Shown: one piece after another, positions 1-64,000 of the stretch | Position numbering within the stretch: position 1 is the stretch's first letter | Layout of the letters: each line of letters opens with the position of its first letter | Assembly: GCA_965248755.1 (NCBI GenBank) | Contig: OZ252149.1 | Coordinates: 3,008,001 to 3,072,000 of the forward strand | Length of the DNA: 64,000 nucleotides | Origin: Candidatus Latescibacterota bacterium | GTDB lineage: Bacteria; Latescibacterota; CBDEFO01 | Direction of reading: 5' to 3' | The notes under the pieces: model-generated | The model's input: the letters and a program-made list of their open reading frames with translations, nothing else | Told to the model about the DNA's origin: nothing | Database searches by the model: none | Position numbers and translations under genes: made by a program

Positions 1-2
1 AT

Positions 3-330
3 TTGCAGGGAGCCATAACCCAGATTGGCGTTGGATCTATCCCAATAGGGATATATAACAAATTTGAATTTAAGGTGAAGAAACTGGATGCAGACGATAC
101 CGACCCAGACGATCCACAATTCGCCGATTTTGCAGGCACTGAAAAAAGCATCATTATCGAGGGAATTCTTAATAGAATTGATTTCACCTTATCTATTGAA
201 CAAGATTTTGAGCAGGAAACCGAATTAATACCTCCTCTGGAGATAGCTTCGGACACATCTGCCACAAATCTCTCCTTGATGGTAAATGTAACCGATTGGT
301 TAGCTGGTTCTGATCCAACTGAACTTTTAA
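3..330 (+). pseudogene. Acidic, probably exported protein, 5' end outside the window and 3' end cut by IS1380
   Basis: Frame is open from the window edge and runs into the IS1380 left IR at 331. The last codons of the 131-aa ORF are IS-derived. Confidence 0.45.
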
Positions 331-1956
331 CCCCCATTCGCCATATTAGACCCGAAAAATGGTTGTCAAAGTCGCCAGAACATGTTATATTACAATAAAT
401 AAGACTCATAAATGGCGGATAAATATTGATCATCCAGAGGGTGAAAGAATGAAAGTAGGTTTTGATGGAGGAATAAAGCTTGAATTTCATGGTGCAAAGG
501 TGACATCAAACGGTGGACTTCTTGCGTATCGTGACCTTGATTACGCACTGGGATTATTTGATTCGGTATCAGCGGTTTTTACCGATAAACGCACAGGCCG
601 TAATATCCAACATGATATATCTACTCTCCTGCGTCAATCGATATACAGCCGTCTTGCAGGATATGAAGATGTAAATGACGCCGAGCGATTATCCGTTGAT
701 CCCGTCATGCGAGCGATTACCGGAAAGAAGGACAAAGGCAGGCAAGCTGCCAGCTCCAACACGATAGGACGTTTTGAAACTGATATACTGACTCAGCATG
801 ACAATCTCAGAAACTTGTCAGATATCAATGGCAAGTGGGTTCAAAAAGCGATGAGTAAAACACAGCATCAACGAATCATTCTGGACATGGACAGTTCGGA
901 GAGTCCGGTACATGGCCAGCAGGAAGGATCAGCTTACAACGGTCATTTCGGATGTACCTGTTTTCATCCAGTGTTCTGCTTCAATCAGTTCGGGGATTGT
1001 GAAGGAGTCCTACTTCGCTCTGGTAATGTTCACAGTGCTGATCGTTGGAAGGAAGTTCTGGAACCGATCGTCAAGAGATACGAGAGCAAGAAGAATAGGA
1101 AATACTTTCGAGGCGATGCTGCATTCGCAAAGCCTGAGATTTATGATTATCTGGAGGGAAACGGCTATTTGTATGCCATTCGGCTTCCCGCAAATGAGAT
1201 ACTCTATGAAAAGATACGATACCTGCTGACTCGGCCAGTTGGACGACCGCCGAGGAAACCGATTGTATCGTTATATGAATTTCAATATAAAGCGGCCAGT
1301 TGGGATCAATCGAGGCGAGTGGTCGCCAAGGTTGAATGGCACCAAGGGGAGTTATTCCCAAGAGTGGGATTTATCGTGACCAACATGAGCGCCAAGCCAG
1401 AAGGCGTGGTACACTTCTACAATGGCCGTGGCAGAGCTGAGCAGTGGATTAAGGAGGGCAAGTATGCTCTGAACTGGACCCGACTCTCATGCAAGCGTTT
1501 CGTCTCCAATCAGGTGAGGCTCTGGCTGTTTGTTCTGGCTTACAACTTGGGCAACTTCCTGCGACGTTTTGTTCTTCCGAAGAAAATCAAACACTGGTCA
1601 CTACGCAGCCTCCTCGTGAAATTTATCAAAATCGGAGCGAAGATTGTCAGACACAGCGGATATATTACGTTTCAAATGGCTGAGGTTGGGATAGACAAGA
1701 GGTTATTTGCCGAAATATTATCCCGGATTGAACGATTGCGATGTTATTCTGTTTAAACTGCCACATTTTTTTGTGAGTCGATGGAGAGGTGTCTCTAATT
1801 GGAGGATTTAAACACAAAGAAAGTGATAATTCAGAGGAAAATACTATTTTAATTGAAAAAAGTACTTGTTGAAAAATGTAAAAGTGGTAATATTAATTCA
1901 GAAACAAGAATGTATCGAAATATAATCCCTCATGAATGTGATATGGGGAATGTCGG
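331..1956 (+). mobile_element. IS1380-family insertion sequence
   Basis: Imperfect 16-bp terminal IRs: CCCCCATTCGCCATAT at 331 and the reverse complement of ATATGGGGAATGTCGG at 1941-1956 (13/16 match). They flank a DDE transposase. No clear target duplication. Confidence 0.85.
359..1756 (+). CDS. tnp: IS1380-family DDE transposase
   Basis: Typical motifs TSNGGLL, LDMDSSESPVHGQQEG, RGDAAF, FYNGRGRAEQWIKEGK and LAYNL. The true start may be downstream, near 449. Confidence 0.92.
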   Translation: MVVKVARTCYITINKTHKWRINIDHPEGERMKVGFDGGIKLEFHGAKVTSNGGLLAYRDLDYALGLFDSVSAVFTDKRTGRNIQHDISTLLRQSIYSRLAGYEDVNDAERLSVDPVMRAITGKKDKGRQAASSNTIGRFETDILTQHDNLRNLSDINGKWVQKAMSKTQHQRIILDMDSSESPVHGQQEGSAYNGHFGCTCFHPVFCFNQFGDCEGVLLRSGNVHSADRWKEVLEPIVKRYESKKNRKYFRGDAAFAKPEIYDYLEGNGYLYAIRLPANEILYEKIRYLLTRPVGRPPRKPIVSLYEFQYKAASWDQSRRVVAKVEWHQGELFPRVGFIVTNMSAKPEGVVHFYNGRGRAEQWIKEGKYALNWTRLSCKRFVSNQVRLWLFVLAYNLGNFLRRFVLPKKIKHWSLRSLLVKFIKIGAKIVRHSGYITFQMAEVGIDKRLFAEILSRIERLRCYSV

Positions 1957-1968
1957 TTCTTATGCCTT

Positions 1969-2136
1969 AACGTCGTTCCTATCGTCCTGCCGCCGCTACG
2001 CGAGCATATCGAGGACCTTCCCTTTTTCCTTGTCGATTACTTTATTGAGAAATACAATCAGGAGTTAGGTGGAAGGGTTAAGGGGGTATCGTCAGAGGTG
2101 ATGCAGGCATTTTTGTCCTACTCCTGGCCGGGTAAA
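1969..2136 (+). pseudogene. Fragment of a sigma-54-dependent activator (AAA+ domain C-terminal part)
   Basis: Manual translation gives NVVPIVLPPLREHIEDLPFFLVDYFIEKYNQELGGRVKGVSSEVMQAFLSYSWPG, matching the NtrC-family PPLRER..ED..WPGN signature. No start codon. Confidence 0.75.
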
Positions 2137-2232
2137 TCCGGGTTATAATAAATACGGCTTCGCGGGAGTTGCAATAAGGGCCAACTATTACAGGAATCCT
2201 GTCGAAGACTCTCTGGTGATGGTGAAGTTTAT

Positions 2233-3039
2233 TTGAGTGAAAATCCCTTAGACACTACTATAGAAACTTCCGAATTCCTCAGGGGACAGGGCTTTACGGG
2301 GGCGAAAATCGGGGTTGTGTTGGGATCAGGATGGAGAGTCTTTGCGGAGTCTTTCAAGTTCGATCTTTCCATTTCGTACAGCAAGATCCCTCATTTTTGG
2401 AACTGCCGTGTCCAGGGCCACGAAGGGATGTTGTACCTGGGTTCAGTTTCGGGTAAAAGGTGCCTAGTTATGTCGGGGAGGGCGCACCTCTATGAGGGTC
2501 TCGACTGGGACGAGGTGACTTTTCCGATCAGAGCAATAGGGACTTTGGGTGTGAAGACTCTTGTAGTTACGAACGCTGCAGGTGGGATAAATAAAGCGTT
2601 TCGCGTAGGTGATCTTATGCTTATCTCAGATCACGTGGGGACGTTCATGCTGGAAAGGAGAAGGCTAAGTTTCCTCAGTTCGGGAGGGGAAAGCTACTGC
2701 TCGATGAAACTTCGAAAGAGGGCATACCAAGCGGCACAAAGGCACGGGATCTCGCTAAAGGAAGGTGTCCTTCTGGGCATGTTGGGCCCTTCTTATGAGA
2801 CACCAGCTGAACTGGAGATGGCAAGACGGATAGGGGTTGACGCTGTGACGATGTCCACTATACCTGAGGTTAAAGCGGCAAAAGAACAGAGTATGGACGC
2901 CCTGGGCGTCTCTTTCATATCTAATCTGACCTTTGGAAATCGCCCAGACAGTCTGGATCATTCCGGAGTTATAGCGGTTTCTGAAAGATTTAAACAGAAG
3001 ATGTCGGACTTTCTAACGGGGCTAGTAGATTGCGTATAG
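2233..3039 (+). CDS. punA: Purine-nucleoside phosphorylase (PNP I / PunA type)
   Basis: Motifs VLGSG, GHEG, GRAHLYEG, TNAAGG, GPSYETPAE and MSTIPE. Confidence 0.9.
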   Translation: MSENPLDTTIETSEFLRGQGFTGAKIGVVLGSGWRVFAESFKFDLSISYSKIPHFWNCRVQGHEGMLYLGSVSGKRCLVMSGRAHLYEGLDWDEVTFPIRAIGTLGVKTLVVTNAAGGINKAFRVGDLMLISDHVGTFMLERRRLSFLSSGGESYCSMKLRKRAYQAAQRHGISLKEGVLLGMLGPSYETPAELEMARRIGVDAVTMSTIPEVKAAKEQSMDALGVSFISNLTFGNRPDSLDHSGVIAVSERFKQKMSDFLTGLVDCV

Positions 3040-3060
3040 CAGATCAACTAAAGGAGCAAT

Positions 3061-3138
3061 ATGAACTGGTTCGATAAGATAAAAAAGGGGATTAAGACAA
3101 GGATAAAGAGGGGGATACCGGAGGATATATGGATTTAA
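3061..3138 (+). pseudogene. 5' stub resembling acetyl-CoA carboxylase carboxyltransferase beta (AccD)
   Basis: RBS AAGGAG then MNWFDKIKKGIKTRIKRGIPEDIWI*, like AccD N-termini (WF..K...IPEGLWIKC). It stops just before the zinc finger. Confidence 0.55.
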
Positions 3139-4133
3139 ATCTAAAGGATCTAACAATCATAGAACAGATCGCGGAGAACATTGCGCAATCTTTTGAGGCC
3201 TTTGAAGATGATGACGGGGATGGAGAGCTTGATTTTGAAGGAGATGTCTCCACTGTTAACCTTGGCAACAACAGCTTCACACTTACTAATAGTTTGATTG
3301 TTGTGACTGACAGTACTACAATCTTTCAGGGTTCGATTGTAAGCTTAGATAGCGTCGAGAGTCTGCTGTCGCAAGGCAAAGAGGTTGAAGTCGAAGGAGA
3401 AGGAAGCAGACTAAGCGACGGCTCAGTTTTTGCCACTGAAGTTAAGTTTGAGTCTGAAGAGGAAGAACGAAAAGAGGAAGATGGCAAGGGTGGTAAAGGG
3501 GGAGGTACCGCTCCAACAATAGATGCTGTCAATCCGAATAGTGTTCCTGCGGGAACGGACGCTGTGGTGACTATCACAGGTTCTAATTTCTTCAATACGC
3601 CGGATTCCATTACGCCCGATAGAATCGGGGAGACGCCGGATGGAATCCGGGTATCTATTGACGGGATCATGCTGGCTGTGACGTTTGTTGATTCTACTAC
3701 TCTTAAGGCCACGATTCCGGGGACGGTAGCCGAGGGGTTATACGACGTGACTGTGACGAACCCGGACGACCAGAGCGTGACGCTCTCCAGAGCTTTGACA
3801 GTGGAAGGCGAGGAAGTGGACGGTACCGCTCCGACGATAGATGCTGTCGTTCCGGATCATGTGCCTTTGGGCATGGATAGTGTGGTGACCATCACAGGAG
3901 CTAATTTCTTCAATACGCCGGATTCCATTACGCCCGATAGAATCGGGGAGACGCCGGATGGAATCCGGGTATCTATTGACGGGATCATGCTGGCTGTGAC
4001 GTTTGTTGATTCTACTACTCTTAAGGCCACGGTTCCGGGGACGGTAGCCGAGGGGGTCTACGACGTGACTGTGACGAACCCGGACGACCAGAGTGTGACG
4101 CTCCCCAGAGGTTTGACAGTGGAACCTGAGTAA
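3129..4133 (+). CDS. DUF5666-like domain plus two IPT/TIG domains, probably N-terminally truncated
   Basis: VEVEGEGSRLSDGSVFATEVKFE segment, then two near-identical APTIDAV.P...VTITG.NF...YDVTVTNPD units. Confidence 0.65.
   Translation: MDLNLKDLTIIEQIAENIAQSFEAFEDDDGDGELDFEGDVSTVNLGNNSFTLTNSLIVVTDSTTIFQGSIVSLDSVESLLSQGKEVEVEGEGSRLSDGSVFATEVKFESEEEERKEEDGKGGKGGGTAPTIDAVNPNSVPAGTDAVVTITGSNFFNTPDSITPDRIGETPDGIRVSIDGIMLAVTFVDSTTLKATIPGTVAEGLYDVTVTNPDDQSVTLSRALTVEGEEVDGTAPTIDAVVPDHVPLGMDSVVTITGANFFNTPDSITPDRIGETPDGIRVSIDGIMLAVTFVDSTTLKATVPGTVAEGVYDVTVTNPDDQSVTLPRGLTVEPE
3504..4125 (+). repeat. Intragenic tandem duplication of about 318 bp (IPT/TIG domain x2)
   Basis: About 3504-3806 and 3822-4125 are nearly identical over roughly 220 bp. 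Confidence 0.9.
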
Positions 4134-4236
4134 GTAGAAGAAAGGGAAGGTGTCGGCGCAACGACGAAGGTAAAGGTATACGCCCGATTGAGCCATTCGG
4201 GGAGAGGCCCGATAGAATCATTCGGGGGCAGACCCC

Positions 4237-4283
4237 CTACTCAAAGGGGGCGTGTTTGGATCTCTTAAAGTAGCCGAGGACAC
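4237..4283 (-). pseudogene. 3' remnant (copy 1) of the xis-like HTH gene
   Basis: CTACTCAAAGGGGGCGTGTTT...GAGGACAC matches 10073-10119 and 6737-6783. Confidence 0.75.
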
Positions 4284-4350
4284 AGCATCTGGAAAAGTCT
4301 ATTTCATCAAAATCGGCTTCCTCGTTTTCAGAAATCCATCTGCCAAAACC

Positions 4351-6441
4351 TTAGAGCCTACCCACGACAAACAGGACATCAAAAAGATTAACTATGCCAT
4401 CAGCCCCTCCGCCTGTACCATCCACTGCATCCATAAGGAACCTTGTTACTTTATCCACTCCTGATATCACATCCGACGCACCAGACTCAGAAATCCTGCT
4501 AAGAACCACATCCACTACAAAGTCCAAATCCTCCGTGCCAATCTCACCGTCTGATACTCCTCTCTTAAAAGGTGAGAACCTCGACACATCCCCCATAATC
4601 CCCGTCACAGTCCGTATCATAAATCCTCCATCACCGGTTATTCCCACAAACTCCGAGCCCCGTCTCCACCGTGTGACTCCTCCGATCTCATCGAAGGTCC
4701 AACTCTTACCCGTGTCAAGACCGATATTTACACCTATCGAAGGACCCGCAGCAGAAGATAGCTCCATAGCTATAAACAGAGTCTGTCCCTGAGTTATTCC
4801 TACACTGACTCTGCCATCCTCAAACCTTGTGAATCCTTCAGATGCAAGCTGACTCAAACCTCCGGCAGGGTCTATCACCTTACTTGTCAACGACACTCCC
4901 GGCTCACTGCCGCTGGCATCAAAGACCCTGGCGACAAAAGGATTAAGCACCGCTGTGACGTTATAACTCACAGCCAAAAGGCTATCCCTCAACGTCCCGG
5001 CGGTGTTGACCTTGACCGTATCTACCACGGTCTCAATGGCTGCTCTATCTCCCGTAGCGTCAAAGGAGACAGTATCGCTTATCGCATCAATAGAAACAAA
5101 AGTAAATCCGTTAGAAAGCGTGTCTGCCTGACCGTCTGGATTTATCACTATCACATCTACTATAGCGACAGCATGAGCTAAAGTCACTGCAGTAATAATA
5201 GTGTCCGACACTACGACTATATTTGTGGCTGAGCTATCTCCAAAACTAACAGTCCCTCCGATTTTGAAACCACCACCTCCTATCGTCACAGACGTACCTC
5301 CCAATTCCGTGCCGGAAGCGGGGTCAATTGATGTCACAGAAGGAGGAGGCTCCACCTTACGTATCCGCTGATTGCCCTGATCCGCAATATAGATAACCCC
5401 CAATCCATCCACGAATACGCTCTGAGGAAAATTGAAACTTGCACTGGTAGCCGGACCTCCATCACCGGAAAATGCCTTGGTGCCATTTCCTGCCACGGTG
5501 GAGATGATGCCTGACGTATCCACCTTACGTATCCGGTGATTGACCTTATCCGCGATGTAGATAACCCCCGATCCATCCCCGAATACGCCAAGAGGAGCGT
5601 TCAAACTCGCACTGGTAGCTGGACCACCATCACCGGAAAATGTACTAGTGCCCTTTCCTGCCACGGTGGAGATGATGCCCGATGTATCCACCTTGCGTAT
5701 CCGGTGATTGAGCTGATCCGCAATATAGAAATTGCCCGATCCATCCACGAATACGCCAGAAGGAGTCTTCAAGCTCGCACTGGTAGCTGGACCTCCATCA
5801 CCGGAGAATCCAGAAGTGCTATTTCCTGCCACGGTGGTGATGATGCCTGATGTATCTACCTTACGTATCCGGTTATTGCTGCTGTCGGCAATATAGATAT
5901 TTCCTAATCCATCCACGGATACACCCTGAGGGTTACGTAAGCGCGCGTTGGTAGCTGGACCTCCATCACCGGAAAATCCAAAAGTGCTACTTCCTGCCAC
6001 GGTGGTGATGATGCCCGACGTATCAACCTTACGTATCCGGTGATTGGTCCTATCCACGATGTAGATATTTCCCGATCCATCCACGAATACGCCAAAAGGG
6101 GAGTTCAAACTCGCACTGGTAGCTGGACCACCATCACCGGAAAATGCAGCAGTGCCATTTCCTGCCACGGTGGAGATGATGCCCGACGCATCAACCTTAC
6201 GTATCCGGTGATGGAGCCAATCCCCAATATAGATATTGCCCGATCCATCCACGAATACGCCACGAGGACCATTCAACCTCGCACTGGTAGCTGGACCACC
6301 ATCACCTAAACCACTGTTTCCACCTCCTGCCACGGTGGAGATGATCCCCAACGCAGAAGCAACTGAAGGGACGAATTCAAACGTCCAAAAGCCCACAAGC
6401 AGCACGCTAATCAGAATGGCTTTATAGTGATCTTTGTTCAT
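4351..6441 (-). CDS. Exported NHL-repeat beta-propeller protein with IPT/TIG domain and dockerin-like C-terminus
   Basis: Signal peptide; six GDGGPATSA.L..P.GVFVDGSGNIYIAD..NHRIRKVD repeats; PSVTSIDPASGTELGGTSVTIGG TIG motif; DG.VNLFD-like tail. Confidence 0.85.
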   Translation of the reverse strand: MNKDHYKAILISVLLVGFWTFEFVPSVASALGIISTVAGGGNSGLGDGGPATSARLNGPRGVFVDGSGNIYIGDWLHHRIRKVDASGIISTVAGNGTAAFSGDGGPATSASLNSPFGVFVDGSGNIYIVDRTNHRIRKVDTSGIITTVAGSSTFGFSGDGGPATNARLRNPQGVSVDGLGNIYIADSSNNRIRKVDTSGIITTVAGNSTSGFSGDGGPATSASLKTPSGVFVDGSGNFYIADQLNHRIRKVDTSGIISTVAGKGTSTFSGDGGPATSASLNAPLGVFGDGSGVIYIADKVNHRIRKVDTSGIISTVAGNGTKAFSGDGGPATSASFNFPQSVFVDGLGVIYIADQGNQRIRKVEPPPSVTSIDPASGTELGGTSVTIGGGGFKIGGTVSFGDSSATNIVVVSDTIITAVTLAHAVAIVDVIVINPDGQADTLSNGFTFVSIDAISDTVSFDATGDRAAIETVVDTVKVNTAGTLRDSLLAVSYNVTAVLNPFVARVFDASGSEPGVSLTSKVIDPAGGLSQLASEGFTRFEDGRVSVGITQGQTLFIAMELSSAAGPSIGVNIGLDTGKSWTFDEIGGVTRWRRGSEFVGITGDGGFMIRTVTGIMGDVSRFSPFKRGVSDGEIGTEDLDFVVDVVLSRISESGASDVISGVDKVTRFLMDAVDGTGGGADGIVNLFDVLFVVGRL

Positions 6442-6736
6442 GATGTATACCTCTATAATGTTCGGATGAATGAAAAAGGCGACCAGTACTTGCCATATAC
6501 TTTCTAATGTTATTTATCACATAATAACATATTATGACATATTATGAAAGCATTGTTCTGGTTTAATATGGGGAATGTGGGAATATAGCTTAAAATGACG
6601 CGTAAGTAGAAGAAGGGGAAGGCGCCCGATAGAATCATTCGGGGAGAGGCCCGATTGAGCCATTCGGGGGCAGACAGCCGGCGCAATGACGAAGGTAAAG
6701 GTACAGGCCCGATAGAATCATTCGGGGGCAGGCCCC

Positions 6737-6942
6737 CTACTCAAAGGGGGCGTGTTTTGATCTCGTAAAGTAGCCGAGGACACTGCTTCTGGGCAGGAGG
6801 TACTGTTTTCCCGGCTTGTAGGCTGTGAGCAATCCGCAGTGTATTAGTTTACGTGCCTTTCTGTTCAGAAAGGCATCTGTCTTTCTGAACACCTTAGGAA
6901 TTTAGCCGCCTCCTTGACTGTAAGCATGTCCTGGGTATCCAT
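6737..6942 (-). pseudogene. Frameshifted copy 2 of the xis-like HTH gene
   Basis: Near-identical to 10073-10258 but 20 bp longer because of a hairpin insertion at about 6854-6877. Confidence 0.85.
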
Positions 6943-7060
6943 CTTTGCCTCCTTTTGTACCGTAAATTCAGGTTGACAAAAGAAATTCGTTATTATACTT
7001 TTAATCGTAAAGGCATACCGCTCCCCTTGACAGAGCGACAAATATTTCGCAAATTGGGGT

Positions 7061-7390
7061 TTGAGAAGGGAGGTCAAGGTGTCGAGCCCCGAAGTGAAAG
7101 ATGGTAAGCGCTGGACGGCGACCCGTAAGGGAGAGATTGTGTTGGCTCTTTTGAGAGGAGCAGATCTATCTGAGGTGTGTCGTAAGAATGGAATTAGCCA
7201 GTCGCAGGCGTATGCTTGGCGTGATAGTTTCTTAGAAGGGGGCCAGGAGAGTCTGAAGTCTCGGCGTGGTCGCAAGGATCCGAAGGAGCGAGAGGTTAGC
7301 CGGTTGGAGCGCAAGGTAGGGCAGTTGACGCTCCAGTTGGAGATACTCGAAGAGGTAGCCCGTCTAAAAAAAACGAAGCGGTTGCCTTGA
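7061..7390 (+). CDS. IS3 transposase OrfA (HTH)
   Basis: RWTATRKGEIVL..EVCRKNGISQSQAYAWR HTH followed by a coiled coil. An A8C slippery run near 7366-7374 suggests a -1 frameshift fusion to OrfB. Confidence 0.9.
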   Translation: MRREVKVSSPEVKDGKRWTATRKGEIVLALLRGADLSEVCRKNGISQSQAYAWRDSFLEGGQESLKSRRGRKDPKEREVSRLERKVGQLTLQLEILEEVARLKKTKRLP

Positions 7391-8250
7391 GTGGGCGGTT
7401 TTTGGGTCGAGGCTATTCCCGCAAGGTGGTAGCTTTGGCTTTGGGTTTGCATCGTTCGACTCTGTATAGGTTTAGGGATAGAGGTGTCAGTTCTTCTGTT
7501 AAAGAGCCTGTGATAGATGAGGAGCTTGCTTTTCGTATTCGAGGGATACTGGACCAAGAAGAGGCATTTGGTCACAGGCGGGTTTGGGCGCATCTTCGTT
7601 TCAAGGAAGGGGAATGTGTCAACGTTAAGAAGGTTCATAGGATAATGAAGCTTAAGGGGTGGCAGTGTAAGCTGTGGAATCGTCCCGGGAGAAAGGGGCC
7701 ACAGGTTGCCCAGAAGCGTTCTGTGGTGGATAGTCCCGACAGTTTGTGGTCGAGTGACTTGACAAAGATTTACTGTGGAAAAGATGGTTGGTGTCCTCTT
7801 ATTGCGGTGGTGGACAACGGAAGCCGGGAGGTTCCTGGGTATCGTTTTAGTCGAAAAGGGAGGGCACTGGAGGCCACAGATGCCCTGGATCGGGCCGTGA
7901 TCTCTCGATACACTTCCAAGGAGGCTGTCCCCCAGGGTCTCACTTTGCGCTCTGACAATGGTTCCATCTTTTTGGCTCGGGCCTATTTGGCCAGTACCGA
8001 ATATTGGGGAATTCGTCAGGAATACATACCAAGTGGTAAACCCGATTGGAACGGTGTTGTAGAGCGTTTTTTCAGGACCCTCAAGCAAGAGTGTGTTTGG
8101 CTTCACAAGTTTGAATCCTTTGAACAGGCTGAGAAGATCATATCTCAGTGGATCGATAATTACAACAAGAACAGGCTTCATTCATCCCTGGGATATAAGA
8201 CCCCAAAAGAGTGGAGAAAACAATTTTATCTACTACCCCAGGTTGCTTAA
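7387..8250 (+). CDS. IS3 transposase OrfB (rve integrase core)
   Basis: WSSDLT, LRSDNGS, NGVVERFFRTLKQE and YNKNRLHSSLGY motifs. Confidence 0.93.
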   Translation: MSGRFLGRGYSRKVVALALGLHRSTLYRFRDRGVSSSVKEPVIDEELAFRIRGILDQEEAFGHRRVWAHLRFKEGECVNVKKVHRIMKLKGWQCKLWNRPGRKGPQVAQKRSVVDSPDSLWSSDLTKIYCGKDGWCPLIAVVDNGSREVPGYRFSRKGRALEATDALDRAVISRYTSKEAVPQGLTLRSDNGSIFLARAYLASTEYWGIRQEYIPSGKPDWNGVVERFFRTLKQECVWLHKFESFEQAEKIISQWIDNYNKNRLHSSLGYKTPKEWRKQFYLLPQVA

Positions 8251-8499
8251 TTGGTGTCGCTTTCCTGGGAAGCAGTACAAAAGGTATAATATGAATGTCA
8301 GTTGTTGAACCAAGGTATAATATATGCAGCCATGAAAAAACTATTTGCAGTCTTCATTGCTCTGGGATTTGTACTTGTCACCGTCCGGAAGAGTTCTGCT
8401 CACCTGCGAATGGATAGAAGCTTAGTCGCTGTGCTAGTGCCCATTGGTACCAGATGGGGGACCTTGCGAAACCGATACAACAGAGCTGGCTAAGGGGAA

Positions 8500-9960
8500 G
8501 TGTTAACCATGAATGACCAAGATATAGTACCGATCGTTTTGAAATGGAAAGAGAACATAGCGTTTGAGTGCAAAAGAGCTGACGTTAAGCCATCTAAGCT
8601 ATTAAAAACGATTGTTGCTTTTGCAAATACTGAAGGTGGAGTCCTTGTCGTCGGACTAGAGGATCCCTTGAAAGCACGCGCTGAAAAGAGGCTGATTGGA
8701 ATTAGTGAGAACCTAGACAATGTTTCAGAGTTTTTGAAATTGATTGAAAGGGAAATTGATCCCCCATTGCAGTCGTGGCAGGAAAAGCATCTTCCAATCA
8801 CAAATACTCAAAAAGATGACGATCAATTACTAGTGGTGTATGTAGAAAAGAGCAACGATGTGCATTCACTAAAGCAGGGCGACACTTTAGTTCGGCGTGG
8901 AAACCAGATTGCAAAAATTGGATCTAAGCAAATTATACGACTCCAGTATGAAAAGGGATCCATCAAATTTGAGGATGAGTTATCAGGAATACGAAACCTT
9001 GAAGAACTTGATGGAAAACTACTAGGCAAGTACAAGAAAGATACAAGGAGCGAAAGTCAAGACAATTGGCAATTCCTAAAAGATAATGGGCTTGCGGTGA
9101 AGCAGAACGACGGCTTTGAGCTTACAAAAGCAGGTGTTCTGTTGTTTGGTAACAATCCTTCTGTAATACTCGGGAATAAGTGCGGCATCAAAATCTCTCA
9201 TTATTATGGTACGAAACCGACGTACTCTGGAGAGCCAAATTTTGTGAGACAGCCGTTTACTGTTGAAGGACCTCTTTTAATTCAAATTCAGAAAACGCTG
9301 GATTACTTTATGGATGTTGTCAAGAGTTCACCACCGAAATTGCGGGGCCATGCCTTCAGACCATCCCTTCTTATTCCCGAATGGGTCTTTCAAGAAGCGG
9401 TGGCAAACACTGTTATCCATAGGAACTATTTTCTCCAAGATGATATCCAGATTAGATTTTTTGATGACCACATAGAAATTGAGAGCCCAGGAATATACCC
9501 GGGGCACATTACAGTAAGGAACATCAGAAGCGAAAGATTCGCTCGCAATCCTCTTATTCAGCGTACATTAAGCCGCTTTCGAGAATCCCCCAACTTGGAT
9601 ATAGGCGAAGGAGTGGATCGCATGTTTGAAATTATGAAGGAGCATAACCTTTATGATCCAATTTACTCTCCATCTACAGTGAAACATTCTGTGCTATTAT
9701 ATCTCTTTAACGTACAGAGAACAGAATATTGGGACACAGTGAGTAAATACTTGGATGAGCATCATAGAATCACCAATAGCGAAGCAAGAAATATTACAGG
9801 AATCAAGGATACACTCAAAATGACTCGTTTATTAAAATCATGGGTCGATAGGGGGTTATTAGAAAAGATTGGAGAGAGGGCAAAAAGGATAGTCTATTAT
9901 ACAAAGCCTGGACAGGATATACAGAGCAGTTTATTTTCAATGGGGGTTGAAAATAAATGA
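8500..9960 (+). CDS. AlbA_2 (Schlafen-like) domain + HATPase_c_4 + C-terminal wHTH protein
   Basis: FECKR..IVAFANTEGGVLVVG; EAVANTVIHRNY; IESPG; RNPLI; GEGVDRM; ITNSEAR HTH. Confidence 0.85.
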   Translation: MLTMNDQDIVPIVLKWKENIAFECKRADVKPSKLLKTIVAFANTEGGVLVVGLEDPLKARAEKRLIGISENLDNVSEFLKLIEREIDPPLQSWQEKHLPITNTQKDDDQLLVVYVEKSNDVHSLKQGDTLVRRGNQIAKIGSKQIIRLQYEKGSIKFEDELSGIRNLEELDGKLLGKYKKDTRSESQDNWQFLKDNGLAVKQNDGFELTKAGVLLFGNNPSVILGNKCGIKISHYYGTKPTYSGEPNFVRQPFTVEGPLLIQIQKTLDYFMDVVKSSPPKLRGHAFRPSLLIPEWVFQEAVANTVIHRNYFLQDDIQIRFFDDHIEIESPGIYPGHITVRNIRSERFARNPLIQRTLSRFRESPNLDIGEGVDRMFEIMKEHNLYDPIYSPSTVKHSVLLYLFNVQRTEYWDTVSKYLDEHHRITNSEARNITGIKDTLKMTRLLKSWVDRGLLEKIGERAKRIVYYTKPGQDIQSSLFSMGVENK

Positions 9961-10072
9961 TAAGATGTGACTTTAGTCCCAGAACAAGTAGGTACTTAGC
10001 AATGGCCTTTATTTTCATTTTACTGGGAATGAGCCAAGTGCAGGCACAGCGGCCTGCGGAGCAGGTACAGCC

Positions 10073-10258
10073 CTACTCAAAGGGGGCGTGTTTTGATCTC
10101 GTAAAGTAGTCGAGGACACTGCTTCTGGGCAGGAGGTACTGTTTTCCCGGCTTGTAGGCTGTGAGCAATCCGAAGTGTATTAGTTGACGCAAGTGTCTTT
10201 CTGAGCACCTCAGGAACTTAGCCGCCTCCTTGACTGTAAGCATGTCCTGGGTATCCAT
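10073..10258 (-). CDS. Excisionase-like HTH_17 DNA-binding protein (intact copy 3)
   Basis: MLTVKEAAKFLRCSERHLRQLIHFGLLTAYKPGKQYLL; RBS AAGGAG upstream. Confidence 0.8.
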   Translation of the reverse strand: MDTQDMLTVKEAAKFLRCSERHLRQLIHFGLLTAYKPGKQYLLPRSSVLDYFTRSKHAPFE

Positions 10259-10308
10259 CTTTTTCTCCTTTGACGAAAGCCTAATTACCGTTTTTGGTTT
10301 ACGGAGAC

Positions 10309-10414
10309 TGAAGGATTGAACCTTTTGAAGGGTTATCTATAAACTTTCTGAAAAACAAAAATTATTTTTTATAACAAAGTAATAGTAAAAAGGTTCAAAA
10401 GGTTCAGTGCTTCA
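10309..10414. other. Putative replication origin of the primase-helicase module
   Basis: Three TGAA iterons on the left mirrored by three TTCA on the right, including a perfect 13-bp IR (10317-10329 / 10394-10406) around an AT-rich core, directly downstream of the primase gene. Confidence 0.6.
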
Positions 10415-12754
10415 CTATTCCTCTCTATTCTTGATAAGTCCGATTCCCCGATAATAAACTCTACCGCCGGTTCCTCTATATCTGACGGACATCTCTCCCA
10501 TACGCCTGCCAAAGACCTTATTGCTCTTCGGCCTGAAACCATTTTCTTCACAGCCTTGTACGTATGTCCTATAGGCGTCTCCCGCCGGCACACTTGCTTC
10601 AGGGTCAACGTAAAAGTATTCCTCAAATATCTGAGCTATGTCGTCCTCCTCATCCTTATAGGCCTTCGTGGCCATCTTGACAGTATCTGGAGGCGCGAGG
10701 CCGTGTTCTTGGAAGTCGAGGCAGCCCTGGACGAGGCACGAGAGTATGCCCGATCCCTCTACTTTCAGTTTCTCCGCCAGGTTGGGGTCTCGCTTTCTTT
10801 CGTGGTCTCTTTGCGGGTCGTCCACAAACGAGAGATTGAAGGGTATCAGTCTGATTCTCTCCCAGAGGGCGTAGTCGTAGGCGTTTGCCTTCGGCTTGTG
10901 GTTGGTCTGGAGGAAGAGAGTAAAGGTGGGCCGAAACTCCACCTGGTGCTTCCCGTAGACCTCTCTTGCCACAAGGGAGTCTCCGCCTGATAGCCACTTG
11001 ACCTGACTGGTGTCCAGGTGGCGTCCCTCGTCGGATTCCGACGCCCAGACGAGGCGCTTGCCTCTGAGGGCCATCAGCTCCGATCTGGGAGAAGAGGCTG
11101 CGGGCCGAAAGCGGTTGTATAAGAGCATCTCCTTGGGGGCCTGCGAGACATAGGGACCCAGCACATCTGACAGCGCCTGAAACAAGGTCCCCTTGCCGTT
11201 CCTTCCCTGTCCCCAGAAGATGTAGAATTCGTGCTGTGTCGAAAGCCCTAACATAGAGTAGCCCAGCAGTCTCTTGACGTAGGAGATCAGCTCCTGATCC
11301 TCGTCGAAGATCTGAAAGAGGAACTCCTCCCATGCGGGACAAGGGGCGTCTGTCCCCTTCTTGGGACAGCCAATGTCTGTCCCCTTGTACTCCGTGGGGC
11401 AGACTGTCTTTATGTATTCCTCTTGTCTGCCTTCTCTCAATTCTCCCGTTCTGAGGTCTATAACGCCGTTGGGGCATGCCAGCAGGTAGGGGTTTCTGTC
11501 CCATTCGTGGCCCTCTATCGCCAGGGAATCTGCGCCGCTGGATGCGAGTTCAAGGACTTCGTCTGCCCGCCGCCTCGTGCTGAGCTGTCCGATTCTCTTT
11601 CTCAGCTGCTTCGTCTTCGTCTCGTTCTCCCCGATAGCTTCAATCGCTGTCTGGCTCTGTCTGTAGAGAGCGTCTTTATAGATCTGGATCACGCCCTCTA
11701 CGGAGGCCCTCGCCTCCCTGATCCTGTCGGGCGCCCAGAAGTGCCCCTTCCACTCGTACCATGTACCCTGGGAGCTGTCGTAGCAGAATCTGTCTCTGTA
11801 GAGCTTGACGAACAGTTTGGCGTCTCCGCGCTCGCCGTCGGAGAGAGCACAGAGGGTGTCCCCTGAAAGAGCGTAGGGGGTGTCACCTGAAAGAGCACAG
11901 AGGGTGTCCTCTGAAAGAGCACGAAGGGTGTCACTCTTTGGCTCTCCGTTGTAGGCGTTCGTGCCTACAGCGTAGGCATACGTGCCTGCCTTGTAGGCAC
12001 GCGTCCTGCCAATGGAGACCACGACCTGCTCCAGCTCCGATAGCTCAAGCGGAGGCCTGTTCTTCAGGTTCCATTCGACTAACTCTGCGCTGACCTCTGT
12101 CTTTGTCTTTCCCTGCCCGAAGAAGTGTCCGGCCAATCTTGCCGCGGAGTCGTTTCTGGAGCCTTCATCCACGCCATTTTCTAAAGACGGTAGAACAGAC
12201 ATTCTTGACTGTTTTTGTTCCCCGTCAGACAGGAACGTCTGACCTACTTTGCACGCATCTATTATCCATTTTGGACAGTCTGAGGGCATCTGGTTGTCGG
12301 GAGAGATGCGCCACTCGTATCGCCCTTTTTGATTCTCTGACGGAGGCACGACCACGTATCCGCCGTTTGCTCTCAGGTCTATGCCCTTCCGTCTGGCGAA
12401 ATTGCGGAGCAGTTTGGCTTCATCTCCGTCTTTCGGCATAGCGTAGAAGTAGTGGCGGCCGCCGGAGCCGGTCTTGCTGTACACAGTCGGCTCTCCGTCG
12501 TCCAGTTTCTCGAATGAGGTTATACCTTCTGATCCGTCCAGATCTACCACCACGACATTGGATATGTTGCCTGTCACGATCCCGATCTGTGCGTCTTTAT
12601 AGTCTCTCCACCACAACATAATCTGCTCCGGAGTCGCCCGCCCGCGCTGGTAGGCAAGCCACGAGATATAGGGCTTCTTGTCCGGCCGAACAGGGATCAC
12701 AGACCAGCCGATGGATTCATAGCCGAGCGCCGCAGATAATAGTTCGTCTGGCAT
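10415..12754 (-). CDS. P4-family primase/helicase (Prim-Pol, PriCT-1, D5_N, SF3 helicase)
   Basis: VVVDLDG, TGSGGRHYFY, IDLRANGGYVVVPPS; EGSRND; LLACPNGVIDL; Walker A GQGRNGKGT; TNHKP. Start placed at MPDELL. Confidence 0.92.
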   Translation of the reverse strand: MPDELLSAALGYESIGWSVIPVRPDKKPYISWLAYQRGRATPEQIMLWWRDYKDAQIGIVTGNISNVVVVDLDGSEGITSFEKLDDGEPTVYSKTGSGGRHYFYAMPKDGDEAKLLRNFARRKGIDLRANGGYVVVPPSENQKGRYEWRISPDNQMPSDCPKWIIDACKVGQTFLSDGEQKQSRMSVLPSLENGVDEGSRNDSAARLAGHFFGQGKTKTEVSAELVEWNLKNRPPLELSELEQVVVSIGRTRAYKAGTYAYAVGTNAYNGEPKSDTLRALSEDTLCALSGDTPYALSGDTLCALSDGERGDAKLFVKLYRDRFCYDSSQGTWYEWKGHFWAPDRIREARASVEGVIQIYKDALYRQSQTAIEAIGENETKTKQLRKRIGQLSTRRRADEVLELASSGADSLAIEGHEWDRNPYLLACPNGVIDLRTGELREGRQEEYIKTVCPTEYKGTDIGCPKKGTDAPCPAWEEFLFQIFDEDQELISYVKRLLGYSMLGLSTQHEFYIFWGQGRNGKGTLFQALSDVLGPYVSQAPKEMLLYNRFRPAASSPRSELMALRGKRLVWASESDEGRHLDTSQVKWLSGGDSLVAREVYGKHQVEFRPTFTLFLQTNHKPKANAYDYALWERIRLIPFNLSFVDDPQRDHERKRDPNLAEKLKVEGSGILSCLVQGCLDFQEHGLAPPDTVKMATKAYKDEEDDIAQIFEEYFYVDPEASVPAGDAYRTYVQGCEENGFRPKSNKVFGRRMGEMSVRYRGTGGRVYYRGIGLIKNREE
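11839..11934 (-). repeat. 24-bp x4 coding tandem repeat in the primase linker
   Basis: Encodes DTLRALSE / DTLCALSG / DTPYALSG / DTLCALSD. Confidence 0.8.
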
Positions 12755-12889
12755 CTGGCTTCCTCTTGGCGTTGTAGGGGTATATGTGCCTTCGGCAAGA
12801 TGTGCCGAAGGCAAGATGTGCGTGTCCTCTACAAAGGTGCTGTCTACTATTTAAGTGCATATACATTAGTACACTATTGTAACTGACAT

Positions 12890-12934
12890 AATATAGGACA
12901 TGCAAAGGCCAAAGTCAAGCCGCAATCTTCCTAT
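12890..12934 (-). promoter_or_regulatory. Sigma70-type promoter of the primase unit with shared upstream motif
   Basis: Minus strand reads ATAGGAAGATTGCGG-C-TTGACT-N17-TATATT. Confidence 0.75.
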
Positions 12935-13156
12935 ATGGAGTGAGAAAGGTTTCTGCGCTCGTACGTGCGCGTGCGTTTGCTCAGTTTGGGTCAGTCCCAG
13001 CGCCAGCGGAAAGGTACTTGAGTCGGGCGAGTGATCCCTGATAGAAGCAGTCGGGGACGCCCCTGCGTTGTGTCTGCTCTCTTGACTTTTCCCCACGAAT
13101 TCATCATACTACCAGGTGGAATCAGGAAGGGGCGCCTACTTTGTAGGAGTTGAACA

Positions 13157-13498
13157 ATGCGTGATATCATAACAATATCCGTCCTTTTTACTGTGCTGGG
13201 GATGTTGCATCCATCAGGCCCATGTGCGGAGGAGATAACCAAACTGGATCTCCTGCAGATGGAAAACAGGCTGAAAGAGTATATAGATCTGAGGATTTCT
13301 TCTGTACACATCAGGATAGATGAAATGGACAAAAGGATTGGCTTAGTTCAGTGGATGATAGCCTTTCTTTTTATCATAATAGTAGTTATTCAGGGGATAC
13401 CTCAGTTTGCAACTTTCTACAGAGAGCGACGAGACACTTTGGAATTCAGTCACCGTCTGGATCAGATGGAGCAGAAATTAAGCAGTCTGGCACAATAG
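13157..13498 (+). CDS. Hypothetical coiled-coil membrane protein, opposite strand to the phage genes
   Basis: RBS AGGAG, N-terminal signal-like stretch, one TM helix. Flanked by a degenerate direct repeat of about 54 bp. Confidence 0.65.
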   Translation: MRDIITISVLFTVLGMLHPSGPCAEEITKLDLLQMENRLKEYIDLRISSVHIRIDEMDKRIGLVQWMIAFLFIIIVVIQGIPQFATFYRERRDTLEFSHRLDQMEQKLSSLAQ

Positions 13499-13609
13499 AA
13501 AGCAAAATTCCTGACTACCTCGTTTTGCCCATCGGGAGAGTGGTCCCCGATAGATTCAATCGGGGATCGCCCCTGCGTTGTGTCTGAAGTCCCAGCAACA
13601 TAGATAGTT

Positions 13610-13840
13610 TCATCTCAACCACCTCCCGAAGAAGGGCACAGTCGCCGAAAGCGCCTCTGCCAGTTCCTCTATGACTTCCTCCACTTCTTCCTGAGTCCAG
13701 CCGTCTTTTCTGTTGGCTCTTATGCTGGTTACCACATCCTCCCACTCCTTTGCAGCCTTCCTGGACCGCTTATACCAGACGGCGGCAAAGAGACCTATCC
13801 CTGTTACTGCGCCTCCGATTCCCATAATCCAGTCGAACAT
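13610..13840 (-). CDS. Small membrane protein of the lysis cassette
   Basis: N-terminal TM helix; translationally coupled to the upstream gene. Confidence 0.55.
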   Translation of the reverse strand: MFDWIMGIGGAVTGIGLFAAVWYKRSRKAAKEWEDVVTSIRANRKDGWTQEEVEEVIEELAEALSATVPFFGRWLR

Positions 13841-14082
13841 TATTTGTCACCTCCTAAAATGGATTTTAGCGCCATCATGACTCCTGCTGCTCCGCCTCCT
13901 GTTATTGACCCCCAGAGACCCGATTTGACCTTGAGTTGAGCGACATCCTCTTTCATCCCGATGATCATTCGATTATTCTCCTTCACATCACGGCTCACCG
14001 ATTCGATGTATTCGGTCAGATTGTCCAGCCGGGCTACAACTTCGCCCTCAAAGCGACCTCTTTGTCTGTCGTTATCATTCAC
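13840..14082 (-). CDS. Holin-like protein (coiled coil + C-terminal TM)
   Basis: XhlA-like layout, directly downstream of the amidase with an ATGA overlap. Confidence 0.55.
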   Translation of the reverse strand: MNDNDRQRGRFEGEVVARLDNLTEYIESVSRDVKENNRMIIGMKEDVAQLKVKSGLWGSITGGGAAGVMMALKSILGGDK

Positions 14083-14576
14083 TTTAAGAACCTCCCAAGT
14101 ATCTCTCTAATCTGATCCATCTCTATATCGGGGCACGTCTTACTGGTCGCAAAGTTCGGCTTGACCCTTCCGATCTCGTAGTGTCCTATCACGTTCTGGG
14201 GGCGAACGCCGAACTGTCTCATCCATCTCTGGGTCTGCCGGAGCGCAGTGCAGATCTGGTTGAGTGTGTAGTCTCCGCCCCTTCCTATAAGGCAGATGGA
14301 TATGGACTCTCTATTCAGACCGTAGGCATGAGCCTGCAGCTCATCTGCCTCCAGCTCCGAATCTTGATCCAGCGGCCTGCCCGTCTCCAGCATACCATCC
14401 AGATGGGCTGCGTATCGCCCTTCTTTTCTGTCCTGTGAGGTCAGATAACCGTTCAGGATGACGGCTCCGTAACCTACCCTTGACCAGCCTCTTTCTCTGT
14501 GCCAGCCATCTATTGTGATCGCCGATCCGAACGTTGAATCGCTGGCATGCCAGACTATGTATTCAGCTCGTGACAC
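14079..14576 (-). CDS. N-acetylmuramoyl-L-alanine amidase (Amidase_2, T7-lysozyme-like endolysin)
   Basis: YIVWHAS, IDGWHRERGW, AHAYGLN..SISICLIG, VIGHYE, KTCP. GTG start after RBS GGAGG. Confidence 0.88.
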   Translation of the reverse strand: MSRAEYIVWHASDSTFGSAITIDGWHRERGWSRVGYGAVILNGYLTSQDRKEGRYAAHLDGMLETGRPLDQDSELEADELQAHAYGLNRESISICLIGRGGDYTLNQICTALRQTQRWMRQFGVRPQNVIGHYEIGRVKPNFATSKTCPDIEMDQIREILGRFLK

Positions 14577-14769
14577 CTTGATTCTCCTCCAATTGACAGG
14601 GTGAATGCCCTTCTGATATTGTCCCGCAGGATGTGCACTCCCATATGCCCTTTTGGGGATCATATATCATGCCCTCGTAGCAAAAGGAGCAGACCCGCCG
14701 AGGCGGATCGTATCTGATGACTTCCTGTTTCTCCTTGTCCCATTCGGCTGTGAGTTTGATTTCAGACAT
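14563..14769 (-). CDS. Small Zn-ribbon protein
   Basis: CSFC...WECTSC motif; RBS GGAGG before MSEIK. Confidence 0.55.
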   Translation of the reverse strand: MSEIKLTAEWDKEKQEVIRYDPPRRVCSFCYEGMIYDPQKGIWECTSCGTISEGHSPCQLEENQGVTS

Positions 14770-14861
14770 TGTTTTAGGTGTCCTCCAATTCCGTAGGGGC
14801 AGACCCGTGTGTCTGCCCTTCGTATGTCTGACTGGGCGAACACATGGGTTCGCCCCTACAT

Positions 14862-15476
14862 TCATACTGTCCCATCCGTTGTGTACTCTATCTCCAGATC
14901 CAATAATCTAAACAGCCCCGTGTGAGTGTCGTTCGCGCTTGCCCCCTGACGCTCCAGCTTGATGGCTGCAATATCTGTCTTTGCTGAGAGTGCAGCAGCC
15001 GGAACGTTAAAGGTGCTGTCCTGTTCATACACATTGGCGCTGTCGTCAGGATTCAAGGTGTTGGCAGATGATGTCGGCGTTCCGAGCGATGAGTTCAGGC
15101 TCGTAACAGTCCGGGAAAAGGACAGTTCCACATTCCCGCTATGGGCTGTGGTCATAACGTATGATAGGACTACGGCTATAGGCTTGGTTATGTCGCAGTC
15201 GTGCGGGCATTCAAACGATGCCCTGATGGTATTCGTGGCAGTCGTAGAGAAGTCCAGCCCGGGATAATCTCCTGTAAGGGCTTCGGCGGGCGGATTCGTC
15301 CCATCCAGCCTGATTGCTCCCCAGAGCGATGCCCGCACCAAATTGCCGGCCTTCAGATTATCAATGTCTATATTGCCGTTGAACTCGGTGTAGATGACGT
15401 CAAAGTTGCGGTTTATGGCGTATGCGCTATTTGCGCCCAAATCTCTTATCTGGTAAGGCTTGGCAATGAATCCCAT
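14862..15476 (-). CDS. Putative tail / needle-associated structural protein
   Basis: Lies after the nozzle gene; N-terminal AINRNFDVIY anchor-like motif, beta-rich C-terminus. Confidence 0.55.
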   Translation of the reverse strand: MGFIAKPYQIRDLGANSAYAINRNFDVIYTEFNGNIDIDNLKAGNLVRASLWGAIRLDGTNPPAEALTGDYPGLDFSTTATNTIRASFECPHDCDITKPIAVVLSYVMTTAHSGNVELSFSRTVTSLNSSLGTPTSSANTLNPDDSANVYEQDSTFNVPAAALSAKTDIAAIKLERQGASANDTHTGLFRLLDLEIEYTTDGTV

Positions 15477-15595
15477 TATCTTATCCTCTGAATCGTTTCG
15501 AGTGCGCCTGTGGGACTAGATCCACAACAGATGAATGTAGGGGCGAGGTCTACTCGCCCATGGGCTGGGAGAATGGATGCTCTGTCTATTGTCTG

Positions 15596-17086
15596 CTATC
15601 CTCTGAATCCCCTTTCGTTTGCCACAATGGACAGTCCGCCGAGCGAAAAGTCTCGCTGTGAGGACTCTGTGATCTTAAACTGGATGTATCTGCCTGCCGC
15701 ACCGTCCAGCGGCACTCTGTGGACGCTTCTGGAGTTTACGCCCGAAAGAGAGTAGCTGCCTGTGGCTGTCGCGGCAAAATCTACGAACCACTCCACGGTC
15801 AACGTCACTCCGCTTGCGTGGGCGTCCTCCACGAAGATGTAGGAATATCTGAAAAGCTTGGTCGTGTCTGCACGCTTCAAATCGAAACTTTTGGTCTTTA
15901 TCGTTACGCTTATGTCTGCCGAGGGCGGATCGTTGAGTCCCGTATCGGCCTGTGAGACGAAGCCTGTTCCATCTCCTGTCCATACTATCTGTGACTCTAT
16001 CGGGATGCCCGACAGAAGCGGATCTGCAACGTAGGCAAGTGCGTTCCCCGTGATCCCTGTGAACTTCGTCCAGGCATTGTTGAGATAGTCGTAGACGAAA
16101 ATGATCGTATTATTCGAGCCCCCCGACGGCGTCAGAGCGATCCAGTATTGATTTCTCTTTCGGTTGTGGCAAGATGCGGCCCTGGAAAGACGCGTCAGAT
16201 TAAGGGGGGTCGGACTGTCAGGGCCAGACGAGACGAGGTCCTCGATCTTTTCGGAGATGTAGTTCACTCGTGTGCCCCGAAAGGCGTAGACTCCCCTTTC
16301 GCCGTAGAAGTAGAGGCTGTCAGGGCCAGATGAATCGTCCGTGATGTTCTGTATGGAGTTTTGCGCAAGGCATCCCACGTCAGACGTGATCTGGGATACC
16401 TTGAAGATCGAGCCCGAATCACCCGACAGCGTATATATAGAGTTGCGCTTGAAGATGACCAACTGATCAAAGAGGACAGCAAGTCCGCTGATTTGATCTC
16501 CATCGTCCGGATTTATATCTATGTGGTCGCCGGATGTCCATACCTCAGGATTGTTCACCTTGGAGTAGTAGAGCCTCGATGGATCGGTAGAATTCCCCGC
16601 CAGGAAGAGATAGTTGTTGAATAGCTTCAAAAACTTTCCTTTTGGAGGAGACCCTCCCAGATCGGCGAAGGTGGTGCCGTCGTATTTCTTGACGTTATCC
16701 GTCCCGTTGGTCAGAATCAAAAGGTCGGTAAAGGTCTCAAAGCCCCACGGCAGGCCGTTGGTCAAGCCCGTAGCAATAGAATCCAACTCCAGAGTCGAAG
16801 TGTTGTACTTGTAGACCTGTGTCCCCGCCGTGACGATAATCGCCCTTGTCCCATCTTTCTTAACGTAGTCGTAGATTCCGGTTATAGAGGCAGAGATAGA
16901 GGTCAAGTTTCGCCTTTCGTGCCCCTTTCTCTTGACCCATGCGCCGTGTGTGTCCAGGTGGATATTGTCCAACTGGACAGCGTCTTTGTCTGGAAACGAC
17001 CCGACAGACGCCTTACTGTTTAGGCCTCCCGTGTTGTCAACATACGGGATCTCGATGTAGCTCTTTTTCCTTTTAGACCTTGTCAT
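15596..17086 (-). CDS. Podovirus tail nozzle / DNA stabilisation protein (P22 gp10-like beta-propeller)
   Basis: GGLNS, LDNI..DTHGAWVKRKG, RLYYS, LVIFKRNSIY, DVGCLA and IFVYDY.NNAW motifs; follows the adaptor gene. Confidence 0.75.
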   Translation of the reverse strand: MTRSKRKKSYIEIPYVDNTGGLNSKASVGSFPDKDAVQLDNIHLDTHGAWVKRKGHERRNLTSISASITGIYDYVKKDGTRAIIVTAGTQVYKYNTSTLELDSIATGLTNGLPWGFETFTDLLILTNGTDNVKKYDGTTFADLGGSPPKGKFLKLFNNYLFLAGNSTDPSRLYYSKVNNPEVWTSGDHIDINPDDGDQISGLAVLFDQLVIFKRNSIYTLSGDSGSIFKVSQITSDVGCLAQNSIQNITDDSSGPDSLYFYGERGVYAFRGTRVNYISEKIEDLVSSGPDSPTPLNLTRLSRAASCHNRKRNQYWIALTPSGGSNNTIIFVYDYLNNAWTKFTGITGNALAYVADPLLSGIPIESQIVWTGDGTGFVSQADTGLNDPPSADISVTIKTKSFDLKRADTTKLFRYSYIFVEDAHASGVTLTVEWFVDFAATATGSYSLSGVNSRSVHRVPLDGAAGRYIQFKITESSQRDFSLGGLSIVANERGFRG

Positions 17087-17237
17087 TATTCTGCGTCCTC
17101 TCAAGTGGCAGGCAGTAAACAGGGGGGTTCACCCCGAAGCAATCTCGTTTTACAGTAGACAGATCGTAGGGGCGAGGTTCACTCGCCCAGGGGGCAGGGT
17201 TCGCCCTTGCCTTTCCCTGTCTACTGTCTACTGTCTT

Positions 17238-17342
17238 ACGACCCGACAGATGCCTTACTGTTTAGGCCTCCCGTGTTGTCAACATACGGGACCTCGATGT
17301 AGCTCTTTTTCCTTTTAGACGTTGTCATTATTCTACGTCCTC
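17238..17342 (-). pseudogene. Duplicated 5' stub of the nozzle gene
   Basis: Encodes MTTSKRKKSYIEVPYVDNTGGLNSKASVGS*, nearly identical to 16997-17101. Confidence 0.85.
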
Positions 17343-17700
17343 TATATGCAAGACCGCTATTGTAGGGGCAGCCCGGGTGTCTGCCCTGGGGACAGGGTTC
17401 GCCTTTGCGTTGCCCTGCCCCAATCGAACCCCCGTTGGTCATTGCGAGCGGAGCGAAGCAATCTCGTATGTGCTTCCTTTGTGAAAGAACCGAGATTGCT
17501 TCGGGGTGAACGCCTCTTGAGCAAGAGGAATGAACGCCCGATACAATCATTCGGGGGCAGGCCCCCTCGCAATGACTTAATGAAAGCAGTGTCATCGCCA
17601 GCATACGCAGAACCTTGTAGGGGCGAGGTTTACTCGCCCTGGGGGCAGGGTTCGCCCTTGCCTTTCCCTGTCTATTGTCTACTGTCTACTGTCTACTGTC

Positions 17701-18663
17701 TTACGTTCTGTCAAATAGAATGTTAGAGAATCCCCTCAGATGTCGTCCCTTCCTTCTCAGACCTACAGGCTTTACTCTGATGCCTCCATCGTAGTCTCTG
17801 GCGTCCTCCCAGACGAGGGTATTCAATTGGCTTTCGTACAGACTTTCTGCGTCTTCGGCGTAAGGGTCATCCAGCCATCTGTTGGCCGCTGCCAGCCCTT
17901 TAAGATAAAGCAGCCTGTGGTACTTGGCGGGCAGACCTGATGTATCGCTTGTCGAAGAAAGCTCCGAAAGGGTCTTGTAGTAGCGGTATGAAATCTGTAT
18001 TACCTCTCTGGGGTACGGATAGAACAGAGCCTGAAGCGCCCCATTTGAGTCTCTCACTTCACAGTAGATGCTCGGAATCCCAGACGTATTGGCATCCAGA
18101 TCGGGGACGGTCTGCTCCAGGTCCCTTATGTCCATCTTCTTTAAAGCAGGGAAGCTGTGTCCACCCAGAATGAGACTTGCCCCCGGCAGCTTCGTGTGAA
18201 CCATCTCCATTATCTCGTCCACATCAGAGGCAAGGCTGTACTCCCTCTGGAAGATGGAATAGCTCTTACCCGCTGCAGTCGTGCCGATATAGTTTGTGGT
18301 AAGCTCAAGTGATGTATCGTTCGTTATGGAACTTATGACGTAGGTACTATCGTCGCCATCTACTCTGAACCGGTCGCCTGCGTTTACGTTTGCCGAAAAG
18401 GCCGTCCCTGCGCCCGTTACTGTTGCATCACCGTTCGTCACGCTCACAGTACCGGCACTGTAGACGGCCTTCGTCTGAAAGACACCTGTCTTCTGCTGCC
18501 AGCGGTATCGCCTTCTGGAAAGCACATCCTCCTGCGCCCGATTGATCTGATCTATTATGACCCTGGTAAGCCCCAAGGGACTCCCTGGAATAGAGCCTAA
18601 AGTCGGCTCGTGGACCTCTGTGAGCACCTCATTTACCAGCGCTAGCAAAGTTCTGGATGGCAT
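17701..18663 (-). CDS. Head-tail adaptor (tail tubular A-like) with inserted beta domain
   Basis: TLLALVNEVL, INRAQEDV, REYSLASD, LFYPYP and LPAKYHRLL motifs; GTVSVTNGDATVTGAGT insert. Confidence 0.7.
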   Translation of the reverse strand: MPSRTLLALVNEVLTEVHEPTLGSIPGSPLGLTRVIIDQINRAQEDVLSRRRYRWQQKTGVFQTKAVYSAGTVSVTNGDATVTGAGTAFSANVNAGDRFRVDGDDSTYVISSITNDTSLELTTNYIGTTAAGKSYSIFQREYSLASDVDEIMEMVHTKLPGASLILGGHSFPALKKMDIRDLEQTVPDLDANTSGIPSIYCEVRDSNGALQALFYPYPREVIQISYRYYKTLSELSSTSDTSGLPAKYHRLLYLKGLAAANRWLDDPYAEDAESLYESQLNTLVWEDARDYDGGIRVKPVGLRRKGRHLRGFSNILFDRT

Positions 18664-18789
18664 ATTTTATTTCCTTAGTTTTTGGTAGTGGGTCAGACCC
18701 CCCTTTAATTTCCCTCTTACCAAGGGGGGATACAGGGGCGTTCCTGTCTGACATCCTTAGGGGGCAGCCCTCGCCCCTACATTCTTGAT

Positions 18790-19059
18790 CTACGCATAAT
18801 GCACAAAGACAGACGGGCTCGTGCCCGTCAAAGTCGCATAGACACCGATGTCAATTCTGATTCCCTCTGGGAAAGAGACGTTCACCGTAGTGTTCGCGGA
18901 TGCCTTAAGCGTCACTATCGGATTACCGCTGCCTGCTGTATTGTCATATAGAGCCGCCGAAGCAGCATCAGCGCCAGCAGTCAGCGTGGCCCCTTGTACA
19001 TTGGCAAGGCCTGTAGTAACCTGCCCTGAGGTCGTTCTTTCTTTAGTAAATCCTGCCAT
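18790..19059 (-). CDS. Small phage structural protein
   Basis: Beta-rich, 89 aa, ending FPEGIRIDIGVYATL; lies between head and adaptor genes. Confidence 0.55.
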   Translation of the reverse strand: MAGFTKERTTSGQVTTGLANVQGATLTAGADAASAALYDNTAGSGNPIVTLKASANTTVNVSFPEGIRIDIGVYATLTGTSPSVFVHYA

Positions 19060-19260
19060 ATTCTATCACCTTTTTGTTTATGGTAGACAGTAGATAGAGA
19101 CAGATGGCACGACCAAAACGGGTCGCAAAAGGGGGCCGACCACAGCGGGTCGGCTAAGAGGGCCGACCAAAACGGGTCGGCTAAGGGGGTCCTCCTACCT
19201 ACTGTTCTACTGTAGGCCTCCTGTCTACTGTTCTACTGTCTACTTGTTTCCCCTATACTA

Positions 19261-20220
19261 CTATGCTGCAGTAGGATCGATTTTAGCGCCGCCTGCCGCG
19301 TCTCCGACGTAGTTTTCGACTACCTGCTCAGGGTGCCTGTCCTGAGTGACTGCAGTCGCCGAGCAGTTGGCAAAGTAGTTTCTGGCTATGACTCCCAATG
19401 GGGAGTTTGCCTCTGCCGCCTCAAAGGTGATTCCCACTTCATCACCGGCGTCAGTTGCGCCCAGGAAGAAGTTATCTACTATGAACGCACCGTATCTGGT
19501 CGTCGCATTTGTCCTGGTGGGCACAGTTATCGCAGTATCCCCGTCGTCCATCATAAAGAAACAGTCCTTTATGATCGGCCTTGTCGAATCCCAGACGATG
19601 TCAGCGCCGTCAAATCCGGGAGCAAAAAAGCACCGCTCGATTATACACTCGCCGGCGTCGTTTGTACCATCTCCCAGACGTATTCCGTTGCCTCCTGCCT
19701 GTTCGTTCCATCCTGCAATAAACATGTCGTGAAGATACGTATAGTTGGTCGCTGCTGTGTCTGCGATATCAATGATACCGTGGAGAGCTTGAGCGCTTAC
19801 ACCGATCCTGAAGAACCCTATTTCTACATTATCAGCCTCTACTGCCAATAGTTCATTGACATTACCGCTTGGCCCGTTCAACGATGGACAGCCGTACCCG
19901 TAGGGCGCGGGCGGATAGCCCAGAAGCCGGATATCGTCCTTATCGATAGTAAGAACACCACCGGGCGTATGCGTCCCCCGCAAAAGAACGATCGTATCCC
20001 CTCTTCCTGAAACACACGAATCGAGGGCTTTCTGGACGGTGGCCAAGGGAGTTAAAGGGCTTGCCCCATCGTTATTGTCAGAAGGACCTTTGCCCTCCGG
20101 ATGGGCTACATGCCCTGTGGTAGGCGCTACAAAGAATGTCTTACCTGTAAGAGAGGAATAGTAACTATTCCCCCCGATGATAGCGTCAACGCTTAATACA
20201 CCGAAATTTGTCAATCCCAT
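19261..20220 (-). CDS. Right-handed beta-helix (pectin-lyase-fold) virion protein
   Basis: GPSDNNDGASPLTPLATVQKALD..GRGDTIVL N-terminal signature and repeated I.(E/D)(R/C/N).F rungs. Confidence 0.7.
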   Translation of the reverse strand: MGLTNFGVLSVDAIIGGNSYYSSLTGKTFFVAPTTGHVAHPEGKGPSDNNDGASPLTPLATVQKALDSCVSGRGDTIVLLRGTHTPGGVLTIDKDDIRLLGYPPAPYGYGCPSLNGPSGNVNELLAVEADNVEIGFFRIGVSAQALHGIIDIADTAATNYTYLHDMFIAGWNEQAGGNGIRLGDGTNDAGECIIERCFFAPGFDGADIVWDSTRPIIKDCFFMMDDGDTAITVPTRTNATTRYGAFIVDNFFLGATDAGDEVGITFEAAEANSPLGVIARNYFANCSATAVTQDRHPEQVVENYVGDAAGGAKIDPTAA

Positions 20221-20637
20221 CAATTCTCCTCCTTATGCTTAAGTAAGTAGTATACACAATGTAGGGGCGAGGTCATCTCGCCCGCAGTAGGCAGGGAGGG
20301 GATGAGGTGCTTCCTGCCCCCGACTTGATCGGGGGTTACCCCGCCTAACGTGTGTTTCCGTAGGGTCGAGAGCACTTCGTGCCTTTCTGTCTCTGCTCCC
20401 CAGCAAGGCTCCGTGCCCCCATCCTTGGAGATTGCTTCGGCCCGATTGAGCCATTCGGGGAGAGGCCCGATAGATGCAATCGGGGGCGCTCGCAATGACG
20501 TTACTTAGTTTGGGTCATTGCGAGGAGATTCTTCCCTGTTGATCAAGAGGGGCTTCACCCCGAAGCAATCTCGGTTACAATAGACACGATGTAGGGGCGA
20601 GGTCCACTCGCCCCCTTGCCTTACCTGTCTACTGTTT

Positions 20638-21540
20638 TTATGCTCCTGGAGATCCGAAGACGCCCCTGAAGTCGCTCCATCCCACGCCAAAGCGCATAGT
20701 GCCCTTTATCTTCAGATCGCCTGTATCGAAGTCCTCACCCGGCGTCACGGTAAACCTCTTCCTCCAGAAGAAATTCAGTTCGTGATCGTCCTTTTCGCCT
20801 ACTAAGAACCAGGCGTCAGGGTCGGTCAGATAGTGCCACACAAATGGCCGTAAGCTTAACATCTGAAAGGCGTTTTCAGCGTTATTTGCCGTATCGGGAC
20901 GGCCCGAAGACTTCAAAAGCTCGAAGGTGTCCCACTCTGACTCGTTAGGCACGACTAAAAGTCTCGGCTTTACGGCCATCTTCAGCCCTGCGTCATCTGT
21001 AAAGTCCTCAAAGTCGTTTATCGCCTGACGAAGCGACGTGACGGAAAGGTCGGCGTCGGTTGAGAGCTTGTTCTGCTCGGTGCCGCCTGCCTTTACAAGC
21101 GGGTGGTCTGTCGCAAATAGTGGCTTAGCGTCAGCGCCGGGGTAGCTTGTGTTGAAGCCGTTATTGAAGACATCGGCGGTGACGATCTCGACAGTCTGAG
21201 CCGCAGACCTTCCTAATGCCCTTGCCATCCGCCTCATAGGGCTGTAGAAGTCGTCCTCTCTCATCTCCTCTGATACCCTGAAACCGAGTCCGTAGGTAAC
21301 ATGAGTGTATCGCTTTTTGAACCCCTGAACAGGGTCATCGTAGCTGATCGCCTCACCTTCGTCCTTTGTGGAGAAGAGCCCCAATCCGCTGACCGAAGCG
21401 TCCTCCTCGTACTGACTGTCCGAGGAGTGGACGTTGAATATGAAAGAGTATTCCTCTGGATAGGACTTATACTTATTGAAGATGACCTTCCTCAATCCAG
21501 CGGCTAACAGAAACTCGAAGTTTGGCGAAATTGATGCCAT
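20638..21540 (-). CDS. Major capsid protein (Mu gpT-like family)
   Basis: KDEGEAISYD, RYTHVTYGLGFRVSEE, GADAKPLFATDHP, HYLTDPDAWF, DFDTGDLKIK..RFGVGWSDFRGVFGSPGA. Confidence 0.88.
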   Translation of the reverse strand: MASISPNFEFLLAAGLRKVIFNKYKSYPEEYSFIFNVHSSDSQYEEDASVSGLGLFSTKDEGEAISYDDPVQGFKKRYTHVTYGLGFRVSEEMREDDFYSPMRRMARALGRSAAQTVEIVTADVFNNGFNTSYPGADAKPLFATDHPLVKAGGTEQNKLSTDADLSVTSLRQAINDFEDFTDDAGLKMAVKPRLLVVPNESEWDTFELLKSSGRPDTANNAENAFQMLSLRPFVWHYLTDPDAWFLVGEKDDHELNFFWRKRFTVTPGEDFDTGDLKIKGTMRFGVGWSDFRGVFGSPGA

Positions 21541-21704
21541 CTATTTCCTCCTTTTCTAAACGTGCGTTCTCGTAGGGGCACGCCCGATAGAGTCATTCGG
21601 GGACAGACCCCCGATGGGATCGTTCGAGGGCAGGCCCGTGTGTCTGCCCTAAACAATTGAGAGACTTTGATGCGGTAGGTCAGACATTCCTGTCTGACAC
21701 TAAA

Positions 21705-22211
21705 TTACACTCCAGTTGTCTGCTTGAGCTGATGCTCGTTGATCTGTACAGCGATCCTGGCCCACGATCCCCATGCGTTTCCGACGACCTTATGGAGACC
21801 TAAAACCCTCAATTGAGCAGAGCCAGTCGTAACCCCGGATATATCCAGTTCGTGCCCGGACAGTTTGCTGTCCACATCTCCCGTTCCGGCGACTACGTCT
21901 GCGTTGTTTCCCACGTGAGTCTGCGCAGATGCAACAGCAGCTCCGTCGTCCTGGACAGAGAAGACAGTGTCGGGGTCATCATAGACCCAGACCGAGTCTG
22001 TCTTAGAAGCGGTGCTGAAGTTTCCCGCTACACCCAAAAGGGCATTGCCGGCCGCAGCCGCAGCCACGTAGCCGTCCGCCTCCAGCTTTACGGCATCTCC
22101 GATGTAAATTGCTGACGCCGAATTATCCTTTGTATACTTGACGAGCCTCGGCGGTCCGCCCTGCTTGGTCTGGATCGGACTTAACCCTCTCGGACTATCT
22201 ACATTTGCCAT
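21705..22211 (-). CDS. Capsid decoration / cement protein
   Basis: MANVDSPRGLSP..IYIGDAV..VYDDPDTVFSVQ; directly upstream of the major capsid gene. Confidence 0.72.
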   Translation of the reverse strand: MANVDSPRGLSPIQTKQGGPPRLVKYTKDNSASAIYIGDAVKLEADGYVAAAAAGNALLGVAGNFSTASKTDSVWVYDDPDTVFSVQDDGAAVASAQTHVGNNADVVAGTGDVDSKLSGHELDISGVTTGSAQLRVLGLHKVVGNAWGSWARIAVQINEHQLKQTTGV

Positions 22212-22281
22212 CTTTACCTCCTTTTCTTGCTCTAACGAGCGTTTTTGTACGGGCGTGGCAATCTCGCCCCTACATCCTTAT

Positions 22282-22731
22282 TCAGCGTTGGATACTTAAT
22301 CTTCCGAAGACGAACTCTTCGGCTTCCTTTTTACTCATTCCACCGCGTGTCAGGGCGTGCTGAGCCCTGTCTATAGCCTCGTCAACATCGTCCACAAGCT
22401 TTCTGACTTGAGATGAACTTTCCTCCTGGAAGTGCCTGTTCCTTTTTTCCGCCAACTCCTCGGGCATCTCACAGAGGGTCATCTCCCTGCGTTGAATACC
22501 GGAGGTCAACTGCGATCCACTCTGGGGATCGTGTTGTTTCTTCTCCTTTGCCTGGACGGGATTCCAACCGTCGTACTTTTTAGTCTCAAGGTTCTCAGTT
22601 ACGACCCATCTTAAGCGTTTGCCCTCCTTTTTCTTCTGCTCCTTAAGATCAGAATCGAGGGCCAGAAGATCAGGTCTTGTCCACTCGGCTACCACCTCTA
22701 CCCTATCTTTTCGTTCCTTTCCTGTTCCCAT
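22282..22731 (-). CDS. Conserved phage head-module protein
   Basis: RLRWV..GWNPV..EMTLCEMPEELAEKRNRHF, typical of genes upstream of cement/MCP in such phages. Confidence 0.6.
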   Translation of the reverse strand: MGTGKERKDRVEVVAEWTRPDLLALDSDLKEQKKKEGKRLRWVVTENLETKKYDGWNPVQAKEKKQHDPQSGSQLTSGIQRREMTLCEMPEELAEKRNRHFQEESSSQVRKLVDDVDEAIDRAQHALTRGGMSKKEAEEFVFGRLSIQR

Positions 22732-23393
22732 AGTGCTCTCTGCTCCTTTAAGATATTTATAGTTGACTGTTCGTACGACTGCTTGATATGCAAGAGAGAA
22801 GCCCGGCAGATATGATCGCACGGGACATCCAGATTTACGGCTACACTAAACCCACAAGCCTTCGCCTTTATGCAGAAATAGAGATCTGATCCCACCTTGA
22901 CTGTCCCATCTGCGTTTAGCCACAGGTCGAACGGTATCTTCATTTCGGCATGCTCCAGGACCCTTCTGTGTATCATAATACATCCTGCACCGACGGCATC
23001 TACTTCACAAATCCCGCCAAAGACTTCCGGATTGACGATAGTAAAGGCTTCATCTTCGGAGTTGTAGTAGTATATACAGGGGCCTGGAACGTCTAATGGC
23101 TTATAAGTTGATAAGCACAGCCCGCCGCAGATGTCGTGTCCAGACGTGGCTAATTTGAGAGGGTCTGTAGTCGGAACGACATCATCATCGATCATCAAGA
23201 GCCATTCTTTATCCGCCTTAAGGAAATCGGCAACTATGGCGTTTCTTACCACGTGCGATCCTTGATGTCCGTCCTTGAAGCTTATATATAGATCGGGATA
23301 AGCCTTTCGGAGCGTCAAAATATGCCTGACAGTCCCCCGGTGCAGCCATCCTGTAGTCGGAATTGCAAGGAACACGTCTTTGGGATTTACCAT
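22698..23393 (-). CDS. GT-A fold glycosyltransferase
   Basis: RNAIV..WLLMIDDDV (DxD), VDAVGAGCIMIHRRVLE, GSDLYFC..A..GF. Confidence 0.8.
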   Translation of the reverse strand: MVNPKDVFLAIPTTGWLHRGTVRHILTLRKAYPDLYISFKDGHQGSHVVRNAIVADFLKADKEWLLMIDDDVVPTTDPLKLATSGHDICGGLCLSTYKPLDVPGPCIYYYNSEDEAFTIVNPEVFGGICEVDAVGAGCIMIHRRVLEHAEMKIPFDLWLNADGTVKVGSDLYFCIKAKACGFSVAVNLDVPCDHICRASLLHIKQSYEQSTINILKEQRALWEQERNEKIG

Positions 23394-23663
23394 TATCGTT
23401 TCCTATCTACTGTCTATTGAGCGAACACGTGAGCCTGTCCCCGAAATGAATGTCATTCCCGTGGAAACGGGAATCCAGGGATGCCATGAAACCCTACTAC
23501 CTGTCCCCGAAAGGTTGAAGCGGGGGCCTGCCCTCGAACGATTCTATCGGTGATTCACCCCGAAGCAATCTCGCTAAACGTTCGTTTTTCGTAGGGGCAG
23601 ACCCGTGTGTCTGCCCTTGCCTTCTTTGGGTCATTGCGAGCGAAGCGAAGCAATCTCATCTGT

Positions 23664-24410
23664 CTACTGTCTACTGCTTTTAAATCCTTCTCTTCTCATC
23701 TCGGACGCACCGTCTACCAAATCCTTTTCGGAGAGCCCTAACTTTCTTGCTATCGACCTCCCGATAGCTCCCACACTTTCTTTTTCTTCTTTCGGTGAAG
23801 AGGGGCTCTCGACAAAGGGCATAGAGTATTCAATGGACGTCTCACTTTCCGCCATCGCATCATCCACTGTCTGCTCTTCCCTTGCTTCTTTTTCCTTTCC
23901 CTGTCTCCCCCGATTGAATCTATCGGGGCCTACTGTTTGCTGTCTACTTGCCTTGGACGCCCTGGCTAACCGATAGGCAATATCCAGAGCAGATGTCAGA
24001 TCGATCTGGCTTAAGCGTTGCAAAGCAGGCGTCCTTTGAGTCACCTCTATCATCTGTGGTATCATCTCGTTGAAGTCCTCGTAGCGTTGAGAAGGAGATT
24101 CGAGCTTTACGGACTTCGCCTTTTGGCTTTCTTCTTTGAAGAGTTCTTTACCCTTTCCCTGAGTGAGTTGATCCCCGATTGAATCTATCGGAGACCCTTC
24201 AGCCCGACGTGCGTCATCAGGTTCGGCGGAATCTTCCAGAATATTCGTATCGTGTAAGTACGATTCAACGACCTCTTGGTGATCCTCCCGGGACAGCCGA
24301 GGATCGTCGCCTGTATCCTCTTGTTCATCACGGACTTGCACCTGATCTTTTATGTCATCATCCTTGGTCTGCAAAGGCTCAGTCTGTAGAGATTCAGTCT
24401 GTAGAGACAT
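23664..24410 (-). CDS. Putative scaffolding protein
   Basis: Acidic low-complexity N-terminus, C-terminal IARKLGLSEKD motif, located between portal and capsid genes. Confidence 0.55.
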   Translation of the reverse strand: MSLQTESLQTEPLQTKDDDIKDQVQVRDEQEDTGDDPRLSREDHQEVVESYLHDTNILEDSAEPDDARRAEGSPIDSIGDQLTQGKGKELFKEESQKAKSVKLESPSQRYEDFNEMIPQMIEVTQRTPALQRLSQIDLTSALDIAYRLARASKASRQQTVGPDRFNRGRQGKEKEAREEQTVDDAMAESETSIEYSMPFVESPSSPKEEKESVGAIGRSIARKLGLSEKDLVDGASEMRREGFKSSRQ

Positions 24411-24424
24411 CGCATCCTCCTTGT

Positions 24425-24694
24425 TTATCTTTTCCTTAGCGTAATTGAGATAGTTATCGTGTTCTCGTCCTCATTCGACTCTATTTTCATAGCGCTGCAC
24501 ACCGTTTGGAGGGCCACAGAGACTGCGCCCTCGATAATCTCCTCGAACACGCCTACAGCCTTCATGCTCATCAAAAGATCACATTTGATATACGCTTCTA
24601 ATTTGTCCGACACGGTCTTTTTGATCGAAGGGATCAAAAGGTCGGCAAGCTTAGCCTGCTTGGTAGCCTTCTGGGTCTCAGTCTGTTGAGACAT
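24425..24694 (-). CDS. Hypothetical phage protein
   Basis: ORF coupled within the operon. Confidence 0.5.
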   Translation of the reverse strand: MSQQTETQKATKQAKLADLLIPSIKKTVSDKLEAYIKCDLLMSMKAVGVFEEIIEGAVSVALQTVCSAMKIESNEDENTITISITLRKR

Positions 24695-24941
24695 CGTTGA
24701 GTTTTCCCTCCTTTATCACCTGTTTGGGGATACTCATAATCTCCAAAGCCGCGTGGAGTTTCCCCTTATGATAGAGCACCTCTTCCCACGAATGGCTACT
24801 TATGACCTTGTTCGTCTCCATTTCCCTGTAAGCCTCAATCCTTTTGGATAGTACCTCCCATCCGGGGTGGCGCATAAGTTCCTCTATGATCTCAGTGTCC
24901 TCTATACGCTTGGTCTTTTCCTTACTCGATGTTTTCATCAT
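24678..24941 (-). CDS. Small portal-adjacent phage protein
   Basis: LMRHPGWEVL..YHKGKLHAALEIMSIP; overlaps the portal stop. Confidence 0.6.
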   Translation of the reverse strand: MMKTSSKEKTKRIEDTEIIEELMRHPGWEVLSKRIEAYREMETNKVISSHSWEEVLYHKGKLHAALEIMSIPKQVIKEGKLNDVSTD

Positions 24942-26787
24942 CAGATCCCTGTAGAGACTCAAGATAAGACGTCAAGCCAAGCGTTGACGCTTTTCCGTCA
25001 CGTTGTGCGGTTTTTCTATTGCGACTCCGTTTACGACCATTTTGTGTCGAGCGTTGATCTCGAAGCGTCTCCTTGGGTCTTTGACCTATAATCCCCGCGA
25101 TATCCTTTTCGTCGTGTGCCAAAAGGAGTCTCCTTGTGACCTCAAAGACCCTGGACGGATCGCCCTTAATCAGAGAATTATTGATCAGGCGGTCGTACAG
25201 AAAGACAGAGGTCTGCCTTTGGGCCTGTTTATTGATACTTTGAGTATTGCCAGAGAGTATATAGTCGAATTTGCCCTGGATAGATTCCCTTGGGATCTCC
25301 TCAAATACATCCTTCCCGTCTTTTCCTGTAACACGAATTACAGTCTCTGGAGCTATGTACTGCTGATTGATCTGCACGACCTGCTCTAAGAACTCCCTGA
25401 ATGACTCCTGTATTCCCTTGATGATTAGATCTATTCTGGCATTTGCCTCCTGGATAACCGCCATTGTCCCTGTAGCCGTCCTTGGGGCATTAGGTGTGTC
25501 GGGAGACCTTCCCACAAGAAAGTCAGAAATGCCGAGGATACGCTCGATGTAAGCCAACACCAGTTGCTCTTCGTTAAAGTAGAAGGACGTCACATCGGGG
25601 TGCTTCGGGAAGAGAATCCCGTTTACGTCAGACACAGCGTATCCCCTTCCCGGTTCGAGGTTAAGTGTCTCGGGGAGTCCGGTCGAAGTCGGCTCGTAGA
25701 AGAAATAGGGGATATTCGTAACCGTCCCGGAATCTATCCTTTGATTGTGTAGGGCATTTATCTCCTCCTGGAGGTCCCTTATCCTTTCTGGTATCCCGAT
25801 GGAGTAGAACCTTGCGGGGACCCGGACAAAGTGGAAGTCTATAAATGGCCGTTTCCCGTGTTGAAAGAGATCGTCCAGAAAGACAGCCCTTAATAGCCTT
25901 CTTGCCTCCTTTGCCACCGTAAAGACACATTCCTCCTCGAAGCCGTCTTCATCAACATCGTATCTTCCGTACCACTCCAATATCTCTATTTCATTTGCCT
26001 CATCCGATCCAGTGGTTGTAACCCCTTCCAGATCGTCCTCTACCACTCTGATAGCATCTTGAGGATCAGACCTGCTATTGTCGTCTGCAAAGACCTTGAG
26101 ATCCTCATCCACATTTTGGTATATACCCTCCACTGCTCTCTTTTTGAGGTCATCGAATCTGACCCAGCACCTGTGGATAAGGTGATCGCAGCTTTGCAGA
26201 TCTTTAGCATTAGACGGGATTATAAGATCGGCTGTATCCACCACCTCGAACCTCGGCCCCTCATATACCACGATCTCTTTTTTATTTCCTTTCGCTGTGA
26301 CTGTAGGGGCAGCAGGCCCATGTGTTTGCCCTGATCCATCTTCCCTCACAGTCCGCGTCACCCTCTCCCACGTAAGCTTACCACAAGCAGTGCCGTCAAT
26401 TAGGGTCAGCGTAACGATGTCGTAGAAAGTCCAGTAGACCTTCATGTGATTGTTCAATTCCCAGTGCAGAAACTGCTCAAGGATCCTTGCCCGTTCGACA
26501 TCGCCCTTTTCTATCGCCCTGACATTAGCAACAGGCGAGGAGTCAAAAAGAGCCTTCATCAACTTGGGTGTAAGCGTATCCACAACCGTACCCGTCACAG
26601 GGACGTGGAGATTGGAGGCGTTCTCCCATGGCCACGACTTCGGCTCGGTTACGCCCCTGTACTGTTTTCTGTAATCCGCCCTCTTGTGGAGCCATTCGTC
26701 CCTGTTTTGCGTATCGCGGTTGTAGTCGTCCAGGACCCTTTGGACGATCGCCTCTTCCATAGTCTCCGTCAGTTTGATTTGTCCCAT
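24922..26787 (-). CDS. Portal protein (podovirus type)
   Basis: WPWENASNLHVP, GIPERIRDLQEEINALHNQRID, RTATG; 621 aa; first gene of the head operon. Confidence 0.88.
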   Translation of the reverse strand: MGQIKLTETMEEAIVQRVLDDYNRDTQNRDEWLHKRADYRKQYRGVTEPKSWPWENASNLHVPVTGTVVDTLTPKLMKALFDSSPVANVRAIEKGDVERARILEQFLHWELNNHMKVYWTFYDIVTLTLIDGTACGKLTWERVTRTVREDGSGQTHGPAAPTVTAKGNKKEIVVYEGPRFEVVDTADLIIPSNAKDLQSCDHLIHRCWVRFDDLKKRAVEGIYQNVDEDLKVFADDNSRSDPQDAIRVVEDDLEGVTTTGSDEANEIEILEWYGRYDVDEDGFEEECVFTVAKEARRLLRAVFLDDLFQHGKRPFIDFHFVRVPARFYSIGIPERIRDLQEEINALHNQRIDSGTVTNIPYFFYEPTSTGLPETLNLEPGRGYAVSDVNGILFPKHPDVTSFYFNEEQLVLAYIERILGISDFLVGRSPDTPNAPRTATGTMAVIQEANARIDLIIKGIQESFREFLEQVVQINQQYIAPETVIRVTGKDGKDVFEEIPRESIQGKFDYILSGNTQSINKQAQRQTSVFLYDRLINNSLIKGDPSRVFEVTRRLLLAHDEKDIAGIIGQRPKETLRDQRSTQNGRKRSRNRKTAQRDGKASTLGLTSYLESLQGSDDENIE

Positions 26788-26867
26788 AGCCTTTCCCTGT
26801 GAAGATGATTTAGAGGGTTTTCTATCTACTACTCGCTCGTATACTATTCATTTGTTCATATAGAGTA

Positions 26868-26935
26868 AATATAAGACAAACTCCGCATTCAGTCAAACCG
26901 CAGGATGCGTTATCTTCCGCAATCTTCCTATTTGG
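26868..26935 (-). promoter_or_regulatory. Promoter of the portal-to-lysis operon
   Basis: Minus strand: ATAGGAAGATTGCGGAAGATAACGCATCCTGCGGT-TTGACT-N17-TATATT; homologous to 37585-37652. Confidence 0.8.
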
Positions 26936-26961
26936 AGAAAAAAAATAGCGAGTGCGTTTAG

Positions 26962-27066
26962 CCCGAATAATTCACAAAACAAGCCGTGTATTAATTAAGT
27001 GATTGTATTATAGTTATGGCGTTTGACCACCTTCGTTGTCATTGCGAGCGAAGCAAAGCAATCTCG
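26962..27066 (+). mobile_element. Partial MITE (left part), homologous to 62074-62186
   Basis: CCCGAATAATTCAC...GCCGTGTATTAATTAAG...GTCATTGCGAG shared with the MITE at 62074. Confidence 0.7.
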
Positions 27067-27349
27067 CTCTTGAATATACAGATTGTAGGGGCGAGGTCCA
27101 CTCGCCCCAAGGTCGGCATAATCCCACCTCTACCTTTAATCTAGATTGCCTATTTGGAGGCTTCAAAATTCCCGAATATCCGACTAATTCGCTAAATGCA
27201 ACCTTTCCGAATAACAATACGTGGTTGAAATAGTCCTTGACTTATCAATTTGATGTTCGTATTATCTTCCTGATGATTGTTTATATCGTTCTGTGTATAT
27301 CATAGTGATTTACAACGCCTTACGGGGCTTAAACTAAGGAGGGTAAGAA

Positions 27350-28321
27350 ATGAACAAAGTCTCTTTCATAACCTCAGCTTGCGTGTTTGTGATCTCTCTA
27401 TCCCTGGCAAGCTGCGGAGGAGAAAAAGAACAGGGTGCTACGGAGTCGAATCGTCAGGAAGACGCTGCAAAAGCGATTTCCGAAGCCAGAGCGCATGTGG
27501 AGAGGAAAGAATATAAGGAGGCCTTGGCGGCCTGCACTCGTGCGATAGAAGCCGACCCAGATGCGTATGACGCCTATACGATACGATGGGCGACTCTCGC
27601 AGAACTATGGGGGACTCGCGCACAAATTATGGCTCCAGTTGGAGCGCGCCACAAAATAACAATCTTGGCTCCACCACCTGAAGCGCGCAAAAAAATAAGT
27701 AGTAAAATCGATGCGTTCCTCCAATCGCACAAAGAAACACCAAAGGCGTTGGATACAGCCTATTGGGGCTATATGTTTCTTCCCGGGTATGGGCGCACCG
27801 AGAATGTCCCGGAAGATCTATTTACCAGGATGCTGCAATATCCCAAAACCGAGGCCTGGCTTTCAGCATTGTTGGGTTTAGCAGAGAAGAGCCTTAAGCC
27901 GCGTGAAAAATGGGACTATTACCGGCGCATAATTGATGAAGCTACGGCCGAGGATTTCCCTGAACTTTCTTTATGGTATGCCGAGGCGCATACAAAAATG
28001 CTGAAATTAGCAGAGCAGGAAAGTGCGCTGGCAGACGGAGAGTACCTCGATGAACTAATAGACCGCTACCTACAAGCGCATCTGACCTATAGTCGAAGCG
28101 CAAAACAGTGGTCCGGAGTGGCTTACACTGAAGCTGTCAAATGGCGTCTCAAGTTCGGAATCAAACTGGACAAGGCGTCGGAAGCGTTGGAACAAGCCGA
28201 GAATAGCCTAAAGGAACAAGAGACGCAAGAATGGCTTAAACAGATAGGTGGGAATCCGGAGGAAGTCCAGAAAAGCCTTGCACACCTGCGCGGTGAAATC
28301 TCCCAGCAACAGGGGCGCTAA
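27350..28321 (+). CDS. TPR-repeat lipoprotein, possibly C-terminally truncated
   Basis: Lipobox LASC; TPR-like helices; ends mid-repeat next to an IS1380 remnant. Confidence 0.7.
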   Translation: MNKVSFITSACVFVISLSLASCGGEKEQGATESNRQEDAAKAISEARAHVERKEYKEALAACTRAIEADPDAYDAYTIRWATLAELWGTRAQIMAPVGARHKITILAPPPEARKKISSKIDAFLQSHKETPKALDTAYWGYMFLPGYGRTENVPEDLFTRMLQYPKTEAWLSALLGLAEKSLKPREKWDYYRRIIDEATAEDFPELSLWYAEAHTKMLKLAEQESALADGEYLDELIDRYLQAHLTYSRSAKQWSGVAYTEAVKWRLKFGIKLDKASEALEQAENSLKEQETQEWLKQIGGNPEEVQKSLAHLRGEISQQQGR

Positions 28322-28358
28322 AGTTTTGTAGAGCAAAGGGACTGGATAGCTGGGTTTG

Positions 28359-28461
28359 ATTGAAAAAAGTACTTGTTGATAAATATAGAAGTGATAATAT
28401 TAATTCACTAATAAGATTGTATCGAAATATAATCCCTTATGAATGTGATATGGGGAATGTC
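28359..28461 (+). mobile_element. Remnant of an IS1380 right end
   Basis: About 100 bp closely similar to 1852-1954, including ATATGGGGAATGTC. Confidence 0.8.
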
Positions 28462-28645
28462 AAATTAATACTCTCTTCGAGGTATTGTACTTTGTTTTCA
28501 ATTTGAAAAAAGCCAAAAAAGCTTGGATGTTTTCTCTATCTCAGGTAACTATAGTATGACAGTGATATTAAGTTCTCATAGTATTTCTAGAATGATTGAT
28601 AAATACTAAATAGTTGTGAATTATATATTATATCATCAAAAAGGC

Positions 28646-28675
28646 TTGACAAAAGGGTTGGAATTGTAGTATAAT
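28646..28675 (+). promoter_or_regulatory. Consensus sigma70 promoter for the cargo operon
   Basis: TTGACA-N18-TATAAT upstream of 28774. Confidence 0.65.
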
Positions 28676-28773
28676 GTTAGCGATTACAGATGTGATCGAG
28701 AAGTCGTATATAATCTAGTAGAGGAAAAAGGATTTCTTATGAATTAGTAACCCTATAAAAGAAGGAGGGTTCG

Positions 28774-29442
28774 ATGATTCGCAAAATTTATTTCATAGGA
28801 TTATTGATGCTGGTAATGTTTCTTGGAGTAGTGCAGGGAGATGAATTGCCGGTGTTGGGTTTATATGAAGGTGATAACTTAGTATTTCTTTCAGTAGTAA
28901 ATGAGGGTGAATTGACTTTAAAGAGGGTTGGGGTGGAAGTAAGAGCGAAAGATCTACCCGAGTGGGTTCAGATCGGAGAACTAGTGAAGCGGATAGATAT
29001 ACCTAAAAGGTCTACTGGAACAGAAAAGCTGATGATTCCCATGTATGTGGAGGGAACAGTGGTGGGTGAAGCCTTCGAGCTACCAATAGTGTTGAGCGCT
29101 GAAGATGGCCGTACGTGGACGTTTGAGGTGTTGGTAGAGATTAAAAAGGCTCGTCCAAAGTCCTTCGCGCTTATGCAGAACGCACCTAATCCGTTCAATC
29201 CAGTCACATTGATTCAGTACACATTGGGAGGGAATCAAACTGTTCCCACGCAATTGAATATATTCAACATTATGGGGCAGAAGATACGGACATTGGTCAA
29301 TGAGCCCCAGGCGCCAGATTATTACTCCGTCATATGGAATGGCTTGGATGATCACGAACAAAAGGTCGCCACCGGAGTGTATTTCTTCAAACTAGCTGCA
29401 GGAAAATTTGTGAAGACAAGGAAAATGGTTTTGCTAAAATAA
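28774..29442 (+). CDS. Secreted protein with FlgD-Ig / T9SS-type C-terminal domain
   Basis: Signal peptide; FALMQNAPNPFNPVT.I.Y..IFNIMGQKIRTL..WNGLD..TGVYFFKL..TRKMVLLK. Confidence 0.85.
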   Translation: MIRKIYFIGLLMLVMFLGVVQGDELPVLGLYEGDNLVFLSVVNEGELTLKRVGVEVRAKDLPEWVQIGELVKRIDIPKRSTGTEKLMIPMYVEGTVVGEAFELPIVLSAEDGRTWTFEVLVEIKKARPKSFALMQNAPNPFNPVTLIQYTLGGNQTVPTQLNIFNIMGQKIRTLVNEPQAPDYYSVIWNGLDDHEQKVATGVYFFKLAAGKFVKTRKMVLLK

Positions 29443-31440
29443 ATGAAAAGGAGGATTAGCATGGATTGGAAGATCAGTATAGTAGCTTTGGCGCTTGCAC
29501 TTTCGTTCCCTTTTTCAGCCTGGTCCGATGTTGTAGGAACAACTTACTCCACCATTTTGGTTGAAGATCCAAAGATTACTTTAAATGGGGATTTAGCAGA
29601 CTGGGAGAAGATAGGGTTAGAGCCAGTCAATATTGAACATTTCTGGTTTGGACCCACAACAGATGCGGCAGACATTTCGGGAAACTTCCGGACTTTTGTG
29701 AGTAGGGATCACCTATATATAGGGGTTAAGGTAAGCGACGACCTGGTGTGCTCAGGCACTACATGGGGCAGAAAATGGTTTCAGGATGATGTCGTGCAGA
29801 TATCTTTTAATGGGGATCTGGACGCTGACAAGATACCGGTGTTTGAGATATGGGAGAAGGACTATTTCGATCTCAACGACGGGGAGATACAGATTGTGGC
29901 GGACGCACCGGGAAAGGTTCATCTGGAAGGTTCAGGAGTCTTTTTCTATCCCGTGACAGATCCCTACGATCAGGAGATTCCGTATACATGGGAGCTTTTA
30001 GGAGTAGAGGCAGTAGTTAAGCGTACAGATACAGGATATATAGTTGAAATGCGTATACCTAAAGAAGTATTAGGTGTGGAGCAATTCGTTCAAGGAACCC
30101 AGATCGGTTTGAATGTGCGAATTATAGATGATGATGATGGGGGAGAACATGACAATGTTTTAAGTTGGACTAGAGAAAAGGAAACCGAGGGTACGATACC
30201 CTATGGGATAGTACAGGTAGAAGCAGTTCCAGCGGCTTCCGAGTTGGTAGATTTAGTTGTTGGGGAGGTGAAAGTAGAAGAAGGTTCACAAGAGCTGTTG
30301 GTGACTATGGAGCCGCAGGAGAGCTCAGAAGTGCACGCTATTTCTGCTCTTATCTCCGAAGGAAAGGTAACTGAAGCTCAGGCCAAATTGGAGGAATGGG
30401 TCGAGATCCGTAAGGAAGATACGCAAAGAAGACGGGCGGTGTACCTTCTGGGGAGATTTTACTGGCAGTCTGGACAGTATCAGAAAGTGATTCAGACAAT
30501 GGAAAAACTTGTGCATCTTTCATCATCAGAGATTGTAAGATGCCAGGCTCTACAGGTGATGGCTAATGCGTATGATGCCTTGGGGGAATATCAAAAAGCT
30601 ATTACGAGTTGTGAGCAGATACTCAATATTGTAGACTCAGGTTCATATGTGGCAAAGTATGCGACCGTAGAAATGGGGCTATATAAGATCAAACTGGGAG
30701 AATATGAGCAAGGCTTGCGGATGTATGAAGAGGCCTGGAAGGAAAGAGAAGGTTCTCGACTATTAGCGTTTGGAGCTGCTTATCAAGGACAGGGTATATA
30801 TAAGGATGCCATTGCCCAATATGAGAGTGATGTCGTACAAACAGTGCATCCCAGGATCAAACTGGTAGGACTTGAGCAAGTGGCGAAGATGTATGAAGAG
30901 TCTTGGGAGGTTTTGGAGCGTAGAAAAGATTCCCCTGGGCAAAGCTGGGTATCAATTCTAATGGCTTTAGTGTACGTTTATGAACAACAAGGAAGACATA
31001 GGGAGGCCATTGCCCAATATCAGAAAGTAATGGAGCTATATCCCAACCTTGAAGCATTGGCTCAATATTCGATAGGCCACAATTACTGGTTACTGTTTGA
31101 AGTTGATCGTGCTATCGTGGAGTTCGAAAAGGTACTGGATAATTATGCTGACGTTATTTCTAAAGAGTACCTTGCTAATACACAAAATTTCTTGGAACAA
31201 CTCTATGCTATTAGAAGAAATTATCCCGGAGAGGAATGGAGGGTAGTCGGAGAAGCTTTGGATATGGTGAATGCTGGCAGATATGAGGAAGCTGCAACCA
31301 TATATAAAGATCTCCTTGACCATGTTCATGAGGGCCTCAATGGCCGACTCATTCGCAATGTAGCTGATATGTTCCGCAAACGGGGAGTGTTTAAGGAAGT
31401 CTTCTCCGAATTCCTGGAATTGCAGGGAATTGAACAGTAA
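29443..31440 (+). CDS. Secreted CBM9/DOMON-like sugar-binding domain + TPR protein
   Basis: ITLNGDLADW..LYIGVKVSDD..GYIVEMRIP..IGLNVRIIDDD followed by multiple TPRs. Confidence 0.8.
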   Translation: MKRRISMDWKISIVALALALSFPFSAWSDVVGTTYSTILVEDPKITLNGDLADWEKIGLEPVNIEHFWFGPTTDAADISGNFRTFVSRDHLYIGVKVSDDLVCSGTTWGRKWFQDDVVQISFNGDLDADKIPVFEIWEKDYFDLNDGEIQIVADAPGKVHLEGSGVFFYPVTDPYDQEIPYTWELLGVEAVVKRTDTGYIVEMRIPKEVLGVEQFVQGTQIGLNVRIIDDDDGGEHDNVLSWTREKETEGTIPYGIVQVEAVPAASELVDLVVGEVKVEEGSQELLVTMEPQESSEVHAISALISEGKVTEAQAKLEEWVEIRKEDTQRRRAVYLLGRFYWQSGQYQKVIQTMEKLVHLSSSEIVRCQALQVMANAYDALGEYQKAITSCEQILNIVDSGSYVAKYATVEMGLYKIKLGEYEQGLRMYEEAWKEREGSRLLAFGAAYQGQGIYKDAIAQYESDVVQTVHPRIKLVGLEQVAKMYEESWEVLERRKDSPGQSWVSILMALVYVYEQQGRHREAIAQYQKVMELYPNLEALAQYSIGHNYWLLFEVDRAIVEFEKVLDNYADVISKEYLANTQNFLEQLYAIRRNYPGEEWRVVGEALDMVNAGRYEEAATIYKDLLDHVHEGLNGRLIRNVADMFRKRGVFKEVFSEFLELQGIEQ

Positions 31441-31569
31441 GACTAACAATTATATTGGGTTAGATTCCCGGCAGAAGAGAAGAGTATTGTCTTTATGAAC
31501 CACAAGTCCATATTGAGCAGAACACCATAAGGTTGGTAACCTTTAAGTGGTATGGGAAGGGAGATAAAG

Positions 31570-32088
31570 ATGAAGCCAAGAGAAATTATAATTCTGTTTG
31601 TCATGTTAATAGTAACAGCGTTTTTGGGGAGCAGTACTTATGCCTGGCATGACAATATTCATGCGTTACAGGGTCAGTATACGAATAGGGGTATAAAAGT
31701 GCCAGATGCTAGTAAATTCTGTTCTACTTGTAGTGCTACATTTTTCAATTCTAATGAGATTAACAGTAACGACGGTAATCCCGACTTCTACTATGATGCA
31801 ACTTTCTGGAGCGATATGGACTATGCCCGTGTGCTGAACGGGCAGGTTGATCTAAATAGTGCTTACAGAACTCCAGACCATGATATTGATGAGGGTGGGG
31901 TGCTAAACAGTCTCCATCAATATGGTAATGGCGCAGATGTAGGCGCAGTAAATGGAAAGGCTTGGAGTGCAATGTCCGGTGATGAAAGGGATGACTTCAA
32001 AAATTCGTTCGATTCAACTTATGAATTTACTGAATATGAAAACAACAGCCATCTTCATGTAGAACGGGGTGGATATTGCGATTATTAA
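31570..32088 (+). CDS. Secreted peptidase M15A-like (Hedgehog/DD-peptidase fold) protein
   Basis: SAYRTPDH..GGVLNSLHQYGNGADV..HLHV resembles the M15A SxH..AxD..HxH signature; signal peptide present. Confidence 0.65.
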   Translation: MKPREIIILFVMLIVTAFLGSSTYAWHDNIHALQGQYTNRGIKVPDASKFCSTCSATFFNSNEINSNDGNPDFYYDATFWSDMDYARVLNGQVDLNSAYRTPDHDIDEGGVLNSLHQYGNGADVGAVNGKAWSAMSGDERDDFKNSFDSTYEFTEYENNSHLHVERGGYCDY

Positions 32089-32201
32089 ACTGATGGAACT
32101 GCATATACGCCGAGGCGTCTGGGTAATTAGAAGATTCACGCACAGCTATTCCATTTCAGAGTTCTTATAGTAAGTTCAACGATACTTGAAAGGAGCACAA
32201 G

Positions 32202-33029
32202 ATGGGACAAAAACTCTCCCTACCACTATCATTCTTTGTAGGTGTCACTTTGGTTCTTTACACTATTCTTTGGATACCTATTAATGTGAATGCGTCCACC
32301 TTGCCTGATCTGAAGGGTTGGACTTTTTCAGATGATGATGCTCAAATCATCAAGTATGCTGATATGCATTCTGCAAGTGCTGTGCTTAGTAAATTGTACA
32401 CGCTTTTCATAAAAGAAGGTAAAGAAGCGGTGATAGAATCTGTACCCGCGTTAGTATATAGATTCCATGAGCTAAGAAAGATACCGCCGGAAAAGCATGG
32501 AGGCGAAGGTCAAGGAGAATTTGAGGGGTCGATTATAGATTTCTTGGGCAGATTAGGCGATGAGCGCTCCAAATCCGCTCTGCTAGAATCAATGGAGTAT
32601 CACTGTCGAGCAGCAGTCAAAGGACTGTTAGCTATTGGACACTCGGTAGTTCCAGACATTATCAATTTAATAGGTAGCCCTCGAGTGAGAATGAAAAAGG
32701 GAGCCATAGAAACCCTTCGTCAGATGGGTAAGTTGGATCCCACTTTTTTCACTAAAGATGAACGAGATAAAATCAGGAACAGACTTGTAGCGCTCTTGGA
32801 GAATGAGAACGTCAAGCCCGGTGAGAATTACAGTTTTAAAGTTGTCTTGGCCTTAGACGTCTTTGGTGATCTTTCCACAATCCCTATTCTGGAAAAGATA
32901 GCGGAGCAGGATTCATTCATTAATTATGGTAGATACCCAACAAGGATCGCAGCACAGAAGGCAATAGAAGAGATAAAAGTTGCGCAGCAATCAAAAAACG
33001 TGATACCGAGCCCTGTGAATTCTGAGTAA
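32202..33029 (+). CDS. Exported HEAT-repeat protein
   Basis: Signal peptide; LGRLGDERSKSALL and ALDVFGDLSTIPILE repeats. Confidence 0.7.
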   Translation: MGQKLSLPLSFFVGVTLVLYTILWIPINVNASTLPDLKGWTFSDDDAQIIKYADMHSASAVLSKLYTLFIKEGKEAVIESVPALVYRFHELRKIPPEKHGGEGQGEFEGSIIDFLGRLGDERSKSALLESMEYHCRAAVKGLLAIGHSVVPDIINLIGSPRVRMKKGAIETLRQMGKLDPTFFTKDERDKIRNRLVALLENENVKPGENYSFKVVLALDVFGDLSTIPILEKIAEQDSFINYGRYPTRIAAQKAIEEIKVAQQSKNVIPSPVNSE

Positions 33030-33307
33030 TATATGTATGGGTTCCATATTTCCAGATCGAGGTGGTATGATTTGGAATATTTATGAAATCGATGGCAGTA
33101 TGTCAAATGTTTTGAAGAAGTGCATGATCGCCTCCTTCATTGACATATCTACTATCACAGCTCAATTTCTTTAAGTAAACCACCATTACTAAACCACATT
33201 CTGTTCCGCTTTCCCAAGTTTATCTGCAAGAGAAATTACTTCGTTTCTGACAACTGCAGCCTTTTTAAGGCTGAAATCTGTGAAATCACTCAAAGTCCTT
33301 CAGAATC

Positions 33308-33513
33308 CTATATATCATCCAAACTCCTAATTTCCCTCACATATTCAGCCCCACACTTCACCAGCATATCTTTGATCAGGAAACGATGGCAGAACAAATC
33401 TGCCCGGCAATAGCAGACAAGCATCACCTCTTCCATGTTGAGGACCTTATCCCACCTTTGACTGTTGTACTGATTACTCTCCTGCATCAAAAAGAATATT
33501 GGCGAGTGTATTC
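33308..33513 (-). pseudogene. DUF488-like C-terminal fragment next to IS3
   Basis: WDKVL..VMLVCYCRADLFCHRFLI motif; frameshifted at its 5' end. Confidence 0.5.
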
Positions 33514-34779
33514 TGTACTGCCCCCCTGGAAAGCGACACCGATTAAGCAACTTGGGGTAGCAGATATTATTGTTTTCTCCATTCTTGCAGGGTCTTGTAT
33601 CCCAGGGATGAATGAAGCCTGTTCTTGTTGTAATTATCGATCCACTGAGATATGATCTTCTCAGCCTGTTCAAAGGATTCAAACTTGTGAAGCCAAACAC
33701 ACTCTTGCTTGAGGGTCCTGAAAAAACGCTCTACAACACCGTTCCAATCGGGTTTACCACTTGGTATGTATTCCTGACGAATTCCCCAATATTCGGTACT
33801 GGCCAAATAGGCCCGAGCCAAAAAGATGGAACCATTGTCAGAGCGCAAAGTGAGACCCTGGGGGACAGCCTCCTTGGAAGTGTATCGAGAGATCACGGCC
33901 CGATCCAGGGCATCTGTGGCCTCCAGTGCCCTCCCTTTTCGACTAAAACGATACCCAGGAACCTCCCGGCTTCCGTTGTCCACCACCGCAATAAGAGGAC
34001 ACCAACCATCTTTTCCACAGTAAATCTTTGTCAAGTCACTCGACCACAAACTGTCGGGACTATCCACCACAGAACGCTTCTGGGCAACCTGTGGCCCCTT
34101 TCTCCCGGGACGATTCCACAGCTTACACTGCCACCCCTTAAGCTTCATTATCCTATGAACCTTCTTAACGTTGACACATTCCCCTTCCTTGAAACGAAGA
34201 TGCGCCCAAACCCGCCTGTGACCAAATGCCTCTTCTTGGTCCAGTATCCCTCGAATACGAAAAGCAAGCTCCTCATCTATCACAGGCTCTTTAACAGAAG
34301 AACTGACACCTCTATCCCTAAACCTATACAGAGTCGAACGATGCAAACCCAAAGCCAAAGCTACCACCTTGCGGGAATAGCCTCGACCCAAAAACCGCCC
34401 ACTCAAGGCAACCGCTTCGTTTTTTTTAGACGGGCTACCTCTTCGAGTATCTCCAACTGGAGCGTCAACTGCCCTACCTTGCGCTCCAACCGGCTAACCT
34501 CTCGCTCCTTCGGATCCTTGCGACCACGCCGAGACTTCAGACTCTCCTGGCCCCCTTCTAAGAAACTATCACGCCAAGCATACGCCTGCGACTGGCTAAT
34601 TCCATTCTTACGACACACCTCAGATAGATCTGCTCCTCTCAAAAGAGCCAACACAATCTCTCCCTTACGGGTCGCCGTCCAGCGCTTACCATCTTTCACT
34701 TCGGGGCTCGACACCTTGACCTCCCTTCTCAAACCCCAATTTGCGAAATATTTGTCGCTCTGTCAAGGGGAGCGGTATG
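33514..34779 (-). mobile_element. IS3-family element, copy 2 (orfA 34403-34732, orfB 33567-34406)
   Basis: Identical to copy 1 except the last ~85 bp; 4-bp target duplication ATTC. Confidence 0.92.
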
Positions 34780-34974
34780 ATTCATCCTTAAACGTCTTGT
34801 GAGTCTTCCTGCCTGCTGCCCTGTCTGATGCCAGAGGCAAAACAACTATAAGTGCAAACGCTATGATTAGTGCCATTGTAACAATGTTAATCAATCGAAA
34901 CATGAGTCTCTCCTTCCGTGTATTGAAGGTAGCTTAATGATACTAAATATTTAACCCCAAATATACAAAAGAAA

Positions 34975-35391
34975 ATGACGGATGCTAATTTAGAAAATTT
35001 AGAGGGTGAGAAGTTCACCTTATCGCAGATGAAAGGGAAAGTAGTGCTCTTCGACCTCTGGGCGACATGGTGCGGTCCCTGCATAGACGCCATTCCGGAA
35101 ATCCAGAACGTTCACGACCACTTCAGCTTCGCAGATGATGTGATAATCTGGGGCATAAACAGCGGAGAACATCCCGATAAGGTGGGGGCGTTTATGGAGG
35201 AGCACAAGCCCCCCTGGCCTATTTTGCTCAACCAAAAGCGCGAAGTCAACAAAGCCTATGGCATCAGTGGCATACCGACCTTTATCCTGATAGATAAAGC
35301 CGGACGCTGGCAGCACACTCGTATAGGCTACAGCGAGTGGCTCGGTCAGGAATTGATCTGGTTGATTGAAGCCCTTCGGGCAGCGGATTAA
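34975..35391 (+). CDS. TlpA/ResA-like thioredoxin domain, probably a truncated C-terminal part
   Basis: KGKVVLFDLWATWCGPC..YGISGIPTFILIDKAG; no signal peptide. Confidence 0.8.
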   Translation: MTDANLENLEGEKFTLSQMKGKVVLFDLWATWCGPCIDAIPEIQNVHDHFSFADDVIIWGINSGEHPDKVGAFMEEHKPPWPILLNQKREVNKAYGISGIPTFILIDKAGRWQHTRIGYSEWLGQELIWLIEALRAAD

Positions 35392-35600
35392 GCTTCCTTG
35401 ATTTGGTGTCGATACCGCCACACAGTGTCATTTGTTTTTCAGTAGGCAAGATGAGTATTGAATGAACGTCGCACTGAGCTTGGGAATCTCTCAAAGCTGA
35501 AGCCGAGCACCGTCATTGCGACCTCCGATTGACTCTATCGGGGGCAACGAACCAATCTCAAGGGATGGGGGGATGTATCACCTGTCTACTGTCCACTTGT

Positions 35601-37163
35601 TTAGTATCCTGTGATCCTGTTTCGGGTCAACGCTTGTCGTCTTCCAGCAGTTGTTCTCCCGACCCGCGGCGCTCGCATCACAGGTGCGGTCTTGAGCATC
35701 TGCAGGGCAATAGCCTGAGCGATCACTCTATCATCGTAGCATCCTTCCTGCGCACCCATACCGCCAGTCTCATCTCTCACAAATGTAAACATCTCTTCCA
35801 CGGTCTCCCTGCTGTTCAAGGTAACACCCTCATCTCTTAATGATCCCGCAAGTTCATCGATCATTAAGGGCTTAGTTCTGGCGTTAGTCAGCCATCCTAA
35901 TTTTCGTGAATACCTTGACGGTGAGCCTTTAGTTTCCCTGTCCACTGTCTGGCGGTAATAGACATTGGGATAGCCAAGGTAGCGCTTAAGCGTAACCAAA
36001 GTAGTCAACCCGTGGCCATTTGCCTCCACACCTACAAAGGCATCGTTGTAGAACCTCCCCAGCTTAAAAAGTTCGGTCCCGAAAAGATCAGGATCGGTAT
36101 GGCCGTGCCATTCAGCCACCTGCTCCCCCGTATCTCTTCTGACCACTTGAGCGGACGAGTAATCGCCCTTTTCGAGTCCCTCTGATACATCGGCGCCGAT
36201 CACGTACAGAGCGCCACTCTGCGGAGGCTCCCATATCTTTATTGGCCCATCTTTGGAATGTTCCAGGACGGGCCCAGAATGCGTGTCCGCACGCGCAGGT
36301 AGATCGGACGGTCTGAACCCTTCGGAAGAAATCGTGTCCATATGTAGAAAGCCTCTCGTCAAACAATCCTTACAACCGTCTAACGACACCCTCAGGAGGG
36401 CGGTATCGAACACACATCTTCCACTTATGGAGACAAAGCGCCCCCTGACCCTTATCTCCTTCTCCTCTTCTGAATAGTTCCGTTCCACCCGTTCTATTTC
36501 TTCTTTGGGGATGTAAGGATTATCGTTGAGTGCCGCGGAGAATATCGCTATATCAGGGTCAGAGCTATTTTTGTATATGTGCCTATAAAACCAGGTGAAT
36601 CCCTTCAGGGGCGTCATAGTCCCCCAGATTTCACCCTTTACGTCAACTGTTCTCATAAAACACTCGCGATAGATATCTTCAGGCGGCTCTTCATCGAACC
36701 ATATCCAGTGTCTTGTTACGCCCTGGAATTTATCCCTTCCGGAGTCACACGACTTAAAGCCTATTTCTGACCCATTTTTGAGTTTGATAATCCGGTCGGT
36801 TCTGTTCCAGACATCTATCTGGGATTCGGGCAGATATTTTCTGATCTTTTGCTCTGCGACATCCCTTGATGAAGAAAAGTCAGACGAGACGATCCATCCG
36901 AAATTTGGGACTGGGATATTTCGCTGGGGAGTGAAGCGGTGCTTCCCCAAAGCGAACATAACCACCTCTACAGCGCCAGCCTCTGTCTTCCCAGCTCTAT
37001 TTCCTGCGATAAACCAACGATTGCGCTTGGTAGATCTGTGAAATAGCCTCTGCTTTGGATGAGGCTCATACTTGGACAGAGCAGACGGAAGCCATTCGGC
37101 CTGCCGTTCGAGTTCATCAATTACAGCCTCAACTTTCTGATTGTAGCGCTTCTTTGAGTTCAT
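35601..37163 (-). CDS. terL: Terminase large subunit
   Basis: PHPKQ, Walker A AGNRAGKT, Walker B IWFDEEP, TMTP, nuclease YVIGADVSEG..GDYS and YDDRVIA. Confidence 0.93.
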   Translation of the reverse strand: MNSKKRYNQKVEAVIDELERQAEWLPSALSKYEPHPKQRLFHRSTKRNRWFIAGNRAGKTEAGAVEVVMFALGKHRFTPQRNIPVPNFGWIVSSDFSSSRDVAEQKIRKYLPESQIDVWNRTDRIIKLKNGSEIGFKSCDSGRDKFQGVTRHWIWFDEEPPEDIYRECFMRTVDVKGEIWGTMTPLKGFTWFYRHIYKNSSDPDIAIFSAALNDNPYIPKEEIERVERNYSEEEKEIRVRGRFVSISGRCVFDTALLRVSLDGCKDCLTRGFLHMDTISSEGFRPSDLPARADTHSGPVLEHSKDGPIKIWEPPQSGALYVIGADVSEGLEKGDYSSAQVVRRDTGEQVAEWHGHTDPDLFGTELFKLGRFYNDAFVGVEANGHGLTTLVTLKRYLGYPNVYYRQTVDRETKGSPSRYSRKLGWLTNARTKPLMIDELAGSLRDEGVTLNSRETVEEMFTFVRDETGGMGAQEGCYDDRVIAQAIALQMLKTAPVMRAPRVGRTTAGRRQALTRNRITGY

Positions 37164-37536
37164 CGATCTTTCCTTCGATCAGGTCCTCAAGTTCACTTCT
37201 GATCAATCTCTGCTTATCCTCTCCGCTGCTTACTTCCTCTACCTTTTTATCCTTAATCTCACTTAGTATCTTATGATAAAGACTCAGAGCAGTCATATTC
37301 CCCTCATCCATCTGCTCTTGTAATCTCATAACGAACTTGAACTCCAAAGACCTTAGGTACTGCTCCGTAAGGCCCTGCTCGAAATCCACAAAGGCGCTGT
37401 CCCTTTGCCATTGGTTATAAAGCGTTATGCTGACCTTTGCCTTCTTAAGCGCCTTTGACCTATCTCCTTGGACATCTGCATCCATCAGCGCCTCAAAGTA
37501 GGCCTTTTGCTTTTGATCCGCTTCAAAATCGGACAT
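37129..37536 (-). CDS. terS: Putative terminase small subunit
   Basis: HTH-like ALKKAKVSITLYNQW..DSAF; EGNMTA; overlaps the terL start. Confidence 0.7.
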   Translation of the reverse strand: MSDFEADQKQKAYFEALMDADVQGDRSKALKKAKVSITLYNQWQRDSAFVDFEQGLTEQYLRSLEFKFVMRLQEQMDEGNMTALSLYHKILSEIKDKKVEEVSSGEDKQRLIRSELEDLIEGKIDELKEALQSES

Positions 37537-37584
37537 AGTACCTTCCTTACTAAACAACAGTGCACTATTTACCGGACAGACATA

Positions 37585-37652
37585 AATATAAAACAAACCC
37601 TGTGGTTAGTCAAACCGCAGGGTTCGCTATCTTCCGCTATCTTCCTATTTGG
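37585..37652 (-). promoter_or_regulatory. Promoter of the terS-terL unit
   Basis: Minus strand: ATAGGAAGATAGCGGAAGATAGCGAACCCTGCGGT-TTGACT-N17-TATATT. Confidence 0.8.
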
Positions 37653-37833
37653 GAAAGAATTCTTTGTTTAAGGCTTAACAGACCCAGTCTAATGAAGAAA
37701 AAGATAGACAATAGACAGGCTGCTCTCTCACTATCTACTGACAACTTGCGACAAAACAGATGGGAGGATGTGCCCTGTCTACGCCCGATTGCATCCCCGA
37801 TTGAATCTATCGGGGAGCGGGGGCTACTGTCAC

Positions 37834-38595
37834 CTATCTACTGTATTCATACGATTCACCCGGCTTTAGCTTAATCACCTGTGTCCCAGGAGACAGGAAC
37901 TGGACTTCCTCTCTCAGCTGATCTATATCGGCCCTTTGATTCGGGAAAGTGTCGTAGTGGCAGGGGATCACGATTTCTGGTCTGATCAAAGACGCCGCCC
38001 TTGCGGCTTCCCTTACCCCCATTGTATATTTGCCGCCGACCGGGAGTATAGCGATCTGGGGGCTGTACATTTGACTGATCAGAGCCATATCACCGAAAAG
38101 ACCCGTATCCGCCGTATCGTACAAACTTATGCCGCTGTCCGTCCTGATCACATACCCGGCGACGCTCCCATCAGGTTCATACTTCATGGAGTCGAACCAC
38201 TCAGCCGTATGCAAGGCAGTGGAGTGAAGAGCCTGCACCATAGTAAATGTCGTGGGACCGATCGTACAGGATCCTCCGGTATTTAGGGGGCACGAGTACA
38301 ACTCATTTTCCTCGGGCGCCCCGTCGTATGTAATACCCTGTTGCGCTGCATAGGACCCTATCTCAGGGCTGCCGATAAGCACAGCCCCAGTCTGTTTGAC
38401 TACCTGGATGGAGTCCCCCAGGTGGTCTACATGACCGTGCGTCACGCAGACGACGTCAGCCTCAGTCACATCCACGACCTTCAAGTCCGACGCAGGATTA
38501 TCATTCAACCATGGATCGATGTAGATCGTCTGTCCCTCGTCCGTCTCGAACATAAACGAAGCGTGTCCTATGAACTTAATCTTAATACTCGCCAT
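37834..38595 (-). CDS. Metal-dependent hydrolase (metallo-beta-lactamase fold, UPF0173-like)
   Basis: THGHVDH, DTGLFGDM, PVGGKYTM and IPCHY motifs. Confidence 0.88.
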   Translation of the reverse strand: MASIKIKFIGHASFMFETDEGQTIYIDPWLNDNPASDLKVVDVTEADVVCVTHGHVDHLGDSIQVVKQTGAVLIGSPEIGSYAAQQGITYDGAPEENELYSCPLNTGGSCTIGPTTFTMVQALHSTALHTAEWFDSMKYEPDGSVAGYVIRTDSGISLYDTADTGLFGDMALISQMYSPQIAILPVGGKYTMGVREAARAASLIRPEIVIPCHYDTFPNQRADIDQLREEVQFLSPGTQVIKLKPGESYEYSR

Positions 38596-38730
38596 AGTTT
38601 TCCCTCCTTATCTAATTTGGTTTGTGCTCTACCGGTAAGGTCAACTCACGTCAATCCCTTATGCCGATATACGCCTCCCCGAGAAGCTTGGCGAGGTTCC
38701 TTACCTACCGTCATATCTGGGAAAGACGGG

Positions 38731-39069
38731 TCATGCACATCCCGGACCCTTGACCTCTTTTTCCGCCGTATCGGCAGGGAGGAGGCTTGGGGCGAATCCT
38801 TCGGGGTCGGAGCGGTGCTGATCGAGCAGCGCTTGCAATTGCCCTATTACCTTCTCCTTGGTGGAGAGTCCGTACATATAGATTTTCATGGGGGCGATCA
38901 GTTTGAGATAGAAGTGATTGCCCGCATCGTGCGCGGCCGAACAGGCACTCGGATCCTGGGCGACCTGGAGCAGGTCTCCAAAGGTCTCCGCAAATTGGGC
39001 AAGCACCGGTTCTTCGTGAAGGTCCTGCGGGATTTCCGGAAATCTTACTATCAGTTGTTGAACTGTCAT
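38731..39069 (-). CDS. Hypothetical protein
   Basis: RBS GGAG and coherent codon usage; 112 aa. Confidence 0.6.
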   Translation of the reverse strand: MTVQQLIVRFPEIPQDLHEEPVLAQFAETFGDLLQVAQDPSACSAAHDAGNHFYLKLIAPMKIYMYGLSTKEKVIGQLQALLDQHRSDPEGFAPSLLPADTAEKEVKGPGCA

Positions 39070-39350
39070 AGCTCTTCTTCTCCTTACTTATATTAGACAC
39101 TTACTCGAGTTGACGACGATTTCATGATACTTCAAACTCTTATGTCCCGTCCTTCTTTTTTGTTGTGGGAATCGTATTTCTATAGGCCTTTGGAAAGAAG
39201 AACCTGCGCCTGATTCAGATGAGATTTACAAGCGTTATCAAGATCCTCTATCATCCTCTGCAGACATCCCGGCCAGGGATGGGCAGAACTGCTTTCCTAC
39301 TGGGCGAGTGGACGACCCCCGATTCAACCTTGCGGGGGCAGACCTCGCCC

Positions 39351-40142
39351 CTACATTAACCCCTTAACTACGCCGCCGTCCACCTGCACAGTGACGCCCG
39401 TCACGTACCTTGCCCTGTCCGAAGATAGAAAGACCACCATATCGGCCAACTCATCAGGCTTGCCCGGGCGGCCAAGGGGAACATCACCGGAAATATCATC
39501 TATGACTTCCTCCAAAGACTGTCCAGTTTTTTCTCCCCTACCAGCAAGCAGGCTTTCCAGCCTCTGGGTCCTGATATATCCGGGGCACACGTTATTTATG
39601 CGGATATTGTATTGACCCAGTTCATTTGCCATCGTCTTGGCCACACCTACCACACCCGCCCTGTAGGAGTTGGACAAGATAAGGCTATCCACAGGCTGTT
39701 TGACCGAAAGAGAAGTTATATTCACAATAGAACCTCCTCCCTGCCTTTGCATAATAGGCACAACCTTGGTTGAGCTCCTCACCATGCTCATAAACGTGAG
39801 CTTCCAGCCTAACTCCCACTGATCTTCGCCCTGTTCCATAAAGAGACCAGCAGGAGGCCCACCGGCGTTATTGACCAGGCAATCTATTCGTCCGAACTCA
39901 TCCACAGTCCTGTCAATAAGATTCTCAATATCCTCAGCTTTGGACATATCAGTGGGGACTGCCAACACCTGGGCGCCCGTCTTCGACCTTATCTCCTCAG
40001 CGGTTTCGTGCAGTCGCTCCTCGTTGCGGGAGGATACCACGACACGAGCCCCTTCTTCGGCAAGGCCCATAGCGCAGGCCCTCCCCAATCCCAGGCTCGA
40101 ACCACCTACTACAGCCACTTTATCCTTTAGACCCAGATCCAT
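39351..40142 (-). CDS. SDR-family oxidoreductase
   Basis: GGSSLGLG, NNAGGP, SNSYR, NNVCPGYIRT. Confidence 0.9.
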   Translation of the reverse strand: MDLGLKDKVAVVGGSSLGLGRACAMGLAEEGARVVVSSRNEERLHETAEEIRSKTGAQVLAVPTDMSKAEDIENLIDRTVDEFGRIDCLVNNAGGPPAGLFMEQGEDQWELGWKLTFMSMVRSSTKVVPIMQRQGGGSIVNITSLSVKQPVDSLILSNSYRAGVVGVAKTMANELGQYNIRINNVCPGYIRTQRLESLLAGRGEKTGQSLEEVIDDISGDVPLGRPGKPDELADMVVFLSSDRARYVTGVTVQVDGGVVKGLM

Positions 40143-40158
40143 AGGAGTTCTCCTTTCA

Positions 40159-40242
40159 TTATAGTCACTGGATAGTCACTTTATAGCCACTGGGGTTTCC
40201 TTATAGTCACTGGATAGTCACTTTATAGCCACTGGGGTTTCC
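40159..40242. repeat. Perfect 42-bp tandem duplication with ATAG(T/C)CACT subrepeats
   Basis: TTATAGTCACTGGATAGTCACTTTATAGCCACTGGGGTTTCC x2. Confidence 0.9.
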
Positions 40243-40492
40243 TTAAAAGCCAAAATCTCATCTTGCGGATTTTAAGCTAAATTACTATATTTCTTATGAA
40301 ATGGGGATAACAGAAAGGCTATCCTACTTTGATTAGTGTCTACTGAAATTAAGGGGATATGCAGTAGATGTCAAGATCAATTTTGGGATTTGCACAGGTT
40401 CTAAAAAGGAACAGAACGATATGTTCAGGCGTTACTACAAAATAGACAGGTAAAGTAGGACGTCCTATCTACTTTTAACGGTTACTAGAAAA

Positions 40493-42850
40493 ATGGATAC
40501 TACATTTTTGGAACAGACAGAACTAGTAGAAGAAGTACTGGAAAAGGAAAACGAGCATCCCGAACTACAACAACTCCTTTTAGTGGTATCCTTTTACAAT
40601 GAGAGAGCGGATTTTGAGTCGATCTCCAGGGCCTACCACTTTGCCGAGCTTGCTCACAGGGGACAGTTTAGAGAATCAGGGTGTCCCTACATCATCCATT
40701 CCATCGAGGTAGCCAGGATCTTATCCAATCTGCATTTAGATTCGACGACCATAGCGGCGGGGCTTTTGCACGACATAGTCGAAGACACGGGAATAACCCA
40801 CCAGCAGGTGAGCGCGGAGTTCGGCGAGGAGATAGCTACCTTAGTAGACGGCGTGACGAAGATAACCGAGTGGGACGCCCACTCCGTCCGGGAGCCTGCA
40901 AAAGTATCAGAGAGCCTTTCACAGGAAGACTCAATTTCCCAGGCGCAGTCTTCAAAGTCTCGCACTGAAAAAACACAGGAGATTATACAGGCGGAGAACC
41001 TGCGAAAGATGCTCCTTTCGATGGTCAAGGATATAAGAGTGATCTTAATTAAGTTTGCGGACCGTTTAAACAATATGAGGACATTAGAATCTCTGAGCCC
41101 CGACCAGCAAAAACGCATAGCCCTTGAGACCAGAGAAGTGTATGCACCGTTGGCACACCGCATGGGGATAGCCAGGATCAAATGGGAGCTTGAAGATTTG
41201 AGCATTAAATACCTCGATTTTGAGGCCTACCAAAGCATAAGAGAAAAGATCGCGTTGAAAAGAGATAAAAGGGAAAGATACATAGAAGAGATTAAGGTCC
41301 CGCTGCAAAAGGAACTTAAAGCCAACAAGATAGAAGCCGAGATCACAGGTCGTCCCAAAAGCTTCTACAGCATCTACAGCAAGATGAAAAAAAGGGGTCT
41401 GCCCTTTGAAGACATATACGATCTTTTTGCCATAAGGATAATAGTTGAAACCGTAAAAGAGTGCTATCACGTTTTGGGATTGTTGCACAGTATGTACACC
41501 CCCGTCACTGCTAGATTCAAGGACTTCATTGCCACACCCAAGTCGAACATGTATCAGTCCTTACATACCACGGTGATAGGGCCAAGTGGCGAGATGGTCG
41601 AAATACAGATCAGGACCAAAAATATGCATCAGACCGCAGAAGAAGGCATAGCCTCTCACTGGAGATATAAAGAAGGGCTGACAAAAGAAGACGAACTGGA
41701 CAAACACATGGTATGGCTTCGGCAGTTAGTCGAATGGCAGCAGGATACGGAGTCGAAGGACTTTATGGAGGAACTTAAGATAGACTTATTCCAGGACGAG
41801 ATATTCGTTTTCACCCCCAAAGGGGCTCTAAAGCGACTGCCAAGAGGAGCCACACCGCTGGACTTTGCCTTCAGTGTTCATACAGATGTTGGGCTGCACA
41901 GCCTGGGCGCGAAAGTCAACGGGAAGATGTCATCTTTGGGCACAGAGCTAAAAAGCGGCGACACAGTCCAGATTATAACCTCCCTCAAACAGGAACCCCA
42001 CACAAACTGGCTCGAAATAGTAAAGACCTCCAAAGCCCGGTCCAGCATCAAACACTGGTTAAAGGAAACGAGGTACACACACAGCGTGGAACTCGGCAAG
42101 AAGATGCTCGAAAGAGAATTCAAGAGATTAAGAATCAAGATTAACCAGGACGAGCTCCTGGATATAGCCCAAAGCTGCGGCGAACAGGACATTGACCACC
42201 TCTTTGCCAATGTGGGGAACGGTCAGATCACCACCGGCAGGATTACCAGCAAGATTATGTCCGAACCCTCCCAAAAAGGAATGAAAAGATCAGACATCCC
42301 TGGCATGACGGGCAAGACACTTCAGGGTCCCAAAAGAGTATCGGAAGAATTGTTTGACAAGAAGGTCAAAGGCAAAGGCATCAGGATTGAGGGTTTGGAC
42401 AATATGATGATTCAATTTGCCAAATGCTGCAATCCCGTCCCGGGTGACGGAATTGTGGGGCTTATAACCAGAGGAAGAGGTGTCTCGATCCACAGGGTCG
42501 ATTGTCCTAACAGCCTTGCGATGCTCCAAGCTGCAGATGACGATCCAGCCAGCGAAAGGATAGTCCCGGCAGAATGGGACACCCAAAAGGGCCAGTCGTT
42601 CATCGTGCCGATACTTGTTCAGGCAGTGGACAGGAAAAACCTCTTAAGAGACATAACCAGGGTCTTTGCCGAGACTAGGACGAACATCAGAAGTGGATCA
42701 TTAGGTACCAAAGAGGACATTTCATACAACAATTTTGAATTAGATGTCAGAAATCTCCAGCACCTCAGTGGGTTGATCAAGAAGCTATCGAAGATCGACG
42801 ACGTCATCGACGTAAAGCGTTTAGATGAGCCAGAAGCGCTTGACAGTTAA
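40493..42850 (+). CDS. relA: Bifunctional (p)ppGpp synthetase/hydrolase (RelA/SpoT)
   Basis: HD motif LLHDIVEDT, ADRLNNMRTL, YQSLHTTV, EIQIRT; TGS, ZFD and ACT domains. Confidence 0.95.
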   Translation: MDTTFLEQTELVEEVLEKENEHPELQQLLLVVSFYNERADFESISRAYHFAELAHRGQFRESGCPYIIHSIEVARILSNLHLDSTTIAAGLLHDIVEDTGITHQQVSAEFGEEIATLVDGVTKITEWDAHSVREPAKVSESLSQEDSISQAQSSKSRTEKTQEIIQAENLRKMLLSMVKDIRVILIKFADRLNNMRTLESLSPDQQKRIALETREVYAPLAHRMGIARIKWELEDLSIKYLDFEAYQSIREKIALKRDKRERYIEEIKVPLQKELKANKIEAEITGRPKSFYSIYSKMKKRGLPFEDIYDLFAIRIIVETVKECYHVLGLLHSMYTPVTARFKDFIATPKSNMYQSLHTTVIGPSGEMVEIQIRTKNMHQTAEEGIASHWRYKEGLTKEDELDKHMVWLRQLVEWQQDTESKDFMEELKIDLFQDEIFVFTPKGALKRLPRGATPLDFAFSVHTDVGLHSLGAKVNGKMSSLGTELKSGDTVQIITSLKQEPHTNWLEIVKTSKARSSIKHWLKETRYTHSVELGKKMLEREFKRLRIKINQDELLDIAQSCGEQDIDHLFANVGNGQITTGRITSKIMSEPSQKGMKRSDIPGMTGKTLQGPKRVSEELFDKKVKGKGIRIEGLDNMMIQFAKCCNPVPGDGIVGLITRGRGVSIHRVDCPNSLAMLQAADDDPASERIVPAEWDTQKGQSFIVPILVQAVDRKNLLRDITRVFAETRTNIRSGSLGTKEDISYNNFELDVRNLQHLSGLIKKLSKIDDVIDVKRLDEPEALDS

Positions 42851-42857
42851 GGGGCAC

Positions 42858-42886
42858 TTGACAAACGCACCGAAAAACTTTATATT
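42858..42886 (+). promoter_or_regulatory. ssrA promoter
   Basis: TTGACA-N17-TATATT. The same form occurs at 44551-44579 and 59721-59749. Confidence 0.7.
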
Positions 42887-42945
42887 AGTAGACAGAAAAT
42901 GGGGGGATGTTCCCTCTTATTACTGTGTACTGTTTACCTAAAGAC

Positions 42946-43302
42946 GGGGGTGAATTGGATTCGACGGGGATAGAGGATAGAGGAACTGCGCGCCGAGATC
43001 CCAGTGACTCGTAAAACAATTGGGACAAAATTCAACTGCAGACGATTATTCGTATGCATTGGCAGCTTAATTAGCTGACCCGTTCCTTAGAGCACTTGCC
43101 TGCGGGGTTCTAAGGAGCGTCGAAAAGTCAGGCTGGCTCGATCTTCTGCTCCTGATTATCGGGTAAGATTTCAAAGAGCTGGCAATTTGTATATCCTGTC
43201 TGTTGGAGATGCAAATTGTAAGATTAAATAGATAGACTACGCGTGTAGACGTTTCTTTTGAATTATCTGCGGACGCGGGTTCGATCCCCGCCACCTCCAC
43301 CA
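42946..43302 (+). ncRNA. ssrA: tmRNA
   Basis: 5' GGGGGTGAATTGGATTCGAC; 3' GGTTCGATCCCCGCCACCTCCACCA; tag ADDYSYALAA* at 43038-43070. Confidence 0.96.
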
Positions 43303-43415
43303 TTTTTGGAGAGACAGCATACAGAGAGGGAGAAGTGCGCTTGCTCTGATTGAAGCTCTGATTGAAGCCCCGATTGAATCTATCGGGGGTCTGTCTACCT
43401 GCTTAGAGGAAGACT

Positions 43416-44168
43416 ATGCATAAAGATATAGACGTTATACTAGAGGACTGGGAATTTGATCCTAAAGGTCTTTTAGTCAGGAAGATAAGAGGATTAGATG
43501 GAAAAGAGAAGATACAGATGAGGGTGGAGTTAGGCGTTATACAGATGGATCTGGAAGGTAAACCCGATGGCACGAGACCCTACGGCTCAGAGTCCCTTTT
43601 GGACTACTATCTATCGTTGTTAAAAGAACATGAAAAAAGGGACACAGGCGAAGATTTCAAACTGGACAACGACGACTGTGTGAAGCTACAGATGGAATTG
43701 ATGCAGTACTACCAAAGGCGCATAAGTTTTCTGGAGTTAGAGGAGTACCAAAAGGCTATAGGGGATGCAGAACACAACCTACAGATTATGGATCTAATAA
43801 AAGAATACGCACAGGAAGAGCAGTACAAAATAGAGGTAGATCGATGGAGACCTTTTGTAACTATGCAAATGACCAGAGCCGATGCCCTTATAAGCCTGGA
43901 CAGAAAGGACCACCAGGAGGCACTTGACAAAATACAAGAAGGAATAGGACAAATAGAGGACTTCTACAAGGAATACGAAAGAGAAGACCTAATCGAAATG
44001 AGCATCGAACTTAGAGCACTGACGAGTTGGTACGACGAAGTTGAGGCCAGCAAACCCCTGACCAAAGAGCAAAAATTAGAAAAGGAACTTGAGGAAGCCC
44101 TCGAAAGAGAGGACTTTGAAAGGGCTGTGCAGCTTAGAGACGAACTGAAAGAAATAAGAGACAAATAG
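43416..44168 (+). CDS. UvrB/UvrC-motif protein
   Basis: C-terminal LEEALEREDFERAVQLRDEL UVR motif. Confidence 0.8.
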   Translation: MHKDIDVILEDWEFDPKGLLVRKIRGLDGKEKIQMRVELGVIQMDLEGKPDGTRPYGSESLLDYYLSLLKEHEKRDTGEDFKLDNDDCVKLQMELMQYYQRRISFLELEEYQKAIGDAEHNLQIMDLIKEYAQEEQYKIEVDRWRPFVTMQMTRADALISLDRKDHQEALDKIQEGIGQIEDFYKEYEREDLIEMSIELRALTSWYDEVEASKPLTKEQKLEKELEEALEREDFERAVQLRDELKEIRDK

Positions 44169-44633
44169 CCGTAGCTTCACGAGGGATGAATCGCGTTTAT
44201 AGGTTGACATTTTAGGCAAAACATTCCTTATGAGAGCCGAGCTTATCTCTTTGCCATTCGGCTAAAGGCTTGCGGACTTGTCCGTGGCTGATTTTTTCTT
44301 AAAACGGAGTAGTCACGTAGGTACACAAGGGGGACCAGAACGGTTCCCCTTGTGTATTGTTAGCTCAGGCCGTACACCTGGATCCCCGTCTCCGAACTTC
44401 TGAATTAAGGATCGGGCCTCTGTTCTCCAAGGCGGTGTGGCGGACGCCCACCAGCATCTTCACAGAGTGGTCAGGGCGCAGATCGTGGACCTGACAGTAT
44501 GTTTGCGCACCTTTTTAGAACGTCCGAAGGCTTATTCAGCCGCCGAAAAATTGACAAATAAAGCTGAAGAAATTATATTCTTACCTAGCGCCAGATAAGT
44601 ATTCAAGCTTAAAATATCCTTGCAGTTTTTGCC

Positions 44634-45986
44634 ATGAAATCTTATCAAAATGCCCTTAAAATAGTCAATGTCCTCAAGGAAAGGGGCTTTGCGGCCCTCT
44701 TTGCCGGGGGATGTGTCAGGGATATGGTTATGATCCAGCGTGGACTCCGTGGCGTTGAGGCTACCGATTACGACATCGCCACAGACGCTCCCGTTGAACA
44801 GATAACCTCCATTTTTCCCAGAACCATCCCCATAGGGACCAAGTTCGGATCGGTGATAGTGGTTATGGACGGCCAGGAATACGATGTGACAAGATTCAGG
44901 AAGGAAGGAGTTTACAAAGACGGAAGGCATCCGGAAGAGGTAGAGTTTTTTCAAGAGCAGAGCGAAATACGACAAGACGCCCTGAGGCGGGACTTCACTA
45001 TAAACGGTATGTTCTACGACCCTGCAAAGGACGAGCTAATAGACCACGTCGGTGGGATTGGGGACATCGAAGATGGAATAATAAGGGCCATAGGAGAGCC
45101 TCGAAAGAGATTCGAAGAAGATAAGTTAAGGATGATAAGGGCGGTTAGATTTGCGTCTCGCTACAGCTATAAGATAGAGGAGGAGACCTTAAGCGCAATA
45201 GAAGAGATGTCCCATAAAATTCAACAGGTCAGCCCCGAAAGGATTAGGGCTGAACTTATAATGATCATTACTGATTATAGTCTCTCCCGTGGTGTAAGGC
45301 TTCTGATAGAGACGAGTCTTATGGATCACATAATCCCTGAAGTGGGCAAGATGGACGGCGTAGAACAGCCGCCGCAGTTCCACCCTGAAGGTGACGTCTT
45401 AACCCACACACTCATGATGCTGGACTATGTAGAATGCCCATCACCTGAGCTTGCTATGGGAGTCCTACTGCACGACGTGGGGAAACCCTCTACATTTCGC
45501 ATCGCAGACAGAATACGGTTCGACAACCACGCCAAAGTTGGAGCAGAGATGTCCGAGAAGATATGCAGAAGACTCAGATTCTCGAACGATCAGACGGAGC
45601 ATATAACCCAACTGGTGAGAAATCATCTCAAGTTTATGCACGTACAAGACATGAAAGAAAGCACCTTAAAGAGATTCTTAAGAATGGACAAGTTCGAGGA
45701 TCATCTCGAACTGCACAGGGTAGATTGCAAAGCCAGCCACGGGGATTTGAGCAACTGGGAATTTTGCAGAGAAAAGTTTGAGACCTTAAAGCATGATCAG
45801 ATAAGTCCTCTTCCCCTTCTAAATGGTCACGACCTCATAGAAGAAGGTTATACTCCAGGGCCTATTTTCAAAAAGATCCTGACCTTTGTAGAGGACCTGC
45901 AGTTGGAAGGAGTCGCATCAACAAAAGACCAAGCTCTCCAGCTCGTAAAGGCGAAATTCCCGCCCATATCAAGTGGACAGGGATAG
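44634..45986 (+). CDS. cca: CCA-adding tRNA nucleotidyltransferase with HD domain
   Basis: GGCVRD, DYDIAT, DALRRDFTIN, EDKLRMIRAVRF, FHPEGDV, LLHDVGK. Confidence 0.9.
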   Translation: MKSYQNALKIVNVLKERGFAALFAGGCVRDMVMIQRGLRGVEATDYDIATDAPVEQITSIFPRTIPIGTKFGSVIVVMDGQEYDVTRFRKEGVYKDGRHPEEVEFFQEQSEIRQDALRRDFTINGMFYDPAKDELIDHVGGIGDIEDGIIRAIGEPRKRFEEDKLRMIRAVRFASRYSYKIEEETLSAIEEMSHKIQQVSPERIRAELIMIITDYSLSRGVRLLIETSLMDHIIPEVGKMDGVEQPPQFHPEGDVLTHTLMMLDYVECPSPELAMGVLLHDVGKPSTFRIADRIRFDNHAKVGAEMSEKICRRLRFSNDQTEHITQLVRNHLKFMHVQDMKESTLKRFLRMDKFEDHLELHRVDCKASHGDLSNWEFCREKFETLKHDQISPLPLLNGHDLIEEGYTPGPIFKKILTFVEDLQLEGVASTKDQALQLVKAKFPPISSGQG

Positions 45987-46121
45987 GAGCATGCCCTATC
46001 TACCTTTTAATTCTTGCGCTGATGTCCAATTCCTGTTATATTAAATCCACCAATAACGGAAATAAACCATCTTACGATGTACAGGATAGATCAGTGTCTC
46101 TGCCCTGAAAATGAGGTAAAT

Positions 46122-47000
46122 ATGCTCACCGCGCAGGATTTGAAAAGGGCAAGCAAAAAAGAACCAAGTTCACACAGCCAGAATCTCCCACATTTGGAGA
46201 TCGTCCCCCTGAACAAGGTCTTGCTTCACGAGGACGCAGATCCCTACAGAGTAGAGGGACTCCTACAAAGATTAGGACAAGATAAGATCCTTCGCAATCC
46301 GCCCATTGTGGCAAAACTGGAAAGTGAACTCTATATGGTTCTGGACGGTGCCAACAGGATCACGGCCCTAAAAGAGATGAACTGCCGCGATGCTCTGGTT
46401 CAGATCGTGGGTTACTTCGATCCTGAGATTGAGCTTTCGACATGGTATCATCTTGTGGTAGATCGGACAGAAACCGACCTTTTCCAAAAGATAGATGAAA
46501 TCTACGGAATAGAGATGTACAGCACCGCACACGAAGAGGCTGAGACTCTTTTGAAGGAAAGACGGATCATTAGCTACGCCGATTTCAAGGACAACGGCAC
46601 CTTTGCGTTTGAGGGTGGAGACGATTTAGAATCTCAAATAGCCTCCCTGAACAAGATGGTGAGCACCTACAAAGGAAAAGCGCCGATATACAGAGTCACG
46701 ACAGACAGGATAGAGACGTTAAAGGAGGACTACGACAATCCCACCGCTGTTGTAGTCTTTCCACAATATACCAAGGGAGAAATAGCGAGCCTTGCCACAA
46801 ATGACATCAAGCTCCCCACTGGCATAACCAGACACGTGATCCCCCGACGTGCCTTAAGAGTTAACTTGAGCCTTGATATCTTCTTCAACTCAAAGACTTT
46901 AGAGGAAAAGAACCTCTGGCTTGGAGAGTATATAAGGGAAAAGAACGCCAGTAGACAGGTCAGATTCTACGCTGAGTCTACCTTTTTGTTCGATGAGTAG
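46122..47000 (+). CDS. ParB/sulfiredoxin-like N-terminal domain protein (SbnI/SerK-like)
   Basis: LLHEDAD, LRNPPIV, YMVLDGANR, KLPTGITRH. Confidence 0.6.
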   Translation: MLTAQDLKRASKKEPSSHSQNLPHLEIVPLNKVLLHEDADPYRVEGLLQRLGQDKILRNPPIVAKLESELYMVLDGANRITALKEMNCRDALVQIVGYFDPEIELSTWYHLVVDRTETDLFQKIDEIYGIEMYSTAHEEAETLLKERRIISYADFKDNGTFAFEGGDDLESQIASLNKMVSTYKGKAPIYRVTTDRIETLKEDYDNPTAVVVFPQYTKGEIASLATNDIKLPTGITRHVIPRRALRVNLSLDIFFNSKTLEEKNLWLGEYIREKNASRQVRFYAESTFLFDE

Positions 47001-47070
47001 TAAAAAGTAGGTAGGTGGCGCCTTTCCCTGTTTACGGCCTGCTGTAAGAAAAGAGAGGGAGTGGTCAGTC

Positions 47071-47595
47071 ATGGCTGACGCAGTGATAGTTGTGGATATG
47101 CTCAGGGGCTTTTGCCAGGAGGGGAATCCTCTCTACTGTGGACCTACAGCAAGACAGATCATACCCAACGTCCAGAAGCTTTTAGATAAGGAACTGGGCA
47201 GCGGATCGAAGGTGATTTTCTTAATAGATACCCACGACCCCGACGACAAGGAATTTCAGATGTTCCCCGAGCACTGCGTGAGAGGGACATCTGAGTGCGA
47301 CATAATCCCTGAGCTTTCAACTTATCCGGCAGAGAGGTTAGAAAAGTCCAGATACAGCGGATTTTACGGGACAGACCTTTCAGATAGGCTCGAAAAGCTA
47401 AATCCTGACAGGATCTCGGTCTGCGGGGTCTGCACAGATATTTGCGTTCTTCACACGGTAGCAGACGCCAGAAACAGGGACTATCCCGTAGTAGTCTATA
47501 AGAACTGCGTGGCTACATTTGACGATACTGCACACAAGTTTGCCCTCGATCACATAGAGAAGATATTAGGGGCACAGCTTGTGACAGTTGAATAG
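47071..47595 (+). CDS. pncA: Nicotinamidase / isochorismatase-family cysteine hydrolase
   Basis: VVDM, DTH, FPEHC, KSRYSGF, GVCTDICV; adjacent to pncB. Confidence 0.8.
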   Translation: MADAVIVVDMLRGFCQEGNPLYCGPTARQIIPNVQKLLDKELGSGSKVIFLIDTHDPDDKEFQMFPEHCVRGTSECDIIPELSTYPAERLEKSRYSGFYGTDLSDRLEKLNPDRISVCGVCTDICVLHTVADARNRDYPVVVYKNCVATFDDTAHKFALDHIEKILGAQLVTVE

Positions 47596-47608
47596 ATCAG
47601 GGACACGG

Positions 47609-48616
47609 ATGGGTAAGGACGTGCTCTTTCACTCCGCCCTTTCAAAGGACAGGGCGGATGTCTATTTTTCTCACGCACAGAAGATATTGAAGGCTGAGGG
47701 CATAGACGCAGACGTGACGATGGAGATATTCCCGAGCAGGGTGGGACTCCTGTGCGGGATAGAGGAAGTGCTCGATATTCTGGCAGAGGTACTCCCCGAA
47801 GGTTCCAAGAGTTGGTCATTGAACCAGGGGGAGATGATGGAGTCAAAGGAGATCGTCCTGAGGATCACGGCTCCGTACAGTGCTTTCGGCATCTATGAGA
47901 CAGCGCTTCTGGGAATATTGGCAAGTGAAAGTGGATGGGCGACGGCTGCAAGAGATTGCGTAGAAGCAGCAGCGGGCATCCCAATTATAAGCTTCGGCGC
48001 ACGGCACGTTCATCCCGATATATCGCACAGGTTGGAATATGCGGCCATAGTCGGAGGCTGTTCAGGGTGCGCCACACCTGCGGGATCGGCGTTAGCAGGA
48101 CGGAAGGCACAGGGAACAATCCCTCACGCAGTGATTCTGATCTTCGGGGATACACTCAAAGCCTTAAAAGCATTCGACAGACATATGCCGATGGAGATCA
48201 GGAGGATAGCATTGGTGGATACGTTCAGGGATGAGGCAGAAGAGAGCATAAGGGTAGCTGATGCTCTGGGCGAAAGACTCTGGGGCGTCAGGCTCGACAC
48301 GCCAGCAGAAAGAGGGGGAGTGACCCCTGATTTGGTCAAAGAGGTAAGGGCTCGCCTCGACCGCGCTGGACATGGCCAGGTGAAGATCGTGGTGAGCGGA
48401 GGACTCGATGTGGAGAGGATAAGGCAATTCGTAGAGAGCGACGCACCAGTGGACTCATTCGGAGTAGGGAGCGCCATAAGCGGAGCTAACCCTATAGATT
48501 TCACAGCAGATATTAAGGAAGTAAACGGAAAGGCGATCGCCAAAAGGGGAAGAATTCCGGGGATAACGCACAATCCGAGGTTAGAAAGGATAGATCTGAC
48601 GAATAGGCAGGCGTAA
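47609..48616 (+). CDS. pncB: Nicotinate phosphoribosyltransferase
   Basis: ADVYF, SFGARH, GTIPHA, LVDTF, GVRLDTP, IVVSGG, FGVGS. Confidence 0.88.
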   Translation: MGKDVLFHSALSKDRADVYFSHAQKILKAEGIDADVTMEIFPSRVGLLCGIEEVLDILAEVLPEGSKSWSLNQGEMMESKEIVLRITAPYSAFGIYETALLGILASESGWATAARDCVEAAAGIPIISFGARHVHPDISHRLEYAAIVGGCSGCATPAGSALAGRKAQGTIPHAVILIFGDTLKALKAFDRHMPMEIRRIALVDTFRDEAEESIRVADALGERLWGVRLDTPAERGGVTPDLVKEVRARLDRAGHGQVKIVVSGGLDVERIRQFVESDAPVDSFGVGSAISGANPIDFTADIKEVNGKAIAKRGRIPGITHNPRLERIDLTNRQA

Positions 48617-48617
48617 A

Positions 48618-49238
48618 ATGAGTAGAAAATATAAGAATCCACCGATTATCGAAGCCAAGACATATACTTTCAAAGTAGTGGTCGAACCTGATGCCGACCG
48701 TTGGCACGCCTACTGCCCAGCCCTTGAACACTATGCCGCAGCAACCTGGGGATACACAAGAGAAGATGCCTATAAGAATATTCAAGAATTGGTGGAGATG
48801 ATAGTAGAGGGTATGACAGAAGATGGAGTCCCTATACCTGAGCCTGCAAGAGAAAAGGCTGAAGTCCCATCGGAGCAACTAGTAACAGTGGCCCCACAGG
48901 CTGTGGAGGAGAGAAATATCAGGTCACTTGAGCAACTGTACACCTTCAGAAAGCCACAACAGGTGTCCTCTTTTCTACAGGCTCATTCGTTTCTTGTCCC
49001 GTTATTGTTTGAGGCATACATCCAAATTGAGCAACACTTTCGATCAAATCCACAGGTCTTTCTTCAAGTCGTAACTGATCCCGAAGCAGCCGATGATCGC
49101 GAGTTGTTCATCTTCATTGGTACCAATCTTCCACCAGATGAGGCACTGGACAGACTGGACCGGTTAGATGAGGAATGGTGGTTTGATGCTATGGATAGTT
49201 CGAAGGGCGGTCTTTGTATTGATGTGGAATTTCTGTGA
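48618..49238 (+). CDS. Chimeric HicB-like antitoxin fused to a HEPN-associated domain
   Basis: HicB motif YCPAL..ATWGYTREDA..NIQE..EDGVPIP; C-terminal EALDRLDRLDEEWW..IDVEF. Confidence 0.65.
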   Translation: MSRKYKNPPIIEAKTYTFKVVVEPDADRWHAYCPALEHYAAATWGYTREDAYKNIQELVEMIVEGMTEDGVPIPEPAREKAEVPSEQLVTVAPQAVEERNIRSLEQLYTFRKPQQVSSFLQAHSFLVPLLFEAYIQIEQHFRSNPQVFLQVVTDPEAADDRELFIFIGTNLPPDEALDRLDRLDEEWWFDAMDSSKGGLCIDVEFL

Positions 49239-49519
49239 GCTTCGATTGGGTAGAGTATCTTGATCTTGCAGAGGAACTTGCTGGGTATCCCGTGAATCCA
49301 GCGAGTCAAGAGGCTAAATTGCGATCCTCGATTAGCAGGGCATATTACGCCGCGTTCAGTAAAGCACGGAATTACTTGCGCGATATTGAAGGGCTGTCTC
49401 TGTCGGGCACAGGAGAGGATCATAGACGTGTTCGAGAAGAATTCAAGAATAGTCCTGACAGAGTACGTAAAAAAATAGGTAATGATGTAGATCACCTGAG
49501 AACCAGCAGGACTAAGTAC
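49235..49519 (+). pseudogene. HEPN-domain protein, truncated at IS3 copy 3
   Basis: FDWVEYLDLAEEL..RSSISRAYYAAF; lacks the RxxADY end. Confidence 0.8.
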
Positions 49520-50785
49520 TGTACTGCTTCCCAGGAAAGCGACACCAATTAAGCAACCTGGGGTAGTAGATAAAATTGTTTTCTCCACTCTTTTGGGGTC
49601 TTATATCCCAGGGATGAATGAAGCCTGTTCTTGTTGTAATTATCGATCCACTGAGATATGATCTTCTCAGCCTGTTCAAAGGATTCAAACTTGTGAAGCC
49701 AAACACACTCTTGCTTGAGGGTCCTGAAAAAACGCTCTACAACACCGTTCCAATCGGGTTTACCACTTGGTATGTATTCCTGACGAATTCCCCAATATTC
49801 GGTACTGGCCAAATAGGCCCGAGCCAAAAAGATGGAACCATTGTCAGAGCGCAAAGTGAGACCCTGGGGGACAGCCTCCTTGGAAGTGTATCGAGAGATC
49901 ACGGCCCGATCCAGGGCATCTGTGGCCTCCAGTGCCCTCCCTTTTCGACTAAAACGATACCCAGGAACCTCCCGGCTTCCGTTGTCCACCACCGCAATAA
50001 GAGGACACCAACCATCTTTTCCACAGTAAATCTTTGTCAAGTCACTCGACCACAAACTGTCGGGACTATCCACCACAGAACGCTTCTGGGCAACCTGTGG
50101 CCCCTTTCTCCCGGGACGATTCCACAGCTTACACTGCCACCCCTTAAGCTTCATTATCCTATGAACCTTCTTAACGTTGACACATTCCCCTTCCTTGAAA
50201 CGAAGATGCGCCCAAACCCGCCTGTGACCAAATGCCTCTTCTTGGTCCAGTATCCCTCGAATACGAAAAGCAAGCTCCTCATCTATCACAGGCTCTTTAA
50301 CAGAAGAACTGACACCTCTATCCCTAAACCTATACAGAGTCGAACGATGCAAACCCAAAGCCAAAGCTACCACCTTGCGGGAATAGCCTCGACCCAAAAA
50401 CCGCCCACTCAAGGCAACCGCTTCGTTTTTTTTAGACGGGCTACCTCTTCGAGTATCTCCAACTGGAGCGTCAACTGCCCTACCTTGCGCTCCAACCGGC
50501 TAACCTCTCGCTCCTTCGGATCCTTGCGACCACGCCGAGACTTCAGACTCTCCTGGCCCCCTTCTAAGAAACTATCACGCCAAGCATACGCCTGCGACTG
50601 GCTAATTCCATTCTTACGACACACCTCAGATAGATCTGCTCCTCTCAAAAGAGCCAACACAATCTCTCCCTTACGGGTCGCCGTCCAGCGCTTACCATCT
50701 TTCACTTCGGGGCTCGACACCTTGACCTCCCTTCTCAAACCCCAATTTGCGAAATATTTGTCGCTCTGTCAAGGGGAGCGGTATG
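49520..50785 (-). mobile_element. IS3-family element, copy 3 (orfA 50409-50738, orfB 49549-50412)
   Basis: Identical proteins to copy 1; 4-bp target duplication GTAC. Confidence 0.93.
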
Positions 50786-50899
50786 GTACCCTTTAGCAAG
50801 GTGGGTCATCTGCCCAGCATCGTACCCTACAGCATATGCGGTTACATTGGATAATATAAAGGTGGACCCCATTCTTTCTACCGGAATGAAAACAAAACT

Positions 50900-52057
50900 A
50901 TGAAACGAGGCATCGCCACATTTACGCTGGACACCGGCCGCTGTCCGCGCTGGTTGTTTGAACGCATGGTTAAGTTAGGGCGGGAGATGGCGCGGGTGAT
51001 TGTGATTGAGCACGGACCGGATGAATTTGTCAAACGCATCGCAGATCCAGTCTGGTTTCAATCCCTGGGAACGGTGCTGGCTTTCGATTGGAATGCCTCG
51101 GGCCTGACAACAATTCTGACCGCCTCTTTGAAAGAAGCAATTCGCGGGCAGGAGCGCGACCTGGGCATCTTCATCTGCGGCGGCAAGGGCAGAACCTCAC
51201 GAAAAACCCCGGACGAAATCCAATCCTGGGGAGAGAGATTATGTTTGCCCGATCCGCATATAGAAAACCTGGTCTATAATTCCCGCATGAGCGCCAAAGT
51301 AGACAGCTCACTGGTGCAAGACGATTATCAAATCTATCATCACAGCTTCTTCTTTTCACTAAACGGTTCCTGGGCAGTTGTGCAGCAGGGCATGAACGAA
51401 GCCAATGCCACAGCCAGACGCTACCATTGGTTTTCGGAGAATATCAAAGATTTGGTCTGTGAACCTCACGTCGGCATCGCTTCACAAAGAGGGCGACAGA
51501 TGACGCTCAATTTGACCGCCAAAAAGAGCACCGATACTCGCGAAACGAGCGTCAAGGTCATCGGCGAAGGTTACCGACCACTGATAAAGGAGATAGAGAT
51601 CATCCGTGAGCACTCCTCGCCTTTAAGCCAAATGGTTGCGCTTCGATATAAAGACGAAGAAATGAGTCTGCTAAACATAGAAAATAGAGAATTTAAAGTT
51701 CATCCCGTTATATACGAGGATTTCGCCAAAAGCAAGTATCTGGAGAAGATATTGGCCAAACTTTGCGACAAGGTTCCTGAAAATTACGAGCAGTTGCTAG
51801 CCACCCGGGGCGTCGGTCCTAAAACAGTGCGGGCTCTTGCGCTGGTGGCAGAGATTCTTTACGGCGCTGTGCCCTCGTATGAAGACCCGGCTCGCTACTC
51901 CTTTGCTCACGGCGGCAAAGACGCCACGCCGTATCCAGTTGACTGCGCGACCTACGATAAGACTATTTCTATAATGAAAGAGGTAGTGAACAAGAGCCGC
52001 ATTGCAGTTAGCGAAAAGAACAAAGCTATTAAGAGACTGAGTGATGATCCACATTGA
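50900..52057 (+). CDS. DUF763-family protein
   Basis: GRCPRWLF, DWNASGLTT, AKVDSSLVQD, VVQQGMN, YSFAHGGKD. Confidence 0.85.
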   Translation: MKRGIATFTLDTGRCPRWLFERMVKLGREMARVIVIEHGPDEFVKRIADPVWFQSLGTVLAFDWNASGLTTILTASLKEAIRGQERDLGIFICGGKGRTSRKTPDEIQSWGERLCLPDPHIENLVYNSRMSAKVDSSLVQDDYQIYHHSFFFSLNGSWAVVQQGMNEANATARRYHWFSENIKDLVCEPHVGIASQRGRQMTLNLTAKKSTDTRETSVKVIGEGYRPLIKEIEIIREHSSPLSQMVALRYKDEEMSLLNIENREFKVHPVIYEDFAKSKYLEKILAKLCDKVPENYEQLLATRGVGPKTVRALALVAEILYGAVPSYEDPARYSFAHGGKDATPYPVDCATYDKTISIMKEVVNKSRIAVSEKNKAIKRLSDDPH

Positions 52058-52126
52058 TATTAGACATTTGGGGATTCTGGCGTGGATGAGTATACTTCAC
52101 GGACTTTCATCAGGAATGAGAAGACG

Positions 52127-52207
52127 TGCCCAAACTTTCCGCAGTGTCATTCTTACTTTTCTTGTGCGGATGCGGCGTAACACTCACCGACTTTGTCAAA
52201 TGCGGGG
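52127..52207 (+). pseudogene. 5' piece of a split paralog of the 53330 lipoprotein
   Basis: Encodes MPKLSAVSFLLFLCGCGVTLTDFVKCG, compared with MPKFLVVICLCLFCGCGATLTDFIRSG. Confidence 0.7.
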
Positions 52208-52303
52208 CACGTTGCCCGTCCCCGCTACGGAGCCAACGTGTGACCTCAGGTCGCTGTCGAAACTAGATGGGGGCCCTTCAGATGAGTGAGGTGCAGTAGC
52301 GGA

Positions 52304-53185
52304 ATGAACGTCTTGATCATGGGTGGCACCACGTTCTTTGGCAAAAGGCTTGTCACGCATCTGCTGGACAAAGGGTGTCAGGTGACGATCGCCACCCGCG
52401 GAAGCACACCTGACTCTTTCGGAGATCGAGTTGCGCGGGTGCGTTTCGACCGAACCAGCCTTGCCAGCATGGAGGCGGCGTTTTCGGCTTCACGTTTCGA
52501 CACGGTCTTTGACCAGATCGGCTTTGCGCCGGACGACGTGGCAGATGCCTGCCGTGTCTTTGCGGGCAAGATTGGTCACTACGTCTTTACCTCCAGCAAT
52601 GCGGTATATGCTTTTCCGGGTTCGCGTCTGTTAGAAGAGGCTTTCGATCCTATGTCTATCTCACCGGGAAGCGGACGCAAGACAAAACTGGGCTATTCCG
52701 AAGGCAAAAGACAGGCAGAAGCGTATCTCTTTCAACACGCGCCGTTCCCGGTTGCGGCGGCACGATTCCCCATCGTTCTGGGACCAGATGACCCCACGGA
52801 TCGGGTCCAGTTCCACGTCGAGCGGGTGATGCAGGGGAAGCCGATCGTGGTCAGCAGGCCGTGCGGGCGGCTGACCTACGTCGAAGCCAACGACGCCGGC
52901 CGGTTTCTGGTATGGCTGGGGCTTACGGGTCGCGTCGGTCCCTATAACGGTGCGTCCACCTATGCTTTAGATGCTGCCGAGATGGTCGAACGGATTGCGC
53001 AGGTTTTGGGACAGGTGCCGAAGTTAGTCCCGCGCGGCAGGAAGCTGGACCATTCGCCCTATTGGTGCTCCGAGGACGATTGGACGCTCGATATGGCGAA
53101 GACGGAACGTGAGGGATTTCACTTCACGCCCTTCGACGAATGGTTCCCCGAGGTGGTGCGCGCGACTGCGCAAGGTGATGTCTAG
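52304..53185 (+). CDS. NAD-dependent epimerase/dehydratase family protein
   Basis: GGTTFFG, FTSSNAVY, YSEGK; visibly higher GC than its neighbours. Confidence 0.85.
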   Translation: MNVLIMGGTTFFGKRLVTHLLDKGCQVTIATRGSTPDSFGDRVARVRFDRTSLASMEAAFSASRFDTVFDQIGFAPDDVADACRVFAGKIGHYVFTSSNAVYAFPGSRLLEEAFDPMSISPGSGRKTKLGYSEGKRQAEAYLFQHAPFPVAAARFPIVLGPDDPTDRVQFHVERVMQGKPIVVSRPCGRLTYVEANDAGRFLVWLGLTGRVGPYNGASTYALDAAEMVERIAQVLGQVPKLVPRGRKLDHSPYWCSEDDWTLDMAKTEREGFHFTPFDEWFPEVVRATAQGDV

Positions 53186-53206
53186 CGTCGTAAACCGGCG
53201 GCGATC

Positions 53207-53320
53207 CCCTGGGGAATATCCTCCGAAGCCTGAGGACTATGATGCTTTGGTCTTCTTTGAGGGTGATCGTCTCGCGGAAGAATTTGAGATAATTGCGATA
53301 GTTCGTGCTGTACAGAAAAG
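53207..53320 (+). pseudogene. 3' piece of the split lipoprotein paralog
   Basis: PGEYPPKPEDYDALVFFEGDRLAEEFEIIA matches PEAYPPKPEDYDVLVYFEGDSPTEEFEMIG. Confidence 0.75.
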
Positions 53321-53329
53321 AGAAAAGAC

Positions 53330-53698
53330 ATGCCAAAATTCCTTGTAGTTATCTGCCTATGCTTATTCTGCGGATGCGGTGCAACGCTCACCGACTTTAT
53401 CAGGAGCGGGCCTGAAGCATATCCTCCGAAGCCTGAGGACTACGATGTTTTAGTGTACTTTGAAGGTGATAGTCCGACAGAGGAATTTGAGATGATTGGG
53501 ATGGTATACGCTGAAAAAGAAGCCGATTCCGAGTCTCACTGGGATCTGGTCAAACCTGAAGAGATAGTTCAACTCTTAAAGGAGGTGGCCAGAAAGCACG
53601 GGGCTGACGCTATTCTGGATGTGAAAATCACCTCTGCTGAGCACAAGACCAGGGACTGGAAAAGAGGCGAAGCAAAGGCAATTATCTTTATCGAGTAA
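53330..53698 (+). CDS. Lipoprotein (YbjQ/RcsF-like C-terminus)
   Basis: Lipobox-like FCGC; LKEVARKHGADAIL. Confidence 0.7.
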   Translation: MPKFLVVICLCLFCGCGATLTDFIRSGPEAYPPKPEDYDVLVYFEGDSPTEEFEMIGMVYAEKEADSESHWDLVKPEEIVQLLKEVARKHGADAILDVKITSAEHKTRDWKRGEAKAIIFIE

Positions 53699-53789
53699 CC
53701 CACGTTGAGTAAAAGACAAGCCAAAATAGACAGTATGTAGGTATCCCTGCCTTCTCTTGTTGGCTGTCTGCTTGAAAAGAGGAAATAGC

Positions 53790-54725
53790 TTGGAGTTAGG
53801 AAGTCTATACCTAATCTTTACGAGCTTTTCGAGGTCGGCGGTAACGATGTCTGTTCCGCTGTTGATGACGTCACTTGGGGAGATATTTGCAGAGCGCTCA
53901 GGTGTCATAAACATCGGGCTTGAGGGAATGATGCTATCTGGCGCCTTCTTCGGGATGGTCGGCTCATATTATACAGGTAATCCCTGGGTCGGCCTTATTA
54001 TAGGATCTTTAGGAGGTGTGACTTTAGCCCTTATCTTTTCCCTTTTGTCCATCTCACTCGGCGCAGATCAGGTAGTGGTCGGGACGGCAGTCAATATATT
54101 CGCCTTAGGCATAACGGGAGTCCTATATAGAGCGATGTTCGGCGTTACTGGCGCGGCACTGATGGTGGAGATGTTCCAGACAGAAAATATTCCCTTCATA
54201 AAGGACATACCCTTTTTCGGACCGGTGTTCTTCCAGCATAACCTGCTTGTCTATATGGCCTTCGTGTCTGTACCGATAGCTGCGTTTATACTATTTAGGA
54301 CGAAGGTGGGGCTTCACATCAGAGCGGTTGGAGAGCATCCACAGGCGGCGGACACATCGGGCATAGACGTGGTGAAGATGCGCTACATATGCGTCCTTAT
54401 AAGCGGATTTGCGGCGGGCTGTGCGGGGAGTTATCTTTCGCTGGCGCATTCAAATACGTTCATTGAGGGGATGTCCGCGGGGAGAGGATTTCTAGCGTTA
54501 GCTATCGTCATATTCGGAAAGTGGCATCCGTGGGGGGCGTTAGGAGCGGCGCTCTTTTTCGGAGCCGCCAACGCCCTTCAGTTTCAGTTTCAGGCCTTGG
54601 GATTGGATGTCCCCTACCAGTTCTTTTTGATGTTGCCCTACATCCTTACACTGTTGGTTTTAGCGGGATTCGTGGGACGCTCCACAGCTCCTGCTGCCTT
54701 AGCCAAACCCTACAGGAGAGAATGA
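53790..54725 (+). CDS. Nucleoside/sugar ABC transporter permease (BPD_transp_2)
   Basis: ERSGVINIGLEGMML, RAVGEHP.AAD..G, GRGFLALA, LPYILTL. Confidence 0.9.
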   Translation: MELGSLYLIFTSFSRSAVTMSVPLLMTSLGEIFAERSGVINIGLEGMMLSGAFFGMVGSYYTGNPWVGLIIGSLGGVTLALIFSLLSISLGADQVVVGTAVNIFALGITGVLYRAMFGVTGAALMVEMFQTENIPFIKDIPFFGPVFFQHNLLVYMAFVSVPIAAFILFRTKVGLHIRAVGEHPQAADTSGIDVVKMRYICVLISGFAAGCAGSYLSLAHSNTFIEGMSAGRGFLALAIVIFGKWHPWGALGAALFFGAANALQFQFQALGLDVPYQFFLMLPYILTLLVLAGFVGRSTAPAALAKPYRRE

Positions 54726-55609
54726 TGAGCAAACGGGACTCCCCACAAGTTTTGGAACGCAACGGAGAACTTTCTGGGGAAAAAGATACGGTATTTTTAT
54801 CCCGCACAGTGGCATTTGAGGCGTCGCACCGCTACTGTGACCCGGACCTTTCAAAAGAGGAAAACCTGAGACTTTTCGGCAAGTGCTACAATCCCTATGG
54901 ACACGGGCACAACTACGTCTGTGAGGCCACGGTAGCAGGAAAGGTAGAGTCTTCAACCGGGATGGTGATGGATATCAAGGGCCTGGACGATATAATGAAG
55001 AGCGTTATAAACAGCGAATTGGATCACAAGTTCATAAACGAGGACCATCCGTATTTCAAAGATAAAAACCCCACTACTGAGAACATAGCCATATATCTAT
55101 GGGATCGGTTGGAGGAAAAGATAGAAACGTGCAAGCTATTCAAGGTCAAAGTGGAGGAAGAGGAGAACCTATTTTCAGAATACTACGGAAGTGAGAACAA
55201 GATGGTATACCTTACAAGAATTTTCGATTTTTGCGCGGCTCACAGGCTCCACAGCCAAAAGTTAAGCAATGAGGAGAACAAAGAAGTCTTTGGAAAATGC
55301 AACAACCCCAACGGCCACGGGCACAACTACCGCTTGGAGGTTGTCGTTAAGGGAGAGATAGACCCCAATACGGGAATGTCAGTAGATCTGGGCTATGTAG
55401 ACAGCGTGGTCGAGGACAGGATAATAAAAAGGCTCGACCACAAGCATCTGAATATGGACGTGGACGAGTTCAAGGATTTGAACCCGACGTCTGAGAACGT
55501 CGTTATGGTTATATGGGATCTGTTAGATGAGCAGATGCCCCGGGGTTCGCTCTATAAGATCAGGCTCTGGGAAACGCGCAAAAGCTGCTTTGAATATTTG
55601 GGAGAATAG
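54722..55609 (+). CDS. Tandem-domain 6-pyruvoyl-tetrahydropterin synthase
   Basis: Two GKCxNPxGHGHNY motifs with LDHK and PT(T/S)EN. Confidence 0.88.
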   Translation: MMSKRDSPQVLERNGELSGEKDTVFLSRTVAFEASHRYCDPDLSKEENLRLFGKCYNPYGHGHNYVCEATVAGKVESSTGMVMDIKGLDDIMKSVINSELDHKFINEDHPYFKDKNPTTENIAIYLWDRLEEKIETCKLFKVKVEEEENLFSEYYGSENKMVYLTRIFDFCAAHRLHSQKLSNEENKEVFGKCNNPNGHGHNYRLEVVVKGEIDPNTGMSVDLGYVDSVVEDRIIKRLDHKHLNMDVDEFKDLNPTSENVVMVIWDLLDEQMPRGSLYKIRLWETRKSCFEYLGE

Positions 55610-55614
55610 CTTGT

Positions 55615-56334
55615 ATGGGAGACCTTGCGGGTAAAGTAGCAGTGGTGACGGGAGCAAGCAGGGGGATAGGCAGGCAGGTCGCCGTGCTCCTGGCTCAAGA
55701 GGGTGCAAGTGTAGTCCTTGCGGCTCGGACTGAACAGGATCTTGCACTGACGGCAGATGAGATACAGAGCAAAGGGGGAGACGCCTTTTCTGTTCGTACG
55801 GATATAACAGATGAGAGGCAGGTGGAAAATCTTATAGAGGAGGCAATCTCGCGCTACGCTGGAATCGACGCCCTTTGCAACGCTTCCGGATTCGGAGCCT
55901 TCGCCTCTATCACAGAGTCGAAGACGGAGGACTGGGACAGGATGATGGACGCAAATTTAAGGGGAATGTACCTTTGCTCCAAGTACGCCCTCAAACACAT
56001 GCTCGAAAGAGAAAGCGGTCACATCGTAAACGTAATCTCCATCGCGGCGAGAGTCCCTTTCAAATTTGCAAGCGGATATTGCGCCTCCAAGTTCGGGGCT
56101 TTGGGATTTACAAAGGTTTTGTCAGAGGAGGTAAGAGACAAAGGCATAAGGGTCACAGCTGTGTGCCCCGGAGCCACGGATACCCCCTTTTGGGATAGCA
56201 TAGAAGAAAAGCCCTCAAGAGAAGATATGACGCCGCCAGAAAGGGTGGCTGAGACCGTCTTGTTTGTTCTCTCACAAAAAGAAGGAATAACCACAGACGA
56301 GATATGGATGACACCACCGTTAGGAGTGTTATAA
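55615..56334 (+). CDS. SDR oxidoreductase, possibly sepiapterin-reductase-like
   Basis: TGASRGIG and YCASK; directly downstream of the PTPS gene. Confidence 0.85.
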   Translation: MGDLAGKVAVVTGASRGIGRQVAVLLAQEGASVVLAARTEQDLALTADEIQSKGGDAFSVRTDITDERQVENLIEEAISRYAGIDALCNASGFGAFASITESKTEDWDRMMDANLRGMYLCSKYALKHMLERESGHIVNVISIAARVPFKFASGYCASKFGALGFTKVLSEEVRDKGIRVTAVCPGATDTPFWDSIEEKPSREDMTPPERVAETVLFVLSQKEGITTDEIWMTPPLGVL

Positions 56335-57266
56335 TGGACAGAAGAGATTTCCTTAAAACTACCCTTGTCGGATCGGCGGGCATCGGACTCGGCAATTATA
56401 CAGAGAGCTTTGCCAGAGGTTATGACGAGATACCTAAAAGGCGTCTCGGAAAGACCGACCAGATGGTGACCATAATCGGACTCGGCGGAGCGCATTTGAA
56501 CATACCAGATGAGCAGGGGGCGCAACGGATCGTCCATAAGGCTCTGGACTTCGGGGTCAACTTCTTCGACAACGCCTGGAACTATGGCCACGGTGTATGC
56601 GAGGAGAGATTGGGCAGGGGGTTGGGGAAAAGGCGGAAAGGCGTCTTCGTGATGAGCAAAGATACGAACAGAAGGCAAAAAGAGGCATGGGATCACATTC
56701 ACGAGAGCCTGAGACGCCTTAATACCGATTACATAGACCTCTGGCAGTTTCACGGGATAGATACCCCTGGAGATGTGCAAACTATCTTCGGCCCTGGCGG
56801 AGCGATGGAGGCCGCCGACAGGGCGAAAAGAGAGGGAAAGATAAGGTATATAGGAATAACAGGTCATCGCGATCCACAGGCGTTCTTGGAGGCCCTGAAG
56901 TACCACGAGCATCTATCTACCTTCCAGATACCCATAAACCCTGTAGACCCTAACTATTTAAGCTTTATAGAGCTTATCCTTCCGGAGCTGGTCAAGAATG
57001 ACGTAGGCGTTTTGGCTATGAAGACCACAGCGGGGGGCAATCTGGTCACAAAGGGCGCGGCGACCGCTGAAGAATGTCTCAGATATGTCTGGAGTCTCCC
57101 TGTGTCAATGATTATATCCGGGTGCGAAAAGGTGCGGTTTTTAGAGGAGAACGTAAACTCTGCTAAATCTTTCAGCCCGATGTCAAAAGAGGAAATGGAC
57201 GCTCTAGTAAAGAGACTGAAGCCTTTTAAAGGCACCCGCGTGGAAACCTATAAGAAGGCTGTTTGA
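56334..57266 (+). CDS. Aldo/keto reductase with Tat signal
   Basis: MDRRDFLK; FDNAWNY; SLRRLNTDYIDLWQFH. Confidence 0.9.
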   Translation: MDRRDFLKTTLVGSAGIGLGNYTESFARGYDEIPKRRLGKTDQMVTIIGLGGAHLNIPDEQGAQRIVHKALDFGVNFFDNAWNYGHGVCEERLGRGLGKRRKGVFVMSKDTNRRQKEAWDHIHESLRRLNTDYIDLWQFHGIDTPGDVQTIFGPGGAMEAADRAKREGKIRYIGITGHRDPQAFLEALKYHEHLSTFQIPINPVDPNYLSFIELILPELVKNDVGVLAMKTTAGGNLVTKGAATAEECLRYVWSLPVSMIISGCEKVRFLEENVNSAKSFSPMSKEEMDALVKRLKPFKGTRVETYKKAV

Positions 57267-57513
57267 CAGGATACAACGAGATTACTTCGGGGCGAGTGCC
57301 CTTGCTATGACGCTGAGGATACCCTTGGAAATGACAGACCTAAGCAACGTCATTGTAAGTCCCTTACGACTGTCATTGCGAGCCAAGCCAAGCAATCCCC
57401 GACCTCCGATGGGGAACCTCCGATAGATTCAATCGGGGACAATCTCCAGGGAGGGGAAGTTCTCCCCTGTCTACTGTCTGCTGCCTACTGTCTACTTCTT
57501 TAAGGAGGAAGAT

Positions 57514-58740
57514 ATGCCCACATATAAAGTGTTGATGTTCCTTTCTGTCGTTTTCTTGGCATCTGGATGTACCACCACCGATCAGCAGATAAGGAATGTG
57601 ATAGACAGAGCAGCCTGGGCTTCAAAAGGATCTGATATGTGGAACAAAACGATGCAAGATCTGATCGAATTCGACAGGACATCGGCCAGAAAGATAATCG
57701 CCTGGCTTCCGGACGCGTGGTACATAGGCAAGAACTTCAGAGAGCATAAAGATGAAAGGAACAATATCCGACTTGCGGCAGCTACTCTGTTAGGCACGAT
57801 AAGATATAAACCTGCCGCTGCTACGCTGTTGCCGTACCTTTCAGATGCATATCCCGACGATGTACGCAAAAAGATGGCGTGGGCGCTCGGGGAGATAGAA
57901 AATGAGGCTATAGAACCGGAGAATATAGATGCCCTTTTTAAAAGCGACAACTACGAACTCCACATGGCTGCAGCCGTAGCCCTGTGCAAGTTAGGATACG
58001 AATACGGATGTGAGGCGCTGATAGAGGGCCTAAAGAGAGAAGACTCCAACGATTCCAGGATAGCGTCGGATGGGATCAAAGATGCGGGACATCACTCTGT
58101 GCGGGCTCTTGTATCGTCTTTAGGGGATAAAGAAAATAAGGAAATAGGAGAAAACATTCAAGATATTTTACGTGATATGAGGGACGCCCTGATAACAGAT
58201 CTCAAAAGTGACGATGATTCAGTTCGCAGAAACTCCGCCAGGGCGCTTGGGCCTATAGGTGACATGTCCGCATTGGATCCTCTACTACCTCTTCTGAACG
58301 ACGAGGAGAACATGGTTCAGCTGTGGGCCGCTACTTCGCTCAGCCAGCTTGGCAACAAGAAGGGAACAGACTACCTCTTGAACGCCCTCAAAAGCCAGGA
58401 TAATATAAGCAGGTTCAGCGCTATAGATGCTTTAATAGAGGCCGGGAGTACTTTAGAACATCAGTTGATAAGTACACTGAAGGATAGTGATGCGCTGATC
58501 CGCTCATCTGCCGCGCAGGCTCTGGGGAGAATTTCGGCAAAAGGCGCTGTCTTTGCACTTATCGAGGCTCTTGGCGACACATCTGCTGCTGTCCGCTGGA
58601 ATGCGGCCCTGGCATTAGGAAAGATAGGCGATAAGCAGGCATTAGAACCCCTTCGAGACCACCTCAACGATAGCGACAAGAGCGTTTCCTACTATGCAGA
58701 GTGGGCATCAAACAAGATCGAGAAGGTAGCTGATAACTGA
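57514..58740 (+). CDS. HEAT-repeat lipoprotein
   Basis: Lipobox ASGC; repeated D..VR..AA.ALG motifs. Confidence 0.85.
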   Translation: MPTYKVLMFLSVVFLASGCTTTDQQIRNVIDRAAWASKGSDMWNKTMQDLIEFDRTSARKIIAWLPDAWYIGKNFREHKDERNNIRLAAATLLGTIRYKPAAATLLPYLSDAYPDDVRKKMAWALGEIENEAIEPENIDALFKSDNYELHMAAAVALCKLGYEYGCEALIEGLKREDSNDSRIASDGIKDAGHHSVRALVSSLGDKENKEIGENIQDILRDMRDALITDLKSDDDSVRRNSARALGPIGDMSALDPLLPLLNDEENMVQLWAATSLSQLGNKKGTDYLLNALKSQDNISRFSAIDALIEAGSTLEHQLISTLKDSDALIRSSAAQALGRISAKGAVFALIEALGDTSAAVRWNAALALGKIGDKQALEPLRDHLNDSDKSVSYYAEWASNKIEKVADN

Positions 58741-58899
58741 ATAGGACTCGCAAGGTAGCGGACAGCGTACGGATATAGGCAGTCTGAGTGAGATTACGCC
58801 CCCGGACCTCCGATAGAGTCAATCGGGGGTGTTGACAATGGCAGTTTAGGATTAGGGGAATTGCCCTGTCTACTGACCACTATTTACTGGAGAAACGAC

Positions 58900-59039
58900 T
58901 TGCCTATTTTGAGCATAAAAAACATAACTAAAAAGTTCGAGAGCTTAAGCGCGGTAAGCGACATAAGCGTGGACGTAGAAAAAGGGAACATCGTCAGTTT
59001 GATAGGCCCAAACGGAGCTGGAAAGAACAACCTATTTAA
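58900..59039 (+). pseudogene. 5' fragment of branched-chain amino acid ABC ATPase (LivG-like)
   Basis: ILSIKNITKKFESLSAVSD..LIGPNGAGK..LFN, cut by a MITE end. Confidence 0.8.
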
Positions 59040-59146
59040 CCCGATTAAGCATAAACTTGCTGGAGTCATTGCGAGGAGCAAAGCGGTCCCCGATTGAGTC
59101 TATCGGGGAAGCAATCTCAAGGTTTTATAGTGGTCTCCTATGAGAG
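59040..59146 (-). mobile_element. Partial MITE (right part), inverted copy of 62215-62321
   Basis: About 107 bp near-identical reverse complement. Confidence 0.8.
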
Positions 59147-59486
59147 TGGGGTTAGGTCCCATATGGGATTAGGTCCCACATGGGATTAGGTCTCACATGG
59201 GGTTAGGTTCCACATGGGATTAGGTCCCAAATGGGATTAGGTCCCACATGGGATTGGGTCCCACATGGGATTAGGTTCCACATGGGATTAGGTCCCACAT
59301 GGGATTGGGTCCCACATGGGATTAGGTCTCACATGGGATTAGGTCCCAAATGGGATTAGGTCTCACATGGGATTAGGTCCCACATGGGATTAGGTCCCAC
59401 ATGGGATTAGGTCCCACATGGGATTAGGTCTCACATGGGATTGGGTCCCACATGGGATTAGGTCCCACATGGGATTGGGTCCCAAA
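59146..59486 (+). repeat. Tandem array of about 20 x 17 bp (ATGGGATTAGGTCCCAC)
   Basis: Contiguous units with point variants and no spacers; each unit is a TGGGA/TCCCA mini-hairpin. Confidence 0.95.
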
Positions 59487-59687
59487 TTTGTGTCGAGGAT
59501 AGCAGATATTATAAATCAGATACATAAAAAAGGTATCACGGTTTTGCTCGTCGAACAGAACGCTACTTTAGCCCTGCACCTTGCTAACAGAGGATATGTC
59601 CTGGAGACGGGCAGAATAACTATAAAAGGCAAGGCATCAGACCTTGCACAAGACAGTCGCCCAAAGGAGGCCTATTTGGGTAATTAG
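59469..59687 (+). pseudogene. 3' fragment of branched-chain amino acid ABC ATPase (LivF-like)
   Basis: MGLGPKFV..GITVLLVEQNA..ANRGYVLETG..EAYLG. Confidence 0.85.
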
Positions 59688-59895
59688 CCCTTTTGCAGAT
59701 AGCGTCTCTTCAAAAATGTGTTGACATAACATAGATAAGTGGCTATATTTTGTGGAAATCGATCATCAAGTGTAACTCTTTACAACAAAACTGTAACAGT
59801 AAGTTTCCAAAAGTATCGAAGTAGACAGACAGTAGATAGTGAGGAGAGGAAACCCTCTTTACTGCTGCTGTCTGCTTACAAAAAGGGAGGGAACA

Positions 59896-61089
59896 TTGCA
59901 AGATTTACGCTTCGACATTCGGGACATCTTCAGCGCTTCTCGGCTCGGCTCAAGCGGTAATAAGATATGGATAGCATTCCTCGGTATCGCCGCTGGTTAC
60001 GTCGTCCACTTCATCCTTACGCACATAGCCATCCTAGCTGGCAGCTCAAAGTCAATCGGCACAATTTGGGATACCTACGGCCTCTTTCCCAGAGTGATTG
60101 GGATGGACTTGAGCTGGCACGGCTGCGTCTTCATCGTTTTGGGGTATGTGATTGTCCTGGCCATTCTGCTCTTTACATCAGCTATGATATGCAAGGTAGC
60201 CTATCAACAGCTCAAGGGGGACGACTTCTATTCTTCAGGAGACGCCTTTAAATTTGCCAGAGGAAACTGGAGAGCTGCCATCCTTTCCCCGTTTTTCGTA
60301 CTCTTTATGATCGCTTTCCTGGTGGTATGCGCTATAATAATAGGTGTCATCGCACACTATATACCGTATGTGGGCGAGGTAGCCTTTGCAGTCTTCCTTT
60401 TGCCGATATTCCTTGTATCTTTGATAACTATCTACATGGTGCTTGTCTTCTTGGCATCCCTCTTTCTTGCCCCCGCCATAGTGGGGACTGCTGAGGAGGA
60501 CACCATAGGGACCGTTATGGAGTCTTTCTCGACAGTGTGGTGCCAACCCTGGAGGCTGATCCTGTACGGGGTTTGGCTTAAGTTAATCGTGGTTCTTGTG
60601 ACGGTCATATTCGGTTTTTTCGTCCTTCAGGCTCTGATCCTTATCAACGGAGCGCTCGGCCTTTTCATGGGTGAAAAGTTGGCGTTTATGATGAAAGCCG
60701 CGCTGTGGTATATCCCCGAGAATCTCTTTTGCTTCTTCAAGGGTGGCCCGGCGTATCTCAGCCTGCGGACGTACCTTCCCGACGTCGAGACTGATCCAAC
60801 GGGAGTTCTCCTTTGGTCAGGCAGAATATTAGCTATTATGCTTTTGACAGTCATAGGAATAGTATATTCCTATTCCTTGAGCGTGTTCAGTTCCGGTCAG
60901 GCCATTATATATCTGATTTTGAAGAAGAAGAAGGATCAGGATAACCTGCTGGAAAGGAAGGATACAGAGCCACAGGAAGAACCGGTTGAGACAACGGATA
61001 CAGAATCAACGGATACGGAATCTACGGATACAGAATCAAAAGAAGAAGAGGGAAAGGGTTCGGGCAAAGAAGGAGAGGAGAGCTCATAA
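59896..61089 (+). CDS. Multi-pass membrane protein with acidic tail (TDTES x3)
   Basis: Several TM segments; RBS GGAGG before a TTG start; promoter at 59721-59749. Confidence 0.75.
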   Translation: MQDLRFDIRDIFSASRLGSSGNKIWIAFLGIAAGYVVHFILTHIAILAGSSKSIGTIWDTYGLFPRVIGMDLSWHGCVFIVLGYVIVLAILLFTSAMICKVAYQQLKGDDFYSSGDAFKFARGNWRAAILSPFFVLFMIAFLVVCAIIIGVIAHYIPYVGEVAFAVFLLPIFLVSLITIYMVLVFLASLFLAPAIVGTAEEDTIGTVMESFSTVWCQPWRLILYGVWLKLIVVLVTVIFGFFVLQALILINGALGLFMGEKLAFMMKAALWYIPENLFCFFKGGPAYLSLRTYLPDVETDPTGVLLWSGRILAIMLLTVIGIVYSYSLSVFSSGQAIIYLILKKKKDQDNLLERKDTEPQEEPVETTDTESTDTESTDTESKEEEGKGSGKEGEESS

Positions 61090-61245
61090 GTGCCCAGAGA
61101 GACGAAATGTTGGGGCGATCCCCGATTAAGCCATTCGAGGACAGGCCCACGTGTTCGCTTAAACAGTAGAGGGGAATTTTTGTGTAATCCTATAGATTAC
61201 GCCCCCTGCAAATATGTACTGTCTACTTGCAGATAGGAGAAAGCT

Positions 61246-61896
61246 ATGAAATTCTTCATAGACACAGCTAATATAGATGAGATAAAACAGGCGGCCGCTT
61301 TGGGCATCTTGGACGGTGTTACTACGAATCCCTCGCTGATGTCCAAGGAGGAGGGCACATTCGAGGACATACTCCTTACCATCTGTGATATAGTGAACGG
61401 CCCTGTCAACGCAGAGGTGGTAAGTACAGACGCCGAGGGGATGATCGAAGAGGGCAGAAGGTTGGCAAAACTCCATCAGAAGATATGCGTCAAGGTTCCC
61501 ATAGGGGAAGAGGGACTAAAGGCCATAAAGAAGCTCTCTTCCGAAGGGATAGGTATCAATACAACGCTGATCTTCTCGGCGACTCAGGCACTAGTAGCTA
61601 TGAAAGCAGGGGCATCTTACGTGAGTCCATTTGTGGGGAGACTGGACGACATAGGTCATTCCGGGATGGAGCTTGTCGAGCAGTCTGTGGCGATTATAGA
61701 GAACTACGACTTTCCCTGTGAGGTATTAGTGGCGAGCATAAGGTCCTCCAAACACGTGGTAGAGGCAGCGCTGATGGGAGCACATATAGCCACACTGTCC
61801 CTTGATGTGATACGGAAGTTGACAAAGCACCCGCTTACGGACATAGGATTGAAAAGATTCTTGGACGACTGGAACAGCTGGAAGCAGAGGAGTTGA
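61246..61896 (+). CDS. tal: Transaldolase / fructose-6-phosphate aldolase family
   Basis: [38 protein letters not shown]. Confidence 0.92.
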
Positions 61897-62073
61897 CAGG
61901 GACAAGGGTTCGAGTCGCTCTTATAGTAGGAGATTGGAGGCTATATTAGCGACTCATGAGCTTCTCAAATGTTGTCTACTGGAATAAAAATCCAGGTTTC
62001 TCAAGATTTCCTGATTGACCCGCAGCATAGCCGCTGAATGCAGACTATCCAAGTATATTGACCCTTAATTAGG

Positions 62074-62321
62074 CCCGAATAATTCACACAAAAAGGCCGT
62101 GTATTAATTAAGAGATTGTATTATAATATAGTTATGACATTTAACCACCTTCGGTGTCATTGCGAGCCGAAGGCGAAGAAATCTCGATTCTGTTGTAGAT
62201 GTAATACTCTCCGGCTCTCATAGGAGACCACTATAAAAGCTTGAAGTTTCTTCCCCGATAGACTCAATCGGGGACCGCTTTGCTCCTCGCAATGACTCCA
62301 CCAAGTTTATGCTTAATCGGG
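62074..62321 (+). mobile_element. Complete 248-bp MITE with 5-bp target duplication TTAGG
   Basis: Imperfect IRs CCCGAATAATTCA / TGCTTAATCGGG; TTAGG on both sides; partial copies at 26962 and 59040. Confidence 0.75.
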
Positions 62322-62562
62322 TTAGGTCTATCTTGATTTAAGACCAGGTTAGTCTTCTACCTGGGTAAACTAAATAGTATAATCGACGAAAGCAACTGGG
62401 AATTTGTTCCATAAACTCGGGACAGCATGACTGATCTGACGCTGGCTGGTCTGTTGTGCCGGTCTGAATATTTATAAAGATAAGAGACTCTTTTGAGGGG
62501 ATTCTTAATGCACAAGGCTATGTTGCTGGGAGGTGGCAGCAGATATATTAAGGGAGGGAATC

Positions 62563-62955
62563 ATGAATGTTAAACGTTTCATAATTTCTTCAATTGCTGT
62601 ATTTGTATTCGTGTTTTTGTTCGAGTGGCTAGCCCATGGTGTTATCTTAAAGGGTATTTATGACCAAACAGCGCAACTGTGGCGCCCGGAGGTAGAACAC
62701 AAAATGGTCTACCTGTTCCTGAGCCAGATATGCTTTTCTGTTATCGCGGTGTTTATCTTTACCCGCAACTATGAAGGAAAGGGGATTGGCGAAGGGCTCC
62801 GCTACGGTTTATATGTGGGATTGGTTCTGGGGTCAGTCCAATTGGCGACCTACAGCTTTATGCCCATACCTCTTGTGCTCATGCTGGGTTGGGTTGCGGC
62901 TGGAATGCTCAAAGGCCTGGGTTCCGGGGTAGTTTCCTCGCTTGTCTACAGATGA
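62563..62955 (+). CDS. Four-TM hypothetical membrane protein
   Basis: RBS GGAGG; four hydrophobic segments. Confidence 0.75.
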   Translation: MNVKRFIISSIAVFVFVFLFEWLAHGVILKGIYDQTAQLWRPEVEHKMVYLFLSQICFSVIAVFIFTRNYEGKGIGEGLRYGLYVGLVLGSVQLATYSFMPIPLVLMLGWVAAGMLKGLGSGVVSSLVYR

Positions 62956-63040
62956 AAAGAATTTATCAAACGCGATTCGCTGGACCTGATCTGACATAGT
63001 AAGCTCAGTGAATCATCGTCTGAACCTCCTTCACGGGCTT

Positions 63041-63226
63041 TCACCTCAACTTATACCGGTCGGCCTGCTTTTCGCCGCTGATAATGGCCGTTATAATATT
63101 TGCAGGGCTACACTGATTTCCGATGTCGTTATGGCTAATAACAGCAGGCTGAGTCTCTTTGATCTCTGAACCAATCGTGGGGTCGAGGTTCACAAAGTAC
63201 ACAACCCCACCTTGATGATAACCCAT
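63041..63226 (-). pseudogene. Truncated PemK/MazF toxin
   Basis: GVVYFVNLDPTIGSEIKETQPAVIS.NDIGN; degenerate and short. Confidence 0.75.
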
Positions 63227-63369
63227 AGATCTCTCGCCATCTTCTTCTCTGCTCTCTCATATAAAACCTCCGTGCCTTCAGCTTCCCTTTCGCCTACCAC
63301 CCCCAGAAACCTCTCTGCGCTATCTCGATAGCCAGCACTTAAACTGCACTTAACATTCCCCTTTTGCTT

Positions 63370-63424
63370 CCGTACTGCGTGCCGTACTGCGCAGCCGTAT
63401 TGCGCAGCCGTACTGCGTGCCGTT
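63370..63424 (+). repeat. Short 12-13-bp tandem repeat CCGTACTGCG(TG/CAG) x4
   Basis: Directly visible in the sequence. Confidence 0.75.
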
Positions 63425-64000
63425 TCGCCGCCTCGTCAGGGAATGTGCTACGGGACCTGCATCTCTCTTGCGGTCAGATATCGTCAGTCAGTCTGGTGGT
63501 TTTCTCCTGCAATTAGATATCCACCTGTCTTCTTTTATTACGATTCGCCATAGAGCTACCTTCTTTATTTATACACATAACTTATACACAGCATAATTTA
63601 CATTGCCAACAGTTTTAAGTTTCGAGGTGATACAGCAGTTGACCGAGCACCTGCTCAAGGTGGTTTACATGGACATGTTCCACATCGGTGGGTTTACAAT
63701 CAGTTTGACGCGTTAAGCGTATTTATAGCCCAGAAGGGTCAAGAAAAAAGAACTGGCTGCCCTCGAACACACAGCCCTAAAGCTCTAACGTGCTTATCCA
63801 AGAAGCTTCTGGAGATGGACAATACAGCCAATCGACACGAATGCCAACAGCACCTGAAATCCGACATTACGCACTGGCTCTTCTTGACGATTCTGATTTT
63901 TGTTGACCTGACTGATAAAACTACTTAGATTTCTTTGGAAGTCTATACCAAAGTTGTGTCTTTGTCCTGCCGACTCAATTAGATTTATGCAGTCAGAGTA

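Follow-up and report, generated by a model that had tools for sequence, protein, structure and literature searches.

A possible GTA-like particle locus of podophage origin, under purifying selection in Candidatus Latescibacterota

To our knowledge, the known gene transfer agents (GTAs) are old and their intermediates have been lost; the locus described here bears on how prophages become GTAs and on why hosts retain defective phage structural genes. PICI and capsid-forming PICI (cf-PICI) carry a Prim-Pol/D5 primase together with an HTH_17 protein and lack part of the infection apparatus, and both features recur at this locus. Purifying selection on the structural genes of defective prophages was reportedly described by Bobay et al. 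in 2014. Grounded or domesticated defective prophages, as characterized in PMC6379469, resemble the locus in lacking an integrase, in vertical inheritance and in being hot spots of insertion. FpGTA of Faecalibacterium prausnitzii is a published podovirus-like, GTA-like element whose gene content, as described, matches that of the locus in a chromosomal podovirus-like terS-terL-portal-scaffold-MCP set, a fibre or receptor-binding protein (RBP) and holin-endolysin genes; it too is split into separate units and is likewise presented without demonstrated DNA delivery (PMC12946183). BaGTA of Bartonella is described with particle genes adjoining a phage-derived replication function, as they do here (PMC9662315, PMC11841831, bioRxiv 10.1101/2024.11.20.624540). 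A small terminase (TerS) without a DNA-binding domain is described as a hallmark, rather than a formal criterion, of known GTAs (PMC11841831), and the definition of GTA viriforms used below is that of PMC9662315. A literature search for gene transfer agents or prophages in Latescibacterota found no papers.

The window, 64,000 nucleotides of contig OZ252149.1 from an uncultured Ca. Latescibacterota genome (G000), holds a locus of 27.6 kb with about 18.9 kb of net phage DNA (10073-26940 and 35601-37660). It was compared with the genome of a congener of a sister species (G001), whose record title (L013) names Ca. Latescibacterota and so indicates an FCB-group host. Profile and family searches found Terminase_6N/6C, PF13022 and phrog_24579 (TerS), SU10_portal, Phage_capsid_4/Mu-like gpT, phrog_37556 (at the cement position), SU10_adaptor, phrog_3287 (nozzle/stabilisation), Amidase_2, Prim-Pol/PriCT_1/D5_N and HTH_17, and all named phage ORFs are open. 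The labels scaffold, cement and holin derive from position, size and synteny with phage contig L015, with no named family behind them. Thus the terS, terL, portal, scaffold, cement, MCP, adaptor, nozzle, amidase, holin-like and primase-helicase ORFs that a sequence-only reading had listed as intact over some 19 kb are indeed present and open. Judged by genes alone, the family matches of TerL, TerS, portal, MCP, adaptor and nozzle are those of Caudoviricete-derived virion-like particle proteins, as in the viriform definition. Codon usage at the locus correlates with that of the host at 0.94, versus 0.84 for the closest phage contig. The core is free of IS elements, which carries no weight here, as about one or fewer would be expected there. 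Between terL and portal lies a host-gene insert (27350-35520, plus strand) with a TPR lipoprotein gene (27350-28321) also found in G001; the remainder is lineage-specific and comprises a multi-copy secreted-protein cassette, an IS3-type copy and a thioredoxin-like gene. The earlier description of the neighbours as pseudogenes fits this insert and the left flank, which hold IS copies and fragments, and fails for the largely intact host block on the right.

The phage genes all lie on the minus strand. TerS (37129-37536; 135 aa) has an N-terminal HTH recognized by PF13022 (30.4 bits against a cut-off of 27.9) as well as a phrog_24579 match, and is 95% identical in G001 with the HTH conserved; the GTA hallmark of a TerS without DNA-binding domain is therefore absent. 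TerL (35601-37163; 520 aa), the sole Terminase_6N match in G000, retains Walker A/B, coupling and nuclease motifs and has an omega of 0.13 (NG86, G000 versus G001). Its ATPase motifs presumably resemble those of P22 TerL, and comparison with solved structures for packaging class gave weak matches only. The SU10/P22-like portal (24922-26787; 621 aa; family searches) is interrupted by a stop at codon 445, seen in G001 alone. It is followed by two small ORFs conserved in synteny with L015 and L009 (24425-24941) and by a scaffold-like protein (23664-24410; 248 aa; 27% identical to the L015 ORF in scaffold position), whose gene contains host repeats in frame and is frameshifted in G001. Next come a glycosyltransferase (22698-23393; PHROG matches, 54% identical to L015), a conserved head-module ORF (22282-22731; homologs at 7 of 163 loci) and the cement/decoration-position protein (21705-22211; 168 aa; phrog_37556), with homologs at 88 of 163 loci that precede the MCP gene in those inspected. 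The major capsid protein (MCP; 20638-21540; 300 aa; family searches) differs between G000 and G001 by 10 synonymous and 2 non-synonymous changes, with G000 carrying the minority residue at both of the latter. The post-MCP phage protein (19261-20220) belongs with Atlas clusters that are 98-100% viral and has homologs that also follow MCP; a beta-helix-like fold is a lead only, from a Beta_helix match on 11% of the members of one cluster.

Downstream lie a small structural-module ORF (18790-19059; phrog_28102), the adaptor (17701-18663; PF24175 SU10_adaptor) and the nozzle/stabilisation protein (15596-17086; phrog_3287 and 'phage stabilization protein' matches). The next ORF (14862-15476) is predicted to be a short tail fibre with an N-terminal anchor and a CBM-like jelly-roll head. 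The alignment-based model has a pLDDT of 85 (36 for a single-sequence fold), it superposes on CBM 7zvo (Z 12.2, rmsd 2.5, 126 aligned), the N-terminus resembles the post-nozzle collar fibre of L239 (pairwise E 1e-4), and omega is 0.17 between G000 and G001; the protein is a putative receptor-binding protein. A small ORF with two CxxC motifs, of zinc-ribbon type (14563-14769), has its end replaced by a repeat in G001. Family searches identify an Amidase_2 endolysin with a likely GTG start (14079-14576), a Prim-Pol/PriCT-1/D5 primase-helicase (10415-12754), which has an IS-broken paralog at G000:1887869-1892793, and an HTH_17 (Xis/AlpA-like) protein (10073-10258) with nine off-locus tblastn matches in the genome. 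Two small holin-like membrane ORFs (13610-14082) have a weak, below-cut-off XhlA match; the second is frameshifted by a 16-bp insertion in G001 as well as in runs X4 and X5.

The functions that an intact temperate podophage would have, integrase and att, repressor and ejection proteins, were not found. The nearest of 15 tyrosine-recombinase matches genome-wide lies about 290 kb away, serine recombinases occur at 2.44 and 2.48 Mb, and the flanks contain no att-like repeat or tRNA/tmRNA-end duplication, bearing out the expectation of no integrase, repressor or att pair; tmRNA and tRNA were rejected as att sites for want of a supporting duplication. With a host insert inside it and the same position in the congener, the locus is fully endogenised and non-excising, as GTAs are. 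In free relatives the fibre is followed by three large genes, two with 'DNA ejection' PHROG matches, and podophage DNA delivery is described as normally requiring ejection proteins (PMC12002296). No counterparts were found in G000 by PHROGs 598 and 4287 or a composition screen of 2859 ORFs, and neither blastp of 1644 phage ORFs nor phmmer with 24 phage queries found satellite ejection or fibre loci; since ejection proteins diverge fast, these searches stop short of proving absence. The earlier statement that no long tail fibre or large ejection proteins are recognisable agrees with these genome-wide searches for ejection proteins and is qualified by the short fibre.

Three homologous predicted sigma-70 promoters (TTGACT-N17-TATATT with upstream GGAAGAT repeats) precede the operons, confirming the host-style promoters noted before. 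That of terS-terL (37585-37650) has GGAAGAT direct repeats and is conserved in G001; that of the portal operon (26868-26935) duplicates the terS promoter (83% over 78 nt) and has been kept by both species; and the third, by homology, precedes the primase with one repeat deleted (12890-12940). The family is not private to the locus and also stands before the second, IS-broken primase, a host M6-peptidase/beta-helix gene and a patatin fragment, and promoter-motif searches of the genome did not turn up the ejection or fibre genes once anticipated behind it. Repeats (14-mers with at least 10 copies elsewhere) occupy 11 of 13 locus gaps above 60 bp; the corresponding counts are 446 of 1277 across the genome and 6 of 16 for the adjacent block of host genes. 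Their presence in nearly every gap had been taken as a sign of long residence; the repeats are there, but because they turn over fast between lineages they cannot by themselves date it.

Among 168 genomes of the phylum the MCP occurs in two, G000 and G001, at the same locus, so the predicted orthologous cluster exists in the congener and does not extend beyond one genus. Flanks, TPR insert and the nozzle-fibre-zinc-ribbon-amidase junction are shared, and dS is 0.101 for virion genes against 0.118 for host genes: genes were lost, the locus is common to both species, divergence was vertical, and selection, as detailed below, was purifying. The terminases of six further Latescibacterota genomes gave no blastp match to the locus TerL. 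A wider domesticated family, considered because MCP relatives adjoin host genes in Gemmatimonadota bin L014 and in L016/L020, was rejected: full-length matches occur in one of 151 genomes near L014, where three more matches are weak, and in 3 of 101 near L020, and these relatives fall into separate clades in a quick MCP tree.

We consider it about evenly balanced that this is a grounded podophage retained as a GTA-like locus that makes particles and packages DNA, with the sister species losing the same set, and packaging probably favours the region of the locus itself. It would have begun as a temperate podovirus, with a capsid of the HTVC023P/CRP-901-type family, that integrated in the genus ancestor; before the species split the integrase, att, repressor, ejection proteins and tail spike would have been lost, a host-gene insert would have divided the locus, and the portal operon would have received its copy of the terS promoter, with vertical inheritance under selection afterwards. 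The three promoters may fire together in few cells, with the GGAAGAT repeats as candidate operator, and the primase-helicase may amplify the region in place, by analogy with BaGTA run-off replication. HTH-bearing TerS and TerL would then package DNA by headful from a start that is probably in or close to the locus, the CBM-tipped fibre would bind surface glycan, and holin and amidase would free the particles. DNA leaving such particles, which would lack an ejectosome, would end up on the cell surface or in the periplasm, and we propose that uptake by ComEC, intact in both genomes, would be needed. The sister species would recently have ceased using the locus. A true GTA is not supported, owing to the TerS HTH, the failure of genome-wide searches to find ejection proteins and the MCP stop in three of four assemblies. 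It seems unlikely that this is an independent podovirus-type GTA of the FCB group working without an ejectosome, in which a mini-fibre docks heads on kin, DNA passes to the competence machinery after run-off amplification, and the sister species records ongoing loss. The earlier view of a domesticated podovirus-type particle in an FCB-group lineage is favoured by the shared congener locus, omega and lack of integrase and att, and restricted by its confinement to one genus; the GTA part of it fares poorly, given the TerS HTH, the ejection genes not found and the truncated sister MCP.

A helper-dependent selfish remnant is also doubtful. It would replicate in place, package itself from a pac site near terS, borrow ejection proteins from related podophages that infect the cell and spread by homologous recombination through its flanks, and selection would act for its own spread, or for that of a PICI-like island at 3.934 Mb, instead of for the host. 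TerS keeps its HTH, the locus has its own primase-helicase and HTH_17 as a satellite-type pair, phages with this MCP family measure 40-65 kb (among the 20 records listed) against 27.6 kb here, and the island looks intact in G000, with split integrase relatives only (59-62% identical) in G001. However, searches gave no close helper phage (54-65% for the best MCP), dS of the core genes does not exceed that of the host and gives no hint that phage alleles have come in, and no terS was recognized in the island.

Equally improbable in our estimation is an ordinary grounded prophage in slow decay, neither species now making useful particles and low omega reflecting a lag, either because functional alleles were sorted out of the ancestral population or because mis-assembled products are toxic and selected against. 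Breaks affect the MCP (truncated at 258 aa in all three sister-species assemblies), portal, scaffold and holin of G001, a 16-kb assembly shows additional ones, and in the G001 clade tip changes are more radical than fixed ones (negative BLOSUM scores in 10 of 16 versus 20 of 69). The genome contains IS bursts (47 and 52 near-identical copies) and, graveyard-like, many phage remnants, including decayed primase-HTH and rep sequences with the same promoter family. Against this, all G000-G001 divergence postdates the shared deletions, yet codon-model omega is 0.253 for virion genes (4026 codons; 2dL 191 versus omega=1), with 0.330 for host and 0.19 for lysis genes, whereas a shared broken phage rep gene, a neutral control of one short gene (332 codons), gives 0.79, not different from 1. 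Under neutral drift each branch should have gathered about 25 stops (never fewer than 14 in 500 simulations); G000 has none and G001 two, and the portal promoter copy is conserved. The expected dN/dS below 1 was thus borne out, omega being about 0.2-0.25, with host-like dS. Zero stops in G000 would be compatible with loss of function in about the last tenth of its branch, and in G001 the share of virion genes that are broken (3 of 15) does not exceed that of host ORFs (13 of 71). We discarded TAG read-through in G001; the stops replace Trp and Gln by single transitions, with frameshifts alongside. Domestication is supported because virion genes diverge host-like under purifying selection after loss of ejection genes and integrase, as expected of a domesticated defective prophage at an orthologous position; any benefit is dispensable, given two species only and the truncated MCP. 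Domestication for something other than gene transfer (DNA-filled, glycan-binding particles as decoys, PBSX-like killers or interference with related podophages, or regulated lysis/DNA release) is least probable: fibre, nozzle and lysis genes are kept while ejection genes were not found, and the same question is left open in the account of FpGTA (PMC12946183), but family and PHROG searches recognized no toxin or pore-forming cargo in the cluster, and a role in lysis alone would not account for how strongly MCP, portal and TerL are constrained.

The locus looks like a young intermediate, grounded, rewired and selected, yet its TerS retains the HTH and it still has a replication gene of its own, and its recent inactivation in the sister lineage offers a natural comparison between lineages with and without it. 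Delivery of DNA in the absence of ejection proteins, if the particles achieve it, would mean a new route for particles of podovirus type; if they do not, the locus would be a clean, dated case of selection on an injection-incompetent prophage. Free podophages MW202785 (temperate, with integrase), HTVC023P, CRP-901 and contig L015 share its terL-portal-scaffold-cement-MCP order, and MW202785 also its downstream adaptor-nozzle-fibre. Complete ones are 40-61 kb, with ejection genes plus either tail spikes or long fibres, and no near-identical free phage was found (MCP 65% at best, portal about 40%, nozzle 33%). Unlike PICI and cf-PICI, defined by their own integrase and att and by horizontal spread, the locus has neither integrase nor att, has its own tail, fibre and lysis genes and is fixed at one site. 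FpGTA, as described, has a TerS without an obvious DNA-binding domain, its operon I in 12 of 12 Faecalibacterium genomes, and observed particles of about 40 nm with about 9 kb of DNA (PMC12946183), whereas the locus, known from its genes, has an HTH in TerS and occurs in two species, broken in one; it also has a linked primase-helicase and a host with, by its phylum, presumably an outer membrane. BaGTA is described from numerous Bartonella species; it packages 14 kb, its TerS has no DNA-binding domain, it has a Q-like antiterminator, whereas no antiterminator was recognized here, and its promoter (TTGACA-N17-TATCAT) is, like TTGACT-N17-TATATT, near the sigma-70 consensus (bioRxiv 10.1101/2024.11.20.624540, PMC9662315, PMC11841831). 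Unlike grounded prophages, the locus combines a complete head-tail-fibre-lysis set, minus the ejectosome, with rewiring by promoter copies, and allows the timing of loss in the sister species to be read directly.

The podophage-derived cluster on the minus strand of the window (10073..37655) is real and best read as a young, independently domesticated remnant in the midst of being lost. In the genome of the window (G000, a single contig of 4.54 Mb) the gene order is terS, terL, an 8-kb host insert, portal, two small ORFs, a scaffold-like gene, a glycosyltransferase, a conserved ORF, cement, major capsid protein (MCP), two post-MCP ORFs, adaptor, nozzle, a 204-aa ORF, a zinc ribbon, amidase, two holin-like ORFs, primase-helicase and an HTH_17 gene, which includes every phage gene named in the sequence-only reading. 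In TerL the Walker A/B, coupling and nuclease motifs are preserved. Synteny with the closest phage contig, L015, extends from terL through the post-MCP gene (MCP 65%), and a quick MCP tree places L015 as the sister branch. The 204-aa ORF is a short tail fibre: its N-terminus resembles the post-nozzle fibre of phage L239 (pairwise E 1e-4), and its head is predicted to be a CBM-like jelly roll (pLDDT 85; Z 12.2, rmsd 2.5, 126 aligned), a likeness in fold alone that is no proof of glycan binding. The start of the nozzle gene is duplicated over 106 nt (window 16996-17101 and 17238-17343), and the scaffold-like ORF carries in-frame host repeats (23906-23928 and 24171-24193). FlgD-Ig, CBM9/TPR, peptidase M15 and HEAT-repeat genes form a cassette (window 28774-33029) with 2-3 more genomic copies, the first two genes being 74-98% identical and the last two 38-53%.

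Three homologous promoters had been proposed, and TTGACT-N17-TATATT with upstream GGAAGAT repeats indeed lies ahead of terS, portal and primase. The core hexamer pattern has 63 occurrences across G000, which makes these promoters host-type. The longer family also lies upstream of an IS-broken second primase, a patatin fragment and a host gene for a 1080-aa M6-peptidase/beta-helix protein (G000:C1:628353-631697; L233:10353-13697), the last likewise in the sister species, G001, and possibly a phage promoter co-opted by a host gene. In G001 the family also precedes a broken gene, by inspection a putative phage replication initiator; a genome search with the promoter family pointed to no hidden structural locus. 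Host repeats do fill most cluster gaps (11/13, versus 446/1277 genome-wide), but the long residence read from them does not follow, since the repeats differ between lineages and on their own do not date the element.

G000 is in the midst of an IS burst, the two elements counted standing at 47 and 52 near-identical copies, and it holds other mobile-element traces. A second promoter-primase-HTH module (G000:C1:1887640-1893165; L007:12640-18165), 98% identical in its N-terminal part, has been broken up by an IS plus a duplicated gene fragment and points to a recent event, either duplication or gene conversion. Remnants of the primase 3′ end and/or HTH_17 are scattered (window 4235-4292 and 6735-6957; G000 about 58400, 285400, 3084700 and 4187570), with three in tandem at the left flank separated by different cargo. 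A PICI-like island (G000:C1:3934247-3942262; L208:9247-17262) encodes a tyrosine integrase, an HTH_26 regulator, an 853-aa Prim-Pol/PriCT-1 protein and HTH_17; it has no close ortholog in G001, and same-family integrase remnants occur at several other sites. A 17-nt unit forms a tandem array within a broken ABC-transporter ATPase-like gene (window 59079-59571), and a lone 233-aa ORF (G000:C1:4305615-4306316) is by inspection a putative phage single-strand-annealing protein.

The reported lack of an integrase and att pair is borne out, the nearest integrase being more than about 290 kb away and no att-like repeat lying beside the cluster. Free relatives of the same capsid family are 40-65 kb (20 listed of 23 records) and have three large genes after the fibre, some matching 'DNA ejection' PHROGs. 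Ejection proteins are normally needed for podophage DNA entry (PMC12002296), yet blastp of 1644 phage ORFs, phmmer with 24 queries, two PHROG searches and a composition screen turned up none in G000; because such proteins evolve quickly, the negative falls short of proof of absence. ComEC is intact in G000 and G001. No close free phage was found in the collections searched, and a selfish remnant that depends on a helper is an improbable account of the locus.

An orthologous cluster does occupy the same locus in G001, the sole congener in the genome collection, with the same flanks, TPR-lipoprotein insert and deletion junction. TerL is present in 2 of 61 genomes searched, and the MCP profile matches only G000 and G001 among 168 genomes of the phylum. 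Four runs from four studies cover the cluster core in 27-29 of 30 bins, and runs X4 and X5 have indels in common with G001. In bins of Gemmatimonadota, Bacillota and Vulcanimicrobiota (L014:1278-5545, L016, L020), head modules related to this one (MCP 54-61%) lie next to host genes or are interleaved with them, but they occur only sporadically among relatives of those bins; the G169 portal contains stops. G062 and G063 (L247, L249), which both belong to a different genus within the phylum, have a common TerL, at 63% identity and with no blastp relation to the cluster TerL, possibly another conserved prophage or domesticated element.

Between the two species, virion dS is 0.101 versus 0.118 for host genes. 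For the suggested check for dN/dS below one, a codon model put the 15 virion genes at omega 0.253 (2dL 191 relative to omega=1) and the host at 0.330 over 71 ORFs, a set including some broken or spurious ORFs. The neutral control, the broken initiator-like gene already mentioned (332 codons), sits at a shared host locus in the two species (G000:C1:2070950-2072000; G001:C3:381400-382420, L235) and has omega 0.79, not different from 1. Neutral drift would be expected to yield about 25 stops per branch; G000 has 0 and G001 has 2. Since all G000-G001 divergence post-dates the shared losses, purifying selection has acted on this non-excising, apparently non-injecting element through most of the period since the two species diverged. 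Ordinary decay of a prophage, in which the genes would simply be eroding, is accordingly unlikely, although G000 could have lost function very recently.

Loss is evident in the sister species. MCP stops at residue 258 in 3/4 assemblies, the portal is cut in G001 only, G001 has a frameshifted scaffold and one frameshifted holin, and more breaks appear in a 16-kb assembly, part of them perhaps artefacts of assembly. Changes at the G001-clade tips are more radical (negative BLOSUM 10/16 versus 20/69 fixed differences; Fisher p 0.019), a contrast that is supporting only, as polymorphisms tend to be the more radical kind of change in any case. Against the favoured reading, virion genes in G001 are broken no more often (3/15) than host ORFs (13/71), and at each of the two MCP differences the minority residue is that of G000, although homologs across six genes side with G000 at 20 sites and with G001 at 10.

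That the cluster is a particle locus kept by the host has, in our judgement, an even chance of being correct. In such a locus the three promoters would be induced together, the primase-helicase would amplify the region in place, the HTH-bearing TerS would start headful filling, lysis would free the particles, and the mini-fibre would dock them on a cell surface. Packaging is more likely to be biased to the locus than random, given a TerS that scores as HTH and relatives' heads that would hold more than the 27.6-kb locus. A role other than transfer is very unlikely.

Our literature search found no papers combining Latescibacterota with gene transfer agents (GTAs) or prophages. As in the viriform definition (PMC9662315), the cluster has Caudoviricete-derived particle proteins and is non-excising and endogenised. 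It departs from a GTA hallmark outside that definition, a TerS without a DNA-binding domain (PMC11841831), its TerS scoring over the cut-off of an HTH family; with two of the definition's six features clearly shared and this hallmark contradicted, we do not file the cluster as a GTA, and a true GTA within the host-kept reading is doubtful. Nor is the podovirus type new: podovirus-like GTA-like elements have already been published, as in FpGTA of Faecalibacterium prausnitzii (PMC12946183).

Follow-up and report, generated by a model that had tools for sequence, protein, structure and literature searches.

A putative promoter-operator cassette repeated before the terS, portal and primase genes of a likely cryptic prophage in Candidatus Latescibacterota

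The operators of the phage P1 repressor C1 are 22 dispersed, asymmetric 17-bp sites, as the available text of PMC8546580 describes them. RDF sites, in the accessible part of PMC7498355, consist of direct repeats spaced by one turn, and the protein Apl represses promoters; BldC, which belongs to the HTH_17 proteins, occupies direct repeats of 9 bp in a head-to-tail array (PMC11963761, likewise in the portion available). Among the traits that mark gene transfer agents (GTAs), the available sections of PMC11841831 include a small terminase (TerS) that has no DNA-binding domain.

Here we describe a cassette of about 65 bp, present in six copies in a Candidatus Latescibacterota genome (G000; GCA_965248755.1) and in five in a sister species (G001), in which direct repeats at a 10-bp pitch adjoin an ordinary sigma70 promoter. 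Three of the G000 copies lie in the window, a 64,000-nt stretch of contig OZ252149.1 (positions 3,008,001 to 3,072,000); coordinates are those of the window unless marked as genome positions. The reading we favor, with a probability of about 0.5, is that a phage-derived cassette was copied in front of the terS, portal and primase genes of an old cryptic prophage, now split, and likely serves there as a promoter under one repressor, most likely an HTH_17 protein. Our search of titles and full texts, mostly non-subscription and without supplements, returned nothing on a Latescibacterota prophage of this kind or on a Latescibacterota GTA.

A split late operon and a primase unit

The preliminary description of this DNA recognized three phage modules; these are the late operon of a podovirus, interrupted between terL and portal, together with a SaPI-like unit of primase, origin and HTH_17 gene. 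The small terminase gene, terS (37129..37536; minus strand, as for all phage genes below), begins at an ATG with an RBS at 37536 and matches PF13022 (E 4.6e-7) and phrog_24579 (E 2e-4); it is followed by terL, the large terminase (35601..37163; PF03237, phrog_2). Host-like cargo occupies 26990..35500 (lipoprotein, FlgD-Ig, CBM9-TPR, M15, HEAT, IS and thioredoxin), with a GC content of 0.44 vs 0.51 in the structural block, and of this cargo only the 323-aa lipoprotein is common to G001. Beyond it are the SU10-type portal (24922..26787; PF23899, E 2e-48), the major capsid protein (20638..21540; PF25209), a stretch of virion ORFs (14862..20223; PF24175, phrog_3287) that includes an adaptor (17701-18663), a nozzle-like protein (15596-17104) and ORFs without an assignment, with numerous REP-like repeats between the ORFs, and an amidase endolysin with two small ORFs (13610..14663; PF01510) whose position and sequence suggest a holin/spanin role. 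ORF 14862-15476 gave a single-sequence fold with a pLDDT of 36, too low to be of use. Among 196 related viral loci, a partly redundant set, 40 carry both terL and portal, and the gap between them has a median of about 0.6 kb and is at most 2.5 kb in 36, whereas it is 8.8 kb here. As the portal lies behind terL, and in the same orientation, in 40/40 of these loci, the two genes are parts of one ancestral operon.

The second unit begins with a Prim-Pol/PriCT-1/D5-type primase-helicase of 779 aa, counted from its ATG (10415..12754; PF09250, PF08708, PF08706). Directly after it lies a predicted iteron origin (10309..10414), comprising three TGAA(G/C)C repeats, an AT-rich core and three inverted repeats, with the iterons opposed around the core; the region has a fold z of -2.4, and its layout matches SaPI origins as far as the available text of PMC9371898 describes them. 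The 61-aa HTH_17 (excisionase-like) gene is last in this unit (10073..10258; PF12728, E 1e-12; phrog_2907), and it and a second, frameshifted copy (6735..6955) flank about 3 kb of cargo that is missing in G001. We found no integrase or att sites at the locus, no match to a tyrosine or serine recombinase within about 300 kb of it, and no CI-type S24 repressor, the only S24 protein in the genome being LexA.

The locus occupies the same site in both species and was inherited vertically there. Pooled over 18 phage genes, not counting the primase, pN/pS between the two species is 0.225, vs 0.220 over six host-like genes from the flanks or the cargo, at similar pS (Fisher p 0.71 for a difference); the phage genes are thus under purifying selection at the level of host genes. 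In G001 the portal carries a premature TAG, the capsid a TAG at codon 259, and a scaffold-like ORF a frame break; a database protein one residue off the G001 capsid also stops at residue 258. Recoding of the TAG codons was considered, but the G000 codons at these positions, TGG and CAG, stand for different residues, which makes ordinary nonsense changes likelier. Contigs from three other studies resemble G001 in their indels. Whatever the locus may do for its host, the G001 lineage has of late been able to dispense with it, and the best reading of these sequences is a cryptic prophage now decaying in that lineage. As it stands, the locus is a cryptic prophage whose parts would share one operator, a kind that has precedent.

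The repeated cassette

As the preliminary description stated, the minus strand reads TTGACT-N17-TATATT before all three sets of genes, with the -35 hexamer at 12918-12913 (primase), 26896-26891 (portal) and 37613-37608 (terS), the -10 hexamer ending at 12890, 26868 and 37585, respectively, and a 17-nt spacer at each. The full cassette before terS (37585..37659, minus strand) has GGAAGAT at -32 and -22 and TGCGG at -6. The one before the portal (26868..26942, minus strand) has the same pair, confirming the 10-bp spacing reported for two of the sites, and is 82% identical to the terS cassette over 77 nt; the portal promoter is thus a copy of the terS promoter, and the notion of three independently wired modules gives way to homologous duplicates that in part serve one ancestral operon. 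The primase cassette (12890..12955, minus strand) is collapsed: in alignment it is 19 bp shorter than the full form before a paralogous primase (genome 1887697), it retains a single GGAAGAT, at -13, where the full form has two, at -32 and -22, and the TGCGG of the box and the TGCGG adjacent to the -35 are the same letters. The host promoters cited for comparison, at ssrA (42858), cca (44551) and 59721, do read TTGACA-N17-TATATT and do not carry the box.

TTGACT itself is nothing special, because TTGAC(T/A/G/C)-N17-TATATT occurs 42/81/11/6 times in the genome. The 15-mer box, a motif picked post hoc, is found three times in the window and four times in the genome, where a third-order Markov model predicts 0.0006 and 0.04. 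TGCGGN stands immediately 5' of the -35 in 6 of 371 promoter-like sites genome-wide, and all six are cassettes. The GGAAGAT pair at -32 and -22 is present in 3/6 G000 copies and a single GGAAGAT in the other three; in every copy the repeat, -35 and -10 stay in register and are directed into an ORF, and the copies have spacer and flank sequence in common. A matrix built from four copies scored the fifth at 41 bits, the next site at 20 and the collapsed primase copy at 17. Taken together, the motif is real and the six copies are one homologous cassette. Its promoter fits the housekeeping sigma70 type, matching the consensus at 10/12 positions with a 17-nt spacer before an ORF, and the cassette promoters were the top minus-strand sites in the scanned regions (one tie). 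No hairpin is common to the cassettes, no terminator was predicted at the three window sites, and an Rfam scan of the window returned the tmRNA and no other known RNA element. An AATAGTG(C/T)ACT motif lies downstream of the cassette at three sites in G000; as it is altered in G001 at terS and portal, we dropped it as a reliable part of the cassette. Half-sites at genome 4152723 (within a coding gene), 4107405 and 2964455 (before purC) miss the rest of the cassette and were attributed to chance.

A genome-wide matrix scan had been proposed to find further regulon members. Three copies lie outside the window (genome 1887697+, 628397+ and 2616070-), and no conserved set of host genes carries the cassette, so that a host regulon did not materialize. 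The first precedes the paralogous primase, which is IS-broken, and the genes flanking this element had no match in G001. Over both species the contexts are terS, portal, primase, paralogous primase, a lambda-O-like gene (which has the cassette in G001 but not in G000), and two host-like genes that bear the cassette in both species. Upstream of both host genes, 60-200 bp resemble the repeats of a replication gene of phage type (genome 3621320-3622489). The 2616070 copy has a degenerate -35 in G000 and G001, and the G001 copy before the peptidase reads TGAGG. Every copy thus sits at phage-derived DNA, the two host-gene copies following relics of a phage replication gene. This genomic context suggests a phage origin for the cassette; no free virus carrying it was found, and no full match occurs in viral contigs, metagenome contigs, the 196 related viral loci, or any of 166 other genomes of the phylum.

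Between the two species the terS cassette differs at one position of its 36-nt box and at none in the -35, spacer or -10, and the portal cassette at 2/36 box and 4/17 spacer positions, with both hexamers intact. Over four orthologous pairs, 5/144 box, 5/68 spacer and 14/124 downstream positions differ, and by these counts the box is not clearly more conserved than adjacent non-coding DNA.

What could read the repeats

We infer that the cassettes act as promoters and, since the hexamers equal the housekeeping consensus of the genome and the portal promoter aims at lysis genes, that they are controlled by repression. The 61-aa HTH_17 protein is the likeliest candidate for the binder: a promoter with direct repeats spaced by about one helical turn is what is expected of an RDF/HTH_17 operator. 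Such a protein would oligomerize head-to-tail over the repeats at -32 and -22 and towards -6, as HTH_17/RDF proteins do, and thereby block polymerase; with its gene last in the primase unit, it would also close a negative feedback loop. The loop does not appear to be conserved, because the G001 primase has no cassette although an intact HTH gene (93% to G000) is kept. Given that the remaining HTH copies in G000 are mostly broken and that the genome has 13 HTH_17 matches, the binder could be another HTH_17 protein; a PDB sequence search with the 61-aa protein gave no match. Once cargo had split the late operon, the portal copy may have allowed the genes for head, tail and lysis still to be expressed. 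If so, it is a concrete trace of prophage rewiring during domestication, in which one promoter-operator was duplicated instead of new regulators being acquired. Of the co-regulation first proposed, what stands is a cis-element common to the genes for replication, head and packaging, and a single factor acting on it is a reasonable assumption, but stable co-regulation of replication falls with the G001 primase. The site and the protein are both defined for binding and reporter assays.

A second, unlikely reading is a working Bartonella-like GTA, in which the cassette turns on both run-off replication at the primase origin and the genes for terminase, head and lysis, and host DNA is carried in particles. 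In its full form, equally doubtful, this would be a podovirus-built Latescibacterota GTA independent of known GTAs, with a SaPI-type run-off origin, terminase, head-tail-lysis units, one copy-pasted promoter-operator switch, an Xis-like master regulator and a captured secreted host peptidase; if true, the sister species would show a GTA working and being lost. The locus is split into separately promoted units, has no integrase or phage repressor nearby, remained under host-level purifying selection after the split, and has an intact primase and origin adjoining the head genes; the structural set is single-copy, every main ORF is open in G000, and REP-like repeats number 22.6 per 10 kb vs 2.3 genome-wide. 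Against this, the locus is neither intact nor conserved across a wider clade: capsid, portal and scaffold-like ORF are broken in G001, the near-identical database capsid ends at the same residue as the G001 one, the G001 primase cassette is absent, and the locus occurs in only 2/168 genomes of the phylum, in one genus (the set has no other genus of that family). TerS retains an HTH domain (PF13022), unlike known GTA TerS, and the largest ORF after the capsid is 502 aa, compared with at least 550 aa in 16/22 related viral loci, a weak hint that ejection proteins are missing.

It is rather improbable that the copies merely arose as short homologous cassettes recombined, similar to the PeSL of T4-like phages, with the repeats read by no factor now and co-regulation incidental. 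The shared spacers and flanks, the apparent gain or loss of the cassette at the primase and O-like gene between two close species, the genome's wealth of replication-gene relics and the unremarkable conservation of the box all fit such an origin; the preserved register into ORFs does not, nor does the G001 O-like copy, which holds the box beside an unrelated spacer, and an unrepressed consensus promoter before lysis genes would likely be costly.

More of a long shot is that the repeats are pac-like sites bound by TerS, which would repress the promoters while scattered copies start packaging at several chromosome positions. In SPP1, TerS represses its own expression at pac; here TerS keeps its HTH domain, and of all copies the one at terS is the most conserved, with an inverted repeat that surrounds its -35 (fold z -2.3), but neither the portal copy (z -0.15) nor the primase copy (z -0.40) has this repeat, and copies before replication genes better suit a role in transcription.

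It is very improbable that the reader is a global regulator of the host such as LexA or a response regulator: OmpR/PhoB-type regulators also use direct repeats at 10-11 bp, and two host-like genes bear the cassette in both species, but both of those copies come after relics of phage replication genes, only 2 non-cassette promoter-like sites among 371 have GGAAGAT within 50 bp (about 2.5 expected), 0/166 other phylum genomes have the cassette, and the suggested SOS link is excluded, as the GAAC-N4-GTTC box of the lexA promoter itself in G000 and G001 occurs at 0/6 cassettes, even with one mismatch.

Comparison with described systems

The favored arrangement, a copied promoter-operator under one repressor, shares with P1 C1, as far as its available description goes, one asymmetric element beside several promoters and a single (here putative) repressor; it differs in that the whole promoter is duplicated with tandem repeats, in a chromosomal relic in which no C1/CI-type gene was found. 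Promoter direct repeats about one helical turn apart are likewise described, in the parts available, for 186 Apl (PMC7498355), BldC/RdfS (PMC11963761) and D29 Gp36 (PMC12266134), and here too a small HTH_17 protein, the candidate binder, is encoded in the locus, but unlike in the RDF systems no integrase or att site was found beside it. The PeSL of T4-type phages (PMC2839356, in part) are also short repeated sigma70 promoter cassettes at module borders, gained and lost between relatives, whereas the present copies precede core genes, lie on a bacterial chromosome and have no shared terminator stem-loop. From the portions available on Bartonella BaGTA/ROR (10.1101/2024.11.20.624540, PMC11841831), that system likewise has a phage-derived replication unit and origin next to genes for capsid, packaging and lysis that are promoted separately and driven from a sigma70 consensus promoter; its loci are coupled via the antiterminator BrrG and kept across the genus, while ours has podovirus-type genes with a copied cassette, a TerS with its HTH, and a broken sister. 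With the SaPI/PICI pri-rep-ori region, as partly available in PMC9371898, the locus shares a fused primase-helicase followed by opposed iterons around an AT-rich core, and it departs from it in having no recombinase match nearby, an HTH gene downstream and a full set of head genes attached.

Cassette anatomy and distribution

All three promoter and box sites of the preliminary description were recovered on the minus strand of the window, before primase (12890-12934), portal (26868-26935) and terS (37585-37652); each consists of TTGACT-N17-TATATT with TGCGG(C/T) immediately 5', and each is followed 40-130 nt downstream by an ATG that has a ribosome site rich in purines. The promoter hexamers and spacer are commonplace (the genome has 140 instances of TTGAC(N)-N17-TATATT, 42 of them with T); what sets the sites apart is confined to the 36-40 nt upstream. 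The 15-mer box occurs three times in the window against 0.0006 expected and four times in the 4.54-Mb genome against 0.04, expectations that apply to a motif picked after the fact. Counted from the -35 hexamer, the full cassette carries GGAAGAT at -32 and -22, with TGCGG at -6; related units therefore run at a pitch of about 10 bp as far as the -35. Between the portal and terS cassettes identity is 82% over 77 nt.

A matrix built from four copies retrieved a fifth at 41 bits from the genome, the next site scoring 20 and the collapsed primase copy 17, for a total of six. TGCGGN precedes the -35 in 6 of 371 promoter-like sites, all six of them cassettes, and GGAAGAT lies within 50 bp of seven, of which five are cassettes and two are not; about 2.5 were expected. 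Outside the window, copies precede a primase paralog interrupted by an IS (genome 1887697), a secreted M6-peptidase-like gene (628397) and a short patatin-like ORF (2616070). The primase cassette lacks 19 bp relative to the copy at 1887697, and the two have a leader in common. The copies at 628397 and 2616070 each have, 60-200 bp upstream, a remnant of a phage-type replication gene, derived from its repeat region; a longer copy of that gene occupies 3621320-3622489 (the labels of this gene and of the patatin-like ORF come from reading the sequence). Every copy is at phage-derived DNA, because the contexts are phage genes or replication-gene relics. The sister species, G001, has five copies, the extra one before a lambda-O-like gene that has no cassette in the genome studied here. 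The pattern matched 2 of 168 genomes of the phylum, plus one two-mismatch match without promoter context; viral and metagenome contigs gave no match.

The single S24 protein is LexA, and the lexA promoter (genome 3706749, sequence L279) carries GAAC-N4-GTTC between -35 and -10, kept in G001; this box resembles that of Firmicutes. No other exact match turned up in the sigma70-like promoter windows scanned, and the box is missing from all six cassettes, allowing up to one mismatch, which rules out SOS control. The proposed regulon scan returned six phage-associated copies without a LexA box, and the idea of co-regulated modules is supported in part.

The phage modules and their history

Family scans identified terS, terL, an SU10-type portal, capsid, adaptor, nozzle-like protein and amidase, as well as a Prim-Pol/D5 primase-helicase and the HTH_17 gene; each structural gene is present once. 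The capsid has relatives at 45-65% identity, many of them on contigs of 30-50 kb. Among 196 related, partly redundant viral loci, 40 matched both terL and portal, and in 40/40 the portal follows terL in the same orientation (median gap about 0.6 kb; ≤2.5 kb in 36, >5 kb in 2). Here the interval is 8.8 kb of host-like genes, and in G001 6.8 kb with mostly different genes; in both, a separate copy of the terS promoter precedes portal. Opposed repeats flank an AT-rich core 3' of the primase stop, the SaPI origin layout described in PMC9371898. No recombinase was matched near the locus, and REP-like repeats reach ten times genome density. In-frame repeat modules lie within the primase and scaffold-like ORFs (window 11841-11934, 12224-12247, 23907-23933), and the nozzle-like 5' end is duplicated around REP-like repeats (16996-17101 / 17238-17343; 106 nt, 96%), a duplication not found in G001.

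The locus has the same flanks in G001, and pooled pN/pS, primase excluded, is 0.225 for 18 phage genes versus 0.220 for six host-like genes; selection therefore operated after the operon split. The excluded primase is mosaic (dS 0.33, different origin). In G001 a TAG interrupts capsid (codon 259) and another interrupts portal, the reading frame of the scaffold-like ORF is broken, and the primase has no cassette upstream, all of which counts against continued function. Sequencing error is an improbable source of the capsid stop, because a database protein that differs from the G001 capsid by one residue terminates at the same residue. Directly before the terS cassette of G001 (contig C6, 441370-441513) lies an inverted piece of the primase that begins at residue 626; other primase fragments in both genomes also begin at this residue.

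A putative repressed promoter

The cassette may be a repressed promoter, since its hexamers are identical to those of the housekeeping consensus and the promoter at portal points towards the lysis genes. The candidate repressor is the 61-aa HTH_17 protein, encoded by the last gene of the primase unit; excisionase-like proteins are known to target repeats spaced by one turn (PMC7498355, PMC11963761 and PMC12266134). We give a repressed promoter with HTH_17 as candidate binder about even odds (0.5). Further HTH_17 genes exist in the genome, and the proposed negative feedback of HTH_17 on the primase cassette is not conserved in G001.

A working gene transfer agent (GTA) is an unlikely account of the locus: wide intact conservation is not seen, and TerS does not lack a DNA-binding domain, an absence that PMC11841831 uses as a criterion. 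Somewhat less probable still, the copies could be inert by-products of recombination; the box is highly conserved between species, at a level not clearly above nearby non-coding DNA. We doubt more strongly that cassettes, one of which precedes terS, are TerS/pac sites, and reading by a host regulator is very improbable.

Related relics and known systems

At least nine HTH-gene relics (genome about 58k, 112k, 285k, 1893k, 3012k, 3015k, 3085k, 3589k and 4187k; several in G001 too) are mostly accompanied by a primase C-terminal piece and origin. Aligned relics differ in iteron repeats, and homology does not extend beyond the HTH stop, after which a REP-like module usually comes. The pattern suggests that a family of replicons able to swap origin specificity has invaded repeatedly. 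Tandem HTH-gene copies (window 4208-4293, 6735-6955, 10071-10271) enclose cargo genes, one AlbA/RecG-like and one for an NHL/TIG protein, as if circles had integrated by recombination at the HTH gene; block 6957-10071 is missing from G001. A PICI-like island at genome 3934247-3942262 has an integrase, HTH genes and a paralog of the primase, and contains neither the cassette nor REP-like repeats. Elsewhere (sequence L004, 6900-7520; genome about 4107k), two NADH dehydrogenase-like genes flank a small coiled-coil ORF that has a 20-bp tandem repeat upstream.

Searches of titles and full texts yielded no paper on this system. The cassette resembles the dispersed C1 operators of P1 in how it would work (PMC8546580) and PeSL cassettes in how it spreads (PMC2839356), and the locus is similar in arrangement to the Bartonella GTA with its run-off replication unit (10.1101/2024.11.20.624540).
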